Origin: Verrucomicrobiota bacterium
Lineage (GTDB): Bacteria; Verrucomicrobiota; Verrucomicrobiia; Limisphaerales; UBA11358
Length of the DNA: 64,000 bases
Assembly: GCA_049523555.1 (NCBI GenBank)
Contig: JBEKMU010000001.1
Location: forward strand, 226 to 64,225
Reading direction: 5' to 3'
Shown: positions 1-64,000 of the stretch, piece after piece
Layout: the number at the start of each line of letters is the position of its first letter
Position numbering within the stretch: position 1 is the first letter of the stretch
The notes under the pieces: generated by a model
What the model saw: the letters and a program-made list of their open reading frames with translations, nothing else
Told to the model about the DNA's origin: nothing
Database searches by the model: none
Made by a program: the position numbers and the translations under genes

Positions 1-2
1 CC

Positions 3-440
3 GCAAACAGTGAGGCACCGCTCACGGGTAATGAACCGCCGCAGGAGTTGTTCCGGCGCGTCCGTGAAATGCGCGAGCGCGGCGAAGAAGTGCCTCCGGA
101 AATCCGTGCGAAAATCCGCGAATTATTTCAAAGCGGCGCGCTGCAAATGCCCGGCGGCGGGCCGGGTGGAGGCGGCAACGCCGGCTTCCGGGCAAACACC
201 GGTTCACAACCCGTGATGCGCACCGTTTACTTGCTCTCGACCGGGGCGTCCTCCGGCACTGCACCCGCACTGCAGCCCGTGCGCGTCAAAACCGGTGTCA
301 ACGACGGCACCTACACTGAAATGATCGATGGCCTGAAAGAAGGCGACGTGGTCATCACCGGCGTGGAGCTGCAGTCCCAGAACTCTGGCCCGGTTTCCGG
401 CGGGGCGAACCCTTTCGGCGGGGGCGCACGGCGGTTCTAA
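3..440 (+). CDS. C-terminal part of a MacA/HlyD-family periplasmic adaptor (membrane fusion) protein; the 5' end lies outside the window
   Basis: The frame is open from nt 3. The tail ...LQPVRVKTGVNDGTYTEMIDGLKEGDVVITG... looks like the C-terminal end of efflux adaptors. It directly precedes MacB-type ATPase and FtsX-type permease genes. Confidence 0.6.
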   Translation, partial: ANSEAPLTGNEPPQELFRRVREMRERGEEVPPEIRAKIRELFQSGALQMPGGGPGGGGNAGFRANTGSQPVMRTVYLLSTGASSGTAPALQPVRVKTGVNDGTYTEMIDGLKEGDVVITGVELQSQNSGPVSGGANPFGGGARRF

Positions 441-456
441 CCGGGGAAATGTTCGC

Positions 457-1218
<762 letters not shown>

Positions 1219-1221
1219 ATT

Positions 1222-2442
1222 ATGAGATATTGGGCCATCATCAAAATCGCCTTTCGCGCATTGCGTCGGAACAAAATGCGCACGATTCTGACCATGCTCG
1301 GCATCATCATCGGCGTGGGCGCGGTCATTGCCATGGTGGCTCTCGGACGGGCCGCCAAGACGCAAATCCAGGAGCGCATCGCCGCCCTCGGCCAGAACGT
1401 CGTCGTGGTCTTTTCCGGCAGTGTCAATCGCAATGGCGTCTTCTCCGGCTTCGGCGGCGCGGGCACACTGACCGTCGATGACGCGTTGGCGATTCAAAAT
1501 GAGGTTCCCAACATTGCCGCGGTCAGCCCGGAAGTCCGCAGCGGCGCGCAAATCATGGCGGGTGAAAATAACTGGAGCACTTCGATCATGGGCGAAAGCG
1601 TTGACTATCTTCCCGTCATTCGTCAATGGAACTTCGCGGAAGGCGGAATATTCACTGAAGCGGACGTTCGGGCTGCCGCCAAGGTCTGCGTGCTCGGCAA
1701 AACCACGGCCGACAAGCTCTTCCCGGATGGCGGTGCGGTGGGCCAGGTCATCCGCATCAAAAATGTCCCGGTCAAAGTCGTGGGCGTGCTCTCGCAGAAA
1801 GGCGTTTCCATGGTCGGCCAGGACCAGGATGACACGGTGATCGTGCCCTACACCACCGGCATGAAACGTTTTGCCGGGGTCACCATGCTGCGCACCATCA
1901 ATGTGTCGGCGACAAGCTCCGACCACGTTGCGGATGTCATCGACGGCATGACCCAGTTGCTTCGTCAGCGGCATCGCATCCAAGCCGGTCGCGACGATGA
2001 TTTCATCATCCGGAATCCGCAGGAATTTTTCGCGACGCAAAACGCCGCCACCGATACCATGACCGCGCTGCTGGCCGGCGTAGCCACTATTTCGCTGATC
2101 GTCGGCGGCATCGGCATCATGAACATCATGCTGGTCAGCGTCACCGAACGGACCCGGGAGATCGGCATCCGCATGGCCGTCGGCGCGCGTGGCCACGACA
2201 TCCTTCTGCAATTTCTCATCGAAGCCGTCACGCTGAGTTCCATTGGCGGCATCCTCGGCATTCTGTCCGGCATCGGGGGCGCAAAAATGCTGACCCTCAT
2301 CAAACACTGGCCCACGCAGGTTTCCGCCAATTCCATCATCCTCGCCTTCGTTTTCAGCGCGGCGGTGGGGATTTTCTTCGGCTTTTATCCCGCGCGCAAA
2401 GCTTCGCAACTCGACCCGATTGAAGCTTTGCGTTACGAATAG
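1222..2442 (+). CDS. ABC transporter permease, FtsX/MacB family with a large periplasmic domain
   Basis: N-terminal TM helix (RTILTMLGIIIGVGAVIAMVAL), a long soluble middle region, and a C-terminal FtsX-like TM bundle (LLAGVATISLIVGGIGIMNIMLVSVTERTREIGIRMAVGA...). Confidence 0.85.
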   Translation: MRYWAIIKIAFRALRRNKMRTILTMLGIIIGVGAVIAMVALGRAAKTQIQERIAALGQNVVVVFSGSVNRNGVFSGFGGAGTLTVDDALAIQNEVPNIAAVSPEVRSGAQIMAGENNWSTSIMGESVDYLPVIRQWNFAEGGIFTEADVRAAAKVCVLGKTTADKLFPDGGAVGQVIRIKNVPVKVVGVLSQKGVSMVGQDQDDTVIVPYTTGMKRFAGVTMLRTINVSATSSDHVADVIDGMTQLLRQRHRIQAGRDDDFIIRNPQEFFATQNAATDTMTALLAGVATISLIVGGIGIMNIMLVSVTERTREIGIRMAVGARGHDILLQFLIEAVTLSSIGGILGILSGIGGAKMLTLIKHWPTQVSANSIILAFVFSAAVGIFFGFYPARKASQLDPIEALRYE

Positions 2443-2445
2443 GGC

Positions 2446-3456
2446 GTGACCACTAAAATCCTGCCCACGCACACGCCCGCGCTGTTTGCCGCCGCCGTGA
2501 AACGCGCGGTGGAATCGCTGCGCGCCGGCGAAGTCGTCGCGCTGCCGACGGAAACGGTCTATGGCCTCGCCGCCAATGCGCTCGATGAAAAAGCCGTTGC
2601 AAAAATTTTCCGGATCAAAGGTCGACCGGCGGACAATCCCATTATCGTCCACGTCGCCAGCGTTGAAATGGCCAAACGCTGCGTGAACGACTGGCCGGGC
2701 AACGCGGACAGATTGGCCAAAGCTTTTTGGCCCGGCCCATTGACGTTCGTGTTGCCCCGCGCGAAGGAAATTCCCGACATGGTGGCTGCTGGCGGCGCGA
2801 CGGTCGGCGTGCGCTGGCCGGGTCATCCGTTCATTCAGGCCGTGATTCGCCAGTGTGATTTCCCGCTCGCCGCGCCGAGCGCGAATTTGTCCAGCCGTAT
2901 TTCTCCGACAAACGCCGGGCATGTGCGGAAGCAACTCGGCGGCAAAATCCCGTTGATTGTGGACGGCGGCCAATCACAGGTCGGCATCGAGTCCACCGTG
3001 CTCGATTTGTCCGTCAGCCCGCCGCAAGTTCTGCGGCCGGGAATGATTCATGCCGAATCGCTGGCTGCGGTGGTCGGTGAAGTGCGAAGTGCGAAGTGTG
3101 AGGTGCGGAGCGGAGAAAATCTGCGCAGCCCGGGTTTGTTGAACAAGCATTATTCGCCAAAGGCGAAGCTCGTCGTATTGAGTTGGCGCGACGAAGCCGA
3201 TTTGAAGTCCCAACTCGTCACCCGTCACTTGTCACTTGTCACTTGCCATGTCATCGCCCACACGCACGTTCCGTCGGCGGAAAATTTCGCGCACGTGAGC
3301 GTGATTCCGCACGACGCGGAGGCGTTTGCGCGGGCAATCTACGCGGAATTGCACCGCGGCGACGAGGCGGGTGCGGAGTTGATCGTGGTGGAGGCGCCCC
3401 CGGAATTGCCGGAGTGGTCGGGCATCGCCGACCGGTTGAAACGCGCAGCGACATGA
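2446..3456 (+). CDS. tsaC: L-threonylcarbamoyladenylate synthase, long Sua5-type (YrdC domain plus Sua5 C-terminal domain)
   Basis: GTG start. YrdC-fold motifs LPTETVYGLAANA, KGRPADNPIIVH and APSANLSSRISPT. C-terminal SPGLLNKHYSPKA and a Sua5-like tail. Contains two heptamer arrays (see repeats). Confidence 0.85.
   Translation: MTTKILPTHTPALFAAAVKRAVESLRAGEVVALPTETVYGLAANALDEKAVAKIFRIKGRPADNPIIVHVASVEMAKRCVNDWPGNADRLAKAFWPGPLTFVLPRAKEIPDMVAAGGATVGVRWPGHPFIQAVIRQCDFPLAAPSANLSSRISPTNAGHVRKQLGGKIPLIVDGGQSQVGIESTVLDLSVSPPQVLRPGMIHAESLAAVVGEVRSAKCEVRSGENLRSPGLLNKHYSPKAKLVVLSWRDEADLKSQLVTRHLSLVTCHVIAHTHVPSAENFAHVSVIPHDAEAFARAIYAELHRGDEAGAELIVVEAPPELPEWSGIADRLKRAAT
3079..3106. repeat. Tandem heptamer array (GAAGTGC x2, GAAGTGT, GAGGTGC) inside tsaC
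   Basis: Read directly: gaagtgcgaagtgcgaagtgtgaggtgc. Translates as EVRSAKCEVRS in the interdomain linker. Confidence 0.8.
3216..3243. repeat. Tandem heptamer array (CGTCACC, CGTCACT, TGTCACT x2) inside tsaC, roughly the reverse complement of the array at 3079-3106
   Basis: Read directly: cgtcacccgtcacttgtcacttgtcact. The core CACTT is the complement of the AAGTG core in the first array. Confidence 0.8.
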
Positions 3457-3469
3457 ATGATCGCGCCGT

Positions 3470-5290
3470 TTACCAGCGCACCCGGTCGGTCAGGAACAAA
3501 CCGGATACAATGGCTGCAGAACCGGATGGTCCATGGGTCAGCGGGAACTTCGACGAAATTTGATTTTGCGCCAGGGCCTTGAGCAGGAAGTTTCCCCAAC
3601 TGTTTTCACCGCCGCGCGCGCAATCGGAGAGCAGTTTGGCATCCATCGTTTCCGGGGTGAGGTAAAGCCCCAAGATGGGTTTCTGATAGTTGTCGCCGAT
3701 GGCGAAGAATTCGTCTTGCATGTTGAGCGTCAGCCAGACGCATTGGTGGTGGCCATACCAGGCGACCGCCCACGGCACGTCGCTCATCATCAATTCATTT
3801 TCCTTCATCCAACCGGCGGTTTTCTGGATGTCCGGTGGATAATAAGGCGGGTAGGCCACTGGCGAGGCTTTCGACGCGCACAAGGTAAAAATCATCGGCA
3901 GGCATGACAACACCACAAAGAACGCGATGACGGCGTAATGGAGTTGCGCCACCGGCAATTTCATTTGCCTCAAAAGGGTCAGAAAGAAAACCCCACCGTA
4001 AATGAACACCAACGGTACTGTCAGCACGATCAGGTTCTCGGAATTCACCTCCGGCGGTTCGATGGAGAGTTCTGTCTGCCCCAAGGCTTGAAAGACGATG
4101 AACGTTCCCAGACACATCAGTAAAAAATAACGCATGCGGCGCGCCGCCGTGCTGCGAAATCCCAGCAACAGACCCGTCAGGAAAAACATGCCGGCCCAGC
4201 TCCCGCCGAGTTTCGGCAGGTCGTTTTCGAAAACGCTGTGCAGATTCCCGAAAAACTTGTGGATGATTGGTTTCAGCAAAAACACGTATGACAAATCCGG
4301 ATGCGCAGACCGTTCCAAAACCGTTCCCGGAAAAGTGGCTCCTTCGGCGATCGCATAACCTGCCGTGCCAAACGGCGTGCCGCTCACCATCCAATTTCGA
4401 ACCACCCATGGCGTCAGCACAATTGCAAACGCGCCCAGCGCCACCATCGCCTCCCACACCCGCCGTTGACTGCCGAACAATGCCAAAAACACCAAGATCG
4501 GAACGATCACCCAGCCAAAGGCATACCGCGTCAACGCGCCCACGCCTGCCAGCACGCCCGCTGTCGCCGCCAAAGCGAGCAGCCACTCCGGGCGCAGTTG
4601 AGATTCGCGCGCCAGTTCCTCAATTTTCAATACGCACCACGCCAACCCCAGAAAAATGACCATCAGCAACAGCGTGGACAGGCCCGACACGCTGAACCGC
4701 CAGAGCAAGGCGCAACCCAGCACCAGCAGCGCCGACAGCCAGGCTGCCGCCGGGTCAAACAATTTCCGCGCCAGAAGAAACGTCAGCGCCATGACCGCCA
4801 GCAAAAGAATTTCGTTGAACACCGCGATTAAAAAATCGGGTTGATAACGCAGGAAACGGCCGTCTCCGGACCAGAATGGTTTTTTCATTTCCACGTCAAA
4901 GTGAAAGTTCAGCACTTTCATCAGCCCGGCCAGCACCATCGGATACACCGGCGGATTGGCCAAATCCGGGTGCGCGGTCTGGATTTGCGCGAAATCCGCG
5001 CCCGCGTTCACCGGCGCGCCCGCCTGTCTTGCCTCGTTGTTTTTTTGCACCAGGTAAAGACTCAGTGGGCGAATAAATAGTGTCGTGTAGCCTTTGCCAT
5101 CGGCGATGTTCCGTGCCAGTTGCGCCGTGTCCATTGCCTCCGGCGTGGAAAAATTCCGATACGCGCGCAAATCATACAAAACTACCAGCGCCATCACCAC
5201 CAGGGTCAGCACGACGCTCCGCAAAACGCGCCGCCCCGCGCCGACCTCCAGTTTGTGAATCAGGTCCTGGACCAATTCGCCTATGTACAT
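3470..5290 (-). CDS. Polytopic membrane protein, probably a GT-C fold glycosyltransferase (family 39 / ArnT / PMT_2-like)
   Basis: 606 aa with many hydrophobic segments. The N-terminal region (AMDTAQLARNIADGKGYTT...) resembles ArnT/PMT-type lipid-linked sugar transferases. Starts 4 nt after the response-regulator stop. No catalytic motif was verified. Confidence 0.5.
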   Translation of the reverse strand: MYIGELVQDLIHKLEVGAGRRVLRSVVLTLVVMALVVLYDLRAYRNFSTPEAMDTAQLARNIADGKGYTTLFIRPLSLYLVQKNNEARQAGAPVNAGADFAQIQTAHPDLANPPVYPMVLAGLMKVLNFHFDVEMKKPFWSGDGRFLRYQPDFLIAVFNEILLLAVMALTFLLARKLFDPAAAWLSALLVLGCALLWRFSVSGLSTLLLMVIFLGLAWCVLKIEELARESQLRPEWLLALAATAGVLAGVGALTRYAFGWVIVPILVFLALFGSQRRVWEAMVALGAFAIVLTPWVVRNWMVSGTPFGTAGYAIAEGATFPGTVLERSAHPDLSYVFLLKPIIHKFFGNLHSVFENDLPKLGGSWAGMFFLTGLLLGFRSTAARRMRYFLLMCLGTFIVFQALGQTELSIEPPEVNSENLIVLTVPLVFIYGGVFFLTLLRQMKLPVAQLHYAVIAFFVVLSCLPMIFTLCASKASPVAYPPYYPPDIQKTAGWMKENELMMSDVPWAVAWYGHHQCVWLTLNMQDEFFAIGDNYQKPILGLYLTPETMDAKLLSDCARGGENSWGNFLLKALAQNQISSKFPLTHGPSGSAAIVSGLFLTDRVRW

Positions 5291-5293
5291 AGC

Positions 5294-6658
5294 TCAAAAT
5301 CCTTCCAGATGATACGCGTGCAATTTGCGATGGAACGTCCGCCGGCTCATGCCGATTTTCTTCGCGGCCAATGTGCGGTTGCCGTCGGTTTCTTTCAAGG
5401 CGCGAATAATCAATTGTTTCTCCGCCTCCTTCACCGTCAGGTCATTGCGGTGCAATAATTGCGGCTCGCCACGACCGCCACCGCCACGCACGGAAGGCGG
5501 CAAATCCCGCGCGCCGATTTTTTCGCCGCGGTAAAGCACCACCGCGTGCTCGATGGCCGTGCGCAATTCGCGCACGTTGCCCGGCCACGAATAATTCATC
5601 AGCGCTTCGAGCGCGTCCGCCGTGAAATCGTTCACCGGCTTGCCGTTTTCGCGCGCAAATTCGCGCAAAAAACTTTGCGCCAGCAACGGAATGTCACCCG
5701 CGCGTTCGCGCAACGGCGGCAGATGAATTTCCACCACGCGCAGCCGGAAAAACAAATCCTCGCGGAACGTCCCGGCCTTGACGAGTTCCTCCAGATTTTT
5801 GTTGGTCGCCGCAATGAGCCGGGCGTCGGCGGTGAGCGTTTTGTTTGAACCGACGCGTTCAAAAGTGCGTTCGCCAAGAAAACGCAGCAGCTTCACCTGG
5901 ATCGTCGCGTCAATTTCCCCGATTTCGTCCAGAAACAGCGTCCCGCCCTGCGCCTGCTCAAATCTGCCAATCCGCCGCTCGTGCGCGCCGGTGAACGCCC
6001 CCTTTTCGTGGCCGAACAATTCGCTCTCCAGCAACGTCGGCGCCAAGGCCGCGCAGTGCACGGTCACAAACGGCTGTTTTGCGCGCGGACTCAACTGGTG
6101 AATCGCCTTCGCAACGAGTTCCTTGCCCGTGCCGCTTTCGCCCGTGAGCAGCACCGTGGCCCGCGTCGGGGCAACCTGCCGGACGATCTCAAAAATCTCC
6201 TGTATCGCTGGCGATTTGCCGACGATGTTTTCGAGGCCGAATTTGGAATCGAGTTGCTGGCGCAACGAAACGTTTTCCGATTCGAGATTTTGCTGGCGCA
6301 ACGCGCGCGCGATGCGCATTTCCAGCTCGTCAATTTGCAGCCGGCCTTTGGCGATGTAATCGTCCGCGCCGCGCTTCATCGCGTCCACGGCCAGTTCCTC
6401 CGAACCGTAAGCCGTCATCAAAATGCAAACCGGCGGTTTGGCCAGCGATTTGGCGCGGGCGATCAACTTCATGCCGTCCTCGCTGGGCAAACGAAAGTCC
6501 GTGAGCAGCACGTCGAAGTTCTCGCGTTCGAGCAAATCCATCGCCGCTTTTGCGTCCTCGGCCACGTAAACGTCGTAACGCTCCTCGAGCGCAGCGCGCA
6601 ACCCGTCACGCGTCGGTTTCTCGTCGTCCACAATCAACAAAGTCGGTTTTTCAGTCAC
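5294..6658 (-). CDS. Sigma-54-dependent response regulator (NtrC family)
   Basis: Receiver domain (LLIVDDE...DVLLTDFRLP), AAA+ sigma-54 interaction module (GESGTGKE, GAFTGA, ELFGHEKGAFTGA) and a C-terminal Fis-type HTH (NRTLAAKKIGMSRRTFHRKL). Confidence 0.9.
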   Translation of the reverse strand: MTEKPTLLIVDDEKPTRDGLRAALEERYDVYVAEDAKAAMDLLERENFDVLLTDFRLPSEDGMKLIARAKSLAKPPVCILMTAYGSEELAVDAMKRGADDYIAKGRLQIDELEMRIARALRQQNLESENVSLRQQLDSKFGLENIVGKSPAIQEIFEIVRQVAPTRATVLLTGESGTGKELVAKAIHQLSPRAKQPFVTVHCAALAPTLLESELFGHEKGAFTGAHERRIGRFEQAQGGTLFLDEIGEIDATIQVKLLRFLGERTFERVGSNKTLTADARLIAATNKNLEELVKAGTFREDLFFRLRVVEIHLPPLRERAGDIPLLAQSFLREFARENGKPVNDFTADALEALMNYSWPGNVRELRTAIEHAVVLYRGEKIGARDLPPSVRGGGGRGEPQLLHRNDLTVKEAEKQLIIRALKETDGNRTLAAKKIGMSRRTFHRKLHAYHLEGF

Positions 6659-6689
6659 AATCTTTCAAGGTCGCGTGAAGAACTTGCGC

Positions 6690-7955
6690 TCATTGGGGTT
6701 CTTCCGCGGTTTCCATTTCGGTTCTTTCTTTCAGCAAACGCGGCCCGCGTTCGTGCAACGGCAGCCAGATTCTAAACGTCGTGCCGCGACCGACGTGGCT
6801 TTCCAATTCGATTCTGCCGCCATGCGCGCGCACGATACGTTGCACAATCATCAAGCCGAGGCCGGTGCCCATTTTCTTGGTCGTGAAAAACGGCTCGAAG
6901 ATGCGGTTGATTTGTTCCGGCGGGATGCCGCCGCCCGTGTCAGTCACGCTCACCCAGACACCATCGGTGCCTTCGCCAGTTTGCAACGTGAGGGTGCCAC
7001 CCTTGGTCATCGCGTGCATGGCGTTTTTGACCAGGTTCACCAGTACCTGCTGCATCTGTGTCGCGTCAATCGGTGTCGCCGTCAACTGCCGCCCCAGCCT
7101 CGTCTTCACCGTCAGACCGCGATTGTCCAGTTCCGGTTGCAGCAGTGCCAGGGACTTTTCCACGACATCGTTGAGGGAAGTGATTTTCAATTGCGGCGGC
7201 GCGGGGCGAATCGCCTGCAAAAATTGCGTGATGATGTAATCCAGCCGCGCAATCTCGCCTTTGGCCACCCCCAGGTATTGTTCCAGCTTGCGGGAAACCT
7301 CCGCGACGTCGGCCTCGGCGGTGAGCGTTTGTGAACGCGTGCGCGAAACCAATCTCGAAGTGGCTCCGGTCGTTTTCAGTTTTTTCAACTCGCGTTCCAT
7401 GAGTTGCAAATGAATGTGCAGCGCGTTAAGCGGGTTGCCGATTTCGTGGGCGACGCTGGCGGCGAGCAGCGTGAGTGCCTGGACGCGCTCGCTTTCGATG
7501 GCTTCAAACGTTTTTTGCCGCGCCTCGGTCGCGTCGTGCAAAATCAGCGCGACGCCGGAACTGCCGGTAGCCTGACCGTCGAGTGGCGCTGCGTAGAGCC
7601 GGAGAAACCGCGGGCGCGGATAATGCACTTCAAATTCGTGGCGCACGACGCGCTCACCGCCCCCGTGGTCGGCCTTGGAAATTTTCTCCCAATCCAATTC
7701 CGGCAAAATATCCGCGATGTGCTGGCCCTCGACATCCGGTTGCAAGCCAATGAGCCGCGTGACCGCCTGATTGAAATAGATGATGCGCCCCTGCTCGTCC
7801 GCGACCAGCACGCCGTCTTCGATGGTGTTGAAAAGCGTTTCGAGAAAACTGCGTTCGCGCGCGAGCCGCTGAACGACGGTTTGAAGACCTTCGGTGTCCA
7901 GCCGACCAATGCGGCCAAGCACTTTGTCAAGAAAACTGGATTTGGGCGCTGGCAT
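6690..7955 (-). CDS. PAS-domain sensor histidine kinase (NtrB-like)
   Basis: PAS-like N-terminus, H-box LLAASVAHEIGNPLNAL, N box LVNLVKNAMHAM, and G boxes VTDTGGGI and GTGLGLMIVQRIV. Confidence 0.85.
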   Translation of the reverse strand: MPAPKSSFLDKVLGRIGRLDTEGLQTVVQRLARERSFLETLFNTIEDGVLVADEQGRIIYFNQAVTRLIGLQPDVEGQHIADILPELDWEKISKADHGGGERVVRHEFEVHYPRPRFLRLYAAPLDGQATGSSGVALILHDATEARQKTFEAIESERVQALTLLAASVAHEIGNPLNALHIHLQLMERELKKLKTTGATSRLVSRTRSQTLTAEADVAEVSRKLEQYLGVAKGEIARLDYIITQFLQAIRPAPPQLKITSLNDVVEKSLALLQPELDNRGLTVKTRLGRQLTATPIDATQMQQVLVNLVKNAMHAMTKGGTLTLQTGEGTDGVWVSVTDTGGGIPPEQINRIFEPFFTTKKMGTGLGLMIVQRIVRAHGGRIELESHVGRGTTFRIWLPLHERGPRLLKERTEMETAEEPQ

Positions 7956-8026
7956 CGTAAAACCAATGATTTCAAAGCAAATCTAAGCGCCAATTTGACA
8001 CAATTTGAGGATTCGTCAATGACAAA

Positions 8027-8782
8027 TCAAGTTGCTTTTGGCACAACGTTTTCGTCAGCTGTGAGCGCCAGAAAAACGTCTTCGAGCGGGCCGGACGCGC
8101 CGCTTTGTTTGCGGAGTTCGTCGCGCGTGCCGACGGCGATCAACCTCCCACAGTGAATGATGCCAATGCGGTCTGCCATCTCCTCGGCCACGCTAAGTTC
8201 GTGCGTGGACATCAACACGGTCATGCCCGCACGCGAACGTTCCTTGAGCGTGTCTTTCACAATGCGCGCGTGCTGCGGGTCGAGGCCGACCATCGGTTCG
8301 TCAATCACAAACACCTCCGGGCCGTGCAACAGTGCGGACGCGATGGCCACACGCTGGCGTGTGCCGTGCGAGAGACTTTCCAGCGGGAGGTTGGCAAACT
8401 CGCCCAGATGAAAACGCGTAATCAGTTCCTGCGCGTTGGCCGCGATGCGCGCGTCGTCCATTTGAAACAACTGGCCGATGAAACGGAAAAATTCCCGCGC
8501 CGTCAGTTTTTCGTAGAGAAACGGAAAATCGGGAACGTAGGCAACGCGGCGACGCGCTTCGAGCGGTTGCGTTTGCACGTCAAAGCCGCACACCCGCGCG
8601 TTGCCGGAAGTCGGCTTCATCAGGCCGGCGAGGATTTTCAGCGTGGTCGTTTTCCCCGCTGCGTTCGGCCCCAGCATCGCGAAAAATTCCCCGTGCGGGA
8701 TGGTCAGTGTCACGTCGTTGACCGCGACGAGGTCGCCGAACTTTTTGACGAGATGGACGAGTTCAATCACAGCTTGTTCCAT
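8027..8782 (-). CDS. ABC transporter ATP-binding protein (ABC-2/DrrA-like) with no adjacent recognisable permease
   Basis: Walker A GPNAAGKTT, signature LSHGTRQRVAIASAL and Walker B VFVIDEPMVGLD. Confidence 0.85.
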   Translation of the reverse strand: MEQAVIELVHLVKKFGDLVAVNDVTLTIPHGEFFAMLGPNAAGKTTTLKILAGLMKPTSGNARVCGFDVQTQPLEARRRVAYVPDFPFLYEKLTAREFFRFIGQLFQMDDARIAANAQELITRFHLGEFANLPLESLSHGTRQRVAIASALLHGPEVFVIDEPMVGLDPQHARIVKDTLKERSRAGMTVLMSTHELSVAEEMADRIGIIHCGRLIAVGTRDELRKQSGASGPLEDVFLALTADENVVPKAT

Positions 8783-9558
8783 TCGTCGAGCACGGCCGTC
8801 ACGCCGCCGGGCAGTTCCACCCGCAAAATTTCGCCCAGCGAACTGACATAAAGGACAATCGGATGATCAAGCACGCGCGTTTCCAGACGATACACGGTCA
8901 CCGGCTCATGGCCGATTATCAGACGGTCACGGTGCGCTTCCCATTTGACGGTGTCGGTAACAGCCGCCGGCGAGGACGGAATAACGGGCAAATCCAGTTC
9001 GTCCGCCAACCCGCCGCCCAGCGCGCGCAACAGCGCATTGGGATTCTGCAAGTCGGCGAAACTCAGGACGCGCTCGAAGTTCGCGCCCTCACTGGTAATT
9101 TTGAAACGCACCGTTTGTTCCGCGGCGACGGAATGAATGTCCACCACCGCATACCGCGTGGACAGTTTCAAGTTCAACTCGCGCCAGGCGCGGACGGAAG
9201 AAAATTGGAGGCGCCCGTCAAATCGCACCCGGTTGGTAAAATTACCGAGATTCACGTTGCCGTTGAAGTGGATTTGATAGCCGCTCTGCGCCACCAATCC
9301 TTCCGGCGGTGGCTTGTCTTCGTCCAGCTCCGCCATGGCCTGTTCGATGCTGGTGGAAAATTGGCAGAAACCGGCCCGGTGCCCGTCCTGATAAATGGAC
9401 AGAGCGGAGATGTCCGGCGCGGTCAGAATTTTGCGCCAGACCAAATCCACCGGCACGGAAATTTCGCCGCCGTGCGAACCATATTCCGCGCGCCACAACA
9501 ACACGTTCATCGCGACCCAAAATGCCGTTATCAAAAAAAATGTGACGCGTGAAATCAT
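8767..9558 (-). CDS. Hypothetical membrane-anchored protein
   Basis: 263 aa with balanced composition and one N-terminal TM (RVTFFLITAFWVAMNVLLW). Its 3' end overlaps the ABC ATPase start by 16 nt. The opposite-strand ORF is Arg-rich and looks spurious. Confidence 0.5.
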   Translation of the reverse strand: MISRVTFFLITAFWVAMNVLLWRAEYGSHGGEISVPVDLVWRKILTAPDISALSIYQDGHRAGFCQFSTSIEQAMAELDEDKPPPEGLVAQSGYQIHFNGNVNLGNFTNRVRFDGRLQFSSVRAWRELNLKLSTRYAVVDIHSVAAEQTVRFKITSEGANFERVLSFADLQNPNALLRALGGGLADELDLPVIPSSPAAVTDTVKWEAHRDRLIIGHEPVTVYRLETRVLDHPIVLYVSSLGEILRVELPGGVTAVLDEWNKL

Positions 9559-9567
9559 GCAAACCCT

Positions 9568-10365
9568 TCACGACGGCGGAAGGTTCAAAACCTGGCCGAC
9601 ACGAATCCGGGCAGGATTCATGTCTGGATTCGCCGCTACCAAGGCACTCAGTTTCACGCCGTATTTGCGCGCGATGCCCACCGCCGTTTCACCCGCGACG
9701 ACGGTGTGCGTGCGCGGCCTGGCAGTTGTCACGAGATTGGCGGGACGGCTGGCGTTGGTGCTCCCCGATGGGACAGAAACATTTTGCGCCGTTTGGGCCG
9801 GCGTTGGCTGGGTCGCGGCACCCCCCGATGGTGGCGCGTTGGTTTTGGCCGCCGCCAACTGGCTTGCGTAATACGCATGCCATTTGTTCACCTCGTCCTG
9901 CAATTGCCGGTTTTGCTCGGCCAGTCTTTCCAACTGCTGTTGTGCGGCGGGCGCGCTCGGCAGCGGCAGCACATCCGCCGCCAGTTGTTGTTTGCATCGG
10001 TCAATACGCGGTCGGATGACCTCGGCGTTGTCGGCGTTCGGACGCAACTTCAAATACTGCCCGTAGTGATAAATGGCCGCGGCGGGGTCGGGAACCTTCT
10101 CGTCGTAAAGCCAGCCGAGTTCAAAATGCGCCGCCGCCGAATGCGGATTTGCCTCCAGCGATTGTTCGAAAGCCTCGATCGCGCCCTGATAATCCATCGC
10201 GTTCACGCGCCCCTTGCCCAGCACAAAATGCGGCTCCTTTTCCTCGTCCAACTGGCTCTGGTCCGACGACGAGCAGCCATTCAGTGTGACACCGGCGGCC
10301 ATGACACACACGCCGAGCACAAAACGAATCCAACGCAACATGCCGCGAACGTAACCAAATCGCAC
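9568..10365 (-). CDS. TPR-like plus LysM domain lipoprotein
   Basis: Signal peptide with the lipobox-like sequence VTLNGCSS, a TPR-like helical region (YQGAIEAFEQSLEANPHSAAAHFELGWLY), and a C-terminal LysM (HTVVAGETAVGIARKYGVKLSALVAANPDMNPARIRVGQVLNLP). Confidence 0.7.
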   Translation of the reverse strand: MRFGYVRGMLRWIRFVLGVCVMAAGVTLNGCSSSDQSQLDEEKEPHFVLGKGRVNAMDYQGAIEAFEQSLEANPHSAAAHFELGWLYDEKVPDPAAAIYHYGQYLKLRPNADNAEVIRPRIDRCKQQLAADVLPLPSAPAAQQQLERLAEQNRQLQDEVNKWHAYYASQLAAAKTNAPPSGGAATQPTPAQTAQNVSVPSGSTNASRPANLVTTARPRTHTVVAGETAVGIARKYGVKLSALVAANPDMNPARIRVGQVLNLPPS

Positions 10366-10468
10366 GGCGCGTGCAATCGCGCGCTGCGACCGGTAAAATT
10401 TCGCGCCAAACTGCCGGTCAAAACCGGGCTTGAGATTTGGGGGCGCAAGACGCAGGTTGTTGGCGGAT

Positions 10469-10552
10469 GCGCGCGTGGCGGAACGGCAGACGCGCCGGAC
10501 TTAGGATCCGGTCCCGCAAGGGGTGGAGGTTCAACTCCTCTCGCGCGCACCA
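10469..10552 (+). tRNA. tRNA-Leu, anticodon TAG, type II long variable arm, CCA encoded
   Basis: Folded by hand. Acceptor stem GCGCGCG/CGCGCGC, anticodon stem CCGGA/TCCGG with loop CTTAGGA, T arm GGAGG-TTCAACT-CCTCT, discriminator A plus CCA. Length 84 nt. Confidence 0.9.
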
Positions 10553-10750
10553 TTTTTCGCTCCGCGAAAAATGCCGCGCACCGTAGCGCAAAGCGCGCAG
10601 GCGGGCGATCGAGCGTATGCTGGGAAGCGGCTGTGGTGAGCTTCGACCCGGCAAGCCACCCTCGAGCTGTTAAAATCCCTGTCTCAAACCGCGCAAAATT
10701 CTCAAAGGATTGGTCGTTTTTGGTTGTCCTACTTGGTAAAATGATGCCGC

Positions 10751-11311
10751 ATGGGCGACACGGATGAAGAAAAGGTCTGGGTGTTGCAAAGCCGAAACGG
10801 CGATCCTGCGGCTTTTGAATCGCTGATTCGCGCGCATCAACGCATGATTCATTCGCTGACATTTCGCATGACGGGTTCGCTGGCGGACGCCGAAGACCTG
10901 GCCCAGGAGACGTTCATCCGGGCTTACCGGCAACTGGATACTTACCAAGGCACCGCGAAGTTTTCCACCTGGCTCTATCGCATCGCGGTCAACACCTGCC
11001 TGAACTGGCGAAAGCGGGAGGCGCGACGTGAACAGGTTCACGCAAATTGGGCTGGGTCGGACGCTGCCCAGCAAACCGAAACAAAGTCCCTCGTGGACAA
11101 CGACGAACTCAGCCAAAGCGTACAGGCGGCCTTGCTGAAGCTGCCGGCCAAACAGCGCGCCGCCATTGTCCTGACGGTTTACGACGGGCACAACCATGCC
11201 GAAGCGGCTCAGTTGCTCGGTTGCTCCGAGGCGACGGTCTCCTGGCGCATGTTCGCGGCACGCCGGAAGTTGAAACGGCTGTTGAACGCCAAAGGAGGCC
11301 GGAATGAATGA
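10751..11311 (+). CDS. ECF-type RNA polymerase sigma factor
   Basis: Region 2 (DAEDLAQETFIRAYRQL, FSTWLYRIAVNTCLNWRK) and region 4 (LPAKQRAAIVLTVYDGHNHAEAAQLLGCSEATVSWRMFAARRKL). Confidence 0.9.
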   Translation: MGDTDEEKVWVLQSRNGDPAAFESLIRAHQRMIHSLTFRMTGSLADAEDLAQETFIRAYRQLDTYQGTAKFSTWLYRIAVNTCLNWRKREARREQVHANWAGSDAAQQTETKSLVDNDELSQSVQAALLKLPAKQRAAIVLTVYDGHNHAEAAQLLGCSEATVSWRMFAARRKLKRLLNAKGGRNE

Positions 11312-11900
11312 CTTTGATTTGGATAGGAAGCTGAAGGCTGCGCAAGTTCCGGCGCGGGACGAAAATTATTGGGAATCGTTTCCGCGGCTTGTATCTGCGA
11401 AATTGCGCGCCGCTCCGGCCGAACGTCCGTTTGAACGTCATTGGTGGCCCCAGTTGGCGTGGGGTGGCAGCATCGCCTTTGTCTGCCTGGTCATCGGCTT
11501 CGCCATCGGCCATTGGCACGGCCAAAGGCAGACAACGGAGGCGGATGCCCTGTTGCAGAACGGGAAAATGCTGCGCGAAGTGTTGACGCTGTTCCCCAAC
11601 CGTGTCCGCGCCATTGTTCAGGACGAGCACGGCATGCGACTGGTGCTTTCCGACCAGCCGGACGTGCCAACCTCAGTGCCGCTTTACGTTCATATCTGCG
11701 ACGGCAAACAATGTTCGTCGCTGGTGACCTTCAGCGGCCAGGAACTCGAAATCGCCGGCCAAAAAATCACCGTCCTTTCCGATGCGCAAGACGGCATCAT
11801 TTTAGAAGGGAACCAATTTGTGTGGTCCAGTTCGGCGCGGAATTTCGCACAAGGCGGATTGAAAATTGAAGCCAGGCGTTTGAATTCGATAACCCTGTGA
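11304..11900 (+). CDS. Putative anti-sigma factor (single-pass membrane protein)
   Basis: Overlaps the sigma gene stop by 8 nt. Has a short cytoplasmic N-terminus, one TM (WPQLAWGGSIAFVCLVIGFAIGHW) and an extracytoplasmic C-terminal domain. Confidence 0.55.
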   Translation: MNDFDLDRKLKAAQVPARDENYWESFPRLVSAKLRAAPAERPFERHWWPQLAWGGSIAFVCLVIGFAIGHWHGQRQTTEADALLQNGKMLREVLTLFPNRVRAIVQDEHGMRLVLSDQPDVPTSVPLYVHICDGKQCSSLVTFSGQELEIAGQKITVLSDAQDGIILEGNQFVWSSSARNFAQGGLKIEARRLNSITL

Positions 11901-11910
11901 CAAAAAATTC

Positions 11911-14900
11911 ATGAAAAAACTTCTGGGAGCTTTGGCGTTTGTAATTTTGGCGGCACGACTGTCCGCACAGTCAAACGAGCCGGTTCGGTTGGCGTTGATT
12001 TCAGAATCAGACGAAGCGTCCGTGGCTTCGGATGTTTTGACCGCCCAACTTTCCGGCAATGAAAAACTTCATCTGCTGGAACGAAACGAGGTTGAAAAGG
12101 TTTACCGGGAACAGGCATTGTCCGCCGCGAACAAGGACTATCTAAAACTGGGCCGGATTCTCGGCGCGGACGGGTTGTTGCTGTTTGATGTCGTGAGAAC
12201 CCCACAAACGACCAATTTGACGGCGCGACTGATCGCGGTGAAGCCGGGTGTGGTTTTGACGGATGGCAGTTTTTCGTGGCCATTGAAAGACACGATGCAA
12301 TGGGCGGAGTCGGTCACGACATATCTCAATTCCTTTTTGCCGAAGCTGACGTTGACGGCCAAAGACGCGATTCCCCTTTCGGTAGTAAACCTCCGTTCCG
12401 CCGTCCAGTCGGCCGAGGCGCAGGAAACGGAACGGCAATTGAAGTTGCTGGCCATCCAGCGCCTGAGCCAGGAACACCAGTTCTTTGTTTTGGAGCGGCA
12501 ACGGATGCAATTGTTGAGCGAAGAGAAGGATTTGAAATCGGACGAATCCGCGTTTTGGGACGGGAGCTATTTGCTGGAAGGGGTTGTGGATCAAAACGGC
12601 TATTCCAAGGATACAATTACCATCGATGCCCGCCTGACTCCACCGAAAGGCAGCGCGCCGTTATTGTTTGAGGTCAGTGGCAGCCGCACAAATTATGCGG
12701 AAGTCATCAACCGGCTGGCGGTAAAAGTCACCGAATTGCTGAAGGTCAACTCTGTCGTCAAGGAATGGAATGCCGCCGACGAGGCGCAACAATACTTTGA
12801 TGAAGCAAAATGGGCGCTGAGGTGGGGTGCTTTTCGAGAGGCACAAGCGGCGGCGGAATCGGCTTGGGCGTTGGGAAAGCGCGATATGGAATGCGCGACC
12901 GTGAGGATTGAATCCTATGCCGTGCCGCCGAACACCGGTGGATACCAAAAAGGGGAGTATACCAGTCGGCGCAATACTAATGAGATTATCCAAACAGTGG
13001 TAGAAGAAGCCGCGCCGGATCGTCTTTGGGGGTTGACTTGGAATGAACAGGATTACAATGGAACCAAAGTTGTGCAGTACGTTTCCGTTGGCAGACTCCC
13101 GGATCCCAAAAGCATCGATCTGGCCACCCATGCACTGCAACTTTATTACGATTTCAGCCAAACCTTGCCAGCGGGTGAACTGAAGGCAGGCTCAGCTTGG
13201 TATCGCTTGGGCGTCGAAGATTTGACGGTCGCCTCGCAAGTATTGCAGCACTTTTACTTTGTTCCCGAGTCGCAAGAACCTGCTGCCGAAAGGCTGGTAC
13301 AATTGCGCTCACTCGCTCGTTCCGTCGCGGGCTGGATTTCCGAGTCGCCGTCGGTGCATGACAGCTATTTTGTGGGCGACCGCATTGCCACTCACGATGA
13401 ACTTGCCCATACGATTGAAGAGAGCCCAAACATTTTCAGTTGTGAAGTGAAGTGGGGTTGTTTTTGGCAGGAGCGGCCGGAAGACTGCACTGCGCTTTAC
13501 CGCGAACTGATGAGCAGCCCGGTTTTCTGTTACATCCACAAGGATTTTTGGCTGCGCGATTTGCCAACACCCCGACTGGTGGCTTGGGATGAGAATGATC
13601 GAAAGCGCATTCCGATGGTGTGGAGCAACTTCGGCCGGGAGCTGGCTGCTTCCACTAATGTGCTTTTGCAGTTGGAAGACAAGGCGCTCATGCTGGCCGA
13701 CGCGGATAGCGAAAAGAAAATGGGCGCGGCCTTCGCCAATTTTTTCAACAGTGTTTTTGAAAACCGCGATGCGCTGGTGGCCAACCATGTCGAGGTGCTG
13801 TATTTGAATTGGGGTGCGGACGATCTTGTCAGCGCGAAAACCAGCGGTGGCATTGTTACGGACACCAAGGATTCGTTGCAGCATCTTTTTTATTCCGAAT
13901 ACCGCCCCAAACTCGAAGCCATGGATCAGGAGTACCGGGGCAAGGCAGTTCCTGCCGGACAGATTCTTTCCACGTTTGAAAAACAGAAGCAGTATTTGAA
14001 AGACAACAGACCACACGATTTTCTTGAGTTTGCGCATACGTTTTTGATTGGAGAGCCAAATTATTCCAAAGCCCAGGCGCTTGAAATCCAGCCGCTGCTC
14101 GCCGCTTACAAATCAAATCTTGTCGCTCAATCCCGAAACGCTTCCGGGATGCAAAAGGGCGAATTAATGAGCGCAATCGCCCAAGTTGGTTTTGTGGAAA
14201 ATGGCCTGAACCGTACCTTGAATCCGCCCGCGCCGAGGCTCCAGCAACCAGCGCAAACCCGGACACCCAAGCCCGCCCCGGTCACGAAGGCTGTGGTTGC
14301 TGCTGCGGTTCCCACCCCTGCGCCGGAAATCGTCACCAATGTGATTGTGGTGAGCAAATATTTAGCGATTCCCGGGGAAAGGCTCATCAATTTGGACAGT
14401 TCTGAGCACATTTGGTATTTGTGGGGCACCATTACTGCGCATCACTGGTATGATGGGAGGCTGTTGCTGGATTACGAATACTCCGCAGCCACACAGTGGT
14501 TGGACGAAAAAGGAAATGTAACGGGCGGTCGTAACGTCAGTGGTCCGGCCATTGCCATCCTTGATCCCGCTACGGAGCACTGGGATGTCATCGGTTGTCC
14601 TGAAGCGGACATTCAATCGCAAAACAATTTTTATCATCGCAGCGCGCTTTTGCACGGTGAATTGTTTACCTGCGATGGCGGACAGATCAAAAAATATGAC
14701 TTCCAAAACCGGCAGTGGATGATTTTAAAGATTTCGAATGGCAACAATTACGAATTGTTTGCCGTCAATGGGCATCTTTACGCGGCTAGCAGTGACATGA
14801 TTTTCGAGATTTTAGACGGCGGAAAATCAACCCAAATCTTGGCCAGCACCAGAAGGAATCCGCCCGCTTCTACGTTGGATAGGGAGGATTTGGGAACCCC

Positions 14901-15972
14901 GACTTTGTTTGAGGGGCCGGACCATTCGCTGCGGGCTCGCACCTCAAGTAAAATTTTCACTTGGGCAGGCAACGATTGGCGTGAAGATTCCGGCGCACCA
15001 CCCGCCTTGTCCCGGTATGAAATCCGGCAAGAAAATGGTGCGGCAAAGGATGCATATAACGCCGCCTTGCTTTGCTTTTCCCGCGATTTGCCTCTGCCCC
15101 AAAAAATATTTTTAAAATTCGCTCCCGCCGATGCGAAAATTCCCGCTTGGGTTTTTCCCACCACCAACCTTCTGTTATTCGGTCCGGAAACTTCGCGCTT
15201 CGAGGGCTTAAATGACCGCAAGGCAGGTGTTTGGTTGATGCCTGTTTCCCAACTTGATTCTGCAATCGCTGCACAAAAACAAATCCAACTTGAACAAAAG
15301 GCACAGGCGGTTGCCGCAGCGGGACAAGCCCAAAAAAATCTTCTGGCGAAATACGACCGAAACCACAACGGCATCATTGATCAAGACGAAAGAGAAGAGG
15401 CGCTGGATGATCCGGCCTTCATTGAGTCTGAATTGGACACGATTGACGCCAATCATAATAATCGGCTTGACCCCGAGGAACTTGTCTATTTCGACGCCAA
15501 CCAGGACAAAATTTTAGAACCAAAGGAACAGGCCGGGATTGATATCGCACAACACCTGCTGACAGCAAAACTCTTGAAGCAATTCGATGTCAATGGCGAT
15601 AACCTTCTCGATCGGAATGAATTTGACGGTTTACTGCAATCTGGCGTGAGCGCCAAGATGTCATCCAGTCTTGATTTCTTACTCTCAGATGCAAATCACG
15701 ACGGGTCCATTGATCCTGGGGAACTTGAATCGTTCTTGAAGCAGCAATTACGCAGGGAACTTCAAGCGCGCGGAGTGCCGACCGCAGCCCTTTTTAACCA
15801 GATGAGGGTTGAGGCGAACAAGACCACTGACCCCCGGCAATTATTCAAGGAAGCTGTGGAATTTTACTGGCAGATTCCCGGTAGTATCACCAATAAACCG
15901 CCATTCAACAGAAGGATTCCACCCGGCAGTGGTCTTGTTACCAATGGGATGCACAGCGGCGTAACTCAATGA
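11911..15972 (+). CDS. Giant secreted protein (1353 aa): N-terminal CsgG/LpoB-like module, central possible beta-propeller region, C-terminal array of 5 EF-hand Ca-binding loops
   Basis: Signal peptide MKKLLGALAFVILAARLSAQ. N-module pattern ...LHLLERNEVEKVYREQALSAAN...LGRILGADGLLLFDV... C-terminal loops are DRNHNGIIDQDE, DANHNNRLDPEE, DANQDKILEPKE, DVNGDNLLDRNE and DANHDGSIDPGE. Confidence 0.6.
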   Translation: MKKLLGALAFVILAARLSAQSNEPVRLALISESDEASVASDVLTAQLSGNEKLHLLERNEVEKVYREQALSAANKDYLKLGRILGADGLLLFDVVRTPQTTNLTARLIAVKPGVVLTDGSFSWPLKDTMQWAESVTTYLNSFLPKLTLTAKDAIPLSVVNLRSAVQSAEAQETERQLKLLAIQRLSQEHQFFVLERQRMQLLSEEKDLKSDESAFWDGSYLLEGVVDQNGYSKDTITIDARLTPPKGSAPLLFEVSGSRTNYAEVINRLAVKVTELLKVNSVVKEWNAADEAQQYFDEAKWALRWGAFREAQAAAESAWALGKRDMECATVRIESYAVPPNTGGYQKGEYTSRRNTNEIIQTVVEEAAPDRLWGLTWNEQDYNGTKVVQYVSVGRLPDPKSIDLATHALQLYYDFSQTLPAGELKAGSAWYRLGVEDLTVASQVLQHFYFVPESQEPAAERLVQLRSLARSVAGWISESPSVHDSYFVGDRIATHDELAHTIEESPNIFSCEVKWGCFWQERPEDCTALYRELMSSPVFCYIHKDFWLRDLPTPRLVAWDENDRKRIPMVWSNFGRELAASTNVLLQLEDKALMLADADSEKKMGAAFANFFNSVFENRDALVANHVEVLYLNWGADDLVSAKTSGGIVTDTKDSLQHLFYSEYRPKLEAMDQEYRGKAVPAGQILSTFEKQKQYLKDNRPHDFLEFAHTFLIGEPNYSKAQALEIQPLLAAYKSNLVAQSRNASGMQKGELMSAIAQVGFVENGLNRTLNPPAPRLQQPAQTRTPKPAPVTKAVVAAAVPTPAPEIVTNVIVVSKYLAIPGERLINLDSSEHIWYLWGTITAHHWYDGRLLLDYEYSAATQWLDEKGNVTGGRNVSGPAIAILDPATEHWDVIGCPEADIQSQNNFYHRSALLHGELFTCDGGQIKKYDFQNRQWMILKISNGNNYELFAVNGHLYAASSDMIFEILDGGKSTQILASTRRNPPASTLDREDLGTPTLFEGPDHSLRARTSSKIFTWAGNDWREDSGAPPALSRYEIRQENGAAKDAYNAALLCFSRDLPLPQKIFLKFAPADAKIPAWVFPTTNLLLFGPETSRFEGLNDRKAGVWLMPVSQLDSAIAAQKQIQLEQKAQAVAAAGQAQKNLLAKYDRNHNGIIDQDEREEALDDPAFIESELDTIDANHNNRLDPEELVYFDANQDKILEPKEQAGIDIAQHLLTAKLLKQFDVNGDNLLDRNEFDGLLQSGVSAKMSSSLDFLLSDANHDGSIDPGELESFLKQQLRRELQARGVPTAALFNQMRVEANKTTDPRQLFKEAVEFYWQIPGSITNKPPFNRRIPPGSGLVTNGMHSGVTQ

Positions 15973-16000
15973 ACCTATCCACTCTAATGCTGACACGAAA

Positions 16001-19000
16001 ATGAAGATTTGGATATTGGTATTGATGTTGTCGGTTGCAGCCGACATGCAAGTGCAGGCGCAGTCAAATGAGCCAGTCCGGCTGGCGTTGATTTCAGAAT
16101 CAGATGAAGCATCCGTGGCTTCGGATGTTTTGACCGCCCAACTTTCGGGCAATCCAAACATCCATCTGCTGGAGCGAAATGAAATCGAGAAAGTCTATCG
16201 CGAGCAGGGATTGTCGGTGGCCAACCAGGATTATTTGAAACTGGGCCGGATTCTCGGCGCGGACGGGTTGTTGCTGTTTGATGTCGTGAGAACGCCGCAG
16301 ATGACCAACCTGATGGCGCGGTTGATTGCAGTGAAGCCAGGGGTTGTGTTGACGGACGGCAGTTTTCCCTGGCCATTGAAAGATACAATGCAATGGGCGG
16401 AATCAGTCGCCATCGGTCTTAATTTCTTTTTGCCGAAACTGACGTTGCTGGCCAAGGACGCGATCCCAATTTCAGTGGTGAATCTCCGCTCCGCCGTTCC
16501 GTCGGCAGAGGCGCAGGAGACGGAACAGCAATTGAAACTGCTGACGATCCAGCGATTGAGCCAGGAGCGGCAGTTCTTTGTGTTGGAGCGGCAACGGATG
16601 CAATTGTTGAGCGAGGAAAAGGAATTGAAATCGGACGAGTCAGCGTTTTGGGACGGCAGCTATTTGCTGGAAGGCGTTGTGGACCAAAGTGGATATTCCA
16701 AAGAGACCGTTACCATTGATGCCCGGCTGACTCCACCAAAAGGCGGCGCGCCGTTGTTGTTTGAGGTCAGTGGCAGTCGCACGAATTTCGCCGAGGTCAT
16801 CAACCGGCTGGCGGTAAAAGTCACCGAATTGCTAAAGGTCAATTCCGCCGTCAAAGAATGGAAAGCCGCCGATGAGGCAGGTCAGTTTTTTGATGAAGCG
16901 AAATGGGCGCTGAGGTGGGGAGTCTATTCCGAAGCACAGGCGGCGTCGGATTCAGCGTGGGCATTGGGGAAACGCGACATGGATTGCGCTTTGGTGCGGG
17001 TAAGGTCTTACTTGGCAGATGCGAAACCCGCCGACCCCAACGAACTATATGAACAAACCATTTCCAAGGACGAAACCGATACTTCTAAACATTCCAATTC
17101 CTCCATCCAAGAAGCAACGAATGCTGCCACCGGAGAAGTAATTTCGATATTTAGGCGAAGCGGCAATACCGTTAGCTATATAAACTTCAAGAAGCGTCCT
17201 GATCCTTTAAGATTTGCCTCGGTCATTTGCGCGCTTGAACTTTACGAAGCACAGTTGAATTCTCTGCAATGGAGTGATCCAACAACCCGCAAAGAGTGGT
17301 GTGAGCTGGGCACAAGCCTTCTGGAAACCGCCGGCCAATGGTTGCGGGATTATTATCTCGCAAAGCAGGCACGGGCGGAAGTGGAGACCCGGTTGGAGTC
17401 AATGCGGCGACTTTGCAGGACAATTTCGTCTGCGCTTGTCGTGATGCCGGAGGCCAATGAGGAACGGTTTTGGGACGCTTTGGGTGGTTTCGGCGTCTTT
17501 TGGTGCGAGACACCGGAAGAAGGCACAGATCTTTACAGGAAACTTTTCAGGCTGCGCCGATTTAGTTCTGTGCGCAAACATGTCACCGGGTGCTACCCGG
17601 TTTTCTGCAATAGACTGCTACTGCCCGTGCTGGCGGCGTGGCAACCAGAGGATGACGTCCGGATTCCCCGCCTCTGGCATGATCTGTTGGAAGAGATGTG
17701 CTCGTCAACAAACAGCGAACTTCGCGGCAATGGCTACTTCATCGTTTGTACGGAGGCCGAGGATGCGCAGACATTCATAAAAGCCCTCCGAGTTTCAAAT
17801 ATGTGTTTCTACGGTAATGACTCGAGCATCGCTGCCGACCTTGGAACGTTGTGGACGGAAGGACGAGACAAATTCCCCCGCGACCAATGGGAGTTGGCTT
17901 GGCAGGCGAAACTCGACCCGGTTATCGAACTGGGAACTCAGGAAGCCAGATCGAATGCTATGCAATCTATTCCCCCCCCACCCATGTTATCGCGACCGTT
18001 CCAATTCCCTGCGAATTCGAATCTTCCAACGTTGGCAAAACCCGCGCCTGTTGCTCCGCACAAAGCCGAAACCCAACCCACCAATCTGCTCGAAGTCACC
18101 CGGTTCTGGGAGATTCCGCTGACCAACAAATTGACGTTCACCAATTACTCCAACAAAGGCGAAATTCAGAGTCTCGCTACTTGGGGCGCGCCGAGTTCGG
18201 TAATCGCTTTCTGCTATCGTGAAGGTCATTTATGGGTGGAAGTCGATCGCGAATGTCGTTCTGTGCATGAGCGTTTTTTCTTCGAGGTAAACCTAGACAC
18301 TTTCACATCAGAATGCATTCCGATTGACAACGAGCGATACCATCCGCAAGACAGTTACGATTTTGCGGGCCCGTTTCGGACGTTTGAAGTTTATAGCAAC
18401 TATCTTTACGTCAGTTCAAGCGATGGCATCAAACGATACTCGCTGGCGCGCAAAACGTGGGAAGACCTGCCTGTCCCGGTCGGCGGTCATGCCCGGATCA
18501 CTGCATTTGATGGGCGGATATTTTTAACCAGTGCGAGCGCAATCATTGAAATGTCGCCTGACGGTCAAATGTCAAAGGTCCTCGCCAGCACCCGCCGCCG
18601 GCCGCCGCTGACAACGCTTGACACCATGGACAGTTTTTTCGTGAAAGTGGCGCCGGACTGGAATTCCTGCAGGCTTTTTGCGCCCATTCTTCCTGGTCCT
18701 GACGGTTCGATCATCGCCTTTTTGAAGGGGCGGCTTTACCTGTTGGCGCAAGGTGCAAGTGCCTTGACGCCTTGGACGGAAATCCTTGGGGGCCGGGAGG
18801 CGGAACTTTCTTTTTCTCCCGGAGGTTTGCTGGTTTTGTCCTCCCTTGATGTTATGAAGCCTCCGCCAGCTTCCGAACTGTATCTGACTCGCGCCGGCTC
18901 CACCAACGTAGATTGCATTTTTGCCGACGGGCCAAGTTCGGCGGAACAAGCTTACTTGAACCAGATAGGGATCCACAGACAACAACCGCCGCCGCGGTGG

Positions 19001-19321
19001 GCTTCACCCGAAGGAATGCGGATTGCCGATTGGCCTGCCTGTTTGGATGGGGACACGGTGTGGGTGCTGTATGGCCCTCCCCGCGATATTACTTTGCTCC
19101 ACTTTGTGCCTGGCCAAGCTAAACCGGTATCATACCGGTTACGCTTGAAACAGCCAATTGCTAGCGACGCGCATTTCGATTGGACTCTCCCGTACAAATG
19201 GATTCAAATTGAAGCGACGCCGCAAGGCATTGTTTTCGGTGGCGCGGGGGTGAGCCGTGGTCTCTGGTTTGTTCCTTCCACAGACCTTCAAAGGATTGAC
19301 CAGCCTGAATTGTCTAAATAA
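16001..19321 (+). CDS. Giant secreted protein (1106 aa), tandem paralog of the 11911-15972 product
   Basis: The first ~330 aa are nearly collinear with the upstream paralog (SNEPVRLALISESDEASVASDVLTAQLSGN... to ...AWALGKRDM.C). The rest diverges but keeps a shared ASTRR.PP..TLD motif. No EF-hand array. Confidence 0.6.
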   Translation: MKIWILVLMLSVAADMQVQAQSNEPVRLALISESDEASVASDVLTAQLSGNPNIHLLERNEIEKVYREQGLSVANQDYLKLGRILGADGLLLFDVVRTPQMTNLMARLIAVKPGVVLTDGSFPWPLKDTMQWAESVAIGLNFFLPKLTLLAKDAIPISVVNLRSAVPSAEAQETEQQLKLLTIQRLSQERQFFVLERQRMQLLSEEKELKSDESAFWDGSYLLEGVVDQSGYSKETVTIDARLTPPKGGAPLLFEVSGSRTNFAEVINRLAVKVTELLKVNSAVKEWKAADEAGQFFDEAKWALRWGVYSEAQAASDSAWALGKRDMDCALVRVRSYLADAKPADPNELYEQTISKDETDTSKHSNSSIQEATNAATGEVISIFRRSGNTVSYINFKKRPDPLRFASVICALELYEAQLNSLQWSDPTTRKEWCELGTSLLETAGQWLRDYYLAKQARAEVETRLESMRRLCRTISSALVVMPEANEERFWDALGGFGVFWCETPEEGTDLYRKLFRLRRFSSVRKHVTGCYPVFCNRLLLPVLAAWQPEDDVRIPRLWHDLLEEMCSSTNSELRGNGYFIVCTEAEDAQTFIKALRVSNMCFYGNDSSIAADLGTLWTEGRDKFPRDQWELAWQAKLDPVIELGTQEARSNAMQSIPPPPMLSRPFQFPANSNLPTLAKPAPVAPHKAETQPTNLLEVTRFWEIPLTNKLTFTNYSNKGEIQSLATWGAPSSVIAFCYREGHLWVEVDRECRSVHERFFFEVNLDTFTSECIPIDNERYHPQDSYDFAGPFRTFEVYSNYLYVSSSDGIKRYSLARKTWEDLPVPVGGHARITAFDGRIFLTSASAIIEMSPDGQMSKVLASTRRRPPLTTLDTMDSFFVKVAPDWNSCRLFAPILPGPDGSIIAFLKGRLYLLAQGASALTPWTEILGGREAELSFSPGGLLVLSSLDVMKPPPASELYLTRAGSTNVDCIFADGPSSAEQAYLNQIGIHRQQPPPRWASPEGMRIADWPACLDGDTVWVLYGPPRDITLLHFVPGQAKPVSYRLRLKQPIASDAHFDWTLPYKWIQIEATPQGIVFGGAGVSRGLWFVPSTDLQRIDQPELSK

Positions 19322-19327
19322 TTAGAA

Positions 19328-20167
19328 ATGAACGCGCTTGCCATATTGACTCTTCTGAGCACCGCCTGTTTGTGGACAAACGGCGCACAAGCGCAAATTG
19401 AGCTTCTGCCCGACAAGGAACCGCAATGCGTGTTCGCCGGTAATGCGCGGCCAATCACCGTCGTCTGGTACAACGCCTGTGACAAAACTATGGACGCCGA
19501 AATACGAACCCGGCTTTATCAAACCAGTTCTGCGACCGTGGCCCCACTGAGTGAACAGTCTTGGAAGAAAATCACGATTCTGCCCAAACAAACCGTCCTC
19601 GAATCTGCGCAAGTGGATTTTCCCGCCGTGAAGGCCGAAACGCGGTTTCTCCTTCAATGGCTGGAAGGCTCGAATCGTGTCATTGGCAAAACCGAGGTGC
19701 TGGTTTACCCGACGAATCTGCTGGCCGAATTAAAAACGCTCATGGGTGAAAACGTTTTGGGTGTCTTTGACCCAAACAACGAACTCAAGCCGTTGCTCCA
19801 GCAGAACCACATGGAATTTTCAGATTTGGGAGAGGCGGCACTAGAAGATTTTCGGGGTAAACTAGCTGTCATCGGGCCATTTCTATCGAAGACCCAAATG
19901 CGCGAAGGCCTGGCGCAAGCCGTTCAGAGAATTGCCTGGAAGGGTGCGGCGGTGGTCTGGATTCAACCGCCCTCGGAACCGAAGGACAAAATCAAACCAT
20001 CGTTTTATATCGTGCCGGAGGGCAAGGGTGCAGTGGTAGTCGTCCAGTCTGACCTGGTTGCCGGTCTGTCAGAAAATCCCAGGTCGCAACTCAACCTGAT
20101 TTATTTTTCCAAACTGGCGCTGAATCCCGAATCATTTCCTTTGCCTGATTTAAAAACGCAACCATGA
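19328..20167 (+). CDS. Hypothetical secreted protein
   Basis: Signal peptide MNALAILTLLSTACLWTNGAQAQ. Starts 7 nt after the previous stop. No recognisable motif. Confidence 0.5.
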   Translation: MNALAILTLLSTACLWTNGAQAQIELLPDKEPQCVFAGNARPITVVWYNACDKTMDAEIRTRLYQTSSATVAPLSEQSWKKITILPKQTVLESAQVDFPAVKAETRFLLQWLEGSNRVIGKTEVLVYPTNLLAELKTLMGENVLGVFDPNNELKPLLQQNHMEFSDLGEAALEDFRGKLAVIGPFLSKTQMREGLAQAVQRIAWKGAAVVWIQPPSEPKDKIKPSFYIVPEGKGAVVVVQSDLVAGLSENPRSQLNLIYFSKLALNPESFPLPDLKTQP

Positions 20168-20180
20168 AATCAAAAACATT

Positions 20181-21110
20181 ATGAAAACACGAATCCCATT
20201 CATACTGGCCCTGTTACTGGCCGCAGGTGCTATTGCGCGCGCAACTCCGCAGGATATTCTCACCGTCGCGGTCTTCGACTTCGATTCGAAGGACGAAGCT
20301 GTGAGCGGCCTCGGCCCGAAGGTGGCCACGCTGGTCAACGCCAATCTGTCCGCCGAACCGCAAATCATCACGGTGGAGCGCGCCGAACTTGAAAAGGTGT
20401 TAGGCGAACAGGAACTCGGCCTGTCCGGCACGGTCAACCCGGACAGCGCGGCCAAAATTGGCCAACTGACCGGCGCCAAGGTGCTCGTCACGGGACGGGT
20501 GTTCAAAGCGGACGACCAGACCATCATCGTCGCCAAGGTCATCGGCACCGAGACCAGCCGGGTTTATGGCGAAATGGTGCAAGGCGGATCGTCAGCCACC
20601 ATTGTTGACCTGTCATCCAGTCTCGCGAAGAAAATCGCCGCTGATGTGTCGGGGAAAAGCGACACCTTGGTGGCGAAGGTGGAAACGCGCGAGGAACGGA
20701 TTGCCAAAATCAAGCAGGCGCTCGCCGGCAAGACACTGCCGGTGGTTGCGGTGAAGATCAACGAACGGCATTACGGACCGCACATCATTGACCCGGCGGC
20801 GGAGACGGAACTGTCGCTGATTTTGCAACAGTGTGGTTTCACGCTGGCGGACAACAATTCCACCAACAAACCGGCCATCGAAATTACAGGCGACGCCTTC
20901 AGCGCGTACGGCATGCAGAAGGGCAACCTGATTTCCTGCAAGTCGCGGGTGGAAATCAAGGTCCGCGACATTGCCACGGGAAACATCCTAATGGTGGACC
21001 GTCAGACCAGCGTGGGTGTGGACATTGCGGAGCAGACCGCCGCCAAGACGGCATTGCAGAACGCGGCGGACGTGCTGGCGGAGCGGGTAATCCCTAAGCT
21101 GGTCAAGTGA
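20181..21110 (+). CDS. Secreted CsgG/LpoB/FlgO-like protein
   Basis: Signal peptide. ILTVAVFDFDSKDEAVSGLGPKVATLVNANLSAEPQIITVERAELEKVLGEQELGLSGTVNPDSAAKIGQLTGAKVLVTGRVF fits the CsgG-like alpha/beta module pattern also seen at the N-termini of the two giant proteins. Confidence 0.55.
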   Translation: MKTRIPFILALLLAAGAIARATPQDILTVAVFDFDSKDEAVSGLGPKVATLVNANLSAEPQIITVERAELEKVLGEQELGLSGTVNPDSAAKIGQLTGAKVLVTGRVFKADDQTIIVAKVIGTETSRVYGEMVQGGSSATIVDLSSSLAKKIAADVSGKSDTLVAKVETREERIAKIKQALAGKTLPVVAVKINERHYGPHIIDPAAETELSLILQQCGFTLADNNSTNKPAIEITGDAFSAYGMQKGNLISCKSRVEIKVRDIATGNILMVDRQTSVGVDIAEQTAAKTALQNAADVLAERVIPKLVK

Positions 21111-21122
21111 ATGGAGATCCAG

Positions 21123-21407
21123 TTATTTCGTGGACGCGCGGCGCACCCGTTCTTTTTTCTCCTCCAACTCGGCTTGAAGTTTTTTGCGTTCGCCGACCAA
21201 TTGCTGCTGCAGCGTTTCGGCTTTTTCGAAGTTGCCGGTGGCAGCGGCCTTGGCAATCTCGTCCTTCAACGCGATCTCGCGCCCGGCAATTTTCGCGCCG
21301 TATTGGGCGTCCAGCTCCGCGAGCTGTTTTTTCTGCGCGCCGGTGAGTTTGATGGCAGGAGCGGCTTTGCTGAGCCGTTCCATTGCGAGTTCGTAGGCCG
21401 TCTTCAT
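21123..21407 (-). CDS. Small coiled-coil protein of unknown function
   Basis: 94 aa, charged and helical (…KKQLAELDAQYGAKIAGREIALKDEIAKAAATGNFEKAETLQQQLVGERKKLQAELEEKKE…). Its start overlaps the upstream TPR gene stop by 4 nt. Confidence 0.5.
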   Translation of the reverse strand: MKTAYELAMERLSKAAPAIKLTGAQKKQLAELDAQYGAKIAGREIALKDEIAKAAATGNFEKAETLQQQLVGERKKLQAELEEKKERVRRASTK

Positions 21408-21883
21408 ATTTTCGGGTCTGGCGTCTGGGTTCTGGGAGCTGGGGTGTCAGCGTCGGCCTTTTTCTTCTTCCACGGCTGGCTTGGAAATTTGATGGGCGGC
21501 GGTTTGGGTTTGGCCATTTGCAATTCAGGCTCTTCGCCGGGTTTTGCGCCAGGTGGGCCGGCCTTGGCATCGGCGCGCCACGATTCAATTTTCGCCTGCA
21601 GGCCGTGATGTTCAGCCTTCTGCCGGTCGCCGCTTTTCATGTAAAAGAGCGAGAGGTTCGTATGGACGAATTGTTCCTTGGGGCGAAGCGCCTCGGCCTT
21701 GTGGCCTTCGGCAATCGCGGACGCAAAATCGCCCTGGCGGTAATAAGCCATGCCGAGGGCGAGTTGGGCGTCAAAGTGCGCCGCGTCAGCCGCCAGCACG
21801 GCCCTGAGCCTGGCGATGGCCCCGTTGAAATCGCCGCGGCTGAATTCAAACATCGCGTCGTCATATTGTTCCTGCGAAGTCAT
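21404..21883 (-). CDS. TPR-repeat protein with a Lys/Pro-rich tail
   Basis: The internal ATG at 21883 (MTSQEQYDDAMFEF...) is preferred over the ORF-track start at 21928. TPR-like repeats are present (GDFNGAIARLRAVLAADAAHFDAQLALGMAYYRQGDFASAIAEGHKAEALRP). Confidence 0.6.
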   Translation of the reverse strand: MTSQEQYDDAMFEFSRGDFNGAIARLRAVLAADAAHFDAQLALGMAYYRQGDFASAIAEGHKAEALRPKEQFVHTNLSLFYMKSGDRQKAEHHGLQAKIESWRADAKAGPPGAKPGEEPELQMAKPKPPPIKFPSQPWKKKKADADTPAPRTQTPDPKI

Positions 21884-22187
21884 GCAAATCTTCAATGGCA
21901 CGCTACGCACAATGGCGGCTTCGCGCAAGTGACAGATGACTCCAGCCGAAAAGATAATTTTTCCAAGTCACCGGAGTTCATAAATAGCACTAATCAACAT
22001 CTTAAGCGTGAAAAATTTGTCGGCGCCATAAATTCTAACTTGTTGATTTTCAGTAAGATAAATCGTGGATTAGAATTTGACACGTTCACCTTCAGTGGCT
22101 TAATGTGACGTGGCAAGGTGTCGTGCTGATTTGGCTTCAGCCGCCGGTTCACCTTGTGTCGCAGTAAATTTTAAACGTGAGGTTTTC

Positions 22188-24017
22188 ATGAGTGATACAA
22201 CCGCAACCGCCTCGTGGGGCGGCGCGCCGAAGGTTTCGCGAATCAACGAAGCCGTGATCCGCATCGCCGGCAATTCGCAGGATGGCATCCAGGCCATCGG
22301 CGGTTTTCTCGCGCGGCTCGCCGGCCGCAGCGAGCAGGAGGTCATGACGTTCATGACCATCCCGGCCACGATTTCCGGCGGCCCCTCGATTTTCCAGGTG
22401 CGCATCGGCTCCGGCGAGGTGTTGAGCGCGGGCGACGATGCCGACGTGCTGCTCCCCTTTTACCAGCATTCCTACGAAGACCACATCGGCTCGCTCAAAA
22501 AGGGCGGCATTGTCCTTTACGATTCCGACCATGTCGTGCCGAACCCGGAATGGCAGAAGGATTACCGCCACGTCGGTGTTCCCATTTCCACCCTGACCGT
22601 GGAAGCCATCGGCGGCACGGCCAAGGACAAGGGCAAAAACATCTTTTCGCTCGGCCTGATCGCGCGAATCTTCGACCTGAACGTGCCGAAACTTGAAAAG
22701 CTCATCGCCGAACGTTTCGGTGGCAAGGACGAGAGCATCGTCAGAAATGCCCTCGTGGCCTTCCACGCGGGCTATTCGTATTCCGTCGGTGATTTACTGG
22801 AGACGTTTCAATTTTCCCCCAGCCGCCAGCGCGAAGGACAACAAGTCGTCATGAACGGCAATGAAGCGCTGGGTTACGGTCTCATTGCCGCCGGCGTGCG
22901 CTTTGGCGCGGGTTATCCCATTACGCCGTGGACAGACATCATGGAATTGCTCCGGCGTGAACTGCCCAAATATGGCGGCACCTTCGTCCAGTGCGAGGAT
23001 GAAATCGCTTCCGTTTCGATGGCCATGGGCGCGAGTTATGCCGGGCGCGTCGCGGTCACGGGTTCCAGCGGTCCGGGTATTTCTCTCAAAATGGAATCGG
23101 TCGGCTGGGGCGTGATGGCCGAGGTGCCGGTGGTGGTTGTGGATGTTCAACGCGGCGGCCCGTCCACCGGCTTGCCGACAAGCGTCGAGCAATCCGATCT
23201 GAACATCGCCCGCTTCGGCAGCCACGGCGATTCGCCCCGCGTCGTGCTGGCACCGGCCAACGTCGAGGATTGTTTCTACACCGCCATCGAGGCCGTCAAC
23301 ATCGCGCGCAAATACAATGTTCCGGTTTTCATTCTGAGCGATCAGGCCATCGCCACGCGCATCGAGGCGTTTCCAGAACCGAACCTCGAAAAAGTGTGCC
23401 AGGACATTTCGCCTGACCTGACGATGGTTCCCGATTTCACGCCGTATGATTTGTCCACTCCGGACGGTGTTGTCCCTCGGGTCGCGCCCGGCACGCGCAT
23501 TGCCAGCGGCAAATATCCCGTTGCGACCGGTCTCGAGCACGATGAAGCCGGCCACCCGACCAGCGCGCCCAAGGTGCACCAGGCCATGGTCGCCAAGCGA
23601 CGCAAGAAATTGCTGGCCCTCCAGGCGACGCTGTCCGTACCGAAGGTTTACGGACCGCCGGAGGGCAACGTCCTGCTCGTCGGCTGGGGTTCGACGCAAG
23701 GCCCGATTTGCGAGGCCGTGGACCGCGCCCGTGCCGCCGGCGACAGCATCTCGTCGCTGCACATCAAACATCTCCATCCGCTGCCGAACGGGTTGGAAAA
23801 CATTTTCTCCGGGTTCCACCACGTGCTCGTTGTGGAGATGAACGATGAAGGGTTTTATGGTTACGGCCAGCTTGCCGGCATGCTGCGCGCCCGTTATTGC
23901 GACCCCCGGATCCGCGGCATCAACAAGACCGACGGCCTGACGTGGAAGGTGAAGGAGCTTCTTGCGGCGGTGAAACTAAAATTGTCCTCGAACGGCCAGG
24001 CCGCCAAAACCGTCTAA
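22188..24017 (+). CDS. korA: 2-oxoglutarate:ferredoxin (2-oxoacid:acceptor) oxidoreductase, alpha subunit
   Basis: ATG at 22188 (MSDTTATASW...) is preferred. Shows the typical KorA layout (gamma-like N-domain, then GNEALGYGLIAAGVRFGAGYPITP..., and the GSSGPGISLKMESVGW pyrimidine-binding domain). Followed by the TPP-binding beta subunit. Confidence 0.85.
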   Translation: MSDTTATASWGGAPKVSRINEAVIRIAGNSQDGIQAIGGFLARLAGRSEQEVMTFMTIPATISGGPSIFQVRIGSGEVLSAGDDADVLLPFYQHSYEDHIGSLKKGGIVLYDSDHVVPNPEWQKDYRHVGVPISTLTVEAIGGTAKDKGKNIFSLGLIARIFDLNVPKLEKLIAERFGGKDESIVRNALVAFHAGYSYSVGDLLETFQFSPSRQREGQQVVMNGNEALGYGLIAAGVRFGAGYPITPWTDIMELLRRELPKYGGTFVQCEDEIASVSMAMGASYAGRVAVTGSSGPGISLKMESVGWGVMAEVPVVVVDVQRGGPSTGLPTSVEQSDLNIARFGSHGDSPRVVLAPANVEDCFYTAIEAVNIARKYNVPVFILSDQAIATRIEAFPEPNLEKVCQDISPDLTMVPDFTPYDLSTPDGVVPRVAPGTRIASGKYPVATGLEHDEAGHPTSAPKVHQAMVAKRRKKLLALQATLSVPKVYGPPEGNVLLVGWGSTQGPICEAVDRARAAGDSISSLHIKHLHPLPNGLENIFSGFHHVLVVEMNDEGFYGYGQLAGMLRARYCDPRIRGINKTDGLTWKVKELLAAVKLKLSSNGQAAKTV

Positions 24018-24038
24018 TATTCAAAGTTGAAAGATGTT

Positions 24039-24989
24039 ATGAGCGAAACGATTGCCGAAAGTCCCGTGCGTGTCCCGCAAAGCGGGATTCCCGTCACGGC
24101 GCCGCCGCCCGCTCCGGAGCGCAAGGGTCTGACGAAAAAGGAGCTTGCCGCCGATCACCCGACGTGGTGTCCCGGTTGCGGCGATTTCTCGGTGCTCGCG
24201 CTTTACTTCAAGCTCATTGAAAAGCGCAAGCTCACGCACGAGCAATTCGTCAGCATCGCGGGCATCGGCTGTTCGAGCCGGTTTCCGTATTTTGTGCAGG
24301 CACACGGGGTGCATTATATCCACGGGCGCGCGTTGCCGTTTGCCAGCGGCATTTCACTTTCCCGGCCGGATTTGCACGTGTTCGTTTTCGGCGGCGACGG
24401 CGACGCGTTTTCGATTGGCGGCAATCATTTCACTCATACCGCGCGCAAAAACGTGAAGCTCACCTATGTCGTCATGGACAACTGGGTTTATGGCCTGACG
24501 AAAAAGCAGACGTCGCCCACGTCGCCGCTCGGTTTCAAGAGCAAGACCGACCAGTGGGGCGCGGTGGATTACCCGATCAATCCACTGAAACAGGCCATCG
24601 CCGCCGGGGCCACGTTCGTCGCGCGCACCACGTCCACGAATCCGAACCATGTGCTGGCGATGATGGAAGCCGCGATGGACCACGACGGCTTCAGCTTCAT
24701 CGAATGTCTTAGTGAATGCGTGGAATTTTACGAGGGCGCGTTCGACGCCGCGAACCCGCGCAAGGGCGGCTTGTTCAAGGAAGTGCCGAAGGACCACGAC
24801 GTGAGCGACGAAACGACTGCCTACCAGCTCGCCGGCACGGATTTCCCGGGTTACTTTGGCATTTTTTACAAATCCAACAAGCCGACCAAAAACGCGAAGG
24901 AAGCCGACATCAACCAGGCTGCGAGGGAAAAGATCAAAGGCTTGAAGGACTGGCAGATTCTCCAGAAAAACTTCGACCGGCTGAAGTAA
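24039..24989 (+). CDS. korB: 2-oxoglutarate:ferredoxin oxidoreductase, beta subunit (TPP-binding)
   Basis: HPTWCPGCGDFSVL, GIGCSSRF and GGDGDAFSIGGNHFTH motifs. ATG at 24039 is preferred over TTG at 24027. Confidence 0.85.
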   Translation: MSETIAESPVRVPQSGIPVTAPPPAPERKGLTKKELAADHPTWCPGCGDFSVLALYFKLIEKRKLTHEQFVSIAGIGCSSRFPYFVQAHGVHYIHGRALPFASGISLSRPDLHVFVFGGDGDAFSIGGNHFTHTARKNVKLTYVVMDNWVYGLTKKQTSPTSPLGFKSKTDQWGAVDYPINPLKQAIAAGATFVARTTSTNPNHVLAMMEAAMDHDGFSFIECLSECVEFYEGAFDAANPRKGGLFKEVPKDHDVSDETTAYQLAGTDFPGYFGIFYKSNKPTKNAKEADINQAAREKIKGLKDWQILQKNFDRLK

Positions 24990-25064
24990 TTTACGACATC
25001 TGATTTGCGATTTACGAGTCCGTCGAATTTTCGCCAGGCTCTTAAATTATTTACTGGCGCGTCA

Positions 25065-25092
25065 ATCGTGAATCGTAAATCGTAAATCGCCA
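25065..25092. repeat. Four tandem heptamers AATCGTG/AATCGTA/AATCGTA/AATCGCC abutting the ATG at 25093
   Basis: Read directly. The complementary units ATTTACG/ATTTGCG/ATTTACG lie at 24989-25016, just after the korB stop. Confidence 0.8.
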
Positions 25093-25596
25093 ATGCCGAT
25101 TTACGAATTCGCCTGTCCGAAGTGCCGCCGGATTTTCAGCTTCCTCTCGAAGCGCGTGAATCCCGGGCGCCCGCCGGTTTGCCCCAAATGCGGCAATAAA
25201 AAAATGTCCAAGCAGATCAGCCGCTTCGCCATGACCAAGGGGTTGAAGGAATCATCCGCCAAAACCGACGCCGGCGCCCCGGACGGTCCGCCCATGCCCG
25301 ATTTCGACGACCCGCGGGTCGCCCGCGCCATGGCCGAGATGGAACGCGACATGGAACATCTGGACGAAAACAATCCGCGGCACATGGCGCACCTGATGAA
25401 GAAAATGAAAGGTCTTATGCCGCCCGGTTCGACGCCGAAGGAACTGGATGTGGCCATCAAACGCTTGGAGGCCGGGGAAGACCCCGAAAAAATCGAAGCC
25501 GACATGGGCGACGTGCTTGGCGATTTCATGGGCGGCCCGGAAGGCGGCGCTGGTGGCGGCGGTTACACCAAGGACAGCGGACTCTATGACTATTAA
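25093..25596 (+). CDS. FmdB-family zinc-ribbon protein with an acidic/Gly-rich tail
   Basis: MPIYEFACPKCRRIF...PPVCPKCGN is the CxxC...CxxC zinc-ribbon signature of the FmdB/CxxC_CxxC_SSSS family. Confidence 0.7.
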   Translation: MPIYEFACPKCRRIFSFLSKRVNPGRPPVCPKCGNKKMSKQISRFAMTKGLKESSAKTDAGAPDGPPMPDFDDPRVARAMAEMERDMEHLDENNPRHMAHLMKKMKGLMPPGSTPKELDVAIKRLEAGEDPEKIEADMGDVLGDFMGGPEGGAGGGGYTKDSGLYDY

Positions 25597-26776
25597 AAAG
25601 GGGCTCCGCTTCAAAACCGCCTGTTACACCATCGAGGGAATGAATTCCTTCGCCACGGTGCTTTTTTTCAACTACCTCTACTTTTTCATGCAGGCGCGGC
25701 ATGGTTTCAGCGACAAGGACAACCTCGCCTTTGCTGCGCTGCTCGGATTGGCTTACACGTTTGGTTCCTGGCAGGCCGGGCGGTTCGCGCGGCGCCACGG
25801 TTATTTCACCGCGCTCAAACTCGGGTTTAGCATCATGCTCGTCTCACTGGCCGTCGGTTCGCAATTAAACTCTGCGCCGGGCCAAATCCTCGCCGCGATC
25901 GTCGTCACCCTCGGTATGTGTCTCATCTGGCCGACGATTGAAGCCCTCGTCAGCGAAGGCGAAACGCCCGAAGGCGTGCCGCGCGCCGTTGGCCTTTACA
26001 ACATCACTTGGGCGGTGGCCAATGCGATAGCGTATTTCATTGGCGGCACATTCATCCAAACGTTCGGTTTCCGAAGCATCTTCTATTTGCCAATCGGGAT
26101 TGTGCTCATCCAGCTTGCCCTGACCTTCTGGCTGCAAAATCACGCAACCGAACTGGCCCGGCTGACCGTCAACAAACCGCCCGCCGCGCCCCCGCCGCCC
26201 GACCCCCATCGGCCATCGCCGGCAAAGGCGAAGGCGTTTCTGCGCATGGCGTGGCTCGCCAACCCGTTCGCCTACATCGCCATCAATACCTTCATCGCCG
26301 TCATCCCCGGCCTCGCTGCGCGGTTGCATCTCTCACCGATGCTGGCGGGATTCACCTGCTCGCTCTGGTGCTTTGCGCGGCTTGGCATATTCCTCACGCT
26401 GTGGTCCTGGACCGGCTGGCATTACCGCTTTCGCTGGCTCGTGACGGCATTCGGCCTCCTCGTCGTTTCGTTCGCGGCGATTCTCATCGTGCCGAGTCTG
26501 GCCGTGCTGCTCGTGGCGCAAATTTTCTTCGGCGTGGCCATCGGGCTGATTTATTACTCGTCGTTGTTTTACTCGATGGACGCGAGCGAAATCAAAAGCG
26601 AACACGGCGGCATTCACGAGGCGGCCATCGGTGTGGGCAACTGCCTCGGTCCGGCGGTCGGCGCGGCGTCGTTGCAATTCCTGCCGCAATACGCCAACAG
26701 CGGCGCGCTGGCCGTAAGCGCGCTGCTGCTCTGCGGCTTCGGCGCGCTGCTCACGATTTGGAAGACCGCCCGGTGA
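25586..26776 (+). CDS. MFS transporter
   Basis: ATG at 25586 (MTIKKGLRFK...) overlaps the previous gene by 11 nt. About 12 hydrophobic segments, with MFS-like loop motifs (GRFARRHGY). Confidence 0.7.
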   Translation: MTIKKGLRFKTACYTIEGMNSFATVLFFNYLYFFMQARHGFSDKDNLAFAALLGLAYTFGSWQAGRFARRHGYFTALKLGFSIMLVSLAVGSQLNSAPGQILAAIVVTLGMCLIWPTIEALVSEGETPEGVPRAVGLYNITWAVANAIAYFIGGTFIQTFGFRSIFYLPIGIVLIQLALTFWLQNHATELARLTVNKPPAAPPPPDPHRPSPAKAKAFLRMAWLANPFAYIAINTFIAVIPGLAARLHLSPMLAGFTCSLWCFARLGIFLTLWSWTGWHYRFRWLVTAFGLLVVSFAAILIVPSLAVLLVAQIFFGVAIGLIYYSSLFYSMDASEIKSEHGGIHEAAIGVGNCLGPAVGAASLQFLPQYANSGALAVSALLLCGFGALLTIWKTAR

Positions 26777-26832
26777 GATTAACGCAAAGGCGCCAAGGCG
26801 CTAAGCCGCCAGGAGAAAACAATCCTCAATTG

Positions 26833-26864
26833 CTTTGCGCCTTTGCATCTTTGCGTCTTTGCGT
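26833..26864. repeat. Four tandem octamers CTTTGCGC/CTTTGCAT/CTTTGCGT/CTTTGCGT in the thrS leader, forming the right arm of an imperfect inverted repeat with 26779-26801
   Basis: Read directly. TTAACGCAAAG (26779-26789) is complementary to CTTTGCGTTAA (26857-26867). The array ends 12 nt before the thrS ATG. Confidence 0.75.
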
Positions 26865-26876
26865 TAAAAGAAAGCC

Positions 26877-28994
26877 ATGGAATCCGAACGCAAAACTCTG
26901 GATGACCGCGCGAAAATGTCCGAGCTGGAGCGCATCCGGCACTCGTGCGCCCACGTCATGGCCACGGCCATTGCCAAACTCTGGCCGGACGCCCAGTTCG
27001 CCTCCGGCCCGGCGGTCGAAAACGGATTTTACTACGACGTCGAACTCGCCCACCGTATCTCGCCCGAAGATTTCCCGAAAATCGAGGAGGAGATGAAAAA
27101 GGAAATCAAGGCGAACCACACTTTTGAGAAAATCGTCGTCTCGCGCGAACAGGCGTTGGCGGATGCTCACCGGGGACGCCTTGGCGCATTGGCCGACCGC
27201 CAAGTCCCGAGCAAATTCAAGATTGGGAACCTTGCCGACATTCCCGAAGGTGAGCCAATCACCTACTACAAAAGCGGCGACTTCATTGATCTTTGCGCCG
27301 GGCCGCACGTGCTGCGCACCGGCAACATCGGCGCGTGCAAGCTCACGACCGTGGCCAGCACCTATTACAAGGGCGACGAGCGCAATCCGCAGCTCCAGCG
27401 CATCTACGGCACCGCGTTCAAGAACAAGACCCAGCTCGACGAGTATTTCAAAATGGTCGAAGAGGCCAAGCGCCGCGACCATCGCAAGATCGGGCAGGAA
27501 ATGGGCCTGTTCGCGATTGACACTGAATACGTCGGTCCCGGTCTGCCGCTCTGGTTGCCCAAAGGAACAGCGATTGTGGAGGAACTGGAAAAGCTAGCAA
27601 AGGAAACCGAATTTGCCGTCGGCTACGTGCGCGTAAAGACACCGCATATCGCTAAGGAGAAAATGTACCTTACCAGTGGGCACCTGCCGATTCTCTACAA
27701 GGAATCGATGTTCCCGCCGATGACACTTCGACAGCAATTTAGTGAAGCCCGTGAAGAAGATCGGATAAGAATCCAAGGCAAGATTCGGCTCTTGGAACAC
27801 AAAATTCAAGAACACTGCTTCGACGACCCGAAAGTGACTCAAATTCGACAGATGCGCGGTGAAGAACGTGGTTCAAGCGAAAATCAGTTTGCGGTCGTCG
27901 AGGAGTTGCTAACAAGCTGGAGAAAAAATCCTTCCGCAGTTCCGGATGCAAAAATGAGAATATTAGCGGAAGAATTGCACCAACTTGATGGGCAACTCAA
28001 AGAACTTCGTAAGAAGCTTGAGGAACATTATTACCTCAAAGCCATGAACTGCCCGCATCATCACCGCATTTTTGCGGCTGAGCCGCGCAGTTACCGCGAT
28101 CTCCCGTTGCGTCTGGCTGAATACGGCACCAACTATCGTTACGAGCAGTCGGGCGAGTTGTTCGGCCTGATGCGTGTCCGCTCGCTGAACATGAATGACG
28201 CGCATATTTATTGCACGCCGGAGCAATTCGCCGCCGAATTCAATGCGGTGAACGATTTGTACCTGAAATACTTTAAGATATTTGCTATCGACAAATACGT
28301 GATGCGCTTCAGCACGCACGATCCGTCCCGTCTCACCGGCGACAACGCCAAATTCGTCAACGAACCGGAGCTGTGGAAGCAGACCGAAGACATGGTCCGC
28401 AAGACACTCATTGATTCGAAGATCCCGTACGTGGAAGTGCCGAACGAAGCGGCGTTTTACGGCCCGAAGATTGACGTGCAGGTCTGGAGCGTCATTGGCC
28501 GCGAATTCACGCTGGCGACCAACCAGGTGGATTTCGCCGTGCCTAAGCGCTTCGGCTTGGTCTATCGCGACAGGGACAACACGGACAAGACGCCGTTGTG
28601 CATCCATCGCGCGCCGCTCGGCACGCACGAGCGGTTCATCGGCTTTCTCATCGAGCATTACGCCGGCAATTTCCCGCTCTGGCTCGCGCCCGAACAGGTC
28701 CGCGTGCTCACCATCGGCGAGGAGGAACCGCTCGTGGATTACGCGAAGAAAATCACGGCTGAGTTGCGGGCGAACATGGTCCGCGCCGAGGGCGATTACG
28801 GCACCGACAAGATCAACGGCAAAATCCAGCGCGCGGAAGAGGCGAAAGTGCACACGATGCTCGTCATCGGCCCGCGCGACCTGCAAGCCGGGAACGTGAG
28901 CGTTCGTCTGCACGGCAAAGGCAACCTCGGCGCGAAACCGAAGGCAGAGGTGATTGCCCGAATTTTGACGGCGATTCAGGAACGACAGACGTGA
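26877..28994 (+). CDS. thrS: Threonine--tRNA ligase; lacks the N-terminal TGS domain and carries an insertion of about 100 aa in the catalytic core
   Basis: Editing/SAD motifs (RHSCAHVMA, GDFIDLCAGPHV). Class II core ([64 protein letters not shown]). Anticodon-binding tail. Confidence 0.9.
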   Translation: MESERKTLDDRAKMSELERIRHSCAHVMATAIAKLWPDAQFASGPAVENGFYYDVELAHRISPEDFPKIEEEMKKEIKANHTFEKIVVSREQALADAHRGRLGALADRQVPSKFKIGNLADIPEGEPITYYKSGDFIDLCAGPHVLRTGNIGACKLTTVASTYYKGDERNPQLQRIYGTAFKNKTQLDEYFKMVEEAKRRDHRKIGQEMGLFAIDTEYVGPGLPLWLPKGTAIVEELEKLAKETEFAVGYVRVKTPHIAKEKMYLTSGHLPILYKESMFPPMTLRQQFSEAREEDRIRIQGKIRLLEHKIQEHCFDDPKVTQIRQMRGEERGSSENQFAVVEELLTSWRKNPSAVPDAKMRILAEELHQLDGQLKELRKKLEEHYYLKAMNCPHHHRIFAAEPRSYRDLPLRLAEYGTNYRYEQSGELFGLMRVRSLNMNDAHIYCTPEQFAAEFNAVNDLYLKYFKIFAIDKYVMRFSTHDPSRLTGDNAKFVNEPELWKQTEDMVRKTLIDSKIPYVEVPNEAAFYGPKIDVQVWSVIGREFTLATNQVDFAVPKRFGLVYRDRDNTDKTPLCIHRAPLGTHERFIGFLIEHYAGNFPLWLAPEQVRVLTIGEEEPLVDYAKKITAELRANMVRAEGDYGTDKINGKIQRAEEAKVHTMLVIGPRDLQAGNVSVRLHGKGNLGAKPKAEVIARILTAIQERQT

Positions 28995-29066
28995 AGACAA
29001 AGCAGGCATCTTGTGCACCTCACCTGCTGGTGGCCCTCTGCCAGGAGTCAGACGTCCCGCCCGAGG

Positions 29067-31004
29067 CTACTTTTTCAAACGAAAGAAATTGGCCCCGCCG
29101 GAAATCGGGTTCGTAACCGTGAATTGAAGATTCACAACCACCGGGATATTCGTCAGCGTGATCCAGGAATTCGGGTTGGCGAGATTGGTGGTGGTTTGCA
29201 GACTGAAATTCTGCGCCGAGGGCGGCCATGAAAGGGTGATGTTGGTTCCCGAAAGGTTCACCTGCAAAGTGGGGGCCTGCGAAACAGGCGAGACAACCAG
29301 TGCCATACTATGATACCCGCCCGCGGCGATGGCCAAGACGATGCTTAAACCGCCCGGCACCGTGCTTTGGCCAGCAGAATTGTCTCCCCAAGCCACGACG
29401 GTCCCGTCGGACTTGAGCGCCAAACTGTGTGCCCATCCCCCACCGATGGCCAGGACGTTGCTTAAACCGCCCGGCACCGTGCTTTGGCCAGCAGAGTTGT
29501 CTCCCCAGGCCACGACGGTTCCATCGGACTTGAGCGCCAGACTGTGTGCCCATCCCGCGGCGATGGCCACGACGTTGTTCAGACCGCCCGGCACCAAGCA
29601 TTGGCCATAATAGTCGTCTCCCCAGGCTACGACGGTCTCGTCGGACTTGAGCGCCAGACTATGTGTCCATCCCGCGGCGATGGCCACGGCGTTGCTTAAA
29701 CCGATCGGCACCGTGCATTGGCCAGAATAGTTGTATCCCCAAGCTACGACGGTCCCGTCGGACTGGAGCGCCAGACTGTGATACCCTCCCGCGGCGATGG
29801 CCACGACTTTGCTCAAACCGCCCGGCACCGTGCATTGGCCAGAGGAGTTGTCTCCCCAAGCCACGACGGTCCCGTCGGACTGGAGCGCCAAACTGTGATA
29901 CCCTCCTGCGGCGATGGCCACGACGTTGCTTAAACCAATCGGCACCGTGCTTTGGCCATAATTGTTGTTTCCCCATCCCCAAGCCACGACGGTTCTATCG
30001 GACTTGAGCGCCAGACTGTGATACGCTCCCGCGGCCATGGCCACGACGTTGCTTAAACCAATCGGCACCGTGATTTGGCCATAATTGTTGTCTCCCCAAG
30101 CCATGACGGTTCCATCGGACTGGAGTGCCAAACTGTGATACGCTCCCGCGGCCATGGCCACGACGTTGCTCAGACCGCCCGGCACCGTGCATTGGCCAGC
30201 AGAGTTGTCTCCCCAGGCCACGATGGTCCCGTCGGACTGTAGCGCCAGACTGTGATAATCGCCCGCGGCGATGGTCTCGACGTTGCTCAAACCACTCGGC
30301 ACCGTGCTTTGACCAGCAGAGTTGTCTCCCCAGGCCGCGACGGTCCCGTCGGAATTGAGTGCCAAACTGTGATTCCCTCCCGCGGCGATGGCCACGACGT
30401 CGCTTAAACCACCCGGCACCGTGCTTTGGCCGGCAGAGTTGTTTCCCCAAGCTACGACGGTTCCATCGGACTTGAGCGCCAGACTGTGATAATCGCCCGC
30501 GGCGATGGTCTCGACGTTGCTCAAACCACCCGGCACCGTGCTTTGGCCAGCAGAGTTGTTTCCCCAAGCCACGACGGTTCCATCGGACTTGAGCGCCAGA
30601 CTGTGATACCCTCCCGCGGCGATGGCCACGACGTTGCTCAAACCGCCCGGCACCGTGCTTTGGCCATAATTGTTGTCTCCCCAAGCCACGACGGTTCCGT
30701 CGGACTTGAGCGCCAAACTGTGATACTCTCCCGCGGCGATGGCCACGACGTTGCTTAAACCGCCTGGCACCATACTTTGGCCTTCATAATTACGTCCCCA
30801 CGCCACGACGGTCCCGCCGGGCTTGAGCGCCAAACTGTGATACCCTCCCGCGGCGATGGCCTTAAAGCGGGTGCCGGGCTGAACCACGGGCATCGCTTGG
30901 TCTCCCCACGAAGCAACACTCCCGGTTTGCGTCGCCTTGGCTGGATGTGACACAAGGAATGCCGCTCCGCACGCCATTACAAGATTGAACATCTTCCGCT
31001 TCAT
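29067..31004 (-). CDS. Secreted RCC1/BLIP-II repeat protein with a C-terminal beta-sandwich-like tail
   Basis: ATG at 31004 (MKRKMFNLVMACGAAFLVSHPAKA) is preferred. About a dozen or more tandem repeats of the pattern ..VVAIAAGGYHSLALKSDGTVVAWGDNSAGQSTVPGGLSN.., typical of RCC1 blades. Confidence 0.8.
   Translation of the reverse strand: MKRKMFNLVMACGAAFLVSHPAKATQTGSVASWGDQAMPVVQPGTRFKAIAAGGYHSLALKPGGTVVAWGRNYEGQSMVPGGLSNVVAIAAGEYHSLALKSDGTVVAWGDNNYGQSTVPGGLSNVVAIAAGGYHSLALKSDGTVVAWGNNSAGQSTVPGGLSNVETIAAGDYHSLALKSDGTVVAWGNNSAGQSTVPGGLSDVVAIAAGGNHSLALNSDGTVAAWGDNSAGQSTVPSGLSNVETIAAGDYHSLALQSDGTIVAWGDNSAGQCTVPGGLSNVVAMAAGAYHSLALQSDGTVMAWGDNNYGQITVPIGLSNVVAMAAGAYHSLALKSDRTVVAWGWGNNNYGQSTVPIGLSNVVAIAAGGYHSLALQSDGTVVAWGDNSSGQCTVPGGLSKVVAIAAGGYHSLALQSDGTVVAWGYNYSGQCTVPIGLSNAVAIAAGWTHSLALKSDETVVAWGDDYYGQCLVPGGLNNVVAIAAGWAHSLALKSDGTVVAWGDNSAGQSTVPGGLSNVLAIGGGWAHSLALKSDGTVVAWGDNSAGQSTVPGGLSIVLAIAAGGYHSMALVVSPVSQAPTLQVNLSGTNITLSWPPSAQNFSLQTTTNLANPNSWITLTNIPVVVNLQFTVTNPISGGANFFRLKK
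29290..30880. repeat. Tandem array of highly similar repeat units of about 150 nt, encoding the RCC1 blades
   Basis: The same nucleotide strings (e.g. ccgcccggcaccgtgctttggccagcaga, gtcccgtcggacttgagcgccaaactgtg) recur with regular spacing along the gene. Confidence 0.8.
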
Positions 31005-31342
31005 GGTCTTCGGCTTCCCGGCTAATTTACGCGTCCCGGGCTGAAGTGATCCGATTCTATCAAAAGCCAGCCGGTCGTGCAAGGGATGTTTGCTTTATTC
31101 CAAGGTGCAGAGGCGGCCTTCGTTTCCGGAGGCAGCTTGGGGGTATTCAAATTTTCGTTTTACGTCGGTAGCGGCGTTGGTGTTGGTGCTTTCGCTTTGG
31201 CTTTTGCGCCGCCGGAGTCTAAGACAGTACGGAAATTGTTTGGCAGATGCGGCAAGTTGAAGTTTCCGTATGGCGGGTTGATTGGCAGGCTTGCCAGCGA
31301 TTGAGCCTGTTGGGCCGGATTGGACGGGATTGTTTTCATTCA

Positions 31343-31922
31343 GCCATGAACTGCCCGCATCATCACCGCATTTTTGCGGCCGAGCCGCGCAGTTATCGCA
31401 ACTTGCCGTTGCGGCTGGCGGAATACGGCACCAACTATCGCTACGAGCAGGCCGGCGGGTTGTTCGGTCCTCATGCGCGTGCGGTCGCTCAACATGAACG
31501 ACGCGCACATCTATTGCACGCCGGAGCAGTTCGCGCAGGAGTTCAACGCGGCGAACGAGCGGTTCATCGGCTTTTTAATCGAGCATTACGCCGGCAATTT
31601 CCCGCTCTGGCTCGCGCCCGAGCAGGTGCGCGTCCTCACCATCGGCGAGGAGGAGCCGCTCGTGGATTACGCGAAGAAAATCGTGGCCGAGTTGCGCGCG
31701 AACATGGTTCGCGCCGAAGCCGACTACGGCACCGACAAAATCAACGGCAAAATCCAGCGCGCGGAAGAGGCGAAAGTACACACCATGCTCGTCATCAGCC
31801 CGCGCGACTTGCAGGCCGGGAACGTGAGCGTTCGTCTGCACGGCAAAGGCAACCTCGGCGCGAAGCCGAAGGTAGAATTCATTGCTGACATTTTGCGGGC
31901 GATTAAAGAGCGGCGGGCGTAA
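31343..31922 (+). pseudogene. thrS: Truncated, frameshifted duplicate of the thrS 3' part, corresponding to thrS from nt 28041 to the stop
   Basis: [37 protein letters not shown] is in one frame. A 1-nt indel then shifts the frame to [21 protein letters not shown]... About 0.38 kb is missing (joins ...FNAANE to [17 protein letters not shown]...). It ends ...[26 protein letters not shown]. Confidence 0.85.
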
Positions 31923-31931
31923 GTTGTGGAG

Positions 31932-31987
31932 CGCGGAGCATCTCCGCGTATATGAAAGGCCAGGAACTCGCGGAGCAATACTCCGCG
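31932..31987 (+). repeat. Two hairpins with the same 7-bp stem CGCGGAG/CTCCGCG directly after the thrS pseudogene stop
   Basis: cgcggag-cat-ctccgcg (31932-31948) and cgcggag-caata-ctccgcg (31969-31987). No U-tract, so a terminator function is uncertain. Confidence 0.4.
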
Positions 31988-32082
31988 CCTCCCGTCCGCC
32001 TCCTTGACAAAGGCAACGTTGACGCGACCCTGAAGGCGGGAGTAATTCCAGAAATCGTTTCGGTGGTCCGGCATAGAAGTGT

Positions 32083-32646
32083 GTGAACGTATTCTTTCAA
32101 AAAATTCCCGGCTTTTTCACCGGCTGGTTCGGTGATGGTCCGTGGCGTTCCAAATCCGTTCTCGCCGCGTTTGCCGTGGTCTTGGTCGGCCTGGGGTTTT
32201 GGTGTTCTGACATCAAAAACGGTCCGCCGCAAAAAGAAATGGACAACGCGGCGGCCAACGCATCAGGCATCACGCCGCCCAACGCCGCAGGCGCCGTGGC
32301 CAGCTCGCACTGGAATTGGGGCAAACCATTCCCCGGTTACGTGCGGATGGGCGCGAGTTATGTGGCAGGATTTTGCATCGGCTGGTTTTTCCGAAAGGTG
32401 ACGCGGTTGGTCTGGGTTGTTGCCGCACTGCTCATCGCGTTGCTCGCGTTTGGGAAATACGTTGGCTGCGACACGACACACACGCAGGAGCAAGTGAAAC
32501 GCAGCGGCGAGTGGGTGCAGCACGAGGCGATGGCAACAAAGGATTATCTCAAGCATGTGCTGCCGTCGGCTACGGCGGGTGGTGTCGGAACTTTTCTGGG
32601 CTTCCGACGCCGAAGCAAAGTGGGCGCGTCAAAAGCGGTAGCTTGA
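32083..32646 (+). CDS. Small membrane protein (possibly FUN14-like)
   Basis: 187 aa with several hydrophobic segments. GASYVAGFCIGWFFRKVTRLVWVVAALLIALLAFGKYVG resembles the FUN14 pattern. Weak call. Confidence 0.4.
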   Translation: MNVFFQKIPGFFTGWFGDGPWRSKSVLAAFAVVLVGLGFWCSDIKNGPPQKEMDNAAANASGITPPNAAGAVASSHWNWGKPFPGYVRMGASYVAGFCIGWFFRKVTRLVWVVAALLIALLAFGKYVGCDTTHTQEQVKRSGEWVQHEAMATKDYLKHVLPSATAGGVGTFLGFRRRSKVGASKAVA

Positions 32647-32662
32647 GAGTGCTTTCCTAAGA

Positions 32663-32746
32663 GGCGAACAAGGCTGTGCCGGTGCGAAGCCGAGGGCGGA
32701 AGTCATCGCGGACATTTTGCTGGCAATCAGGGAGGGGCGAGCTTAA
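32663..32746 (+). pseudogene. Short remnant of the thrS 3' end (third copy)
   Basis: Translates as ...GAKPRAEVIADILLAIREGRA*, versus thrS ...GAKPKAEVIARILTAIQERQT*. Same orientation, with the stop in the equivalent position. Begins 17 nt after the stop of the 32083-32646 gene. Confidence 0.7.
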
Positions 32747-32838
32747 ATATGCAGGCCATGAGTTGACGTGTTAAAAGGCGCAGCACGGAGAATTGAGGTG
32801 CTGTGTTTGACTGACAAACAATCGCAGGGAAAACCGAC

Positions 32839-33684
32839 ATGGAAATTAAAAAAACCGTCATTACCGCTGCCGGACAAAACCAGCGCACGCTGCCGTTGCA
32901 AACCCTCGTGGATGGCAATGGCCAGACCAAATCCGCCCTGGCCATCATTGTCGAAGAATCCCTTCAGGCCGGCATCGAGGAGATTTGTGTCATCATCAGC
33001 CCCGGTGACCAGGATGCCTACCGGGCCGCCGCCGGGCCGCATGGCCGGCTGTTGAAATTCGTCGAGCAAACCCGGCCGCTCGGCTATGGTCACGCCGTCT
33101 GGTGCGCGCGGGAGTTCACCGGTTCATCACCGTTCCTGCTGCTGGTGGGAGATCACCTCTACCTCAGCCGGAACGCGAAGCGCTGCGCACAGCAACTGGT
33201 CGAAACGGCCGCCGCCGAAGCCTGCACCGTCTCCGCCGTGCAGGCCACGCACGAAAGCAAGCTGCCTTACTACGGCGCAGTGGGGGGCCGGCTGGCCGGA
33301 GCGCGCAAGGGGATTTATATCGTGTCGGACGTGATGGAAAAACCCACGCCCACCGAGGCCGAGCAGAAGCTCATCGTGCCCGGCTTGCGCGTCGGCTACT
33401 ACCTCTGTTTCTTTGGCATGCACGTCCTGACGCCACGGGTGATGGCGTTGCTTGAAGAGGACGTGGCCGCAGCCGGCAAAAATGGGCGGGTGCATTTGAG
33501 CGCGGCGTTGTCGCGGCTCGCGGAGCACGAACGGTATCTGGCGTGTGAACTGGAAGGCCGCCGTTTCGACATAGGTGTGCAATACGGCTTGTTGACCGCG
33601 CAACTCGCGCTGGCGCTCAACGGCAAGGACCGCGACGAAGTTCTTTCCGGCCTCGTCGAGTTGCTGGCGCTGGGCGGCAAGTGA
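32839..33684 (+). CDS. Sugar-1-phosphate nucleotidyltransferase (GalU/UTP-glucose-1-phosphate uridylyltransferase-like)
   Basis: [18 protein letters not shown] at the position of the G-x-G-T-R-x-LP-x-TK motif. Also [22 protein letters not shown] and LLLVGDHLY. Confidence 0.65.
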
Positions 33685-33725
33685 TTATTCATCGCTCCTA
33701 AACCCAATCATTTTCGTTTTTTTCC

Positions 33726-37045
<3,320 letters not shown>

Positions 37046-37061
<16 letters not shown>

Positions 37062-37115
37062 AACCGAAGGCGGAAGTCATCCCGGATATTTTGGATGTGA
37101 TCAACGAGCGGCGTT
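37046..37115 (+). pseudogene. Short remnant of the thrS 3' end (fourth copy; stop lost)
   Basis: Translates as GNLGVKPKAEVIPDILDVINERRS, versus thr[25 protein letters not shown]. Confidence 0.7.
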
Positions 37116-37179
37116 CTTGGCGCCGACGATCCGGCTGTCAATCCTAGCAGCCAGCAAAACGTACATGAAATATAGCCAG

Positions 37180-38067
37180 TTAGCCTGGCCCCGGTGATGA
37201 AATTGTTGTGGGTGGAGGGAGCGTGTAAACCGGCGCAGTTCCGGGAAAGAAAGAATCAAGATTCGTGAACACCAATGGCTTTCGCAGGATATATTTTGGA
37301 TCTTCAACACGCAGTTGCAGCAATGTCTTCGTCGGTGTAAAAACTCTTACTGAAGCCACACCGCTATGTATCACTGAAGCCACATCATTGCTCATCTCAT
37401 AACCTCTGCGCTTCCAAGAGACAAAATAGATCGGCACGAATTTCCCGCGAGGCGAATGAACGTAGCTGTCGTCAGGCTTAACAGTAACCTGACTATCCCG
37501 ATTGATTGCCTTCACATCCATCGAAACGGCCGCCAGCCATTGAGTTGCCAATTGGTAAGCTTGGTTGGTATTCATGCGGCTGACCGGCCATGTGTATGAA
37601 TCCTGATACCTATAACAGTCTTCCGTCTGGTGCGTCCCTTCCAGATAGGAAAACCTGTTGCCTTGGGAAACATAATAACAATACTTTTTCGTGGTAATGC
37701 TTCCGATGCTCTTGTTAACGTAGTTGTATCCAAACGGGGTGACCACTGCTTCGACTAAATTCGATTCTGTGATCGGCAACTCGCCCGGTAATTGTAGTTC
37801 TTTTGCTACCCGATTGGCCTCCTGCAAAACCAGCTTAAAAGCCGCTTCCTGATATTGCCTGGTTGTGAAACTGTGGTCCAACCATACAACATTTCCATTG
37901 GTATCAACCATTCTTGGCACGCCGGCTGGAAGTTCTCGTCCCTTCGGATCATCCGGAAAAAGAGGCTTCGGGCCACCGGACGAAGGTTCTTGCGCCGCCG
38001 CATCAAATAAAACGACTAGAGCGCAGATAATGAGCAATGATTTAGCAAATGAATTGTTGGCTTTCAT
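37180..38067 (-). CDS. Hypothetical secreted protein in a visibly AT-richer segment
   Basis: N-terminal hydrophobic signal (SLLIICALVVLFDAAAQ). No recognisable motif. Composition differs from the neighbouring genes. Confidence 0.5.
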   Translation of the reverse strand: MKANNSFAKSLLIICALVVLFDAAAQEPSSGGPKPLFPDDPKGRELPAGVPRMVDTNGNVVWLDHSFTTRQYQEAAFKLVLQEANRVAKELQLPGELPITESNLVEAVVTPFGYNYVNKSIGSITTKKYCYYVSQGNRFSYLEGTHQTEDCYRYQDSYTWPVSRMNTNQAYQLATQWLAAVSMDVKAINRDSQVTVKPDDSYVHSPRGKFVPIYFVSWKRRGYEMSNDVASVIHSGVASVRVFTPTKTLLQLRVEDPKYILRKPLVFTNLDSFFPGTAPVYTLPPPTTISSPGPG

Positions 38068-38143
38068 AAAAATATGCACTGCTCGGTGTTAGTAGAAGCG
38101 ACATAGCGATTATCTTGGTTAGCGGTGCAATCTCAACATCCGG

Positions 38144-38908
38144 TCAGTGGAACAGCAATTTCGTTTCTTTTCCGTTAATGGTCAGCACTACCCAGCCATC
38201 ACCCAGTTCCTTGAAACGTACGGAAACCAAGCCGTCGGACGTTTGCGTCAAGGCCGATTCGCCGAGCGAAATAGTATAGGTCCGCTTTCCGGTTTGAATG
38301 GTCACCGCCGATTTGGAGGCGTTTTGGGAAACGCCTTTGACGGAAAAAAGGTTGGTCGCCGCTTCGACTGGTTTTGCCGGGCCCTTTTGCACTGCTGAAT
38401 TGGTGGACGCGCTGGGAGCCGGCGGCTGCGTGTTTTGAACCGGCTGATTTGTTTTGATGGCAGTTTGAGAAACTTTGTTTGTTGCCTGCAGTTGCGGCTG
38501 CGGCGGTTGCTGCGTGACGGTTTCAAATTCTTCGGGCGCTCCGGCAGATGGCCGCAAATCGCCCATGAGCGCCCCGATGAGCCAGAGGTTCATGCCAAAC
38601 CTGAGCGCACCGCCCACGCAGATGGTGAAAATTACGTCCACCTGGTCCGCCTGGGTGACTTTGCGGATGCACACAAACAACACGACAACAAAGACCGGAG
38701 CAGAAATGTAAACAGAAAAAGGCCCGAACCAGCGTCCCAGGATCAGGTTCAGGATGGTGTCCAGACCGCACGCGAGGGCGGCTGAGCCCAGCAGCCCGGG
38801 GAAATTGTAATCGAGCTTTTGGAGCTTGATCATGATCCAGAGCGCCACGGTCAGAAAGACCGTTTGCACGCCAAACTCGATAAAAAAAAACAGGATGTTG
38901 AGAAGCAT
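38144..38908 (-). CDS. Hypothetical membrane protein (4 TM N-domain, Pro/Gln-rich linker, small beta-rich C-domain)
   Basis: Hydrophobic N-terminal half (MLLNILFFFIEFGVQTVFLTVALWIMI...), a low-complexity linker, and a C-terminal segment ...VTIQTGKRTYTISLGESALTQTSDGLVSVRFKELGDGWVVLTINGKETKLLF. Confidence 0.5.
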   Translation of the reverse strand: MLLNILFFFIEFGVQTVFLTVALWIMIKLQKLDYNFPGLLGSAALACGLDTILNLILGRWFGPFSVYISAPVFVVVLFVCIRKVTQADQVDVIFTICVGGALRFGMNLWLIGALMGDLRPSAGAPEEFETVTQQPPQPQLQATNKVSQTAIKTNQPVQNTQPPAPSASTNSAVQKGPAKPVEAATNLFSVKGVSQNASKSAVTIQTGKRTYTISLGESALTQTSDGLVSVRFKELGDGWVVLTINGKETKLLFH

Positions 38909-39244
38909 TCGGCTGATTCATATTGGAGCGCGTCCGAGAGGTCAATGCTGTTTGCATGGCAGGGCGACCCCGGCAAAAAAGGGATTGTGTTTCCGGTCCG
39001 GAGCGGTAAAATTAGGCGAAGTTTTACTTTGTAGTCGTTTTCTTTAAGATTGCCGAGGGGCGGGTTTTGGGTTTCATTTTGCCCGTTTCCGTTGTAGAAA
39101 CCGTCGGACGCGATTGAACCTGTTTTCGAACATGAGCCGGCTGGCCCGGGGCGGAGTTGGTCAGCGCACCCTCCCCGAAGGTTGCCACGTCGCCACAACC
39201 AACCTTCGACCCGTCAACCGCCGAATTGAGAAAGGCCGACCGCT

Positions 39245-40801
39245 ATGAAAATATTCCTCATTTACGTCAATGATGAGAATTTCTACCGGTTGCTGCCGGA
39301 AGATTTGGGCGGCTCAAAGCCGGGCGACCCGCGCGTCAAGGTGATGGGATTCCCTCCACTGGGCATCGAGACGCTCGCGCCCGTCCTGCGCCAGCACGGC
39401 CATCAGGTCCGGATGTTCGACACTTGCCACCCGGAGATGAAGGAGCCGGACATCGCGCAAGCCTTGCGCGATGACCCGCCGGACGTCGTGGCCCTCTCGT
39501 TTCTGTCCACGACGACTTATCCCGGAGTGAAGAGCATGGCGCGGGTGGTCAAGTCCGAGATGCCGAAAGTTCCGATCATCTGCGGTGGCGTTTTTGCCAC
39601 GATGAACCAGGAGCGGATTCTGAAGGATTGTCCTTATATTGACGCCGTGGGCGTGGGTGAAGGCGAGGAGCTGTTGCCGGATTATCTGGATCATCTCGAC
39701 CGGCCGGCGAAAGTCGCCGGTCTCATCTGGCGCAACGGCGGGGAAATCGTCAAGAACATCGCCCGCCCGATCATCAAGGATTTGAACCGGTTCCCATATC
39801 CCGACCGAACGACGCTGCCGATTGATTACATTGAATCGTTGCCGCTCGACGTGCCGGCGGTTCTTTCGCTGGAAAAATTCTGCACGATGCAGACTTCGCG
39901 GGGTTGCCCTTACACCTGCATTTATTGCGACATTCCCGCGCTGACCAACGGCAAGTGGCGTTTCCGTTCTCCAGAGCATGTTTTGGGCGAAATGCAGCAG
40001 CTCCATGACCAGGGTTACCGCTCGATTTATCTGACCGACGATCATTTCCTGCTGAAACGGGACCGCATCAATGAGATTTGCCAGAACATCATTGACCACA
40101 AACTGGCGTTCAAGTGGGGTTGTGAAGGCCGGGTGGATTCGGTGGCGGTGGATCAACTTCCCATCATGGGCGAGGCGAACTGCAATTTTTTGGCGTTTGG
40201 CGTCGAATCCGGAACGCAAAAGATTCTGGACCGGCTCGACAAGCGACAGACGCTCGAGCAAATCGAACACGCGATCAGCGAAGCCAAGCGCTGCGGCATC
40301 GAACGGGCGCATGGATTTTTCCTGGTCGGCTCGCCCGGGGAAACCGAGGAGGACATCCTGGAAAGCTTCCGTTTCTGCGCCCGGCTCAAGCTGGACACGT
40401 TCGGCTTCAACCGGCTGTGCGTTTATCGCGGCACGCCGCTGTGGCACGAGTATCTCGAACGCGGCATCCTCGACGACGAGCGCGACTGGGCCAAGTGGTT
40501 CAAGTGCTCGGACATTGACCCGACGGTTCTGCCCAGCGAGGTGGTCAACCGCGCGCGGCAGAAAGGCTACGCGTTGCTTTTTGCCCGGCGGATTTTCTTC
40601 CGCCCCATCCAGACCTTTAAGCTGCTCCGCACCCTGGGCCGGCACATGAAGTTCACCGACATTCTCCGGCTGTTGAGCAGTCCGTTCCGAAGACGAAAGC
40701 TGAATCGAAAACCGGAACTGCCCGCCCGGATGATCGAACTGGGATTGACGGCGCCCATCCGCACCGCCACACCAGTGGACGCCCCGGCGGCCCCCGCGTG
40801 A
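39245..40801 (+). CDS. B12-binding-domain radical SAM protein
   Basis: N-terminal cobalamin-binding-like Rossmann region (VVALSFLSTTTY...PIICGGVFAT). Radical SAM cluster motif SRGCPYTCIYCD (CxxxCxxC). Confidence 0.8.
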   Translation: MKIFLIYVNDENFYRLLPEDLGGSKPGDPRVKVMGFPPLGIETLAPVLRQHGHQVRMFDTCHPEMKEPDIAQALRDDPPDVVALSFLSTTTYPGVKSMARVVKSEMPKVPIICGGVFATMNQERILKDCPYIDAVGVGEGEELLPDYLDHLDRPAKVAGLIWRNGGEIVKNIARPIIKDLNRFPYPDRTTLPIDYIESLPLDVPAVLSLEKFCTMQTSRGCPYTCIYCDIPALTNGKWRFRSPEHVLGEMQQLHDQGYRSIYLTDDHFLLKRDRINEICQNIIDHKLAFKWGCEGRVDSVAVDQLPIMGEANCNFLAFGVESGTQKILDRLDKRQTLEQIEHAISEAKRCGIERAHGFFLVGSPGETEEDILESFRFCARLKLDTFGFNRLCVYRGTPLWHEYLERGILDDERDWAKWFKCSDIDPTVLPSEVVNRARQKGYALLFARRIFFRPIQTFKLLRTLGRHMKFTDILRLLSSPFRRRKLNRKPELPARMIELGLTAPIRTATPVDAPAAPA

Positions 40802-40804
40802 CAC

Positions 40805-40894
40805 GACCCCTGCAGTTCGTGGGTAATGTTGAGCGAAACCGAAGACGGAAGCGTTTGCGGATATTTGGCAAACGCTTAGAAAGCAACGGGCGTA
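40805..40894 (+). pseudogene. Short remnant of the thrS 3' end (fifth copy, with an internal deletion)
   Basis: cctgcagttcgtgggtaatgttgagcg aligns to thrS cctgcaagccgggaacgtgagcg. This is followed by AKPKTEAFADIWQTLRKQRA*, versus AKPKAEVIARILTAIQERQT*. Begins 4 nt after the rSAM stop. Confidence 0.65.
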
Positions 40895-40903
40895 AACGGT
40901 GCT

Positions 40904-43900
40904 TTATTCCCCGCTGCCGTTGTATCCGTTTTTGCGTTCCCAGCGGCGCGGTTGCCGTTCGGGCGGCGAGGTGTCCACTTTCGCGTAGTAAGTTTCCTCG
41001 CCAAACGATTTGTTGGCTGCCTGCTCCAACTCGATGGACGGTGTGACGCTGAATCGTTCGTTTGTGTCCATGAAAATGACCCCGCCGCCGGGACGCAGAA
41101 AGCTCAGCAGCAACGGGCATTTGCCGGGGTGCGCTGCGACCAGTTCGCGCACGGATTCGAGTTGTTCGGGCTTCAAATGCGCGGTGTGCAGGCGCAAATG
41201 CACCTGTTTGGTAAAACGTTTCGGCGCGTCCTCCAGCGGCAAAATTTCCTGTGGAAAAATTTTCGGCTTTTCGTCGCCGGTGTTTACTTCGCCGATGACA
41301 AGGATGGCGCGGTTCGGCTTGAGCAACTCGCGGTATTTCTCGTAATTCTCGTTCATGCAGAGTACCTGCACGGAGCCTTCCAAATCTTCGAGCATGACCA
41401 TCGAATATGGCTTGCCGCTCTTTTTCGACACGCCGTTTTGCACCGCGGCAATCAATCCGCCGATGCGCGTGAGGCTGCGATTTGGCAATTCCGCGAGCTT
41501 GGCAGTGTTGGTCAGTGCATATTTTTCGAGAATCGGCGCGAACGGCGTCAGCGGATGGCCGGTGACGTAAAAACCAAGCAATTCCTTTTCATGCGCGAGC
41601 AGTTCGTGCTGCGGCCATTCGGGCAGGTTGCTGATGGATTCCGGCATTGGCGGGGCCTTTTCCTCCAACACACCGAACAGCGAACTTTGTCCCTTCTGCC
41701 TGTCGGAAAGGATGCTTGCCGCGCGGGCCAGTGTGCGTTCGATCTGCGCGAACAACGTGGCGCGCGTCTGTCCGAAACCATCGCACGCGCCGGATTTGAT
41801 GAGCGCTTCGAGAATTTTCCGGTTCACCGTGCGGCCGTCCACGCGCTCGCATAAATCCGAGAGCGAAGAAAACTTTCCATGTTCTTTTCGCGCCTTTAGG
41901 ATGGTTTCCACCGCGACTTCGCCGACGCCTTTGATGGCGGCCAGGCCGAAACGGATGCCGCCTGTAGGACAGGCATCCTGCCGGTTTCTAATTTCTTTGT
42001 TTTCAGATGGAGACAGGCTGGAAGCCTGTCCTACGTTCTTGCGTTCCGCCGGCGCAAAATAAACCTGGCTTTCGTTCACATCCGGCGCCAGGACTTCGAT
42101 GCCGAACTCGCGCGCCTCGTTGATGTATTGACTCAACTTGACGGTGTCCGCCATGTCGTTGGTCATCATCGCGCAGAAAAATTCGACCGGATAGTTCGCC
42201 TTCAGATAGGCGGTTTGATACGCGACGATGGCGTAGGCGGCGGCGTGCGATTTGTTGAAGCCGTAACCCGCAAATTTTTCCAGCAAATCGAAAATCTCGT
42301 TCGCCTTTTTTTCGGGAATCTGGTTTTTCTCCTTGCAACCCTTGACGAAAACAGCACGTTGCTTGGCCATTTCCTCCCGCTTTTTCTTGCCCATGGCGCG
42401 CCGGAGCAAATCCGCGCCGCCGAGCGTGTAACCCGCCAGCACCTGCGCGGCCTGCATCACCTGCTCCTGGTAAATCAGAATACCGTAAGTCTCGCGGGCA
42501 ATCGGTTCGAGCAGCGGATGCTCATATTCAATTTTTACCTCGCCGTGGCGGCGGCGGATGAATTCAGGAATCAGCTCCATCGGACCGGGCCGGTAAAGCG
42601 CCACCAGCGCGGTAATGTGTTCGATGGAACTGATTTGGAATTTCCGGCACAAATCGCGCATCCCGCCGGATTCCAACTGGAACACGCCGAGCGTTTCCGC
42701 GCGATTAAGCAGGTCGTAGGTTTTTTGATCGTCGAGCGGCAAATGATCAATCGGCACTTCGATGTCGTGCGTGCGTCTGACCATTTCGCACGTGTTGCGG
42801 ATGACCGTGAGCGTTTTCAGGCCGAGAAAATCCATTTTCAACAGGCCGAGGTCGCCGACGGGGTTCATGGCGTATTGCGTGACGAGCGTGCCGCTTTCGT
42901 CCTGCTTGAGCGGGAGCAGATTCACGAGCGGCTGGTCGCCGATGACGACGCCCGCGGCATGCACGCTCGCGTTGCGCGCGAGGTCTTCGAGTACGAGCGC
43001 CGTGTCAATGAGTTCATGCGTGACGTCCTCGCTCCCGTAGGCTTCCTTGAGTTCCGGCGATTGTTTGAGCGCCTTTTCCAGCGTCATCTTCAAATCGAAC
43101 GGAATCATCTTGGCCAGCCGGTCGCATTCGCCGTAGCTCAAGCCCATCACGCGGCCCACGTCTCGCACCACGCTTTTCGCGCCCATCGTGCCGAAGGTAA
43201 TGATTTGGGCGACGGAATCGCGCCCGTATTTCTCGCGGACATATTCGATGACGTCCGCGCGGCGGTCGTCGGCAAAATCAATGTCAATGTCCGGCGGGCT
43301 GACGCGTTCGGGATTGAGGAACCGTTCGAACAGCAGGCCGTAGCGAATCGGGTCCACGTTTGAAATCTCCAGCAGGTAAGTGACAATCGAACCGGCCGCC
43401 GAACCACGCGCCACACAGGCGATCCCACGCTCGTGCCCGTAACGGATGAAATCGCCGACGATGAGGAAATAGGAAATGAACCCGGTCTTTTCGATGACCG
43501 TGAGTTCCAGTTTCAAACGATCAATGACCGTCTTGATGGCAGTAGCAACGGCAGGATCGTTCAATGTAGGACCGGCATCTTGCCTGTCTCCGTTTTTTTC
43601 TTTTGAAGTTTGAGACAGGCTGGAAGCCTGTCCGACGTTGTAAGTGGGCAAGCGCTTCGGGTCGTCAATGCCTTCGACGATGAATTCCTTCCCCTCGGCC
43701 TTGGCGTGAATCGTGTAGCGGCGGAACAACCCTTCAGCCAGCCATTGCCGCAGGTAACCTTCGCGCGTGAAATGTTCCGGCGGATGGAACACCGGATAAT
43801 GCAATTTGCCGAACTCGATTTCCAAATTGCATTTGTCGGCGATTTCCAGCGTGTTCTTCACCGCTTCGGGTGTCTCGGCGAAGCGCGCCTTCATTTCCTC

Positions 43901-44656
43901 CGCCGGGCGCAGGTAAAACTGCTCCGGTTCGTAACGCAGCCGTTTCGTGTCGGCGAGCTGCGTCTGCGTGCCGATGCAAATCAGGCAATCGTGCGCGTGC
44001 GAATGGCTTTTCTCGATGTAATGAACGTCGTTCGTCGCCACGAGCTTGAGGCCAAATTCCTTCGCCCACTGGATTAAATGGCGGTTCACCTTGGCCTGTT
44101 CCGCGATGCCGTGGTTTTGCAGTTCGAGGTAAAAATTGTCCGCGCCAAGCGTTTGCCTGAACCAGTCCACCGTGTCGCGCGCCTTTTGAATTTGGTCCTT
44201 CAAAATCCATTCCGGAATCTCGCTGGCAAGGCAGCCGGACATTGCAATCAAACCCTCCTTGTGTGCGGCGAGAAGCTCCTTGTCTATGCGCGGCTTGTAA
44301 TAATAGCCGGTGAGATGCGCCTCGGTGGTGAGCTGGATGAGATTTTTGTAGCCGGTCGCGTCCCGGGCCAGCAGGCCGAGATGGTGATAAACATCACGTC
44401 CGCCGCTGCTGGTTTTCTTCTCCAGCCGGCTGCCCGGCGCGACATAAACCTCGCAGCCGATGATGGGTTTGATGCCTTTTTCGCGCGCGGCCTGGTAAAA
44501 ATCAATCGCGCCGTAGAGCACGCCGTGGTCGGTGATGGCGAGCGCGGGGAATTTCAATTCATGGGCCTTGTCCACCAGCCGGTCCAGCCGGCAGGCGCCA
44601 TCGAGCAACGAATACTCGGTGTGCAAATGAAGATGAACAAAGTCCGCGTGCGACAT
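40904..44656 (-). CDS. dnaE: DNA polymerase III alpha subunit
   Basis: PHP domain start [21 protein letters not shown], palm/fingers motifs ([31 protein letters not shown]), HhH region [12 protein letters not shown] and a C-terminal OB domain. 1250 aa including two in-frame 25-aa inserts. Confidence 0.95.
41963..42037 (-). repeat. 75-nt palindromic element inserted in frame in dnaE (copy A)
   Basis: Outer arms gtaggacaggc...gcctgtcctac, inner palindrome gacaggctggaagcctgtc. Encodes [25 protein letters not shown] immediately before [13 protein letters not shown]. Confidence 0.8.
43565..43639 (-). repeat. 75-nt palindromic element inserted in frame in dnaE (copy B)
   Basis: The termini are the same as in copy A (tgtaggaccggcatc...gagacaggctggaagcctgtccgacgtt), with a variable centre. 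Encodes [24 protein letters not shown]. Confidence 0.8.
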
Positions 44657-44702
44657 GAGGACAGTTTAACTTCCAATCACGAAGACACCAAGACGCAAAG
44701 CT
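44624..44702. repeat. dnaE start/leader segment, proximal copy of a direct repeat of about 78 nt
   Basis: tgaagatgaacaaagtccgcgtgcgacatgaggacagtttaacttccaatcacgaagacaccaagacgcaaagct is repeated at 47293-47370. Confidence 0.8.
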
Positions 44703-44918
44703 TTGAAAAATTAAACAGCTCGGATTTGCCGGCATTGGGGATGGCCGACGGTGCGATACGTCTTGACCGGCTGACCGTTGGCGACCTTTTGCCACGGCGG
44801 AAATTAAAATAAGATTCTATTAAAATTAAAATAAGGTTGACACTGCGCGACACAGCCGTCACGCTCAAAAACGTCGCAATTGGTAAAAAACAAAAAGCCG
44901 TTCTACCGAACTCGTAAA

Positions 44919-47225
44919 ATGTTGAACAGGAAATTTGCTATAAGGACGTTCATGGTATTTGGATTGTTGGCCGGTGTGACTGGTGTCGCTCAAAACGGCG
45001 ACACATCGTTGCATCCCCCTTTACAAAACAAACAGGCCGTGGTGCCGCCGACAATCATACCCCTCAATCTTCCGACCTTAAAAATTGCACCTGTTCACGA
45101 TTTGGACTCGTTGCAAGCTGCTCAACGTCAGACACACAACCAAGTCTTGGCGGCGCTCCAAGACCTCATCAGCCGTAACGGACCAAAAATTCCACAGGTT
45201 GCCTCTCCCCAACCCGTGTATGGACTCCGCCCCGGGCTTGGACTATTCGATCAGACAAATTTAGCTGGCAACGCAATAATTACACAGTTGGCGCCTATTG
45301 CCTCAATCTTCGCTAATGGCGACCAACTCGGCAATCGCCATGGCGGTAACAATGTTGATGACTGGAAGATCTTCAACGCAGGCTTTTTCTCCGATCCCCC
45401 GGCTTTTTGGCAAAATGATTCTGGCGCGCCATTAACTGGAATATTTAATTCCACTTTAGCGATGACCTCACCGGACCCCGTTGCAACGACAACGCCAAAC
45501 GGTTCAGGATTGGTTGGAGTTACCGTGCAGGGTGCCTTGGTTGTCGGTGGGAATGTCGTCAGTTTGGTGATTCCCTGTTACTATCTGCCAGGCTGGGGCG
45601 CGTTCATCTTCAACCATGCTCACTTCGAAGTTCAAGTCGAGCAGCTAAACTCTTCAGGCCAGTGGTCTCAAATGACGCGGGCCGCTTTGGATATGTACGC
45701 CAATGGTGCGACTGCGACCGGCTACACGCCGCCGACGGGCGTACCGGATACGGTAATTAACGTTGCTGGAAACACCCCGTACTCAATGCCATGGATTGTG
45801 CCCATTGCGCTCCCGGATGTGGCAAATACCTTGAGGGTGGACCTTTATGCTGAACTCTACGATACGGACGAAAGTGTTACTTCCCCGGGTTGGTCATTTC
45901 CGAACGGGTCGGTCTACGCATCTCAAGTCGGTCAGCAACCGCTTGATCACCAGAATGTTGGAACAATCATCAGTGATGCGACAGCAGGGCATAATTGGGA
46001 TACATCTCCCGCGTTCCAAGTGATAATCGCACCCACCTATTTTGGACAAATGCATGCCCTCCCGTACACCATCATTTACACACCACCAGGAAACAACAGC
46101 GATGTGCAATTTAAAACCACCTCGACCTATGGTACTATGATGGGTTTCCAAGTTCAAAACCAGACACAGGTGCAGGTCGCCAATGTTGTTGGGCAGTCAT
46201 TTAAGATTGGTGCAAACTACTCATTTAATCTGGCAGGCGTCGATTTGGGGCCCAACAGTCAGGCTGGGATCAATGCAGCTGCCACGTTCGGGAACCAAAT
46301 TACCACGACATCCACGGTGCAAACCCAGACGAATAACACAGAAACTCTTACAATAAACTCAAGCTTGGCAACGACCTTTGAAGAAAACGTCGCCAAAGGT
46401 AATCCGCCGCCACCAGCCGGCGATCAGGTGCAACGGTGGGAAGAACCCTTCTGGGGAGACATGATCGACGTAATTATTAACCCGGTGTTCGCGATATGGA
46501 GTTATCCCTCTCTTGGTGAAGGAGAGCCGGCCTTTTCGGCGGCACAGGTCATTGCGTACGGTCAAGGATCCCAAAGCGACTTGCTCCTCCCGGTAAACTC
46601 GCTGTACTACGCAGTACTAGTCGGAACCAATTACACTGTTCCTTCGACAACCAATACTTTCACGCCACAGGAATGCGCTGCTCTGCTCAACTTGGATCCA
46701 TTTTATTCCGGCGGAGCTTGGCAGGGAGCGTCGCTTGATCCAGCACGCTTTGTGCTCATTAGTGCTCCAGGGAATTCCCTGCCGAACGTTTCCAGGAAAT
46801 ATGACTCGACGGAAACAACGAGTTATCAGTCCCAACTCCAAGTCACGGGACAATATGGCAATACAACTGCAAATCAATCAGGCCAAAATTCTGCCACCTT
46901 TGGCGGCAATATTGGTCCAATCAGCGGTAGCGCGACGTTGAACCAACAACAAACTGCGACAACCAACATTCAAGTACAATATCAGTCGCAAGTTCAAACT
47001 AACATTGGGAATAGTGTGGAGTCGGTGGTGACGATTCAGGATTCGGCTTCATTAGGATCGATGAAAGTTTACCAGGATCTGGTTTTCGGAGGTCTTGCAG
47101 TTCAGGATCCTAACGAGCCAAACACTGGGCCATTGATTCAGATAGTGGTAGAGCCGTTTCAAGGCCCCTTAGTCCACAGACCTTACGTCAATCAGTATCT
47201 ACAGCATTCGCCTGTGACTCACTGA
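44919..47225 (+). CDS. Hypothetical secreted protein (about 768 aa), rich in Thr/Gln/Asn/Ser/Gly
   Basis: ATG at 44919 gives a signal-like N-terminus MLNRKFAIRTFMVFGLLAGVTGVAQ. No recognised domain. AT-richer than the flanks. Lies between the two copies of the dnaE 5' segment. Confidence 0.55.
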   Translation: MLNRKFAIRTFMVFGLLAGVTGVAQNGDTSLHPPLQNKQAVVPPTIIPLNLPTLKIAPVHDLDSLQAAQRQTHNQVLAALQDLISRNGPKIPQVASPQPVYGLRPGLGLFDQTNLAGNAIITQLAPIASIFANGDQLGNRHGGNNVDDWKIFNAGFFSDPPAFWQNDSGAPLTGIFNSTLAMTSPDPVATTTPNGSGLVGVTVQGALVVGGNVVSLVIPCYYLPGWGAFIFNHAHFEVQVEQLNSSGQWSQMTRAALDMYANGATATGYTPPTGVPDTVINVAGNTPYSMPWIVPIALPDVANTLRVDLYAELYDTDESVTSPGWSFPNGSVYASQVGQQPLDHQNVGTIISDATAGHNWDTSPAFQVIIAPTYFGQMHALPYTIIYTPPGNNSDVQFKTTSTYGTMMGFQVQNQTQVQVANVVGQSFKIGANYSFNLAGVDLGPNSQAGINAAATFGNQITTTSTVQTQTNNTETLTINSSLATTFEENVAKGNPPPPAGDQVQRWEEPFWGDMIDVIINPVFAIWSYPSLGEGEPAFSAAQVIAYGQGSQSDLLLPVNSLYYAVLVGTNYTVPSTTNTFTPQECAALLNLDPFYSGGAWQGASLDPARFVLISAPGNSLPNVSRKYDSTETTSYQSQLQVTGQYGNTTANQSGQNSATFGGNIGPISGSATLNQQQTATTNIQVQYQSQVQTNIGNSVESVVTIQDSASLGSMKVYQDLVFGGLAVQDPNEPNTGPLIQIVVEPFQGPLVHRPYVNQYLQHSPVTH

Positions 47226-47292
47226 TTTGACGAAAAATATGGCACGGCCTGGACCTGATTTATCGTCTACCATGCACGTTGCTTGTCTTACT

Positions 47293-47370
47293 GTTGAAGA
47301 TGGACAAAGCCCGCGTGCGACATGAACGCAGTTTAGCTTCCAATTACGAAGACACCAAGACACAAAGCTC
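47293..47370. repeat. Distal copy of the dnaE start/leader segment (orphan dnaE 5' fragment)
   Basis: On the minus strand it reads ATG TCG CAC GCG GGC TTT GTC CAT CTT CAA CAG TAA (MSHAGFVHLQQ*), versus dna[13 protein letters not shown]. The upstream leader is also conserved: I counted 7 mismatches over the 64-nt stretch 47307-47370 aligned to 44638-44702. Confidence 0.8.
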
Positions 47371-47426
47371 CAGACAAAACCGTTTTCGCTCCGCGCAAAA
47401 TTATTTTGCTGGCATGGAAATCGTTT

Positions 47427-48431
47427 TTATTCCTGGTCCGTGACGGAATCGTGGAATTTGAGGATGTCGCCCTTCTCACCTTTCAGTTCGGCTTCTTTGA
47501 ACTTGATGGCGGTGCGCGGGTGCTGGTTCAACATGCCGGTTAGCAAATACGGCAGGTCATAACCCCACAACAGTTTGGCGCGCAGCGGTTCAATGTGGTT
47601 CTGCACGCAGTCAAGCACAGGGCGTAAATTGTATTTCGGGTTGTGCAGGAAGGCGAGGAGCAGTTCCATCGGACAATTGCCCGCACCGCGGCCCAGACCG
47701 GCCATGGTGGCGTCGAGAAAATTGGCGCCTTCGATGATGCCTTCGATGGTGTTGGCGTAGGCGAGTTGCATGTTGTTGTGCATGTGCACGCCCACTTCCT
47801 TGCCCGATGCCTTGCAGTGAGCCATGTATTTCTTCACCAGATAATGAATCCGCTCGCTGTAAAGCGCGCCGAAACTGTCCACCACGTAAATGACCTTCGC
47901 CTCGGACGCGGCGAGCATTTCCAGACCCTCGTCCAGCTCGCTTTCCGGCACGGTGGAAACGGCCATGAGGTTGACGGTCGTCTCGTAGCCCTTGTCGTGC
48001 GCGTCCTTGACCATGTCGAGCGCGGTCGGAATCTGATTGATGTAAGTTGCCACACGGATCATGTCCAGGACGCTGTCCTTCTTCGGCAAAATATCTTCGT
48101 GGTAATCGCAACGCTCGGCGTCGGCCATGACGGAAAGTTTCAGGCCGGTTTGGTTGTCACCCACGATGCGGCGCAGGTCGTCTTCGAGACAGTATTTCCA
48201 GCAGCCGTATTCGCCGGCCTTGATGTTTTTGCGCGACGCCCTGTAGCCGAGCTCCATGTAATCAATGCCCGCGGCGACACACGTGTCATACACCGCTTTC
48301 ACGGTTTTGTCGTCAAAGTGATGACTGTTCATCAATCCGCCGTCGCGGACGGTGCAGTCGAGGACTTTGATTTCCGGCCGGAACGAGAGCCAGCGGCTGG
48401 TGGCGGTGTCTTTGGTTTTTGTTGCTTTCAT
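47427..48431 (-). CDS. HMGL-like/DRE-TIM aldolase family protein (pyruvate carboxyltransferase domain)
   Basis: VLDCTVRDGGLMNSHHF, a YMELGYRAS-type TIM-barrel start, and HMHNNMQLAYANT (metal-binding HxH). The specific substrate cannot be assigned. Confidence 0.65.
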   Translation of the reverse strand: MKATKTKDTATSRWLSFRPEIKVLDCTVRDGGLMNSHHFDDKTVKAVYDTCVAAGIDYMELGYRASRKNIKAGEYGCWKYCLEDDLRRIVGDNQTGLKLSVMADAERCDYHEDILPKKDSVLDMIRVATYINQIPTALDMVKDAHDKGYETTVNLMAVSTVPESELDEGLEMLAASEAKVIYVVDSFGALYSERIHYLVKKYMAHCKASGKEVGVHMHNNMQLAYANTIEGIIEGANFLDATMAGLGRGAGNCPMELLLAFLHNPKYNLRPVLDCVQNHIEPLRAKLLWGYDLPYLLTGMLNQHPRTAIKFKEAELKGEKGDILKFHDSVTDQE

Positions 48432-48564
48432 ATTTTTCTGATCGGTCCGGGACGAGCCGAGACATGGGTATTATTTGCAGAATATTCAGGAAAGGGACAG
48501 AAAAAAACTCGCCGGCGCCTGCGACGCTTTTGCCATGAATTGGAACAAAAACGGGTGCGTTTGC

Positions 48565-49674
48565 TTACTTGCGGAAAAAATCCTTGATCACATCCGCCAC
48601 GCGCTGGAGTTGTTTGTCGGTCAATTCCGGATAAATCGGCAGGCTCAGGCACTCGCGCGCGGCCTTTTCGGCGACGGGAAAATCGCCGGGTTTGTGGCCG
48701 AGATTCGCGTAGCACTTTTGCAAATGCAACGGCAGCGGATAATGCAGCGCACAGCCAATGCCGTTGGTTTCGAGATGTTTTTTCAGCTCGTCGCGACGCG
48801 GATGGCGCACGACATAAAGATGCCATCCGCTCTGCGCGTAATCCGCTTCGCGCGGCAGGTGCAACGGCGTGTCAGCCAGAAGTTCATGGTAGCGATGTGC
48901 GACGCGGCGGCGTTCCGCCGTCCATTTCGTCAAATGTTTCAGCTTCACGCCCAGCGTTGCCCCCTGAATGCCCTCCATGCGGTAATTGTAGCCCACTTCG
49001 TCGTGGTAATAGCGCACGGTTGAGCCGTGCTCGCGCAAGCCGCGGGCGCGCCGGTCGAAAGCGGTGTTGCTGGTCACGAGCGCGCCGCCTTCCCCGCAGG
49101 CGCCGAGATTTTTACCGGGATAAAAACTGAAGCAGGATATCACGCCGGACGTGCCGACGAATTTGCCTTTGTACTTCGCGCCGTGCGCCTGCGCCGCGTC
49201 TTCAACCAGCGGCAGATTGTGTTTGCGGCAGATGGCCAGTATCGGGTCAACGTCGAACGGATGGCCGTAAAGATGCACGGGCAGAACGGCCTTGGTGCAC
49301 GGCGTGAGGGCGCGTTTGATGAGCTTCGGGTCGAGATTGAACGTGGCGTCATCAATGTCCACATAAACCGGCTTCGCGCCGACATAGGAAATCGCCCAAC
49401 TCGTCGCCACGAACGTGAACGGGGTGGTGATGACTTCGTCGCCGGGGCCGACGCCGAGCAACCGCATGGCGACATGCAGCGCCGAGGTGCCGCTGTTGAA
49501 GCCGACACAGTGTTCCGCGCCGACAAATCGGGCGAAGTCTTTTTCAAATTGCGCCACGTCGGGCCCAAGGCAGAACGAGCAATGGTCAATGGTGCGCGCG
49601 ATGGCGGCGTCAAGGTCCTTGCGGATGCCGCGCAATTGCGCCGGCAGGTCGAGATAGGGAATTTGGTCGGCCAT
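48565..49674 (-). CDS. DegT/DnrJ/EryC1/StrS-family PLP-dependent sugar aminotransferase
   Basis: ATG at 49674 (MADQIPYLDLPAQ...). Also FEKDFARFVGAEHCVGFNSGTSALH and SFYPGKNLGACGEGGA (the lysine-bearing motif). Confidence 0.85.
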   Translation of the reverse strand: MADQIPYLDLPAQLRGIRKDLDAAIARTIDHCSFCLGPDVAQFEKDFARFVGAEHCVGFNSGTSALHVAMRLLGVGPGDEVITTPFTFVATSWAISYVGAKPVYVDIDDATFNLDPKLIKRALTPCTKAVLPVHLYGHPFDVDPILAICRKHNLPLVEDAAQAHGAKYKGKFVGTSGVISCFSFYPGKNLGACGEGGALVTSNTAFDRRARGLREHGSTVRYYHDEVGYNYRMEGIQGATLGVKLKHLTKWTAERRRVAHRYHELLADTPLHLPREADYAQSGWHLYVVRHPRRDELKKHLETNGIGCALHYPLPLHLQKCYANLGHKPGDFPVAEKAARECLSLPIYPELTDKQLQRVADVIKDFFRK

Positions 49675-49776
49675 GTTGTCGGAAAAAATAGGCGGGCTGT
49701 CTGGTTTTGAACAGCCACAAATGCGAATTGACTGTCGCAGCAATCTTGACGCCCAAATCAATCCCCTGCTTTTCGC

Positions 49777-50820
49777 TTAACGGCCAATCTTGCCGGCAAC
49801 GCCCAGAATCCGGTCAAGCCTCTGCAAAACCTGATTTGGCTGGATGGACGCCATGCAAGGGTGAGCATCTTGACAAATCGCGAAATTGACGAACCGGGTG
49901 TCACAGATGCAGGAGTGGCCGACAATCACATGGTCTTTCTCGTAAATTGGAGCCGCGTGCAGGAGCGAATCTCCGGTGGCAAACAATCCAATCACTGGAA
50001 CACCCAGAGCCGCGGCAAAGTGAAGCGGTCCCGTGTCGCCGGCAATCAACAGTCTGGCTCGCTGCAAGATTGCCAGAAAAAGCCGGAGATTGGGAGTCGG
50101 CGGCAGGGCAACGATTTTCGGTTCCATCGCCTTGAGTTCGTCCAGCAGCGCGCGTTCCCGGGGGTTGGTTCCCGACGAAAAGGCCAAGGCATAACCTGCG
50201 GACGTGGCCAGATGATAAAATTCCGCCCAGCGAAAAACCGGCCATTCCTTTTTGGGCTGCGAGGTCGCCAGATGACAGATGACTCTGGCGTCCGGCAAGA
50301 GCCTCGCGGCCTCGCCAGACAACGCCGGGTCGGCATTTGCCTCCAGATGTACGGATTTGGGCGGCGGGATTTGGCAGGCGGATAACAGTTCGACGTGGCG
50401 GCGCACCCAGGAATCCGGCAGGGTTTCCACGGGAACGGTTTGAGTGTAGCAAATTTTTCTTCCCCACCACCGCCCGCTTTCAAACGTGCCCAGCCGCTCG
50501 CGCGCGCCGCATAAGAAACTCAAAATCGCGCCGCGATCGTTGCCGGCAAAATCCACGGAGAAATCAAATCTCTCGCGGCGCAAGGCCCGGATGATCGGCC
50601 AGGATTCGCGAATCCGCGCTTTGCCGCGCGTGCGCGGCATCGGCCACACCTTTGTCAACCACGGCAAATGTTCGAGCACCGGAGCCGCTTCCTCGGCCAC
50701 CAGCACGTGAAGCTCGCCATCCGGCAGGTGCTCTCTCAGCGCCCGCAGGGCGGGAGTTATGAAGACCGCGTCACCAAGGTATTTGAACTGGATGGCGAGA
50801 ATTTTTTTCGCGGCAACCAT
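49777..50820 (-). CDS. Glycosyltransferase family 9 (heptosyltransferase-like)
   Basis: ATG at 50820 (MVAAKKILAIQFKYLGDAVFITPALRAL...). C-terminal LIAGDTGPLHFAAALGVPVIGLF is typical of GT9. Confidence 0.8.
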   Translation of the reverse strand: MVAAKKILAIQFKYLGDAVFITPALRALREHLPDGELHVLVAEEAAPVLEHLPWLTKVWPMPRTRGKARIRESWPIIRALRRERFDFSVDFAGNDRGAILSFLCGARERLGTFESGRWWGRKICYTQTVPVETLPDSWVRRHVELLSACQIPPPKSVHLEANADPALSGEAARLLPDARVICHLATSQPKKEWPVFRWAEFYHLATSAGYALAFSSGTNPRERALLDELKAMEPKIVALPPTPNLRLFLAILQRARLLIAGDTGPLHFAAALGVPVIGLFATGDSLLHAAPIYEKDHVIVGHSCICDTRFVNFAICQDAHPCMASIQPNQVLQRLDRILGVAGKIGR

Positions 50821-50830
50821 GGTGTTCGCG

Positions 50831-52651
50831 TCACGACTGGAATTGCAACTCGTATAATTTTTGGTAAATGCCGCCACGTTGAATTAATTCGTCGTGTTTG
50901 CCCGTTTCAACAATGCGGCCCTGGTCGAGCACGACAATCATGTCCGCGTGGAAAATGGTGGAAAGCCGGTGCGCGATGCACAGCGTCGTGCGCCCCTTCA
51001 TCAACTCATCCAGCGCATTTTGCACAATGCGTTCGGATTCTGAATCGAGCGCACTCAACGCCTCGTCAAGGATGAGAATCGGCGTATTTCTCAAGACCGC
51101 GCGCGCAATGGCCAGCCGCTGACGCTGGCCGCCGGACAGCGTCACGCCTTTTTCCCCGACAACCGAGTCGAGGCCCTGCGGTTTCTCCATGATGAAGTCG
51201 TAAGCGTAGGCATGACGTGCGGCAGCGATGATTTCTTCACTCGTCGCGCCGGGTCGGCCGAGTTCGATGTTCCGGCGGATGGCGTCGTTGAACAAAATGG
51301 TTTCCTGCGTGACGACGGCGATCTGGTTGCGGAGGTCGCGCGTGGCAACTTCGCGGATGTCCACACCGCCGATGCGGATGGCGCCGCGCACCGGGTCGTA
51401 AAACCGCAGCAGCAAATTGGCCAGCGTCGTTTTGCCCGCGCCGCTGGAACCGACGAGCGCGACCAACTGGCCGGGGCGAATCCGCAGGTCAATGTCGCGC
51501 AGCACCGGCTTGTCGCCGTAGGCGAAATCCACGTGATCGAAATGGATGTTCGCACCGGCGGCCTTGAGCGGACGCGGTTGCGCCGGCTCGGGCACGGTGT
51601 TTTGCGTGTCGAGCAGGGCGAAGGCGCGTTCGCTGGCGGCGCGGGCCTGGACGATCAGGTTTTGCAGCCGCGTGAGATTTTTTATCGGCGTATACACGTA
51701 AAAAATCGTGCCCACCAGTTGCAGAAAGGCGGTCGGGCTGGGCCGCGATGGCGACAGATAAATCAAATACGCCAGCAACAACGCCACACCGCACGCACCG
51801 AAAAATTCAATGAGCGGTCCGGGAATTTCCACCGCGCGGATGATGCGCATGTAATTGCTGACGGCTTTGCGAGCGGTGTTTTTAAATTCGTCGGCGACGG
51901 TGCTTTCGAGGTTGTAGGCCTTGATGACGCGATAACCGGTGAAGGCTTCGCTCATGATCTGCGTCAATTCGGCGGATTGCGCCTGCATTTCACGGCTGGG
52001 GCGGCGGACTTTGCGGCTGAAAACGACGATGGGAATGATGCACACCGGCAGCACGATCAGGGAAATCAATGTGAGTTTGGGCTGTTGCGAAAAAAGAAAG
52101 CCGATGGTGCCGATCAACACGATGGGATCGCGGATAATCACGGAAGTCGCGTTGCTCAGGATGGCTTGCAGCGAGCCGGTGTCGTTCATCACGCGCGAAA
52201 TGAGCTGGCCGGAGGAATTTTCACTGTAAAATCCGGCGGACAAATTCAGCAAATGCGCGAACAGCCGCGTGCGCAGATCGGCCACCGTGCGGCTCGCCGT
52301 CCACTGCAAAAAATAAACGTTCAGGTACCCGAACAGTCCGCGCAAAAAGACCACGAACAGAAAAGTGGCAATCAACGCCGGCACGGCCGCCGGATGCGCG
52401 CGCAGGCCGCCTTCCAGCGCGGCGCGCACGTTGAAAAACCATTCTTGAACGAACGTGGGCAGGCCGCGAATGGGCAGTTGCGCCGGTGCCTCGTGATTTC
52501 CCAACGGGAAAACGGCGCCATAGACAAACATGATCGCTCCAATCATCAGCGGCGCGGTAAGACCGTTGATGATTCCCGTCAACACGCCGAGAAAGAGCCG
52601 CGCGCGGTAGGGTTTGGCCAAACCCCAGACTTTGAGCAGAAACGTTATCAT
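50831..52651 (-). CDS. MsbA-like ABC exporter (fused permease and ATPase)
   Basis: ATG at 52651. Six-TM exporter domain followed by Walker A GSSGAGKTT, signature LSGGQRQRLAIARA and Walker B ILILDEALSALD. Sits within the glycan/LPS-type cluster. Confidence 0.8.
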   Translation of the reverse strand: MITFLLKVWGLAKPYRARLFLGVLTGIINGLTAPLMIGAIMFVYGAVFPLGNHEAPAQLPIRGLPTFVQEWFFNVRAALEGGLRAHPAAVPALIATFLFVVFLRGLFGYLNVYFLQWTASRTVADLRTRLFAHLLNLSAGFYSENSSGQLISRVMNDTGSLQAILSNATSVIIRDPIVLIGTIGFLFSQQPKLTLISLIVLPVCIIPIVVFSRKVRRPSREMQAQSAELTQIMSEAFTGYRVIKAYNLESTVADEFKNTARKAVSNYMRIIRAVEIPGPLIEFFGACGVALLLAYLIYLSPSRPSPTAFLQLVGTIFYVYTPIKNLTRLQNLIVQARAASERAFALLDTQNTVPEPAQPRPLKAAGANIHFDHVDFAYGDKPVLRDIDLRIRPGQLVALVGSSGAGKTTLANLLLRFYDPVRGAIRIGGVDIREVATRDLRNQIAVVTQETILFNDAIRRNIELGRPGATSEEIIAAARHAYAYDFIMEKPQGLDSVVGEKGVTLSGGQRQRLAIARAVLRNTPILILDEALSALDSESERIVQNALDELMKGRTTLCIAHRLSTIFHADMIVVLDQGRIVETGKHDELIQRGGIYQKLYELQFQS

Positions 52652-52910
52652 TCGCCGACCGGTATTGTTGGCGGTCGGCAAAAGAAAGCGAGAATTTTTC
52701 TGCGGGAACGCCGGTGGCGCTCCAACGCGATTTGTGCCGCTTAAAGGCAATTCGCCTTTACAGGAACCGGCGGGTCATTTATTGATTGGCCATCGTGTCC
52801 TTGAATCGAGGCGGCCTGCACCAGCAATACCTCTCTTTGACAACGTCTTGAAATGGGCCGGAGGACGCCGACTGCGGGGCGACTCAAGCGAACAACAAAG
52901 CCGTTTCACG

Positions 52911-53912
52911 ATGACAATCGCGAAAAAGCCAATTCCTGGAGAAAACAATCGCTTGGCGAAAGACAATGAGCGACCGATACCGCCACTTCCAGAAGATCAC
53001 AAACTCTTCGTCATCTCGGGCCGGTGCGGCCGTTTGGGGAATCGCATCATCCTGTTCGCCAATTTCATTGCCTTGGCGGAGGAGCAGGGACATCGCGTGA
53101 TCAACCCGACATTCCATTCCTATGCCAGGTTCTTCAAGGCGACGCGGGGGGACATCTATTGCCAGTATCCCCCCGCAATGCGAAGAAGCTGGTGGGACAC
53201 GGTTCCCGGCGTTGGCGGTGCCATCCGCGGCACGCGGATCTTCTTTCATGTGGCCCGCGCGGCCGGCTTGCTGAATGAGCGTTATCCAATTTTTGGCAAG
53301 AGAATCTTCACCTTGCGCCAATGCCCGGCGCAGAAAATCACCGCGCTCGACGATCCGGAGGTTCAAGCCAAAATCCGCGACGCCAGGATCGTTTTCGTGA
53401 ATGGCTGGACCTTTCGAGCGCCCGGCCTCGTGCAGCGGCACGCGGAGAGAATAAAATCCTACTTCCAGCCGGTTGCAGAGATCGAGCAAGCCAGTTTCAA
53501 GGCCGTGGCTCAGCTCCGGCAGCACGCGGATATCGTTGTGGGTGTTCATGTCCGCCATGGAGACTTCGCCAATTGGCGGGGCGGCAAGTTCTTCTTCCCG
53601 GCTTCACGATATGCGGCCTGGATGAATGAACTGGCGGAGCAGTTTCCGGGCTGCAAGGTGTCTTTTTTCGTGTGTAGTGACGAACCCAGGCACGAGCATG
53701 AATTCCCGGGGTTGCGGGTGGGCATCGGCGCCGGTTCGGCCGTGGGAGACATGTGTGCGCTGGCGAAGTGTGATTATATTTTTGGACCCTTGAGCACCTT
53801 TTCGATGTGGGCGTCTTTCTACGGCCATAAACCGCTTTTTCTCATCCACGACAGCAAGACCCGAATCGAACGTGAAAAGTTCTACATCCCCGATCTGGCC
53901 GAGATCCCTTAA
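52911..53912 (+). CDS. Putative glycosyltransferase, GT11/fucosyltransferase-like fold
   Basis: ATG at 52911. GRCGRLGNRIILFANFIALA resembles the GxLGNxxF motif. C-terminal FFVCSDEP...GDMCALAKCDYIFGPLSTFSMWASFYG resembles the GT11 C-terminal motif. Family assignment is tentative. Confidence 0.45.
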   Translation: MTIAKKPIPGENNRLAKDNERPIPPLPEDHKLFVISGRCGRLGNRIILFANFIALAEEQGHRVINPTFHSYARFFKATRGDIYCQYPPAMRRSWWDTVPGVGGAIRGTRIFFHVARAAGLLNERYPIFGKRIFTLRQCPAQKITALDDPEVQAKIRDARIVFVNGWTFRAPGLVQRHAERIKSYFQPVAEIEQASFKAVAQLRQHADIVVGVHVRHGDFANWRGGKFFFPASRYAAWMNELAEQFPGCKVSFFVCSDEPRHEHEFPGLRVGIGAGSAVGDMCALAKCDYIFGPLSTFSMWASFYGHKPLFLIHDSKTRIEREKFYIPDLAEIP

Positions 53913-54146
53913 ACTTCCCGCTCTGCAACAGGCGTTGCGGTTGGCGGCGGAAGAAAGCGGGAGTTCTGCTATTTATCGGCGGCAAAATCACATTCCCACC
54001 TTTCTGTTGAGGGGCATGTTTTCTTCGGTGGCGAATGGACACGGCGTGCAATTGGCACCTTGGAGAAGCCGATTGACTCAATCCCGGTCCGATGTTCTTG
54101 AGGTCGGACAATTTAACCCGGCACGTTTTACCGTGAGCATGGCCGC

Positions 54147-55295
54147 TCAGACGCGGACCGCTTTGCGCTCTACCGCCACCCGGTAAACACTCACGGTTTG
54201 TCCGGCAGTTTTGCTCCAGGAAAAATGTGCGCTCCGGGAAAAGCCTTTGTTGACCAGCAAACCGCGCCAGGATTTGTCCATGAGCATGCGGGTCATGGCC
54301 CCGGCCAGTGCCGCGGGATCGTGCGGATCAACATACACCGCCGCCTCGCCGGCGACTTCGGGCAGGCTGCTATTGGGCGAGGTAATTACCGGACAGCCGA
54401 GCTGCATCGCTTCCAGCACCGGCAGGCCAAAGCCCTCATACGAGCTGGGATAAACCAACGCCACCGCCTTGCGGTAGCACGCTGCCAACAGCGGGTCCTC
54501 CCCGCTCACGTGCCAGACGCGATTCTCCAAGTGGTGTTTTTGCAACCACTCGTTTTCGTCGCCGGTAAAGGCCGGACCGCCGAAAAAAATCACGCCGGTC
54601 TGAGAGAACCGGTCCGCCAGCAGGGCCATGGCGCGCAAAAGAGTCATGCCATTCTTGTAGCTTTCGCGGTTGTTGCCGACGAAAAGGAAAAAGTGGCCGG
54701 GGATGAAATCAGGCAACGGTGCCGGAGTAATTTCACCCAGGCAGGTGGCAAGCGGTGTGACGGTGGCTTTGCCCCGGGCGCCTGGATGGAAATGTTCCAA
54801 GTCCCGCCGGGTGGCTTCCGAAACCGTCAACACGGCATCCGCTAGGCGCAGCGTCCCGGCTTTTTGCACTGGCAAATGATCCGATCCTTTTGAAGGCGAT
54901 TGTTTGTCGAGCCATTCGGGAATCATGTCGTGAAACGTCACCACCGTGGCGTCAGCCCACCGTGCGATGAAGGGATCCACGGCATAATAGGAAGGATGGT
55001 AAACCACGGTGGGAGTGCGGCACCGCACCGAAAGGAACGTGAGCCGCCGCCAGAGCCGGGAGAAACGTTTGACCTGGGTGTTGATGCGCCAGTGGTCGCG
55101 GCGCGCCAGGGAGATATTCCGAAGCGAGGTGCTCCCCGCCAGTTGGCGCAGATGGATGTTTCGCGAAATACCCCCGAACACCATCACCGAAACATCCGGG
55201 CACCGCGCCATGTGCTCCGCCAGTGTACAAACATAGCGGGAAATGCCGCCAGCGTCCTGGATCAAAAACATCTGTTCGTCGAAAAAAACCTGCAT
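54147..55295 (-). CDS. Glycosyltransferase family 4 (GT-B, Glycos_transf_1)
   Basis: ATG at 55295 (MQVFFDEQMFLIQDAGGISRY). C-terminal YPSSYEGFGLPVLEAMQLGCPVITS is the EX7E-type GT4 motif. Confidence 0.8.
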   Translation of the reverse strand: MQVFFDEQMFLIQDAGGISRYVCTLAEHMARCPDVSVMVFGGISRNIHLRQLAGSTSLRNISLARRDHWRINTQVKRFSRLWRRLTFLSVRCRTPTVVYHPSYYAVDPFIARWADATVVTFHDMIPEWLDKQSPSKGSDHLPVQKAGTLRLADAVLTVSEATRRDLEHFHPGARGKATVTPLATCLGEITPAPLPDFIPGHFFLFVGNNRESYKNGMTLLRAMALLADRFSQTGVIFFGGPAFTGDENEWLQKHHLENRVWHVSGEDPLLAACYRKAVALVYPSSYEGFGLPVLEAMQLGCPVITSPNSSLPEVAGEAAVYVDPHDPAALAGAMTRMLMDKSWRGLLVNKGFSRSAHFSWSKTAGQTVSVYRVAVERKAVRV

Positions 55296-55390
55296 GACTG
55301 CCTTGCGTGCGGGATTTGGTTCAGCCCATGCCACTGGGTGTTGAAGCCCTGCGCGCGGAGGGTTGAGGGTCGGGCACGCACGGAACCCCG

Positions 55391-56401
55391 TCACCCTCCC
55401 TCGCACGGTCGCGTTCGCTCGTGCTCCCCCGCCGCACAAAGCGCGTTCATCTTCCACGAGTGCAAACGCGCCCGCGCCCGCTGCCGTTGCGTGCGCAGCA
55501 GCCAGGCGCGGGGATTCAAAATCCAAGGAAACTTGTTCTTCCGGCAACGATCAAGGGCGGCCCTGTTTTCCACAAACCGCCGTTGAAGTCGAAAACCTTC
55601 CTTCCAGCCCAGGCGTTCCAGGTCCGTTTCCGTCACAAGGTTGCTGCGTTGCCACTCTTTCACAGCCTCCCCCAGGATTTGATCGGCACCCTTCATTTTT
55701 TGGCCCCGCAAGCAGTCTTCGGCGGTCGCAAAGGTGGGGTGGATCGCAAAAGTGGAAAATTTCTCTGACACCACCGTCCAAGTGACCTCGGCGGCGTGCA
55801 GGGTGCTCCACGCGCCGTCGGCCACCATGCCAACCCCGGTTGGGAAGGGATACCGTTTCAGGCACGACGTGCGGAAAAGATCACTCGCGCAACTGCCCGT
55901 CAGCGCGCTGGCCGCGTGGAAGAAGGCGAAGACAACCGCTTCGAGACGGCGCAGCGTCCGTGGCGACCGGATGCCGAGTGCTTGAATGACATCGTCAATG
56001 GGCCACTTAATTTCCACAGGCCGGCCATCCAGCTTATGCAAGTTTGGTTTGCTGACCACGACATCGCTCTGATGTAAAAGCGCGGTAGCCAACAATTTTT
56101 CCATTCCCGCCCTGGTGATGGTGTCGCACACCGTCGCAATGTAGGTATATTCGGACTGCAAGTGTTGGATGCCAAAATTCCAGGACGCATATAGACCGGG
56201 CGGATGGGAAAGAAATTGCACGTGCGGGTGACGGAGCCTCGTTTTGAGCAATTCCAGTGTTCCATCCGTGGAAAAGCTGTCCACGACAACGACCTCCGTC
56301 GCCATGTCAAGCCAGACTTCCAGCGCCTCCAAATACCGGGGCAATAGCGCCGCGGAATTGCGCGTGGGGATTAAAACACCCAAAGACCTTGAGGCATTCA
56401 T
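55391..56401 (-). CDS. Glycosyltransferase family 2-like
   Basis: LGVLIPTRNSAALLPRYLEALEVWLDMATEVVVVDSFSTDGT is the classic GT2 N-terminal pattern. Start is ambiguous (56401 or 56479). Confidence 0.65.
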   Translation of the reverse strand: MNASRSLGVLIPTRNSAALLPRYLEALEVWLDMATEVVVVDSFSTDGTLELLKTRLRHPHVQFLSHPPGLYASWNFGIQHLQSEYTYIATVCDTITRAGMEKLLATALLHQSDVVVSKPNLHKLDGRPVEIKWPIDDVIQALGIRSPRTLRRLEAVVFAFFHAASALTGSCASDLFRTSCLKRYPFPTGVGMVADGAWSTLHAAEVTWTVVSEKFSTFAIHPTFATAEDCLRGQKMKGADQILGEAVKEWQRSNLVTETDLERLGWKEGFRLQRRFVENRAALDRCRKNKFPWILNPRAWLLRTQRQRARARLHSWKMNALCAAGEHERTRPCEGG

Positions 56402-56580
56402 GGCCAAAATCGGGCGGTCATTTTTCCAGGAGAAACCATTACCTGCCTGAACTGTGATCAGGCACCCTTTTCCATACATGAGGTGCCTTCTAGGCGGGAT
56501 GTTCTGTTAACAAATGTAGCTTGTCAAACTTGAACCATCCACCGGCCCGGCGCGATCCCATGGCTGACGCGAGGGGCGGC

Positions 56581-56838
56581 AAAGTGGCTTTTTTCGTGTG
56601 TAGTGACGAACCCCGGCACGAGCACGAATTCCCGGGATTGCGAGTGGGAATTGGCGCCGGTTCCGCCGTGGGAGACATGTACGCGCTGGCCAAGTACGAC
56701 TATATTTTTTGGGCCCTTTGGCACTTTTTCGATGGGGGCGTCCTTCTACGGCCATAAACCGCTTTTTCACATCCATGACCGCAGGGTCCGAATCGAACGT
56801 GAAAAGTTCGGCATCCCCCATCTGGCCGAGATACCGTG
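56581..56838 (+). pseudogene. Frameshifted duplicate of the 3' end of the GT11-like gene (52911-53912)
   Basis: VAFFVCSDEPRHEHEFPGLRVGIGAGSAVGDMYALAKYDYIF is in one frame, then ...FSMGASFYGHKPLFHIHDRRVRIEREKFGIPHLAEIP* in another. Similarity continues about 50 nt past the stop, as it does after 53912. Confidence 0.85.
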
Positions 56839-57095
56839 AACTCCCCGCTCTGCAACCTGCGTTGCGGGTCGGCGGGAGGAAGTGAGGGAGGACATGACCT
56901 CATTTCCAGGCTGTTTGAGTTTGTGCTATTCACTGTCGCGCGCTTTTGATTGAATCCAGCCTGTGAAAACCAACCGGCTTGGCGAAGGCAAAAAAACCAA
57001 ACATAGCTGTCACGCAAATCAGTTTTGCCTTTCCATCAGGCGTCTGGATTTTGACAATTTCAACCGGCGAGCCGATTGATTATGCCCTCACCAAA

Positions 57096-57926
57096 ATGGA
57101 ACTTTTGACAGCAGACATTCGTGTCGTCATTCCGGTTTTCAACCAGTTGTCCTACACCGTCAACTGCGTGGAGAGCCTCAACCGCGACGGCATCCGGGAC
57201 TCGCAAATCGTGATCGTGAACAACGCCTCGACGGACGAGACCGCTGAATTTCTGGCCAGTCGGCCGGAAATCCGCGCCATTCACAATTCGACGAATCGCG
57301 GCTGCGGTTACGCCTGGAATCAAGGAGCCAAAACCGCGGCGTCCCCTTGGACCGTCGTATTGAACAATGACGTGCTGATTGCGCCAAACACCATGCGGGA
57401 ACTTGTCCGGTTCGCCGTGAAAGGGGCTTTCGAGGTCGTCAGCCCCGCGATGTGCGAATGTGAGTTGGATTACGATTTTCAGTCCCACGCCAAAGAATTC
57501 GTCCAGGCAATGTCTCCGGCCTGCCGTCGGGGTGTTGCCTTCGCCGTTTGTTTCATGGTTCATCGCCGGGTTTTTGATTCCATTGGATATTTCGATGACG
57601 GCCCCAAACTGGGCGGCTACGAGGACGACGAGTTTTTCCGGCGCGTTCGCCGTGCCGGTTTCCGCATGGCAATAACCGGCCGGGCCTTTCTCCATCACTT
57701 CGGCTCGGTGACCCAAAAAAGCATCAAGGCCAGTCTCAATCAGCCGAACATGAGTTTGGGAGACCTGGCTTACTACCGAAAAAAAACCGGCCAGACCTGG
57801 CCCAAACGAAAATGGGCGCAGTTGCAAACCGCAGTGCGCTCCCAATGGTGGAAGACAACCGAACGACTGCGTTACGGCCGTTCCCTGCACGAAAAAAGGA
57901 TTGGCGGAAAATGGCATTATTGCTGA
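57096..57926 (+). CDS. Glycosyltransferase family 2
   Basis: ATG at 57096. IRVVIPVFNQLSYTVNCVESL...IVIVNNASTDETAEFL...NRGCGYAWNQG...LNNDVL. Confidence 0.8.
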   Translation: MELLTADIRVVIPVFNQLSYTVNCVESLNRDGIRDSQIVIVNNASTDETAEFLASRPEIRAIHNSTNRGCGYAWNQGAKTAASPWTVVLNNDVLIAPNTMRELVRFAVKGAFEVVSPAMCECELDYDFQSHAKEFVQAMSPACRRGVAFAVCFMVHRRVFDSIGYFDDGPKLGGYEDDEFFRRVRRAGFRMAITGRAFLHHFGSVTQKSIKASLNQPNMSLGDLAYYRKKTGQTWPKRKWAQLQTAVRSQWWKTTERLRYGRSLHEKRIGGKWHYC

Positions 57927-57946
57927 TACCACACGTGCCTGACAAC

Positions 57947-58729
57947 ATGACCACCGTACAACGCCTGCCCATCTCTGTTTGCCTGATTGCCGGCAACGAG
58001 GCGCAGCGCATTCGCCGCGCCCTCGACAGCGTTATGGACTGGGCGGGGGAAATCATCGTGGTGCTCAACAACGACGTGAACGACGGCACAGATCAAATTG
58101 CCGCAGCGGGCGGCGCGAAAGTATTTCGGGAACCGTGGAAAGGCCACATCGCCCAAAAAAATTCCGCCGCCGACAAGACGACGCAACCGTGGATTCTCGG
58201 CCTCGATGCGGACGAGGAAGTTTCACCGGCGTTACGTGACGAAATCCGGCGCGCGATTGCCGAACCCGGCGACCACGCGGCGTTTTGTTTCCCGCGATGC
58301 ACGAATTTCTGCGACCGCTGGATCCGCCACGGCGACTGGTATCCCGACCGGCAGACGCGTTTGTGGCGCAAGGGCCGGGCGCACTGGGGCGGTGTGGACC
58401 CGCACGACAAGCTCTTCGTCCAGGGCCTTGTTGGAAATTTGCGCTCCGACCTGTTGCACTACAACGCGGAGACGATTGACCGGCAGATTGCCAAGATTTC
58501 GAGTTACAGCGAGGACTTCGCGCGCGACGCCGCGGCGCACAACCGCGCCGCCCATGGAAGTGACGTCGTCCTGCGGCCGCTGTGGCGGTTTCTGCGCTCA
58601 TATTTCATCCGCCTTGGTTTTCTGGACGGCTGGCAGGGTGGTTACATTGCGTGGATGACGGCGTTCTACACTGCGACCCGCTACGCCAAGATCCGCGCCG
58701 CGCAAAACAACAAACCGGTCAAACCTTGA
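57947..58729 (+). CDS. Glycosyltransferase family 2 (LPS-core WaaE/KdtX-like)
   Basis: ATG at 57947. ISVCLIAGNEAQRIRRALDSVMDWAGEIIVVLNNDVNDGT...LGLDADEEVS. Confidence 0.75.
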   Translation: MTTVQRLPISVCLIAGNEAQRIRRALDSVMDWAGEIIVVLNNDVNDGTDQIAAAGGAKVFREPWKGHIAQKNSAADKTTQPWILGLDADEEVSPALRDEIRRAIAEPGDHAAFCFPRCTNFCDRWIRHGDWYPDRQTRLWRKGRAHWGGVDPHDKLFVQGLVGNLRSDLLHYNAETIDRQIAKISSYSEDFARDAAAHNRAAHGSDVVLRPLWRFLRSYFIRLGFLDGWQGGYIAWMTAFYTATRYAKIRAAQNNKPVKP

Positions 58730-58737
58730 ACCCGCCC

Positions 58738-59688
58738 ATGGCCAATCGCACGGACGTCTCGGTCATCATCGTCACGCGCAACACCTGCGCGCTGACCCGC
58801 GCCGCCGTTCAATCCGTGCTCGATAGCCATGATTCGCCGCCAAACGAAATTCTGGTTGTGGACAATGGTTCAACTGACGACACCGCGTCCGTTTTGCCGC
58901 GTGAATTTCCACAAATCCAGTTCATCCGTCCGGAGAAAAATCTCGGTTTTGCCCGCGCCTGCAATCTTGGGGCGAAACCGGCGCGTGGGGAATTTTTGCT
59001 GCTGCTCAATTCCGACACGCGGCTCACGCCCGAAGCGCTCGCGCGGGCGGTCGTATGGATGCGCGCGCGACCGGCTTGCGCGGTGGCTGGCGCGCAGTTG
59101 CTCAATGCCGATGGCTCGCGCCAGAATTCCATCGCCAATTTCCCCACGCTGGCGACCGAGTTGTTGAACAAATCGCTGCTGCGCCGGCTCCGGCCGGGAA
59201 AATTTCCCGGCAAGGAACACGACTTCCGCGAGCCAGTGGAGGTGGAAACCGTCGTCGGCGCTTTCATGCTTGTCCGCAAGTCGGTTTGGGACACGCTCGG
59301 CGGTCTGGACGAGCGCTACTTTTTCTTTTTCGAGGAAACGGATTTTTGCCTGCAAGCGCGCCGGCGCGGACAGCGCGTTTTTCATCTGCCGGATGTCCGC
59401 GTCTGGCACGGGCAGGGGCAAACGGCTAGGCAGGTTTCCGTTGGCGCACGAATTGAATACTGGCGTTCGCGCTACGCCTACTTCGCCAAAAATCATCGCC
59501 TGCCGACACGGCTGGTTCTGGCCGCGGGCTTGTGGTTGCGGCTTTTGCTTGATTCGCTGGCCGCGGGCTTGTGCGCGCTGGCCACGCTCGGCCAAAATGC
59601 GCGCTGGCGCGAACGCTGGCGGGTTTGCTCTGCGCTCGTGCGCTGGCATTTGCGCGGTTGCCCGAAGAAAGCGGGGCTGCCGCGATAG
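58738..59688 (+). CDS. Glycosyltransferase family 2
   Basis: ATG at 58738. VSVIIVTRNTCALTRAAVQSVL...ILVVDNGSTDDT...NLGFARACNLGA...LLLNSDT...EETDFCLQARRRG. Confidence 0.8.
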   Translation: MANRTDVSVIIVTRNTCALTRAAVQSVLDSHDSPPNEILVVDNGSTDDTASVLPREFPQIQFIRPEKNLGFARACNLGAKPARGEFLLLLNSDTRLTPEALARAVVWMRARPACAVAGAQLLNADGSRQNSIANFPTLATELLNKSLLRRLRPGKFPGKEHDFREPVEVETVVGAFMLVRKSVWDTLGGLDERYFFFFEETDFCLQARRRGQRVFHLPDVRVWHGQGQTARQVSVGARIEYWRSRYAYFAKNHRLPTRLVLAAGLWLRLLLDSLAAGLCALATLGQNARWRERWRVCSALVRWHLRGCPKKAGLPR

Positions 59689-59689
59689 C

Positions 59690-60724
59690 ATGAGCACCGA
59701 AGATAACATTCTGCTGATTCGCCTTAAATCCATCGGCGACATTTTGTTCACATTGCCCGCCGTCCACGTTGTCCGCGAAAATTTTCCCGGCGCCAGACTT
59801 CACTTCCTCGTCTCGCAGGAAAACGCGCCGCTCCTGCGCGGCTTTTCAGAAATTGATGCCGTCATCCCGCTCGACCGCGCGGTTTATTTCTCGAAGAACC
59901 CGAAGGCCATCTGCGGCAGCACGTTTCAGTTACTGCGACGGTTGCGGCAGCAGCATTTTTCCCGTGCGATTGATCTTCAAGGCTACGGCGAGACGGAGCT
60001 TTTAGCGTGGTGGAGCGGTGCGCCCACGCGCTGGGGGTGCGTCTATAACCGGTCACGCGGCTGGCTTTACACGCGCGGCGTCCGGCGCAATGAAAAAATC
60101 CATCCGGCGGACTGGAACCTGTCGCTACTGGAGCAATGTGGTCTGCATCCGGGCAAAATTGTCAACGAATTCGTTTTGCCGGAAGACGCGCTGAACGAAG
60201 CGCGCCGGTTTTTTGCGGCTCATAACTTGAAAACCGACAAGCCCACGCTTTTCATCCAGCCGTTCACCAGTTCGCCGCAGAAAAACTGGCCGTTGGAGAA
60301 TTTTCTGGAGTTGGCGCAGCATTGGCAGCAACACGGATTGCAGGTTCTGTTCGGCGGCGGACCGGCAGACTGGTCGGCATTGGAACCGGTTCGTCAGGCA
60401 GGCTTCCCGATTTCCGCAGGCGTGCCGCTCTTGGTCACCGGTGGACTGACCAGACTGTCCACATTGGCGCTTGGCGGCGACACCGGCGTGTTGCATCTGG
60501 CGGTGGCTTTGGGCAAAAGGGTGGTAATGATCATGGAATCCGCCGCGCCAAGTCGGCCGCATCCTTACCAACATGCAGATTGGGCGCTCGTGCCGCCCAA
60601 TGACCGCATCATTTCCAATGTGAAGACCGCCACGGTTCTTCAAGCTTGTGTCCGGGCGTTTAATGAAGCCGGTCTGCCTTTGGCGCTCTGGTCTGACAAA
60701 TCCATTGCCAAAGGCGCCCGATGA
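59690..60724 (+). CDS. Glycosyltransferase family 9 (heptosyltransferase-like)
   Basis: ATG at 59690, 2 nt after the previous stop. ILLIRLKSIGDILFTLPAV...LALGGDTGVLHLAVALGKRVVMI. Confidence 0.8.
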   Translation: MSTEDNILLIRLKSIGDILFTLPAVHVVRENFPGARLHFLVSQENAPLLRGFSEIDAVIPLDRAVYFSKNPKAICGSTFQLLRRLRQQHFSRAIDLQGYGETELLAWWSGAPTRWGCVYNRSRGWLYTRGVRRNEKIHPADWNLSLLEQCGLHPGKIVNEFVLPEDALNEARRFFAAHNLKTDKPTLFIQPFTSSPQKNWPLENFLELAQHWQQHGLQVLFGGGPADWSALEPVRQAGFPISAGVPLLVTGGLTRLSTLALGGDTGVLHLAVALGKRVVMIMESAAPSRPHPYQHADWALVPPNDRIISNVKTATVLQACVRAFNEAGLPLALWSDKSIAKGAR

Positions 60725-60875
60725 TCAAAATCAGGCTTAAAGTGAGTTCCGCTGATAAATCTGATCTGGCCAAGAAAATCCGCCGTTACAGTCGTCAAGC
60801 TAACCCGTTAAGTGGACCTACAAAAGCGCCAGAAACCGTAGGTGCCCTGAGTCAGATTCAAATGTTACAGCGCAC

Positions 60876-61721
60876 TTAGCCCGAATGCAGCAAATAATCC
60901 AAAGTGCAACCAGGCACCGAATCCTTGTCACATCTCCAGTTCAATTTATAGAGTGGATCTTTCCTGCCATCAATGATGGTTTTTATCTCGGCTGATGCCG
61001 GTTTCAGCAAACCTGCAATCTGAAGCCGGTGCGGAATATCGGCACTGATTTTCGGAGTCTGGCGCCAGATTTTGCCGCTGCGCTTATCCGTAGTGACCAC
61101 CCGGTAAAAAATATAATGAAACCAATGATAGGGATGGAGCCTGAATATCTTTGCAGTGAGCGGATGAACCCAAAGACCAGCCAGGCGCGCGTTACGATTG
61201 AGGATCTTACCCATCCACTTGATGATTTTCCGGCCCAAGGGTTTATTCTGATGCGGAAAAAGATTTCGGCTCCAGTACGAGTTGACCTCCTGATAATAGG
61301 CGTCTGTCAGATGGCAGTTTTTGCCGGAAGCCAGGAACCAGCTGGATATTAATCTGTCTTGGCCCGGTTTTTCGAAGGCGAAAAAACCGGAGGTCAGGTG
61401 ATTCCCGATCCATTCATCCAAAGGCCGGCAACAAAAGCACGTTGAATCCACCCACACTCCGCCGAACTTTGCCAGCAAATTGATCCTGACGATGTTCGAC
61501 AACGCCTGCATCGAAATGGTTTGCCGGTTAGGCTTGCTGATGTCGTCAAGGTTGACATGGTCTTTGATATTTTTCTCATCCAACAAAACAATTTTCCACT
61601 CCGGGTTATGGCGTTGCCAGGAAAGCAGACACTTCTTGACCAAACCCGGGGCCACATCAAATCTCTGCAGCCACATGATCCAGATGATTTTTGGAATTTC
61701 CGCGCTTAAATCACGGCTCAT
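60876..61721 (-). CDS. Capsular-polysaccharide-synthesis/DXD-type sugar transferase-like protein
   Basis: IPKIIWIMWLQ...WQRHNPEWKIVLLDEKNI...ALSNIVRINLLAKFGGVWVDSTCF resembles the Caps_synth / Gly_transf_sug families. Visibly AT-richer than the flanking GT genes. Confidence 0.55.
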   Translation of the reverse strand: MSRDLSAEIPKIIWIMWLQRFDVAPGLVKKCLLSWQRHNPEWKIVLLDEKNIKDHVNLDDISKPNRQTISMQALSNIVRINLLAKFGGVWVDSTCFCCRPLDEWIGNHLTSGFFAFEKPGQDRLISSWFLASGKNCHLTDAYYQEVNSYWSRNLFPHQNKPLGRKIIKWMGKILNRNARLAGLWVHPLTAKIFRLHPYHWFHYIFYRVVTTDKRSGKIWRQTPKISADIPHRLQIAGLLKPASAEIKTIIDGRKDPLYKLNWRCDKDSVPGCTLDYLLHSG

Positions 61722-61902
61722 AATTTTTTAGGCTGTCGCAGGTCAGTTTAAGCCGCCCTAATGAACAAGAGCGGCCTACGCCGCATTCGTCCAAGTAAAA
61801 CATAAATGGCGGACAATTATTAATTTCCCACTCCTGCAAGTACAGGAGAAACAGAGAAACCGGGAACACGAACGAGTTGAAACATCCCGCCACCGGTGCA
61901 GA

Positions 61903-62889
61903 CTACTCGCCATACTGGGCAATTTTATCTGTCGCGTTTGGAAAGCGTTTACGAAATGATCTTTGCCAGCGCTGCCAGGTGCGTTTCAAATATGGCCACC
62001 TCAACGCAGGTTCGTCCAAACCGCTTTGGAAAAAAGAAGCATAGGCATGAAAATCCCTGGATAGCCTGTTTACCGTCTCGTTAAAACGGTCATCGTGCGC
62101 AGTTGTCCGAGAGCTGGCTTCGACTAGGATTTGGCAAAGTTCCTGCACCGGATTTGGCAAGCTTTGCAGATGAGTGAGTGCGGACTGGTTGTGACATAAA
62201 TTGGGCCGGATGAAAGAATTCATGGCTTCCCGTAGCCGTTGTTCATCCGCCGGCCAGTTGAGGCCAAGGACAGCCGTACACCGGCGCAGTTCCGGTTCCC
62301 AAGACGCAAGGAACCTGTCGTAGTTTAGAAAAGCAGTGGGAAGGCCAGCGGTATCTTTGAGCGCAGCGATGCAGTAGTTGAACCAGACGCCCAATGCTTT
62401 GCTGAAAGGAATCGGATCTCTCGTGATCAATGAGTTTGTCACATTGATTGGGTTTCTCACCACAAATACACACAGTAACTTCGTTTCCAATTCCTCCAAC
62501 ACGTCGCGCCACACTGGCAGCAAAAGGCAAGTCCTTGGATCTTTCCAGGCCCACAGAGAGTGGTTGGCGAAGTTGGTCACAACCAGTCTTCTGAGTTCGT
62601 CCCTGAAAGGACGAACTGCCTCGGAACGGTGCCACTGATCCGGCAATGGTGCTGCTGCATCCCAAGTCTGGTTCAGTCGCGCTAGAAGACGCTCTTGAAG
62701 AGCGCAAATTTCAGAATGCTCCCAAAACCCTTCACGATTGTCCGCCCCGCGCCCCTTCACCTTCGCGTCCTCCCCCAGATAAACTCCTAATAAGTTTATC
62801 GCGCGGGTGATACTGGAGGTTCCGCTCCGGTGCATCCCTAGGATGCAGACAGCCGTGGATTTGTAGGCAATATGTTTCACAACAATCAT
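61903..62889 (-). CDS. Sulfotransferase-family protein
   Basis: N-terminal ILGMHRSGTSSITRAINLLG is the PAPS 5'-phosphosulfate-binding loop typical of bacterial sulfotransferases. AT-richer segment. Confidence 0.65.
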   Translation of the reverse strand: MIVVKHIAYKSTAVCILGMHRSGTSSITRAINLLGVYLGEDAKVKGRGADNREGFWEHSEICALQERLLARLNQTWDAAAPLPDQWHRSEAVRPFRDELRRLVVTNFANHSLWAWKDPRTCLLLPVWRDVLEELETKLLCVFVVRNPINVTNSLITRDPIPFSKALGVWFNYCIAALKDTAGLPTAFLNYDRFLASWEPELRRCTAVLGLNWPADEQRLREAMNSFIRPNLCHNQSALTHLQSLPNPVQELCQILVEASSRTTAHDDRFNETVNRLSRDFHAYASFFQSGLDEPALRWPYLKRTWQRWQRSFRKRFPNATDKIAQYGE

Positions 62890-63034
62890 TCACTGTTGCC
62901 CTTACTATCGCATCAGGCAAAGCCGCTTCTGCGACAAGAGATGGTCAAGCACAGACGCGAACCGATCATCGCAGACTGGCATACCTGCCGTTGGGAGGCA
63001 AGTCCGCCGCTCAAGGGCAGATACTACAACAATG

Positions 63035-63910
63035 TCAGCGTACGAGCCGGTAATGTTTCTTGTTGAACTGGAAGCCGAACCACCGTTCCAGCTTCAACAT
63101 CAGGCGATGTTTTTTTTCGCGCGCACTTGATTTGTAATCCGGGTCGGCGCGGAAAATCCCCTCGGCTTGGGGCAACCAACCCTGCACGACTTTGGGATGC
63201 GTGCCGGTGAACAAATTCAGCGTGGCGGGGTCAATTTGCGTGTAATCCGCCGCTGGTAACGGTTTGTCGTCCCAGAATTTATGCGTCGCGGAAGTTTTGA
63301 GGTTCATTTGCGTTTCACTACGCACCCAGCCGTAATGATGAATCGTTGTGCCTGTGTGCACGGCGCGCGGATAGCGGGATTTTTTGTGTCCGACCACCAC
63401 GATGAAAAACAGCGCCTCGGACGACCACGCCGGAATCGTGTTGCGGATGATGCGGACTTCGGAACGATACCAGCCTGGCGACCAGACATAGGTGTTGACG
63501 TTGCCGTAGAAATGCAGGTAATCGAACGCCAACGCCTCAACGCGTTCGTCGTTCAGATGTTTTTCCATCGCCGCGCGGATTTTCGGCAGATCGTTTTCGT
63601 GAACCACTTCGTCGGCTTCCAGATAAAACGCCCAGTCGCCGGTGCAGTTGAAGAGTGCGATGGATTTCTGCTGGCCATAGACAAATCCCCTGACACTGTA
63701 ATCCGGCCGGATGTGCTCGTTCCATTGCGTCGAAAGGATGCGGATTTTGGGGTCGCCGATTTCGCGCAATAGTTTTTCTGTGTCGTCGTCGCACGGGCCA
63801 AGCGCGACAACGAATTCATCCACGATGGGCAAAATGGAGCGGATGGACGCGACAAACGGATACCCGAGCTTCTGTCCGTTGCGCAAAAAGGTGAACCCGC
63901 TGACTTTCAT
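63035..63910 (-). CDS. Glycosyltransferase family 2-like
   Basis: MKVSGFTFLRNGQKLGYPFVASIRSILPIVDEFVVALGPCDDDTEKLL... matches a common GT2 subfamily found in LPS/EPS loci. DxD-like LEADE. Confidence 0.65.
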   Translation of the reverse strand: MKVSGFTFLRNGQKLGYPFVASIRSILPIVDEFVVALGPCDDDTEKLLREIGDPKIRILSTQWNEHIRPDYSVRGFVYGQQKSIALFNCTGDWAFYLEADEVVHENDLPKIRAAMEKHLNDERVEALAFDYLHFYGNVNTYVWSPGWYRSEVRIIRNTIPAWSSEALFFIVVVGHKKSRYPRAVHTGTTIHHYGWVRSETQMNLKTSATHKFWDDKPLPAADYTQIDPATLNLFTGTHPKVVQGWLPQAEGIFRADPDYKSSAREKKHRLMLKLERWFGFQFNKKHYRLVR

Positions 63911-64000
63911 GCGCGAAGGTTAAACTCAATCTTCCCACGGCAAAAGCTGTTTTGCCACAAAACCCGGTTGCGTCCCCGGCGCGGGCTCGTTCGCTTCCCC

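Follow-up and report, generated by a model that had tools for sequence, protein, structure and literature searches.

The interval between thrS and dnaE in a Verrucomicrobiota bacterium (Limisphaerales; UBA11358) is probably a flexible genomic island that has grown by homology-driven serial displacement of the thrS 3' end, so that a ~12-kb pile of imported genes now lies behind this essential gene and is closed by dnaE. We analysed this interval in a 64,000-nt stretch of contig JBEKMU010000001.1 (assembly GCA_049523555.1), hereafter called the window, together with thrS loci of relatives (designated by L numbers), each taken with +/-10 kb and with naive ORF calling.

Results

When the window was searched with a DNA profile (nhmmer) built from relatives' functional thrS tails only, six copies of the tail were found, all on the same strand, with E values from 4e-24 to 1.2e-5, while the best match beyond them had E = 0.52 (Table 1). 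A preliminary description of this DNA, made from the sequence alone, had reported five copies, and all five were recovered by a repeat search (family D5: 28920-28987, 31848-31915, 32672-32739, 37046-37113 and 40821-40888), but it had missed the sixth, copy 2b, which also appears as repeat family D6; the thrS-dnaE interval is therefore divided into five segments and not the four proposed. The hand translations given there were reproduced by tblastn, and the similarity of the short copies to the thrS end, on which that description depended, is significant in the DNA profile (E <= 1.2e-5 for all six). When the last 50 ThrS residues were made into a protein profile and searched in six frames over the window and 80 loci, the E values were 2.4e-26 (copy 2), 5.2e-7 (copy 3), 4.1e-7 (copy 4), 0.041 (copy 2b, 31994-32080) and 0.19 (copy 5). 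Copy 2 corresponds to ThrS residues 389-705, carries a frameshift of 1 nt at 31468 and has lost ~370 nt internally (tblastn).

Table 1 Features of the thrS-dnaE interval (window coordinates).
Feature	Position	Strand	Evidence
thrS, intact, 705 aa, anchor gene	26877..28994	+	Pfam tRNA_SAD, tRNA-synt_2b, HGTP_anticodon
Copy 1, thrS's own swapped-in tail, last ~72-90 nt	28896-28993	+	nhmmer E = 1.7e-22
RCC1-repeat protein, 671 aa, cargo of unit 0	29067..31082	-	Pfam RCC1_2, WD40_RLD
Copy 2, displaced 3' fragment, 580 nt	31342..31922	+	repeat families D2, D7, D8; tblastn; nhmmer 31824-31921, E = 4e-24
Two palindromic REP-like motifs between copies 2 and 2b (31929-31947, 31969-31987)	31927..31990		motif search
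Copy 2b, sixth tail, more decayed, heads FUN14 unit	31992..32085	+	nhmmer E = 1.4e-8
FUN14-family small membrane protein	32083..32646	+	Pfam FUN14
Copy 3, heads NTP-transferase/1111-aa unit	32663..32746	+	nhmmer 32669-32745, E = 3.8e-13
NTP-transferase	32839-33684	+	Pfam, NCBIfam
UDPGP/fucokinase-like protein, 1111 aa	33726-37061	+	Pfam, NCBIfam
Copy 4, heads AT-rich-ORF unit	37040..37118	+	nhmmer 37045-37118, E = 5.7e-15
Lower-GC ORF	37180-38079	-	no annotation
Lower-GC ORF	38144-38908	-	no annotation
B12-binding radical SAM (rSAM) gene	39245-40801	+	Pfam
Copy 5, outermost, most decayed	40831..40894	+	nhmmer E = 1.2e-5
dnaE, conserved, convergent, far border of the island	40904..44656	-	Pfam

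The copies adjoin the cargo genes closely. As described earlier, the stop codon of the 1111-aa gene lies inside copy 4 (37059-37061) and copy 3 begins 17 nt past the FUN14 stop at 32646. The outermost copy had been placed at 40805, 4 nt after the rSAM stop, but its similarity starts only at ~40831, thus ~30 nt past that stop, and it ends 10 nt before the dnaE stop codon. The RCC1 gene is itself built of 12-14 tandem repeats of 117 nt (repeat search, family D1), and the GC content across the cargo at 37180..40801 is 49-56%. The single tRNA of the window (10469-10552) is 18 kb off, and no integrase, transposase or resolvase was detected by Pfam in the sizeable ORFs of the 64 kb, in line with the earlier statement that integrases and transposases are absent. 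At the locus L019, ~380 nt with one unannotated 105-aa ORF, called naively, separate the thrS stop from dnaE.

Among the relatives the same units occur in differing combinations, and the borders of presence and absence fall at the tail repeats, which is the outcome that the preliminary description had set beforehand as the synteny check of its cassettes. Each unit consists of a thrS 3' fragment and the cargo to its right, and not of cargo followed by its tail; the sequence type of the tail co-varies with the right-hand cargo in L078, L001, L043 and the window (alignment A1). Five unit polymorphisms bounded by tails were found, concerning a PMT_2 unit, the NTP-transferase/1111-aa unit, the ORF at 37180-38079, the block of RCC1 and copy 2, and a yebC-like unit. 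FUN14 homologues lie behind thrS in L078, L032, L162-L165 and L169, and the unit of tail plus FUN14 is orthologous in L162, L163, L165, L164 and L078. The NTP-transferase/1111-aa unit is 92%, 88% and 86% identical at the DNA level in L078, L164 and L043, respectively, and is missing from L163, L165, L032 and L169. L078 carries the additional PMT_2 unit between two tails, A and B; the left flank of copy 3 matches tail A, whereas tail B is matched by the body of copy 3 and the sequence to its right (alignment A1). The copy 4 junction is also present in L078, and in L164, which lacks the ORF at 37180-38079, ~16 nt of copy 4 are left after the 1111-aa gene's natural stop. The pair of unk254 and rSAM is common to the window, L163 and L164, and in L164 a tail remnant follows it at the position orthologous to that of copy 5. 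The RCC1 unit is known solely from the lineage of the window, where a JGI contig with an identical ThrS also reads into the RCC1 gene; L164, L162 and L078 have no RCC1 unit at this place.

The younger tails have the marks of former gene ends. Compared with the thrS codons, copy 2 has 38 synonymous and 16 non-synonymous differences (30% non-synonymous vs 79% expected if neutral), copies 3 and 4 lie in between, and copy 5, with 3 synonymous and 16 non-synonymous differences, is neutral-like. Because the younger copies diverged mainly at synonymous sites, they were once working gene ends, and the divergence between copy 2 and thrS accrued while both were functional genes. Identity of thrS to its closest relatives is 92-97% and drops to 64-74% over the last 90 nt; the functional tails of L162 and L164 share 82-83% identity with the last 72 nt of copy 2 and 69-71% with copy 1. 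The tail type of the closest relatives is thus preserved in the displaced copy 2 and the working tail of thrS is foreign, as expected if units were added serially at thrS, a new end and new cargo coming in and the old end being displaced. This much of the earlier scenario holds, but its picture of older ends pushed steadily outward does not, since decay has gone further in copy 2b than in copies 3 and 4 and units were inserted or deleted at internal tails, leaving no strict oldest-outward order. Elsewhere, many displaced tails are closer to the functional tails of other genomes than to their own, and a minority are near-identical to that of their own gene (97% in L162, 94% in L007 and 93% in L036).

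One to five extra tails were found in ~23 of 120 related thrS loci (~20-25% of loci), namely in 10 of the 63 loci from genomes in which the thrS end is complete (protein profile) and in 13-14 of the 57 metagenome loci that extend 1.5 kb or more past thrS. Every one of them lies downstream of thrS on the thrS strand; neither the upstream side nor the opposite strand had a credible tail, the only minus-strand matches being those in L016 (downstream, E = 0.65) and L174 (upstream, E = 22), and 1.1 Mb of control loci gave no tail match with E < 1. This footprint is also seen, at a low baseline rate, at other conserved genes, namely thiC (L096), a ligA-like gene (L113) and the 1111-aa gene (L286), so that the rate at thrS is ~50-fold that at other genes (~0.5%). 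The displaced fragments form a continuum of lengths between 26 and 337 codons. The short ones have breakpoints spread over ~30 nt, yet concentrated at the 5' border of the conserved GGCGCGAAGCCGAAGG block, a concentration that could be the mark of a recognition site; copy 2 and the longest fragment of L186 both start where homology resumes past the hypervariable insert of thrS.

Discussion

Our favoured explanation is that DNA from a related lineage, consisting of the 3' part of its thrS and the downstream neighbours, would recombine with the resident thrS via the shared coding sequence, either by one Campbell-type crossover with a circularised fragment or by a single homologous crossover combined with an illegitimate join (homology-facilitated illegitimate recombination, HFIR). 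In either case thrS would stay intact with the incoming tail, followed by the incoming cargo, and the old 3' end of the resident would become a silent fragment downstream, along with all older units. Repeated rounds would build the array of tail-plus-cargo units, and the tails would then serve as portable homology for deletion, internal insertion and exchange of units between relatives, with no need for a dedicated recombinase. We infer the pathway itself, be it RecA-type, by a circular intermediate or by HFIR. Of the two mechanisms offered earlier, the Campbell-type, homology-driven one fits better than a site-specific recombinase, because the fragments measure 26-337 codons, their breakpoints are scattered and no integrase is among the Pfam matches listed for ~25 arrays; the footprint at thiC, the ligA-like gene and the 1111-aa gene also fits general recombination rather than an enzyme specific to thrS. 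Against homology-driven growth, tails of 70-80 nt at 60-85% identity are poor substrates for RecA-type recombination, so that exchange through them would occur mostly between close relatives, the dnaE ends have no displaced copies in ~7 informative loci, and a general process alone leaves the ~50-fold excess at thrS unexplained. The preference for thrS may reflect a conserved coding sequence with a non-operonic gap behind it, self-reinforcement through the tails already accumulated, or inheritance of old arrays.

That excess speaks for site-specific recombination, in which a recombinase whose gene lies at another place in the genome or has meanwhile disappeared would use the thrS tail as an att-like site, with a putative core near GGCAAAGGCAAC..GGCGCGAAGCCGAAGG, and circular cassettes or integrative elements carrying a replacement thrS end would enter both thrS and its displaced copies, in the manner of integrons, CALINs (attC clusters without an integrase) or tandem islands at tRNA genes. 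Replacement of a 3' end by the element itself is the classic design of elements integrating at gene ends, such as phage 21 and e14 at icd and islands at tRNA genes, and the concentration of the short-tail breakpoints within ~30 nt immediately 5' to a strongly conserved block and the seemingly clean gain and loss of units at internal tails would also suit it. We nevertheless regard it as unlikely: tyrosine or serine integrases and DDE transposases are absent from the Pfam matches listed for ~70 cargo ORFs of the ~25 arrays, as are resolvases, the continuous fragment lengths define no single breakpoint, cargo junctions in L055, L064 and L013 have no tail, and virus contigs (IMG/VR) yielded no thrS tail. 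Old tails have decayed to noise or been cut, as in the 16-nt remnant of L164 and the half tail of L043, and thus show no sign of site maintenance; the similar footprints at thiC, ligA and other genes count against it as well. The one nuclease family that does recur in the arrays is the RAYT (REP-associated tyrosine transposase, an HUH nuclease), which might drive the hotspot by mobilising cassettes directly or by nicking the REP hairpins on its flanks and so leaving recombinogenic breaks at the thrS end. A RAYT gene directly adjoins the functional thrS end in L003, L024, L032, L080, L083, L085, L086, L087, L179, L192 and L228, in most such loci with a displaced tail on its far side, and the gene can have either orientation (L192); the proteins score above the NCBIfam cutoff (NF047646) and fall into two lineages, only 40-50% identical, which are both found beside thrS and do not follow thrS in their divergence. 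The exact REP motif CGCGGAGCAnTGCTCCGCG is confined to loci with a thrS-linked RAYT (L003/L082, L080 and L083-L087), and in L003 it stands on both sides of the RAYT gene, adjoining the displaced tail; the REP pair of the window, located exactly between copies 2 and 2b, is what remains of a REP-RAYT-REP unit after deletion of its RAYT gene.

RAYT paralogues are present in the thiC and ligA arrays too, but the loci with RAYT paralogues were chosen for their RAYT content and show displaced ends at close to the baseline rate, and paralogues are generally flanked by REPs without duplicated gene ends. There is no RAYT within 10 kb of the largest arrays (the window, L078, L199, L186, L224 and L162), REPs are missing at most unit junctions, and the RAYT unit is bracketed by tails like any other cargo, having been pushed outward in the window by the RCC1 unit; in the part of the literature consulted, RAYTs are described as vertically inherited, as single-copy and as mobilising REPINs, not genes. 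A RAYT-driven hotspot is therefore improbable in our judgement, and it remains, like a trans-acting recombinase, a minority rival. Least credible is growth without horizontal transfer, by local tandem duplication and decay of the thrS 3' end with unrelated insertions between the copies. The tails that closely match their own gene (L162, L007, L036) would agree with it, and L162 has two tandem units of tail and small ORF that are 95% identical, but the spacers behind these two differ, so that even L162 is not a simple tandem duplication. The synonymous bias of copy 2 and the affinity of many tails to the functional tails of other genomes largely refute duplication in situ; the current tail of thrS is an outlier among close relatives and the displaced one is native-like, and adjacent units of the window differ in identity to a single relative (78% vs 92% to L078).

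Displacement of a gene's 3' end by homologous recombination has been proposed before, and the earlier opinion that no described cassette-accretion system matches the array is only partly correct. The thrS island resembles the "C-terminal displacement" of rhs (PMC2935791) and the effector-immunity arrays of T6SS (PMC5361080), for which the same footprint and the same mechanism have been proposed. It is unlike them in that the anchor is an essential aminoacyl-tRNA synthetase gene and the cargo is accessory and unrelated, and the novelty lies in this context, an essential housekeeping gene serving as the anchor on which a flexible island is built.

Results

The 3′ end of thrS occurs six times in the window

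The source of the window is an uncultured, Limisphaerales-like Verrucomicrobiota, and its closest ThrS proteins are 78-84% identical in GTDB representatives and 80-82% identical in JGI metagenomes. The preliminary description had noted by eye that the 3′ end of thrS recurs in the same orientation, and a repeat search, tblastn and a DNA profile all agree on this. Five copies were found unprompted by the repeat search as one repeat family, and the hand translations of the copies were reproduced by tblastn. A DNA profile made only from the functional thrS ends of relatives matched the 64-kb window at six plus-strand sites (E = 4e-24 to 1.2e-5), whereas the seventh-ranked match had E = 0.52, confirming the repeated ends. 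The five copies described at first therefore stand, but not the total of five copies and four segments: a sixth copy (copy 2b), picked up by three independent searches, brings the count from the DNA profile to six copies and five segments. All six are direct repeats on the thrS strand, 64-580 nt long. Copy 5 had been placed from 40805 onward, and its detectable start lies farther right (see table). Copy 2, a 580-nt fragment in the repeat search, corresponds in tblastn to ThrS residues 389-705, is frameshifted and lacks about 370 nt internally.

Three further suggestions about the copies were rejected. A seventh tail between the two lower-GC ORFs, suggested by a position orthologous to a clear tail in the relative L163, had no nhmmer support. 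A hairpin in copy 5 (AAGCGTTTGC-9 nt-GCAAACGCTT), spotted by eye and not seen by eye in the other copies, was taken as chance. The idea that copy 5 is the ancestral thrS end abutting dnaE is plausible and insecure, as the relative L164 has a yebC-like gene between the matching tail and dnaE.

Features of the window in order from upstream of thrS to dnaE, and features at loci of relatives (L-numbers)
Feature	Locus	Position	Strand	Remarks
Inverted repeat	window	26779-26867		in the 100-nt gap directly 5′ of the thrS start; 31 nt, 81% complementary, 27-nt loop
thrS, ending in copy 1	window	26877-28994	+	full set of ThrRS domains (Pfam)
Hypervariable thrS insert	window	~27686-28046	+	nt ~810-1170, ThrS residues ~270-390; between N-terminal domains and catalytic core
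RCC1-repeat gene	window	29268-30860 (tandem units)	−	Pfam, NCBIfam
Copy 2	window		+
REP remnant	window	31929-31987		two REP-like palindromes
Copy 2b	window	~31992-32085	+
FUN14 gene	window			Pfam, NCBIfam
Copy 3	window		+
NTP-transferase gene	window			Pfam, NCBIfam
1111-aa gene	window			UDPGP/fucokinase-like (Pfam, NCBIfam)
Copy 4	window		+
ORF	window	37180-38079	−	lower GC, unannotated
Seventh tail, rejected	window	38082-38143
ORF	window	38144-38908	−	lower GC, unannotated
B12-radical SAM gene	window			Pfam, NCBIfam
Copy 5	window	from near 40831	+
dnaE	window		−	convergent with thrS
Palindromic repeats in dnaE	window	41957-42031; 43562-43633		in frame, ~75 nt each
Doubled unit	L162	2685-3330
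thiC and fragments of its end	L096	17-7594
ligA-like gene and recurring end	L113	5040-6000
1111-aa gene and recurring end	L286	7995-12299
Array cargo	L026	9786-11524
Rearranged region	L080	9400-16600		4.6-Mb long-read contig
thrS residues 337-704	L080	10001-11080	+
thrS residues 4-313	L080	15587-16504	−
RAYT halves	L080	9470-9931; 11222-11521

The cargo between the tails in the window is multi-gene, spans 0.07 to 3.7 kb and lies on either strand, and the part that is repeated is the anticodon-binding domain of ThrRS, which is conserved, with no polymorphic toxin tip and immunity gene. The RCC1-repeat gene is built from 12-14 units of 117 nt in tandem, with DNA identities of 62-88% (mostly 74-88%), which probably explains why a short-read contig with an identical ThrS stops there. 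This single 18-kb contig, ending in the RCC1 repeats, was all that an exact ThrS protein lookup for strain variants returned, and no variants were obtained. The two lower-GC ORFs were considered as hidden recombinases and rejected, with no Pfam/NCBIfam match and no similarity to Y1 proteins; they look like secreted or membrane proteins.

Some features of the flanking genes were also recorded. The hypervariable insert of thrS has 30-50% identity and is essentially unalignable to relatives that are 92-97% identical on both flanks. The inverted repeat upstream of thrS, which has no matching Rfam family, could be a leader or regulatory structure. The two palindromic repeats in dnaE, with arms GTAGGACAGGC.../...GCCTGTCCTAC, each add 24-25 residues (GQASSLS...RQDAxPT) that are not in dnaE of the relatives L019 and L013, and resemble the in-frame palindromic elements of Rickettsia.

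Displaced tails are former ends of a working gene

Of the 54 codons that distinguish copy 2 from thrS, 16 (30%) differ non-synonymously, against an expectation of 79% for random substitution with a first percentile of 62%. The non-synonymous fraction is intermediate in copies 3 and 4 (47-53%) and neutral-like in copy 5 (84%). Judging from these codon patterns and from the frameshift and deletion in copy 2, the displaced tails in the window are silent and decaying, and were formerly ends of a working gene. Decay does not increase strictly outward, since copies 3 and 4 are better preserved than copy 2b; this agrees with insertions or replacements at internal tails.

thrS is 92-97% identical to its closest relatives (L162-L165) up to nt ~2025, and only 64-74% over the last 90 nt. 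Compared over the last 72 nt with the functional tails of L162 and L164, copy 2 is 82-83% identical and the current thrS tail 69-71%; since copy 2 is native-like and the current tail is not, the native end has been displaced and a foreign tail now ends thrS. Such a swapped foreign tail matches the prediction of serial displacement. The exchange of the last ~90 nt is the only one in thrS that the alignments uphold; a reading of thrS as a 5′/3′ mosaic (71% versus 90% identity to the relative L078) was retracted, the low 5′ figure arising from the hypervariable, unalignable insert. Across all loci, many displaced tails are closer to the functional tails of other genomes than to their own, and a minority, for example in L162, are near-identical to the tail of their own gene, the mark of a fresh event.

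Units are present or absent among relatives

The relative L019 has a thrS-dnaE gap of about 380 nt with just one naively called, unannotated 105-aa ORF inside, and L164 shares both the flanks and most of the units of the window. The proposed variability of the cassettes among relatives, with boundaries at the repeats, was borne out by five unit-level differences in DNA alignments. At the site of copy 3, a lone tail in the window, L078 has two tails with a PMT_2 unit between them; the left flank of copy 3 corresponds to one of the L078 tails, and its body and right flank to the other. In L043, too, the NTP-transferase unit comes after a PMT_2 gene, and L001 has a tail/PMT_2-type junction that is related. 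The unit with the NTP-transferase and the 1111-aa gene is present in the window, L078, L043, L162 and L164 and absent from L163, L165, L032 and L169. The first lower-GC ORF (37180-38079) and most of copy 4 are in the window, and of copy 4 L164 keeps just 16 nt. The window alone has the RCC1 gene with copy 2 and the REP pair, and L164 alone has a yebC-like unit behind its last tail. The sequence type of a tail tracks the cargo on its right, which defines the unit as a tail plus its downstream cargo. Adjacent units have separate histories, as the FUN14 unit is 78% identical to L078 and the next unit 92%.

Within L162, a 347-nt unit (a 79-nt thrS tail and a ~70-aa membrane ORF) occurs twice with 95% identity; unlike spacers follow each copy, and then come a third tail and a FUN14 gene. 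This doubled unit looks like a fresh event.

Arrays recur behind thrS and rarely behind other genes

The relatives are MAG or metagenome contigs, taken with +/-10 kb per locus and with ORFs called naively, and they were searched in six frames with a profile of the last 50 ThrS residues. Extra tails were found at 10 of the 63 genome loci with a complete thrS end and at 13-14 of the 57 metagenome loci with at least 1.5 kb downstream, giving a combined frequency of about 23/120 thrS loci, from uncultured soil, peat and freshwater Verrucomicrobiota. Extra tails number five in L199, three each in L186 and L224, and three plus a marginal one (E = 0.19) in L078. All credible matches lie downstream of thrS on the thrS strand; minus-strand matches are only weak (L016 downstream, E = 0.65; L174 upstream, E = 22). 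Around homologues of the 1111-aa gene, 80 control loci totalling 1.1 Mb yielded zero matches with E <1.

When 2,586 ORFs were scanned for downstream duplicates of their last 45 residues, thrS was by far the main case, and the baseline for other genes was about 0.5%. Cases at other genes include thiC in L096, with two in-frame fragments (370-490 nt, about 80% identical in DNA and 95% in protein) and cargo between; a ligA-like gene in L113, whose BRCT end recurs 670 nt downstream, adjoining a REP-flanked gene for a RAYT (REP-associated tyrosine transposase); and the 1111-aa gene in L286, whose end recurs 920 nt downstream. The preference for thrS over other genes is roughly 50-fold, and we can only infer what accounts for it.

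The array cargo of relatives (L026, L186, L199, L224) includes defence-like and addiction genes, namely an AAA_15/AAA_21 ATPase with DUF3226, a CAP12/Pycsar TIR effector domain and a PIN/Phd toxin-antitoxin pair; that of L068 includes an Eco57I-type methyltransferase. At another locus, L080, thrS and the neighbouring RAYT gene are both split and partly inverted. An inversion that broke both genes, together with ~4 kb of additional DNA, is implied; the arrangement could be real or an assembly error.

Insertion at thrS fits homology rather than an integrase

The preliminary description had seen no integrase, transposase or tRNA target in the window, and closer searches left this unchanged: Pfam detected no integrase, resolvase or transposase in ~50 sizeable window ORFs, the sole tRNA of the window lies 18 kb upstream, and there was no Rfam match near the array. 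No integrase or DDE enzyme was detected by Pfam among ~70 cargo ORFs from ~25 arrays either, one summary covering the best 25 of 41 families. IMG/VR contained no virus contig with a thrS 3′ fragment, by protein or DNA pattern, and nothing relevant was found in the literature on thrS as an integration site. Displaced fragments vary continuously in length from 26 to 337 codons; the breakpoints of the short class are spread over about 30 nt, and the other fragments start 50-337 codons before the stop. Direct repeats with one crossover core and uniform extent were not found among the tails, and the old tails are decayed or truncated, with no sign of site maintenance. Copy 2 and the longest fragment of L186 start exactly where alignability resumes past the hypervariable insert of thrS. 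The spread of fragments, the missing integrase, the lack of viral thrS tails and the decay of the tails fit homology-driven insertion.

Such insertion could proceed by a Campbell-type crossover with a circular fragment carrying a thrS 3′ patch, or by a homologous crossover in thrS combined with an illegitimate join, and recombination from tail to tail would afterwards remove, add or swap units. Either pathway, Campbell-type or homologous-plus-illegitimate, is one that we infer. thrS has remained intact in spite of the swap, as the incoming DNA brought a replacement 3′ end. As for the island itself, it is a genuine hotspot of accretion that recurs among relatives and has no integrase.

The only recurrent nuclease family in the arrays is a Y1/HUH protein that passes the NCBI RAYT model (NF047646, 86-96 bits in relatives, cutoff 80) and has REP palindromes on its flanks. 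In at least 11 loci its gene adjoins the functional end of thrS, and beyond it there is usually a displaced tail. The flanking palindrome CGCGGAGCAnTGCTCCGCG is restricted to loci with a thrS-linked RAYT and also occurs in the window, which has no RAYT gene; the REP remnant lies precisely between copies 2 and 2b, implying that the window formerly had a RAYT unit whose gene was since lost. A minority reading is that RAYT directly drives the hotspot, and it is suggestive that the position at thrS is shared by two RAYT lineages with an identity of only 40-50%. However, the largest arrays are without RAYT, REP is missing from most junctions, the RAYT unit is flanked by tails like other cargo, and a later unit displaced it outward in the window. 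We therefore treat RAYT as cargo, or at most as a local source of breaks. Repeats around distant RAYT paralogues were also considered as duplicated ends of target genes and rejected: they were mostly REP/REPIN clusters, and true displaced ends were near the baseline. A wider alternative is that the thrS tails are active recombination sites of an integron-like platform in an essential gene, served by a recombinase elsewhere or by RAYT. If this is true, Verrucomicrobiota would have a gene-capture system of a new class, but we consider it improbable next to homology-driven insertion.

Discussion

The thrS arrays indicate that a flexible genomic island can grow without an integrase, phage or transposon, with the conserved end of an essential gene as the landing pad. 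Gene addition, as opposed to mere swapping, at integrase-free hotspots is poorly documented beyond toxin loci. Every unit holds a fragment of a housekeeping gene from the lineage in which it last stood behind thrS, so that the array is a record of past states; the thrS fragment of each unit is a phylogenetic barcode of donors and previous residents, which dates and sources the unit and makes the transfer history readable. As the pattern is frequent, a population-scale study is possible in existing long-read metagenomes. On the practical side, the arrays break short-read assemblies and yield thrS pseudogene fragments, which can mislead annotation and marker-gene estimates of MAG quality. The interest of the arrays lies in their frequency in a poorly known phylum, in the essential gene that they use and in the thrS fragment that comes with each unit.

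Integrons and CALINs share with the thrS array ordered cassettes split by a recurring sequence and a fixed platform for addition, and there too the integrase gene may be absent nearby. The thrS repeats, however, are direct coding fragments and not structured attC palindromes, and the cassettes are multi-gene, on both strands, with their own intergenic regions, whereas attC cassettes are mostly promoterless single genes in one orientation. No intI gene is present in the array, which, judged by its sequence, is not an integron. Integrase-mediated integration at gene ends, as of phage 21 and e14 at icd, of tRNA-gene islands and of tycheposons, likewise leaves the target intact through an incoming 3′ end and the old end as a direct repeat on the far side, and when the site is used again the outcome is a tandem array whose repeats are degenerate. 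The likeness is confined to the outcome: no integrase was found in the window or the examined arrays, the thrS repeats are uneven in length, and no virus or element contig with a thrS tail was found in IMG/VR, the collection searched. As for RAYT/REPIN systems, a REP-flanked RAYT gene recurs at thrS in relatives and a REP remnant is in the window, but RAYTs are known as movers of REPINs and not of gene cassettes, and here RAYT is one cargo unit among many.

The closest parallels come from displacement at toxin loci, and orphan cdiA-CT/cdiI and rhs-CT modules are related to the rhs displacement arrays. In rhs C-terminal displacement, partial cores that vary in length follow the intact gene in direct repeat, ends of lateral origin displace the incumbent ones, and the mechanism proposed was homologous recombination through circular intermediates, without an integrase (Jackson et al. 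2009, PMC2935791). Similarly, an intact thrS is followed by same-strand 3′ fragments of unequal length that form direct repeats and are startless, silent and decaying, and lateral ends push the old end downstream. Unlike rhs, whose anchor is a polymorphic toxin, the anchor here is an essential housekeeping gene for threonyl-tRNA synthetase; the repeats are the conserved end of the gene instead of a conserved core before a variable toxic tip; the cargo is unrelated and accessory, on either strand, instead of toxin tips and immunity genes; and no selection to retain the old ends is evident. T6SS effector-immunity modules of Vibrio cholerae are displaced sequentially, a process put down to homology-facilitated illegitimate recombination, with later exchange by ordinary homologous recombination, and the authors drew an explicit parallel with integrons, yet without an integrase (Kirchberger et al. 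2017, PMC5361080). Those arrays are also additive, with the newest module beside a conserved upstream anchor and displaced 3′ ends kept, but their retention is credited to selection for orphan immunity genes, and the thrS arrays differ in their anchor and in a mixed cargo of sugar-nucleotide enzymes, radical SAM, an RCC1-repeat protein, defence-like genes and RAYT. The footprint of displacement is thus already known from rhs and T6SS loci; what is new is an essential anchor, a conserved end that is repeated, and cargo unrelated to it.

Follow-up and report, generated by a model that had tools for sequence, protein, structure and literature searches.

Direct repeats of gene ends around inserted genes in a Verrucomicrobiota genome, probable scars of additive horizontal gene acquisition at thrS, dnaE and a glycosyltransferase gene

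Arrays of orphan gene ends are known from the T6SS effector-immunity loci of Vibrio cholerae and from the orphan 3' modules of Rhs/CDI loci, and homology-facilitated illegitimate recombination (HFIR) has been proposed to explain them (PMC5361080). As in the loci described here, new modules come in beside a conserved anchor, older modules are pushed distally, displaced 3' fragments are kept, there is no integrase and the surroundings are mosaic. The present loci differ in that the anchor is a housekeeping gene kept intact and not a variable toxin gene, and in that the cargo consists of unrelated accessory genes in either orientation, with no obvious selection comparable to the retention of immunity genes. 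They also occur at a gene 5' end (dnaE), where the promoter is duplicated.

CIME/ICE accretion builds tandem integrase-mediated islands at tRNA genes or at gene 3' ends. Additive flexible islands and tandem integrase islands resemble the present loci in the succession of insertions at a conserved gene's 3' end, in having cassettes separated by gene-end copies and in differing in content among close relatives (PMC3698932). Unlike such islands, the present loci yielded no integrase, fixed att core or constant crossover point, and their cassettes hold one to a few genes. Integron arrays share the stacked small cassettes, the repeated site after each and the proximal position of the newest one, but here there is no intI, no attC-like structure and the cargo lies on both strands, and what is repeated is part of a protein-coding gene.

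Two further systems are relevant. RAYT genes are normally single-copy, vertically inherited and flanked by their own REPs (PMC3116915). A comparable Y1_Tnp gene between inverted REP hairpins is the first cassette in several relatives of the genome studied here; unlike REPIN-RAYT systems, this unit is bracketed by direct repeats of the thrS end, two families occur at one site, and in the sampled sequence it was found only at thrS stops. Campbell-type single crossover gives the same product topology, an insert between direct repeats of the homology patch, but was studied in the laboratory with long identical homology (PMC3240628), whereas the patches here go down to 43-75 nt and were diverged already at the time.

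The window is the whole 64-kb stretch of DNA analysed; loci of related genomes are given L numbers. A sequence-only reading had proposed three sets of gene-end repeats in the window, and self-BLAST recovered the repeats of all three loci at the positions in Table 1. At each of them the proximal gene is intact and the distal copy is a fragment, and the copies are diverged rather than identical (86.2-89.7% for the window pairs by self-BLAST), both as that reading had described. Its count of five thrS 3' ends needs revision: the repeats are real, but the profile HMM gives five orphans and not four. Self-BLAST also detected a 933-nt repeat at 11965/16058, which corresponds to the N-terminal portions of two paralogous genes in tandem and was rejected as a further gene-end scar for that reason.

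Table 1. Genes, gene-end repeats and cargo of the three loci in the window
Feature	Position	Strand	Basis or remark
thrS (threonyl-tRNA synthetase), intact	26877..28994	+	Pfam tRNA-synt_2b, HGTP_anticodon, tRNA_SAD
Cargo 1: secreted RCC1-repeat protein	29067..31082	-	Pfam RCC1_2, E 2e-149
thrS orphan copy 2, pseudogene	31342..31922	+	self-BLAST and thrS 3'-end profile HMM (profile match 31803-31925)
REP hairpin pair relic (REPIN without RAYT gene), between copy 2 and copy 2b	31926..31990	.	
thrS orphan copy 2b	31992..32089	+	nhmmer E 1.9e-7
Cargo: FUN14-family membrane protein	32083..32646	+	Pfam FUN14
thrS orphan copy 3	32670..32749	+	nhmmer E 1.3e-11
Cargo: nucleotidyltransferase (NTP) gene and 1111-aa UDPGP-domain gene	32839..37061	+	Pfam
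thrS orphan copy 4	37045..37120	+	nhmmer E 1.6e-13; conserved in L079 at 21776-21854
Cargo: two hypothetical genes	37180-38079 and 38144-38908	-	Pfam scan
Cargo: B12-binding radical SAM gene	39245-40801	+	Pfam
thrS orphan copy 5, most degraded	40832..40897	+	nhmmer E 7e-4 (weak); 6 nt from dnaE stop
dnaE, intact, anchor (5' end) of locus 2	40904..44656	-	ORF; Pfam domains of the identical L082 gene
Proximal dnaE 5' repeat: first 29 nt coding and 46 nt leader/promoter	44628..44702	-	self-BLAST
Cargo: 781-aa secreted protein, without Pfam family	44880..47225	+	GC3 52%
Distal orphan: dnaE leader and 29-nt coding stub, contiguous with HMGL-like gene	47295..47369	-	self-BLAST
GT11-like glycosyltransferase, intact, anchor of locus 3	52914..53912	+	weak Pfam Glyco_transf_11
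Proximal GT11 3' repeat: 265 nt coding and ~45 nt downstream	53648..53957	+	self-BLAST, alignment
Cargo: GT4 glycosyltransferase	54147-55295	-	Pfam
Cargo: GT2 glycosyltransferase	55391-56479	-	Pfam
Distal orphan GT11 3' end, frameshifted	56574..56882	+	contiguous with downstream GT2 gene 56979-57926, as in L087

Two short-read contigs (JGI sample 3300038429) cover 16877-29508 and 38240-58431 of the window and are identical to it or have 1 mismatch. The closest independent metagenome-assembled genome (MAG), L079, has the same orphan-bounded NTP/UDPGP cassette. An assembly error is therefore unlikely.

The thrS 3' end is the recurring anchor of locus 1. Orphan copy 2 combines the equivalents of thrS 28040-28255 (86.6% identity to 31342-31558, E 1e-68) and 28624-28992 (89.7% identity to 31552-31920, E 3e-140; both by self-BLAST), with a 368-nt internal deletion and a frameshift, and of the 66 positions at which it differs from thrS, 43 are third codon positions. 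The RCC1 gene in front of it contains about 13 tandem repeats of 117 nt. A 'thrS end + RCC1' unit common to the window and L037 was not found, the match being confined to the repeat domains. The REP relic that follows copy 2 contains the only family-A REP match in the window (31969-31987), and its degenerate partner at ~31929-31948 was seen by reading the sequence only.

By alignment, copy 3 combines parts of the two copies on either side of the PMT_2 cassette in L079 and is a hybrid of them. The FUN14 protein to its left is 70% identical to the L079 homologue at the amino acid level, compared with 94% for the next cassette, and to its right the DNA is 92% identical to L079, with homology starting at 32679. 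Copy 3 is thus one repeat-to-repeat variant, of the sort for which a pangenome comparison had been proposed. The NTP/UDPGP cassette also lies downstream of thrS in L079 and L044, its NTP gene is found near the split thrS of L081, and the radical SAM gene is a cassette on its own in L128, bracketed by two copies. The same cassettes occur in varied combinations in the window, L079, L033, L044, L002 and L128; in L079, L002 and L044 the 'copy + PMT_2' and 'copy + NTP' units are conserved and what lies upstream of them differs.

Empty sites were found among the relatives for all three loci. For locus 1 the relative is L020, where thrS and dnaE converge with 385 nt between them; the two genes are also convergent neighbours in L014, L056 and L065. 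Since copy 5 abuts the dnaE stop, its position suggests that it is a relic of an older convergent thrS/dnaE junction. The interval between thrS and dnaE contains 3' orphans of thrS and none of dnaE, which hints at something specific to thrS.

The dnaE gene is 78-89% identical to dnaE of relatives at the amino acid level, and its leader is conserved in L017, L020, L056 and L065. The two copies of its 5' end (44628-44702 and 47295-47369) are 89.3% identical over 75 nt (self-BLAST, E 2e-21). The empty site is that of L088, in which the HMGL-like gene is directly upstream of dnaE, and the distal orphan matches this native HMGL-leader-dnaE junction with 86% identity. In L083 the 781-aa gene adjoins dnaE with no orphan, an order that would represent the donor-like arrangement. 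An exact-protein look-up with the 781-aa protein gave no record. Illegitimate junctions of HFIR are recognised by 3-10 bp of microhomology; at the junction of the 781-aa gene, the one that could be set against both donor-like (L083) and recipient-like (L088) sequence, 28 nt could be traced to neither. In L086 two other genes sit between dnaE and HMGL, the orphan consists of the old leader and ~50 nt of dnaE, and the functional dnaE has a new leader, beginning at the start codon. L086 supplies a second case at the 5' end of dnaE, one that arose independently.

For the GT11-like gene we found 386 homologues. The two copies of its 3' end, 53648-53957 and 56574-56882, are 86.2% identical (self-BLAST, E 4e-100). 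In L087 the GT11 gene is directly followed by the homologue of the GT2 gene at 56979, and the GT4 and GT2 cargo are both missing at the corresponding place. The orphan and its downstream flank are 84% identical to L087, continuing ~150 nt past the point where the window copies stop matching each other. No crossover could be placed at this locus by comparing both copies with relatives, because the copies are nearer to each other (87%) than to any relative (~80%). The spacing of the repeats is nearly equal at locus 1 (2928 nt) and locus 3 (2927 nt), which is a coincidence since the inserts have no sequence in common.

The cargo had been called compositionally or functionally unrelated. It has no similarity to neighbouring sequence, but an odd composition applies to part of it only: GC3 is 52% in the 781-aa gene and 49% in a 299-aa gene compared with ~70% in core genes, and is not unusual in the RCC1 gene and the two glycosyltransferase genes. 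By Pfam, the cargo functions are unrelated to one another, and the genes lie on either strand.

A profile of the thrS 3' end detected 46 orphan copies in 24 of ~128 related thrS loci (~19%). Together with examples at other genes, this bears out the proposal that the pattern is recurrent. All 46 orphans lie downstream of thrS on the same strand, none upstream, and extend at most 3 nt beyond the stop codon. Their inner boundaries are 47-556 nt (954 in the window), and across cassettes the inner homology boundary varies from 28 to 954 nt. Nineteen of the 46 begin 47-78 nt before the stop, a clustering that is not predicted by random joints. Direct repeat pairs outnumber inverted ones by 37 to 7 in 87 loci, and by 20 to 1 when at least 100 nt long.

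Differences between copy and gene are concentrated at third codon positions (497 of 801, 62%, p = 8e-62 against 1/3). This excess implies that the two ends belonged to functional genes of separate lineages and were under purifying selection while they diverged, and such a history excludes duplication in situ. The codon positions show one copy of each pair to be foreign (xenologous). Insertion rather than tandem duplication, as first proposed, agrees with cargo that lacks homology to its neighbours and with copies that have not diverged neutrally. A suggested relation between repeat divergence and distance from thrS holds loosely in the window but not in L037, where the distal copy (95.5%) is more similar to thrS than the middle one (89.5%).

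In the last 300 nt of thrS, identity to relatives changes in abrupt steps (from 95% to 58% with L002, for instance), and the level of divergence changes exactly at the copies. When thrS, copy 2 and relatives were compared in sliding windows, mosaicism was visible, though no clean breakpoint could be seen. Two features of HFIR products are found. The anchor gene is a mosaic with a foreign end, as seen in the third-position excess, the shifts in thrS and the L086 leader, in line with the claim that homology in the flanking gene was used; and the displaced fragment has stayed joined to the recipient's older neighbours (L087; L088 and L086; L079, L002 and L044).

As in integrative elements, the insert lies between direct repeats and leaves the target gene intact. 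A phmmer search with XerC, XerD and Hin gave no match at E<=10 among 3,885 + 2,838 = 6,723 ORFs of at least 120 aa, taken from ~170 loci and the window, ~10 kb or less on each side. Pfam searches of 62 + 30 cargo ORFs, in part among the top 25 families listed, gave no recombinase except Y1_Tnp/RAYT. The youngest events, L008 (93.7%), L037 (95.5%) and L004 (91%), yielded no integrase in these searches, and their cassettes consist of one to a few genes. A conserved att core or fixed crossover position was rejected, the copies showing codon periodicity only, and so was an attC-like or terminator-like structure (folding z-scores -3.1 to +1.8, no common hairpin). An integron was rejected because no recombinase and no attC hairpin were found and the cargo is on both strands. 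Scanning IMG/VR with the thrS C-terminus found no provirus of the clade carrying a thrS fragment, and a provirus/attP origin was rejected; the sole match is an unrelated low-GC phage encoding a truncated ThrRS. A diversity-generating retroelement was rejected as well, the substitution spectra not being adenine-specific and the cargo including no RT. The other option of the sequence-only reading, an unrecognised element family carrying host gene ends, is not supported: there is no recombinase in the searches above, the cassette ends are not conserved, the boundary is variable and the cargo is unrelated and in either orientation. The variable boundary, together with the lack of a conserved core or hairpin, leaves an integrase-type family unsupported.

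In 6-7 loci, REP/RAYT units lie exactly at thrS stops. Cassettes of L004, L025, L033, L101, L124 and L130 contain a Y1_Tnp gene with inverted REP hairpins, as in REPIN-RAYT systems; this membership concerns one cassette type and not the whole architecture. The family-A REP of the window also flanks the RAYT genes directly after thrS in L004, L025 and L130. The left REP begins 3-5 nt downstream of the thrS stop, and the next copy follows the end of the right REP by 0-5 nt. This one site is used by two distinct RAYT/REP families, and the RAYT cassettes are always in first position after thrS. In ~2.2 Mb from loci sampled around thrS, 7/7 RAYT-like ORFs and 28/30 REP matches adjoin a thrS end.

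We suggest that the repeats are probably the scars left where genes were acquired horizontally and additively, with conserved genes as anchors, a process for which no dedicated recombinase would be needed. In brief, incoming DNA would derive from a related lineage of Verrucomicrobiota, with a divergence of ~5-13% as seen in the longer and more recent copies, and would bring a conserved gene end (thrS 3', dnaE 5' or GT11 3') together with the donor's adjoining genes. Homologous recombination would take place inside the conserved gene, and the far side of the incoming DNA would be attached by an illegitimate joint. The resident gene would stay complete with a partly foreign end, adjoined by the new genes, and the displaced resident end would persist as an orphan attached to its old neighbours. 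At thrS, repeated events would stack modules, the newest usually nearest to thrS, giving five orphans here and up to five elsewhere. The orphans could later act as short homology patches for deletion, insertion or swap of modules.

The way in which the DNA entered the cell and the molecular route are inferred; integration may have been that of a linear fragment by HFIR or that of a circularised fragment by RecA single crossover. The properties of HFIR and the alternative of circularisation followed by single crossover have been described (PMC3240628). Each route has one homologous and one illegitimate joint, with an equal product, and HFIR of a linear fragment anchored in the long conserved gene also explains why the orphans are contiguous with older neighbours. 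HFIR is rare in the laboratory (PMC3240628), and five successive joints in the last kb of thrS would need strong bias or survivorship.

Could the thrS stop instead be a site of specific capture? A recombinase acting in trans or occasionally resident, such as a RAYT acting on REP hairpins, would then build an integron-like array, with the dnaE and GT11 repeats as unrelated scars. The REP/RAYT counts at thrS ends, the two families at one site and the first position of RAYT cassettes all speak for this, as do the REP relic exactly between copy 2 and copy 2b, the many orphans beginning 47-78 nt before the stop and the restriction of orphans to the thrS side of the thrS/dnaE interval. We nevertheless consider it unlikely. 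RAYT and REP are missing from most arrays, including the current thrS end of the window, left boundaries reach 954 nt, and the same architecture occurs REP-free at the dnaE 5' end, the GT11 3' end and other genes. We know of no Y1 transposase that produces long flanking duplications, which counts against it as well. The RAYT unit may simply be one more cassette, and the REP counts come from loci sampled around thrS. A stronger form, to which we give little credence, makes the thrS stop a dedicated integrase-free gene-capture platform, where REP hairpins and the Y1 (HUH) RAYT, seated right behind thrS, supply breaks or single-strand intermediates and small cassettes tagged with 50-80 nt of the thrS end are inserted, excised and exchanged. 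If true, it would be an integron analogue made from a housekeeping gene end and a domesticated transposase; the association of REP/RAYT with the thrS stop, if causal, would link domesticated Y1 transposases to genome plasticity. Decayed integrase-borne islands of the CIME or tRNA-island type, with attB in the thrS 3' end and integrases lost or elsewhere, would equally give tandem accretion at a gene 3' end, direct gene-end repeats between cassettes and an intact gene, and additive islands at tRNA genes are a precedent (PMC3698932). No integrase was found even in the youngest events (L008, L037, L004), however, there is neither a fixed crossover position nor a conserved core, and the IMG/VR scan gave no clade provirus bearing a thrS fragment, so that such islands are very improbable.

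The sequence-only reading had favoured promiscuous circles that integrate by RecA single crossover through a short patch, which would amount to a self-propagating, homology-driven cassette pool. We regard this as possible, though doubtful. The left flank and edge of copy 3 resemble the L079 copy after FUN14 and the rest resembles the L079 copy before NTP, a hybrid that a crossover within the patch would yield but that deletion between two orphans explains equally well. The occurrence of the same cassettes in varied combinations across the window, L079, L033, L044, L002 and L128 also fits circles, and at 47 nt the shortest patch approaches the minimum that RecA recombination requires. In E. coli, moreover, linear DNA mainly undergoes circularisation followed by single crossover (PMC3240628). 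Against circles, patches of 43-75 nt (dnaE in the window and in L086) with less than 100% identity, already diverged at recombination, are poor RecA substrates. Ordinary duplication in situ with decay, or a mixed-strain assembly artefact, could be thought of given the diverged copies and the metagenome source. We consider both refuted: the cargo shows no relation to adjacent sequence, neutral decay of a local duplicate could not give the third-position excess, and the architecture recurs in independent assemblies from other populations and samples as well as in a separate short-read assembly for this population.

If gene acquisition anchored in conserved genes is the correct reading, orphan gene ends are marks of integrase-free gene gain that can be read from sequence, and each scar shows the entry point of the DNA, the older neighbours and the rough divergence between donor and recipient. 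The presence of scars in about one fifth of the related genomes points to a common integrase-free route of gene gain. Given the ~19% of thrS loci, up to five stacked events and the occurrence also at dnaE and in glycan clusters, accessory genes in uncultivated soil and peat Verrucomicrobiota seem to be gained routinely by homology-anchored illegitimate recombination, which would then be more than a laboratory rarity. For the host this would mean that essential genes acquire partly foreign ends and even new promoters, and that orphan promoters can be left aimed into the cargo.

In the window, self-BLAST recovered every set of gene-end repeats (thrS 3' end, dnaE 5' end and GT11-like 3' end) at E values from 2e-21 to 3e-140. 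The 64 kb contain no other dispersed repeats except for the RCC1 tandem repeats, two 75-nt elements in dnaE and a pair of tandem paralogues (11.9-19.3 kb). A profile HMM made from 66 thrS 3' ends gave five orphans, that is, diverged fragments of the gene end, not four. The repeat architecture described in the sequence-only reading is confirmed and extended. Each thrS orphan closes a block of cargo genes, and the one nearest dnaE is the weakest match. The proximal copies are part of intact ORFs, and the distal copies are fragments with frameshifts or deletions. Two short-read contigs from one JGI sample (3300038429) are identical to window positions 16877-29508 and 38240-58431 or differ by one mismatch, and an independent MAG (L079) keeps the orphan-bounded NTP/UDPGP cassette at 92% identity, which rules out an assembly artefact.

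Gene order and coordinates are collected in the table. The nearest thrS genes all come from uncultivated Verrucomicrobiota (Limisphaerales/Pedosphaera-like MAGs), with at most 79% amino-acid identity over the full gene. The RCC1 cargo contains approximately 13 tandem repeats of 117 nt (39 aa) with 62-88% identity, and a short-read contig of the same population ends within them. The repeat shared by two adjacent large genes was rejected as a gene-end pattern; these are ordinary tandem paralogues of 1353 and 1106 aa with a common 933-nt N-terminal region (84% identity). They lie where GC content is lower (49-54%).

Features of the window and of related loci (the latter with L numbers)
Feature	Sequence	Position	Strand	Placement
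Tandem paralogues	window	11911-15972; 16001-19321		adjacent
MFS transporter	window			precedes thrS
thrS	window	26877-28994	+	after MFS transporter
thrS insertion	window	27723-28028		codons ~285-385
thrS conserved block	window	28594-28693		motif-3 region
RCC1-repeat gene	window		-	after thrS
RCC1 tandem repeats	window	29268-30860		RCC1 cargo
thrS orphan, copy 2	window	31803-31925 (profile HMM match)		
REP hairpin pair, no RAYT	window	31926-31990		exactly between copies 2 and 2b
Degenerate REP partner	window	~31929-31948		
Family-A REP	window	31969-31987		
thrS orphan, copy 2b	window	31992-32089		
thrS orphan, copy 3	window	32670-32749		
thrS orphan, copy 4	window	37045-37120		
thrS orphan, copy 5	window	40832-40897		6 nt from dnaE stop
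FUN14-family gene	window			after RCC1-repeat gene
Nucleotidyltransferase gene and 1111-aa UDPGP-domain gene	window			after FUN14-family gene
Two hypothetical genes (-) and radical SAM gene	window			between UDPGP-domain gene and dnaE
dnaE	window	40904-44656	-	
75-nt palindromic elements	window	41963-42037; 43565-43639	-	in dnaE
781-aa secreted protein	window		+	between dnaE and HMGL-like gene
Orphan dnaE leader	window	47295-47369	-	
HMGL-like, DegT, GT9 and MsbA genes	window		-	after 781-aa gene
GT11-like gene	window		+	after MsbA
GT4 and GT2 genes	window		-	after GT11-like gene
More GT2 genes	window		+	after minus-strand GT4/GT2 pair
RAYT gene	L004	10764-11696		inverted REP hairpins both sides
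RAYT gene	L025	11992-12855		inverted REP hairpins both sides
RAYT gene	L130	4144-5046		inverted REP hairpins both sides
RAYT gene	L101	2365-3304		inverted REP hairpins both sides
RAYT gene	L124	10960-12031		inverted REP hairpins both sides
RAYT gene	L033	12060-13192		inverted REP hairpins both sides
thrS codons 337-705	L081	10001-11083	+	
thrS codons 4-284	L081	15659-16504	-	4.6 kb from codons 337-705
Candidate direct repeat	L076	5861-6040/6806-6982		
Candidate direct repeat	L080	6617-6678/7921-7982		
Candidate direct repeat	L086	12061-12148/13360-13447		glycan cluster
Candidate direct repeat	L086	17280-17333/18968-19021		glycan cluster

Related loci show all three sites in an empty state. The HMGL-like gene is located directly upstream of dnaE in L088, the GT11-like gene is followed directly by a homologue of the GT2 gene at 56979 in L087, and thrS and dnaE are convergent and 385 nt apart in L020. 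The orphans themselves are joined to older neighbours. The GT11 orphan aligns to L087 approximately 150 nt past the end of the match between the two window copies, at 84% identity, and L088 and L086 have a native HMGL-leader-dnaE junction that matches the dnaE orphan. In L083, the 781-aa gene adjoins dnaE with no orphan between them, a donor-like arrangement. The units formed by a thrS copy with PMT_2 and by a copy with NTP/UDPGP are kept in L079, L002 and L044 with differing upstream neighbours, indicating that each orphan is a former gene end still attached to its former downstream genes. The interpretation given in the sequence-only reading is partly supported, in that additive insertion through homology holds. 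The orphan dnaE leader retains its ATG, with a stub of 11 codons after it, as well as the conserved promoter-like sequence, and it points, in antisense orientation, into the 781-aa cargo gene at its 3' end.

The same pattern recurs in relatives. We scanned 80 genome and 80 metagenome loci around thrS relatives with the thrS 3'-end profile, and extra thrS ends (46 orphans in total) were present in 24 of the approximately 128 loci having enough downstream sequence, with up to five at one locus (L128). All are on the same strand as thrS and 3' of it; none was found upstream over an equal scanned length. Between thrS and dnaE, orphans occur on the thrS side only. Homology ends at most 3 nt beyond the stop codon, and the inner boundary lies 47-556 nt before it (954 nt in the window). 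The clustering of starts at 47-78 nt before the stop (19 of 46 orphans) could reflect erosion, a detection floor, a minimal homology patch or a preferred crossover. The dnaE 5' end of L086 represents an independent event, with two different genes between dnaE and the HMGL-like gene; here the orphan consists of the old leader plus approximately 50 nt of dnaE. The leader of the functional dnaE is unrelated and begins at the start codon. Dispersed repeats in 87 loci are direct in 37 cases and inverted in 7 (20 versus 1 at 100 nt or more), a ratio that is only indicative because the sample is centred on thrS. Candidate direct repeats at other genes in L076, L080 and L086 enclose one or two genes, with one copy within the end of the adjacent ORF, and two of these repeats lie around GT61 genes on the opposite strand within a glycan cluster.

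Tandem duplication followed by neutral decay would spread the differences evenly over codon positions, or bring at most approximately 45% of them (a rough estimate) to third positions when synonymous changes in the gene itself are counted. Third positions account for 62% of the observed differences between copy and gene (497 of 801; p = 8e-62 against 1/3 and 2.5e-22 against 0.45) and for 80% in the best-preserved copies (L037 distal, L027). This excess implies that both ends were functional, in separate lineages, as they diverged, which excludes tandem duplication and any copying of the resident target. Foreign origin of one copy is in agreement with the mosaic structure of thrS, whose identity to relatives shifts abruptly within the last 100-300 nt (for example, 95% to 58% with L002 and 89% to 69% with L079). 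The window thrS is also more diverged than the adjoining MFS gene (84% versus 93% nucleotide identity to L002 and L007). The motif-3 block is 93-98% identical to all relatives, synonymous sites included, and identity falls to 58-89% in the following 300 nt. Further upstream, thrS carries an insertion of approximately 100 aa with many charged residues, unalignable at the DNA level with the thrS of relatives; orphan copy 2 starts just past it.

An unrecognised element family carrying host gene ends, the other proposal of the sequence-only reading, is not supported. The cargo genes have unrelated functions (RCC1, FUN14, sugar-nucleotide enzymes, radical SAM, glycosyltransferases, proteases, glycoside hydrolases, a LysR regulator with a hydrolase) and lie on either strand. 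A phmmer search of 6,723 ORFs gave no homologues of XerC, XerD or Hin, Pfam gave no recombinase in the cargo besides Y1_Tnp, and the youngest events (L008, 93.7%; L037, 95.5%; L004, 91%) contain no recombinase. Apart from codon periodicity the copies have no core in common, nor any shared hairpin, and their differences are not adenine-specific; a thrS fragment was found in no provirus of the clade in IMG/VR. The Y1_Tnp-type RAYT associated with repetitive extragenic palindromes (REPs) is concentrated at thrS ends, which carry all 7 RAYT-like ORFs and 28 of 30 matches to two REP families in approximately 2.2 Mb of sampled sequence. The left REP begins 3-5 nt past the stop and the right REP stops 0-5 nt ahead of the next copy. 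The six tabulated RAYT cassettes occupy the first position after thrS, each with the thrS end on one side and an orphan copy on the other. The window holds a hairpin pair of this kind lacking the RAYT; one REP is the sole family-A match in 64 kb by pattern search, and its partner was found by reading the sequence only. Such exact placement, the invariable first position and the sharing of a single site by two RAYT/REP families keep alive a site-specific process at the thrS stop, which we nevertheless consider unlikely. RAYTs are normally single-copy, vertically inherited and flanked by their own REPs (PMC3116915), so the unit may be just another cassette.

A RAYT fragment with REPs also adjoins the 3' part of an apparently split thrS with its parts on opposite strands in L081, a 4.6-Mb MAG contig; the contig either has undergone an inversion through thrS or carries a pseudogene, with the real thrS located elsewhere. 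The two palindromic REP/MITE-like elements in dnaE (core GACAGGCTGGAAGCCTGTC) are in frame in an essential gene, each adding approximately 24 aa (VGQASSLS...RQDA.PT). Both sites lack an insertion in more distant relatives; in L088, the first holds a degraded version and the second a different insertion.

The product always calls for a homologous exchange within the conserved gene together with an illegitimate joint. In homology-facilitated illegitimate recombination (HFIR; properties summarised in PMC3240628), RecA would anchor a linear fragment in the conserved gene and the far end would be joined by microhomology. In the route first suggested, the fragment would circularise and enter via a single crossover; linear DNA in E. 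coli more often takes this path (PMC3240628). We lean slightly towards an anchor in the long gene over a short-patch crossover, since the dnaE patches are only 43-75 nt, were already diverged at the time of recombination, and the orphans are contiguous with their old context. Once formed, orphans were clearly reused. The left flank and left edge of window copy 3 are as in the L079 copy following FUN14, its body and right flank are as in the L079 copy preceding NTP, and the PMT_2 cassette between those two L079 copies is missing from the window. Divergence from L079 jumps at this copy, with FUN14 at 70% amino-acid identity and 92% nucleotide identity beyond.

HFIR has been invoked for orphan arrays at T6SS and Rhs loci (PMC5361080). 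The scar described here is of the same kind, an HFIR-type orphan array, in a new setting: at the ends of housekeeping genes of an uncultivated phylum. Such scars are frequent enough to matter for gene gain in this clade.

Follow-up and report, generated by a model that had tools for sequence, protein, structure and literature searches.

Palindromic elements within dnaE

The window, by which we mean the whole 64-kb stretch of DNA analysed, comes from a Limisphaerales-type verrucomicrobium and includes a gene for the α subunit of DNA polymerase III. Its product carries the PHP, DNA_pol3_alpha, finger, HHH_6 and OB domains of Pol III α (Pfam), matches the structure of T. aquaticus Pol III α (PDB 2hpi; E=1e-286) and has homologs annotated as DNA polymerase III subunit alpha in Verrucomicrobiota/Limisphaerales MAGs. 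The original prediction placed two 75-nt palindromic elements in frame and in the same orientation within this gene, and this description holds: the stretches 41963-42037 and 43565-43639 are 80% identical and identically oriented, and the translation shows an uninterrupted reading frame across both. The peptides that it assigned to the elements were also correct, with aa 341-364 (24 residues) and aa 875-899 (25 residues) added to DnaE, the latter directly before the conserved helix-hairpin-helix region. The elements proper are 71 nt long, the extra 1+3 nt being flanks that the two copies have in common by chance. The features of the locus are as follows.

40904..44656, minus strand: dnaE (DNA polymerase III alpha subunit), 1250 aa, with both elements inside; from the ORF list and translation
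41964..42034, minus strand: REP dimer copy A (site 2), 71 nt from GTAG to CTAC, encoding (with 41963) V875-T898 and directly preceding the helix-hairpin-helix segment
41968..41986, no strand assigned: REP unit A1, partly decayed, GACAGGC-ATCCT-GCCGGTT, with a GTAG tag before it at 41964-41967
41987..42011, minus strand: spacer of copy A, A-rich on the coding strand and encoding a hydrophilic 10-residue stretch
42012..42030, no strand assigned: REP unit A2, GACAGGC-TGGAA-GCCTGTC, an exact match with a 7-bp stem and 5-nt loop, followed by a CTAC tag
43566..43636, minus strand: REP dimer copy B (site 1), 71 nt, encoding (with 43565) V341-T364 in the variable PHP-palm connector
43570..43588, no strand assigned: REP unit B1, GACCGGC-ATCTT-GCCTGTC, with one stem mismatch and GTAG before it at 43566-43569
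43614..43632, no strand assigned: REP unit B2, GACAGGC-TGGAA-GCCTGTC, with a degenerate outer tag, CGAC on the plus strand and GTCG in the coding orientation

The 19-nt core GACAGGCTGGAAGCCTGTC has exactly two matches on the plus strand of the window, against 0.01 expected from shuffles, and the other arm, GTAGGACAGGCATCCTGCC, matches only at the same two places (0.00 expected). The window holds two copies of the repeat family, both in dnaE, comprising two exact and two partly decayed REP units of the type GTAGGACAGGC. GTAG/CTAC tags stand at three of the four outer ends of the dimers, the fourth reading GTCG; copies in relatives carry a GTAG or GTGG tag, and the ATCCT/AGGAT loop variant of unit A1 is common in other copies. 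These sequence features support the reading of each element as a REPIN-like dimer of GTAG-tagged REP units.

Copies A and B are the two strongest local inverted repeats of the window, with arms of 25-29 nt that are 79-84% complementary and separated by 21 nt. The prediction that the arms can pair was borne out by DNA folding, in which both copies form long imperfect hairpins (ΔG -19.6 and -18.7 kcal/mol; z about -6) whose stability was equalled by none of 200 shuffles. Compensatory evolution of the long hairpin was considered and set aside because the loops of the arms are variously combined (TTCCA, GTCGC, AGGAT, AAGAT, GCGAC and TGGAA), which looks like a mixture of REP variants, both homo- and heterodimers, rather than the product of selection for pairing. 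The translated frame of the inserts is free of stops and hydrophilic (GRAVY -1.11 and -1.39), and the opposite-strand frames of the copy A spacer are either hydrophobic or contain stops. No Rfam family matches the dnaE hairpins above threshold; matches to miRNA hairpins reached 26 bits against gathering scores of about 100 and were treated as chance. We found no direct repeat beside the window copies or the orthologous copies that would represent a target-site duplication. The divergence of the flanks, and the ambiguous alignment of those of filled sites to the empty site, allowed neither a duplication nor a target motif to be derived; an 'AAC…A' flank common to both window copies was rejected as a target motif since it is not general in orthologs.

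Two length-variable sites in DnaE orthologs

That the two peptides are insertions and not conserved DnaE sequence, as the original prediction held, is supported by alignment of orthologs. Site 2 is empty, reading 'APAR(E/D)GKAIRFGL', in 40 of 81 orthologous dnaE loci, close orthologs being 76-91% identical, and at the DNA level the empty site is CCG GCG CGC GAR GGC AAG GCC ATC, over which copy A represents a net gain of 25 codons. About 25 of 118 DnaE protein homologs likewise have an empty site 2, and 23 of the 81 loci have a site 1 that is either short or empty. The existence of close orthologs with empty sites therefore identifies the dnaE elements as insertions. Other orthologs carry unrelated sequences at site 2 that differ in length and composition, and at least nine unrelated hairpin families occupy the two sites across the order.

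These two sites are the only internal DnaE regions that vary by at least 6 aa in length across the 81 orthologs. Site 2 aligns to a 5-residue loop in E. coli α (residues 824-828) and to residues 881-886 of Taq α, and site 1 aligns to a variable region between residues 304 and 323 of the E. coli protein. An AlphaFold2 model of DnaE aa 1-1000, built from 41 aligned sequences of which none is less than 86% identical, had a mean pLDDT of 43.7 and a pTM of 0.31 and was unusable, so that the surface exposure of the inserts is predicted from alignment to solved structures. Judged from this loop position, the inserts would be compatible with the polymerase fold. These are very probably the sole two places where this polymerase tolerates extra length. 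Within dnaE, units of the window's family (family A) reach about 7 times the density found in the flanking DNA (20 per 295 kb versus 5 per 482 kb), a density that purely random insertion followed by a filter does not predict and that leaves room for targeting or retention effects.

Copies elsewhere, RAYT genes and related systems

The repeat is widespread. Its 20-nt core occurs in at least 120 loci from Planctomycetota, Verrucomicrobiota, 'Deltaproteobacteria' and Acidobacteriota, mostly as inverted dimers and in both genic and intergenic positions, and among the matches listed the identical dimer architecture recurs several times per Verrucomicrobiota MAG (L035, L057 and L079 twice, and others). 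The 147 listed cores comprise 145 in loci of other genomes and the 2 of the window; 42 of them are set in open frames that extend for 80 codons or more to either side, and most in-frame cores elsewhere are read in the same VGQASSLS…RQDACPT frame as in dnaE. Nine of ten host ORFs scanned have Pfam domains, with the core falling inside the matched domain in five (ValRS, Glu/Gln-RS, KsgA, a class-III aminotransferase and SucC) and outside the best reported domain match in four multi-domain genes (UvrA, FolC twice and PurL).

A tblastn search found no RAYT homolog in the 64-kb window, and it is in related loci that an association with RAYT genes is seen. Family-A REPs flank the RAYT of L109, and the stem variant GGCAGGC/GCCTGCC, with the same loop as family A, flanks that of L203/P0249, a RAYT that itself contains one exact family-A unit; in P0243 and P0246 the flanking REPs encode VGQASSL-type peptides. 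Whole REP–RAYT–REP units (REPtrons) lie in frame within DnaE, at the site-2 codons in L201/P0023, L202/P0108, P0241-P0246 and P0248 and at the site-1 codons in P0249/L203, whose DnaE is 82% identical to that of the window and collinear with it through '…RLPTY(N/V)VGQASSL'. The DnaE-embedded RAYTs retain the catalytic signatures NHVH, WQ and Y(I/L)xxNP; they have diverged in step with DnaE, and purifying selection on the two is equally strong (dN/dS 0.13 versus 0.12). Members of the same RAYT clade lie in frame within RecF, DinG-like helicases, Sua5/TsaC, D-Tyr-tRNA deacylase and other housekeeping proteins. A non-exhaustive literature search for in-frame RAYT fusions or dnaE REP hot spots returned nothing beyond PMC3733652, and no counterpart was found for the two-site colonisation or for in-frame REP–RAYT–REP units in DnaE.

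The closest known system is that of GTAG REPs and REPINs with RAYT (PMC3733652; Bertels & Rainey 2011, PMC3116915), which resembles the window elements in its terminal GTAG, stem of 6-9 bp and short loop, and in its inverted dimers, which have a spacer of 20-100 nt and fold into a larger hairpin. The same GTAG REPs flank RAYT genes and are present in the PVC superphylum; when intragenic, their dimers encode 20-30 aa, sometimes occur twice per ORF and favour replication and repair genes, as here. The original prediction knew of no such description for this lineage or for dnaE, and on this point the literature precedes us. Within genes of the verrucomicrobium Opitutus terrae, Di Nocera et al. 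2013 (PMC3733652) found GTAG REP dimers that encode 20-30 aa, in some cases two in a single ORF, with a bias to replication and repair genes; among them is an insert at residues 934-971 of dnaE2 (Oter_4053; GTAG-17 to GTAG-20 REPs, in the supplement). The same paper lists a REP at residues 853-861 of the R. conorii dnaE RC1211, and that REP may lie in the loop of DnaE site 2. O. terrae belongs to the same phylum as our organism, its GTAG-17 to GTAG-20 REPs likewise form dimers translated inside polymerase, helicase and UvrA genes, and its peptides GTGVPPV and HGRHARAT are akin to the 'GGTPVPL' and 'ARASRP' found at DnaE site 2 of the window's relatives. The two cases differ in REP family, polymerase paralog and insertion position; the window family, with stem GACAGGC, is absent from the supplement's list of intragenic REP peptides, and in contrast to the known GTAG REPs the host gene is a replicative dnaE from a Limisphaerales-type verrucomicrobium, with no RAYT or further copies within 64 kb. 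The dnaE inserts are one further example of REP dimers that would be translated within a replication gene, of the kind described in 2013.

The elements had been likened to Rickettsia palindromic elements (RPEs), and the likeness stands as far as palindromic repeats lying in frame within housekeeping genes, without inactivating them, are concerned; membership in that class does not, the window elements being GTAG-tagged, RAYT-associated REP dimers. Work by Ogata et al. in 2000 and 2002 reportedly found RPEs in frame in many housekeeping genes. To our knowledge, RPEs have no dedicated transposase, and their sequence families are Rickettsia-specific. Host and tag as described set the two apart, Verrucomicrobiota with GTAG here as against CGTC, the tag of RPE-4 and RPE-6 (PMC3733652), and we use RPEs as an analogy only.

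Two other classes of mobile element invite comparison. Like inteins in replication proteins (including DnaE), the inserts are selfish elements lying in frame in essential genes for replication and repair, from which their imprecise loss would be lethal, and the in-frame RAYT units of relatives occupy the same kind of niche. Unlike inteins, which sit in conserved active-site motifs, the window inserts lie in permissive loops, have no splicing motifs and no evidence of removal, and must remain in the mature protein. We rejected a self-splicing insert because 24-25 aa fall far short of a splicing-competent domain, which takes at least ~130 aa and conserved terminal motifs; nor do the inserts contain a Pfam domain or score above threshold against Rfam, as an intron RNA structure might. 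MITEs (Correia/NEMIS, Nezha, ERIC and others) are derivatives of DDE insertion sequences and make target-site duplications. They resemble the dnaE elements as short, non-autonomous, hairpin-forming repeats in or beside genes, and inverted arms are present here, but no target-site duplication is, and the termini are REP-type GTAG tags.

Origin and meaning of the inserts

We consider it very probable that the elements are non-autonomous GTAG REP dimers that inserted in frame into dnaE at two permissive loops, where they would be translated, having been mobilised in trans by a RAYT. The dimer consists of two inverted stem-loops with GTAG/CTAC tags facing outward around an A/T-rich spacer, similar to a REPIN, and RAYT transposases of the HUH/Y1 type would mobilise it in trans through single-stranded DNA hairpins. 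Landings would have occurred in the PHP-palm connector (aa 341) and in the short turn before the helix-hairpin-helix segment (aa 875). As dnaE is presumably essential, only inserts that keep the frame, lack stops and form a hydrophilic loop would survive, as in the frame GTA-GGA-CAG…, which reads VGQAS…ACPT and uses the A-rich spacer strand as coding strand. The inserts would then be translated as surface loops of 24-25 residues that are most likely neutral or nearly so, and would decay slowly by point mutation, persisting because imprecise loss would kill the cell.

The dimers could instead be remnants of in-frame REPtrons from which recombination between the flanking REPs deleted the RAYT and left a mini-element, a history that we regard as possible but rather unlikely. 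It would account for the occupation of exactly these dnaE codons by REPtrons in relatives, for the single dimers of the REPtron-flank family (VARASRPF…GGTPVPL) at site 2 in P0025, P0027, P0111 and L156, and for the resemblance between the two outer REPs around the L109 RAYT and the arms of the window's heterodimers, whose loops are TTCCA (left) and AGGAT/AAGAT (right). Against this, the window's own lineage yielded no intermediate, and the flanks of the L203 site-1 REPtron belong to a sibling subfamily with stem GGCAGGC rather than GACAGGC. Dimers of the window's family also occur at many places with no RAYT nearby, so that independent insertion is sufficient.

Insertion followed by near-neutral persistence must also be weighed against a selected benefit, either an mRNA hairpin that tunes dnaE translation or stability or a loop beside the helix-hairpin-helix motif that alters contacts with DNA or the clamp. 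An influence of REPs on the translation and stability of mRNAs is established (background in PMC3733652 and PMC6006769), dnaE is richer in REP units than the DNA around it, and 11 of 118 close homologs (88-100% identity) retain the site-2 element in the same codon, its peptide largely preserved. A benefit nonetheless seems improbable given that 40 of the 81 orthologs have no site-2 insert at all and others have unrelated sequences there, and that in older inserts the hairpin is gone (z about 0) while the insert itself has stayed. Terminator and promoter scans of dnaE gave no hit at either element, with counts no higher than those in shuffles; no terminator-like tail follows either hairpin, and no Rfam family scored above threshold. 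It is more improbable still, to the point where we give the idea almost no credence, that chance made native hypervariable linker sequence palindromic here, or that the segments are an assembly artefact. Both sites are variable linkers in Pol III α generally, and Taq Pol III α aligns with a long native insert at site 1, but a 19-20-nt core that both copies share unchanged with at least 120 unrelated loci, against 0.01 matches expected by chance, together with the GTAG/CTAC tags, speaks against a native linker, and the same inserts are present in independently assembled orthologs (P0002, P0003, P0005 and others).

Across this Verrucomicrobiota order, the same two replicative-polymerase codons have been colonised repeatedly, and some lineages keep the whole REP–RAYT–REP unit. 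We speculate, tentatively, that a REP/RAYT system habitually resides in the DnaE loops, embedded in the replicative polymerase and translated with it. The polymerase would then bring its own HUH transposase to the ssDNA of the fork, and the RAYT-less dimers of the window would be derivatives or passengers of that system. If true, the embedded system would occupy an intein-like niche without splicing, and a polymerase–transposase chimera of this kind, occurring in nature, would allow direct tests of the link that has been proposed between the replication fork and REP mobilisation. The inserts in the window are of value as an entry point to this repeated colonisation, which touches on RAYT action, on the spread of REPINs and on the bias of intragenic REPs toward replication and repair genes. 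Inserts of this kind also inflate and fragment essential-gene annotations in PVC genomes, and they mark permissive sites for DnaE engineering.

Two REP dimers in the window's dnaE

The minus-strand dnaE gene encodes a product with the full Pol III alpha domain set in Pfam, matching the T. aquaticus enzyme at E=1e-286. Within it lie the two palindromic elements that the original prediction described as 75-nt repeats in the same orientation, and comparison of 41963-42037 with 43565-43639 bears this out, the two being 80% identical.

Features of the dnaE locus
40904-44656, minus strand: dnaE (Pol III alpha subunit), a 1250-codon ORF housing both elements
41964-42034, in minus-strand dnaE: REP dimer copy A (site 2), 71 nt from GTAG tag to CTAC tag
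43566-43636, in minus-strand dnaE: REP dimer copy B (site 1), 71 nt from GTAG tag to CTAC tag

The 19-nt core GACAGGCTGGAAGCCTGTC has exactly two matches in 64 kb against 0.01 expected from shuffles, matches to the second arm are confined to the same two places, and no other local inverted repeat in the window is as strong as either element. Folding each DNA gives the long, imperfect hairpin that pairing of the arms had implied (dG -19.6 and -18.7 kcal/mol), with z ~ -6 for both and none of 200 shuffles equally good. Origin as a chance palindrome or an artefact is excluded. Each element consists of two small stem-loops, both with a 5-nt loop on a 7-bp stem (GACAGGC/GCCTGTC); these halves are mutually inverted, with outward-facing tags and a 21-27-nt spacer that is A-rich on the coding strand. 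Loop variants of this family, here family A, are TTCCA/TGGAA, AGGAT/ATCCT, AAGAT/ATCTT and GTCGC/GCGAC, and both window copies are heterodimers by loop type. This architecture matches that of GTAG-tagged REP dimers, or REPINs. The original label of RPE-like holds for in-frame palindromic insertion, but GTAG REP dimer is the more precise name; Rickettsia palindromic elements, which differ in tags and lineage and for which no dedicated transposase is known, are an analogy only.

The peptides were correctly predicted, at aa 341-364 and aa 875-899. Of the six possible frames, the one used (GTA GGA CAG GC., giving VGQAS…ACPT on the A-rich spacer strand) is stop-free and strongly hydrophilic (GRAVY -1.11 and -1.39); opposite-strand readings are hydrophobic or contain stops.

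Other repeats also occur in the window. Two further REP-like hairpins of different sequence (e.g., ACGCAAAGGCGCCAAGGCGC…) lie in intergenic gaps at 25002-25109 and 26782-26856, and twelve tandem 117-nt repeats (29268-30860) code for RCC1 repeats of a 671-aa protein (ORF 29067-31082, minus). The dnaE 5′ UTR and first ~10 codons (44628-44702) are duplicated 2.67 kb upstream on the same strand (47295-47369, 89% identity), where the copy reads MSHAGFVHLQQ*, and the two copies bracket an opposite-strand 781-aa ORF (44880-47225) with no Pfam match. The arrangement suggests that an insertion hit the dnaE 5′ end and re-created the gene start. Five orthologous loci (L122, L128, L129, L155 and L160) likewise show DnaE-like matches at a large distance upstream of the dnaE ORF.

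Occupancy of two DnaE loops in relatives

The closest 120 protein homologs (86-100% identical, from Verrucomicrobiota/Limisphaerales MAGs) were aligned, as were 80 more orthologous dnaE loci from metagenomes (76-90% identical). Site 2 is empty in 40 of 81 loci and ~25 of 118 proteins, reading APAR(E/D)GKAIRFGL (CCG GCG CGC GAR GGC AAG GCC ATC), and 23 of 81 loci have a short or empty site 1; these alleles identify both segments as insertions, as originally proposed. The window's site-2 element, slightly changed, is common to 11 close homologs. In alignments, site 2 corresponds to turns of 5 residues in E. coli alpha (824-828) and 6 residues in Taq alpha (881-886), which puts its peptide directly N-terminal to the helix-hairpin-helix segment, where it had been predicted; site 1 aligns to the variable PHP-palm connector between E. 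coli residues 304 and 323. Because the AlphaFold model of DnaE, made from a shallow alignment, failed (mean pLDDT 43.7), we infer rather than show that the inserts are surface exposed. A perfect 10-nt palindrome, GCGCCGGCGC, immediately precedes the insertion point in empty site 2 (e.g., L198 and L124) and may be relevant to hairpin-dependent targeting.

Among 81 orthologs, sites 1 and 2 are the only internal DnaE regions that vary by 6 aa or more in length, and on alignment evidence they are insertion hot spots. At least nine clearly different, unrelated hairpin families occupy these two codon positions across the orthologous loci L121-L200, site 2 by itself carrying at least nine, and their peptide signatures include TGFQPV…GQRPVPQ, RSAGVSPA…, AAGILPA…RQDAGGT, AAVPAA…DSRAP, VARASRP…GTPVPL, SVGDDVRSL…PPHVGSY and PLTPALSP…GEGQGEGE. 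Many site-2 hairpins bear GTAG/GTGG…CTAC/CCAC tags, the lowest dG and z values being -81 kcal/mol and -10; in older inserts the hairpin has decayed to z ~ 0. Fitch parsimony at site 2 requires at least 13 empty/filled switches and 31 family changes on a neighbour-joining tree built from the masked alignment, which is approximate and on which recombination within dnaE could mimic some events. Family A is scattered across the neighbour-joining dnaE tree, occurs at DnaE site 1 in a further locus (L102), and is ~7-fold denser in dnaE (20 per 295 kb) than in its flanks (5 per 482 kb), the loci being phylogenetically non-independent.

Outside the window, species-representative genomes yield at least 120 stretches with the 20-nt core GACAGGCTGGAAGCCTGTCC. 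Among the matches listed, hosts include Planctomycetota, Verrucomicrobiota, 'Deltaproteobacteria', Acidobacteriota and others, and the core is mostly present as inverted dimers tagged GTAG/CTAC or GTGG/CCAC; several Verrucomicrobiota MAGs hold multiple copies with the exact window architecture (L027, L035, L037, L057, L070, L079 (twice), L092 and L098). Open frames of at least 80 codons on either side contain 42 of 147 cores (145 in other-genome loci among the matches listed, plus the window's 2). Nine of 10 host ORFs scanned with Pfam are bona fide genes; the core falls within the matched domain in five ORFs (ValRS, Glu/Gln-RS, KsgA, class-III aminotransferase and SucC) and in four, all multi-domain genes that also have Pfam matches, it sits beyond the limits of the best domain match reported (UvrA, FolC (twice) and PurL). 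Most in-gene copies elsewhere use the window's VGQASSLS…RQDACPT frame. A Pirellulales MAG (L049, ~5996-7010) has at least seven tandem ~168-nt units, each ending in a GACAGGCTGGAAGCCTGTCC-family REP core and CTAC.

In-frame RAYT genes and the origin of the inserts

The 64-kb window contains no gene for a RAYT (REP-associated HUH/Y1 transposase); in related loci, sequence comparison makes the association of the family with RAYTs clear. In L109 (320-4357), a RAYT flanked by family-A REPs is 51% identical to the DnaE-embedded RAYT. REP–RAYT–REP units, or REPtrons, are also read in frame within DnaE. At site 1, one occupies the same codon as window copy B (L203 1015-2851, P0249); its flanking REPs are a stem variant (GGCAGGC/GCCTGCC) with the family-A loop, the RAYT itself contains one exact family-A unit, and the DnaE part shares 82% identity with that of the window, with which it is collinear through '…RLPTY(N/V)VGQASSL'. 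In P0243 and P0246, the RAYT is flanked by VGQASSL-type REP peptides. At site 2, two independent assemblies hold a REP dimer–RAYT–REP dimer of ~260 codons, read through in frame.

Loci with in-frame REPtrons at DnaE site 2
L201 6001-10452: P0023
L202 6001-10470: P0108

The embedded RAYT retains the NHVH (HUH), WQ and Y(L/I)xxNP (Tyr) signatures listed for TnpA(REP) classes (PMC6006769), and JGI labels RAYT homologs 'REP element-mobilizing transposase RayT'. Between the L201 and L202 lineages, dN/dS is similar for the RAYT core (0.13, dS 0.73) and the remaining DnaE (0.12, dS 0.62), which indicates vertical co-divergence under purifying selection. A chimeric-query search recovered P0249 and further proteins that have the complete unit at site 2, with the RAYT directly before HHH_6 (P0241-P0246 and P0248, 62-87% identical). 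Among P0252-P0326, RAYTs of the same clade are joined in frame with D-Tyr-tRNA deacylase (~30 clusters); other in-frame fusions involve DinG-like helicase C-terminal domains, RecF, SerA, a GT9 glycosyltransferase and a UDPGP-like protein, and in Sua5/TsaC the RAYT lies between the two domains.

We consider it very probable that a RAYT acting in trans moved REP dimers into two permissive loops of DnaE. In this presumed-essential gene, only frame-preserving, stop-free, hydrophilic insertions would survive; they would be translated as near-neutral loops and persist, decaying slowly, because imprecise loss would be lethal. As a variant of this scheme, the dimers may be leftovers of in-frame REPtrons that lost their RAYT, a reading supported by relatives, some of which have REPtrons at these codons and others, at site 2, single dimers from the REPtron's own family; since dimers occur at many RAYT-free places, this step is not required, and we hold it only tentatively. 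A functional role as an mRNA hairpin or a protein loop seems improbable given the many empty alleles, unrelated replacements and decayed copies, and the hairpins have neither a terminator-like tail nor an Rfam match above threshold.

Relation to described elements

Di Nocera, De Gregorio and Rocco (2013, PMC3733652) defined the GTAG- and CGTC-tagged REP superfamilies and placed GTAG REPs in the PVC superphylum. More than half of their intragenic inserts were dimers coding 20-30 aa, some ORFs carried two, and replication/repair genes were over-represented as hosts, including uvrA, recBCD, polA and dnaE2 (Oter_4053, residues 934-971); a REP was also reported in R. conorii dnaE (RC1211, residues 853-861). 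Because of these reports, the feature type is already described, in this phylum and in dnaE, contrary to the original claim of novelty. New in the window are the host and the REP sequence family, whose peptides that paper's supplement does not contain. Literature searches turned up no description of RAYT genes in frame in DnaE or housekeeping proteins, and one paper expressly set aside 'unexpectedly long proteins', taking them for fusions or annotation errors (PMC6006769). Recurrent colonisation of two DnaE loops by multiple families, together with in-frame RAYTs in DnaE and other housekeeping genes, appears to be undescribed, and the wider interest comes from this pattern in relatives rather than from the window itself.
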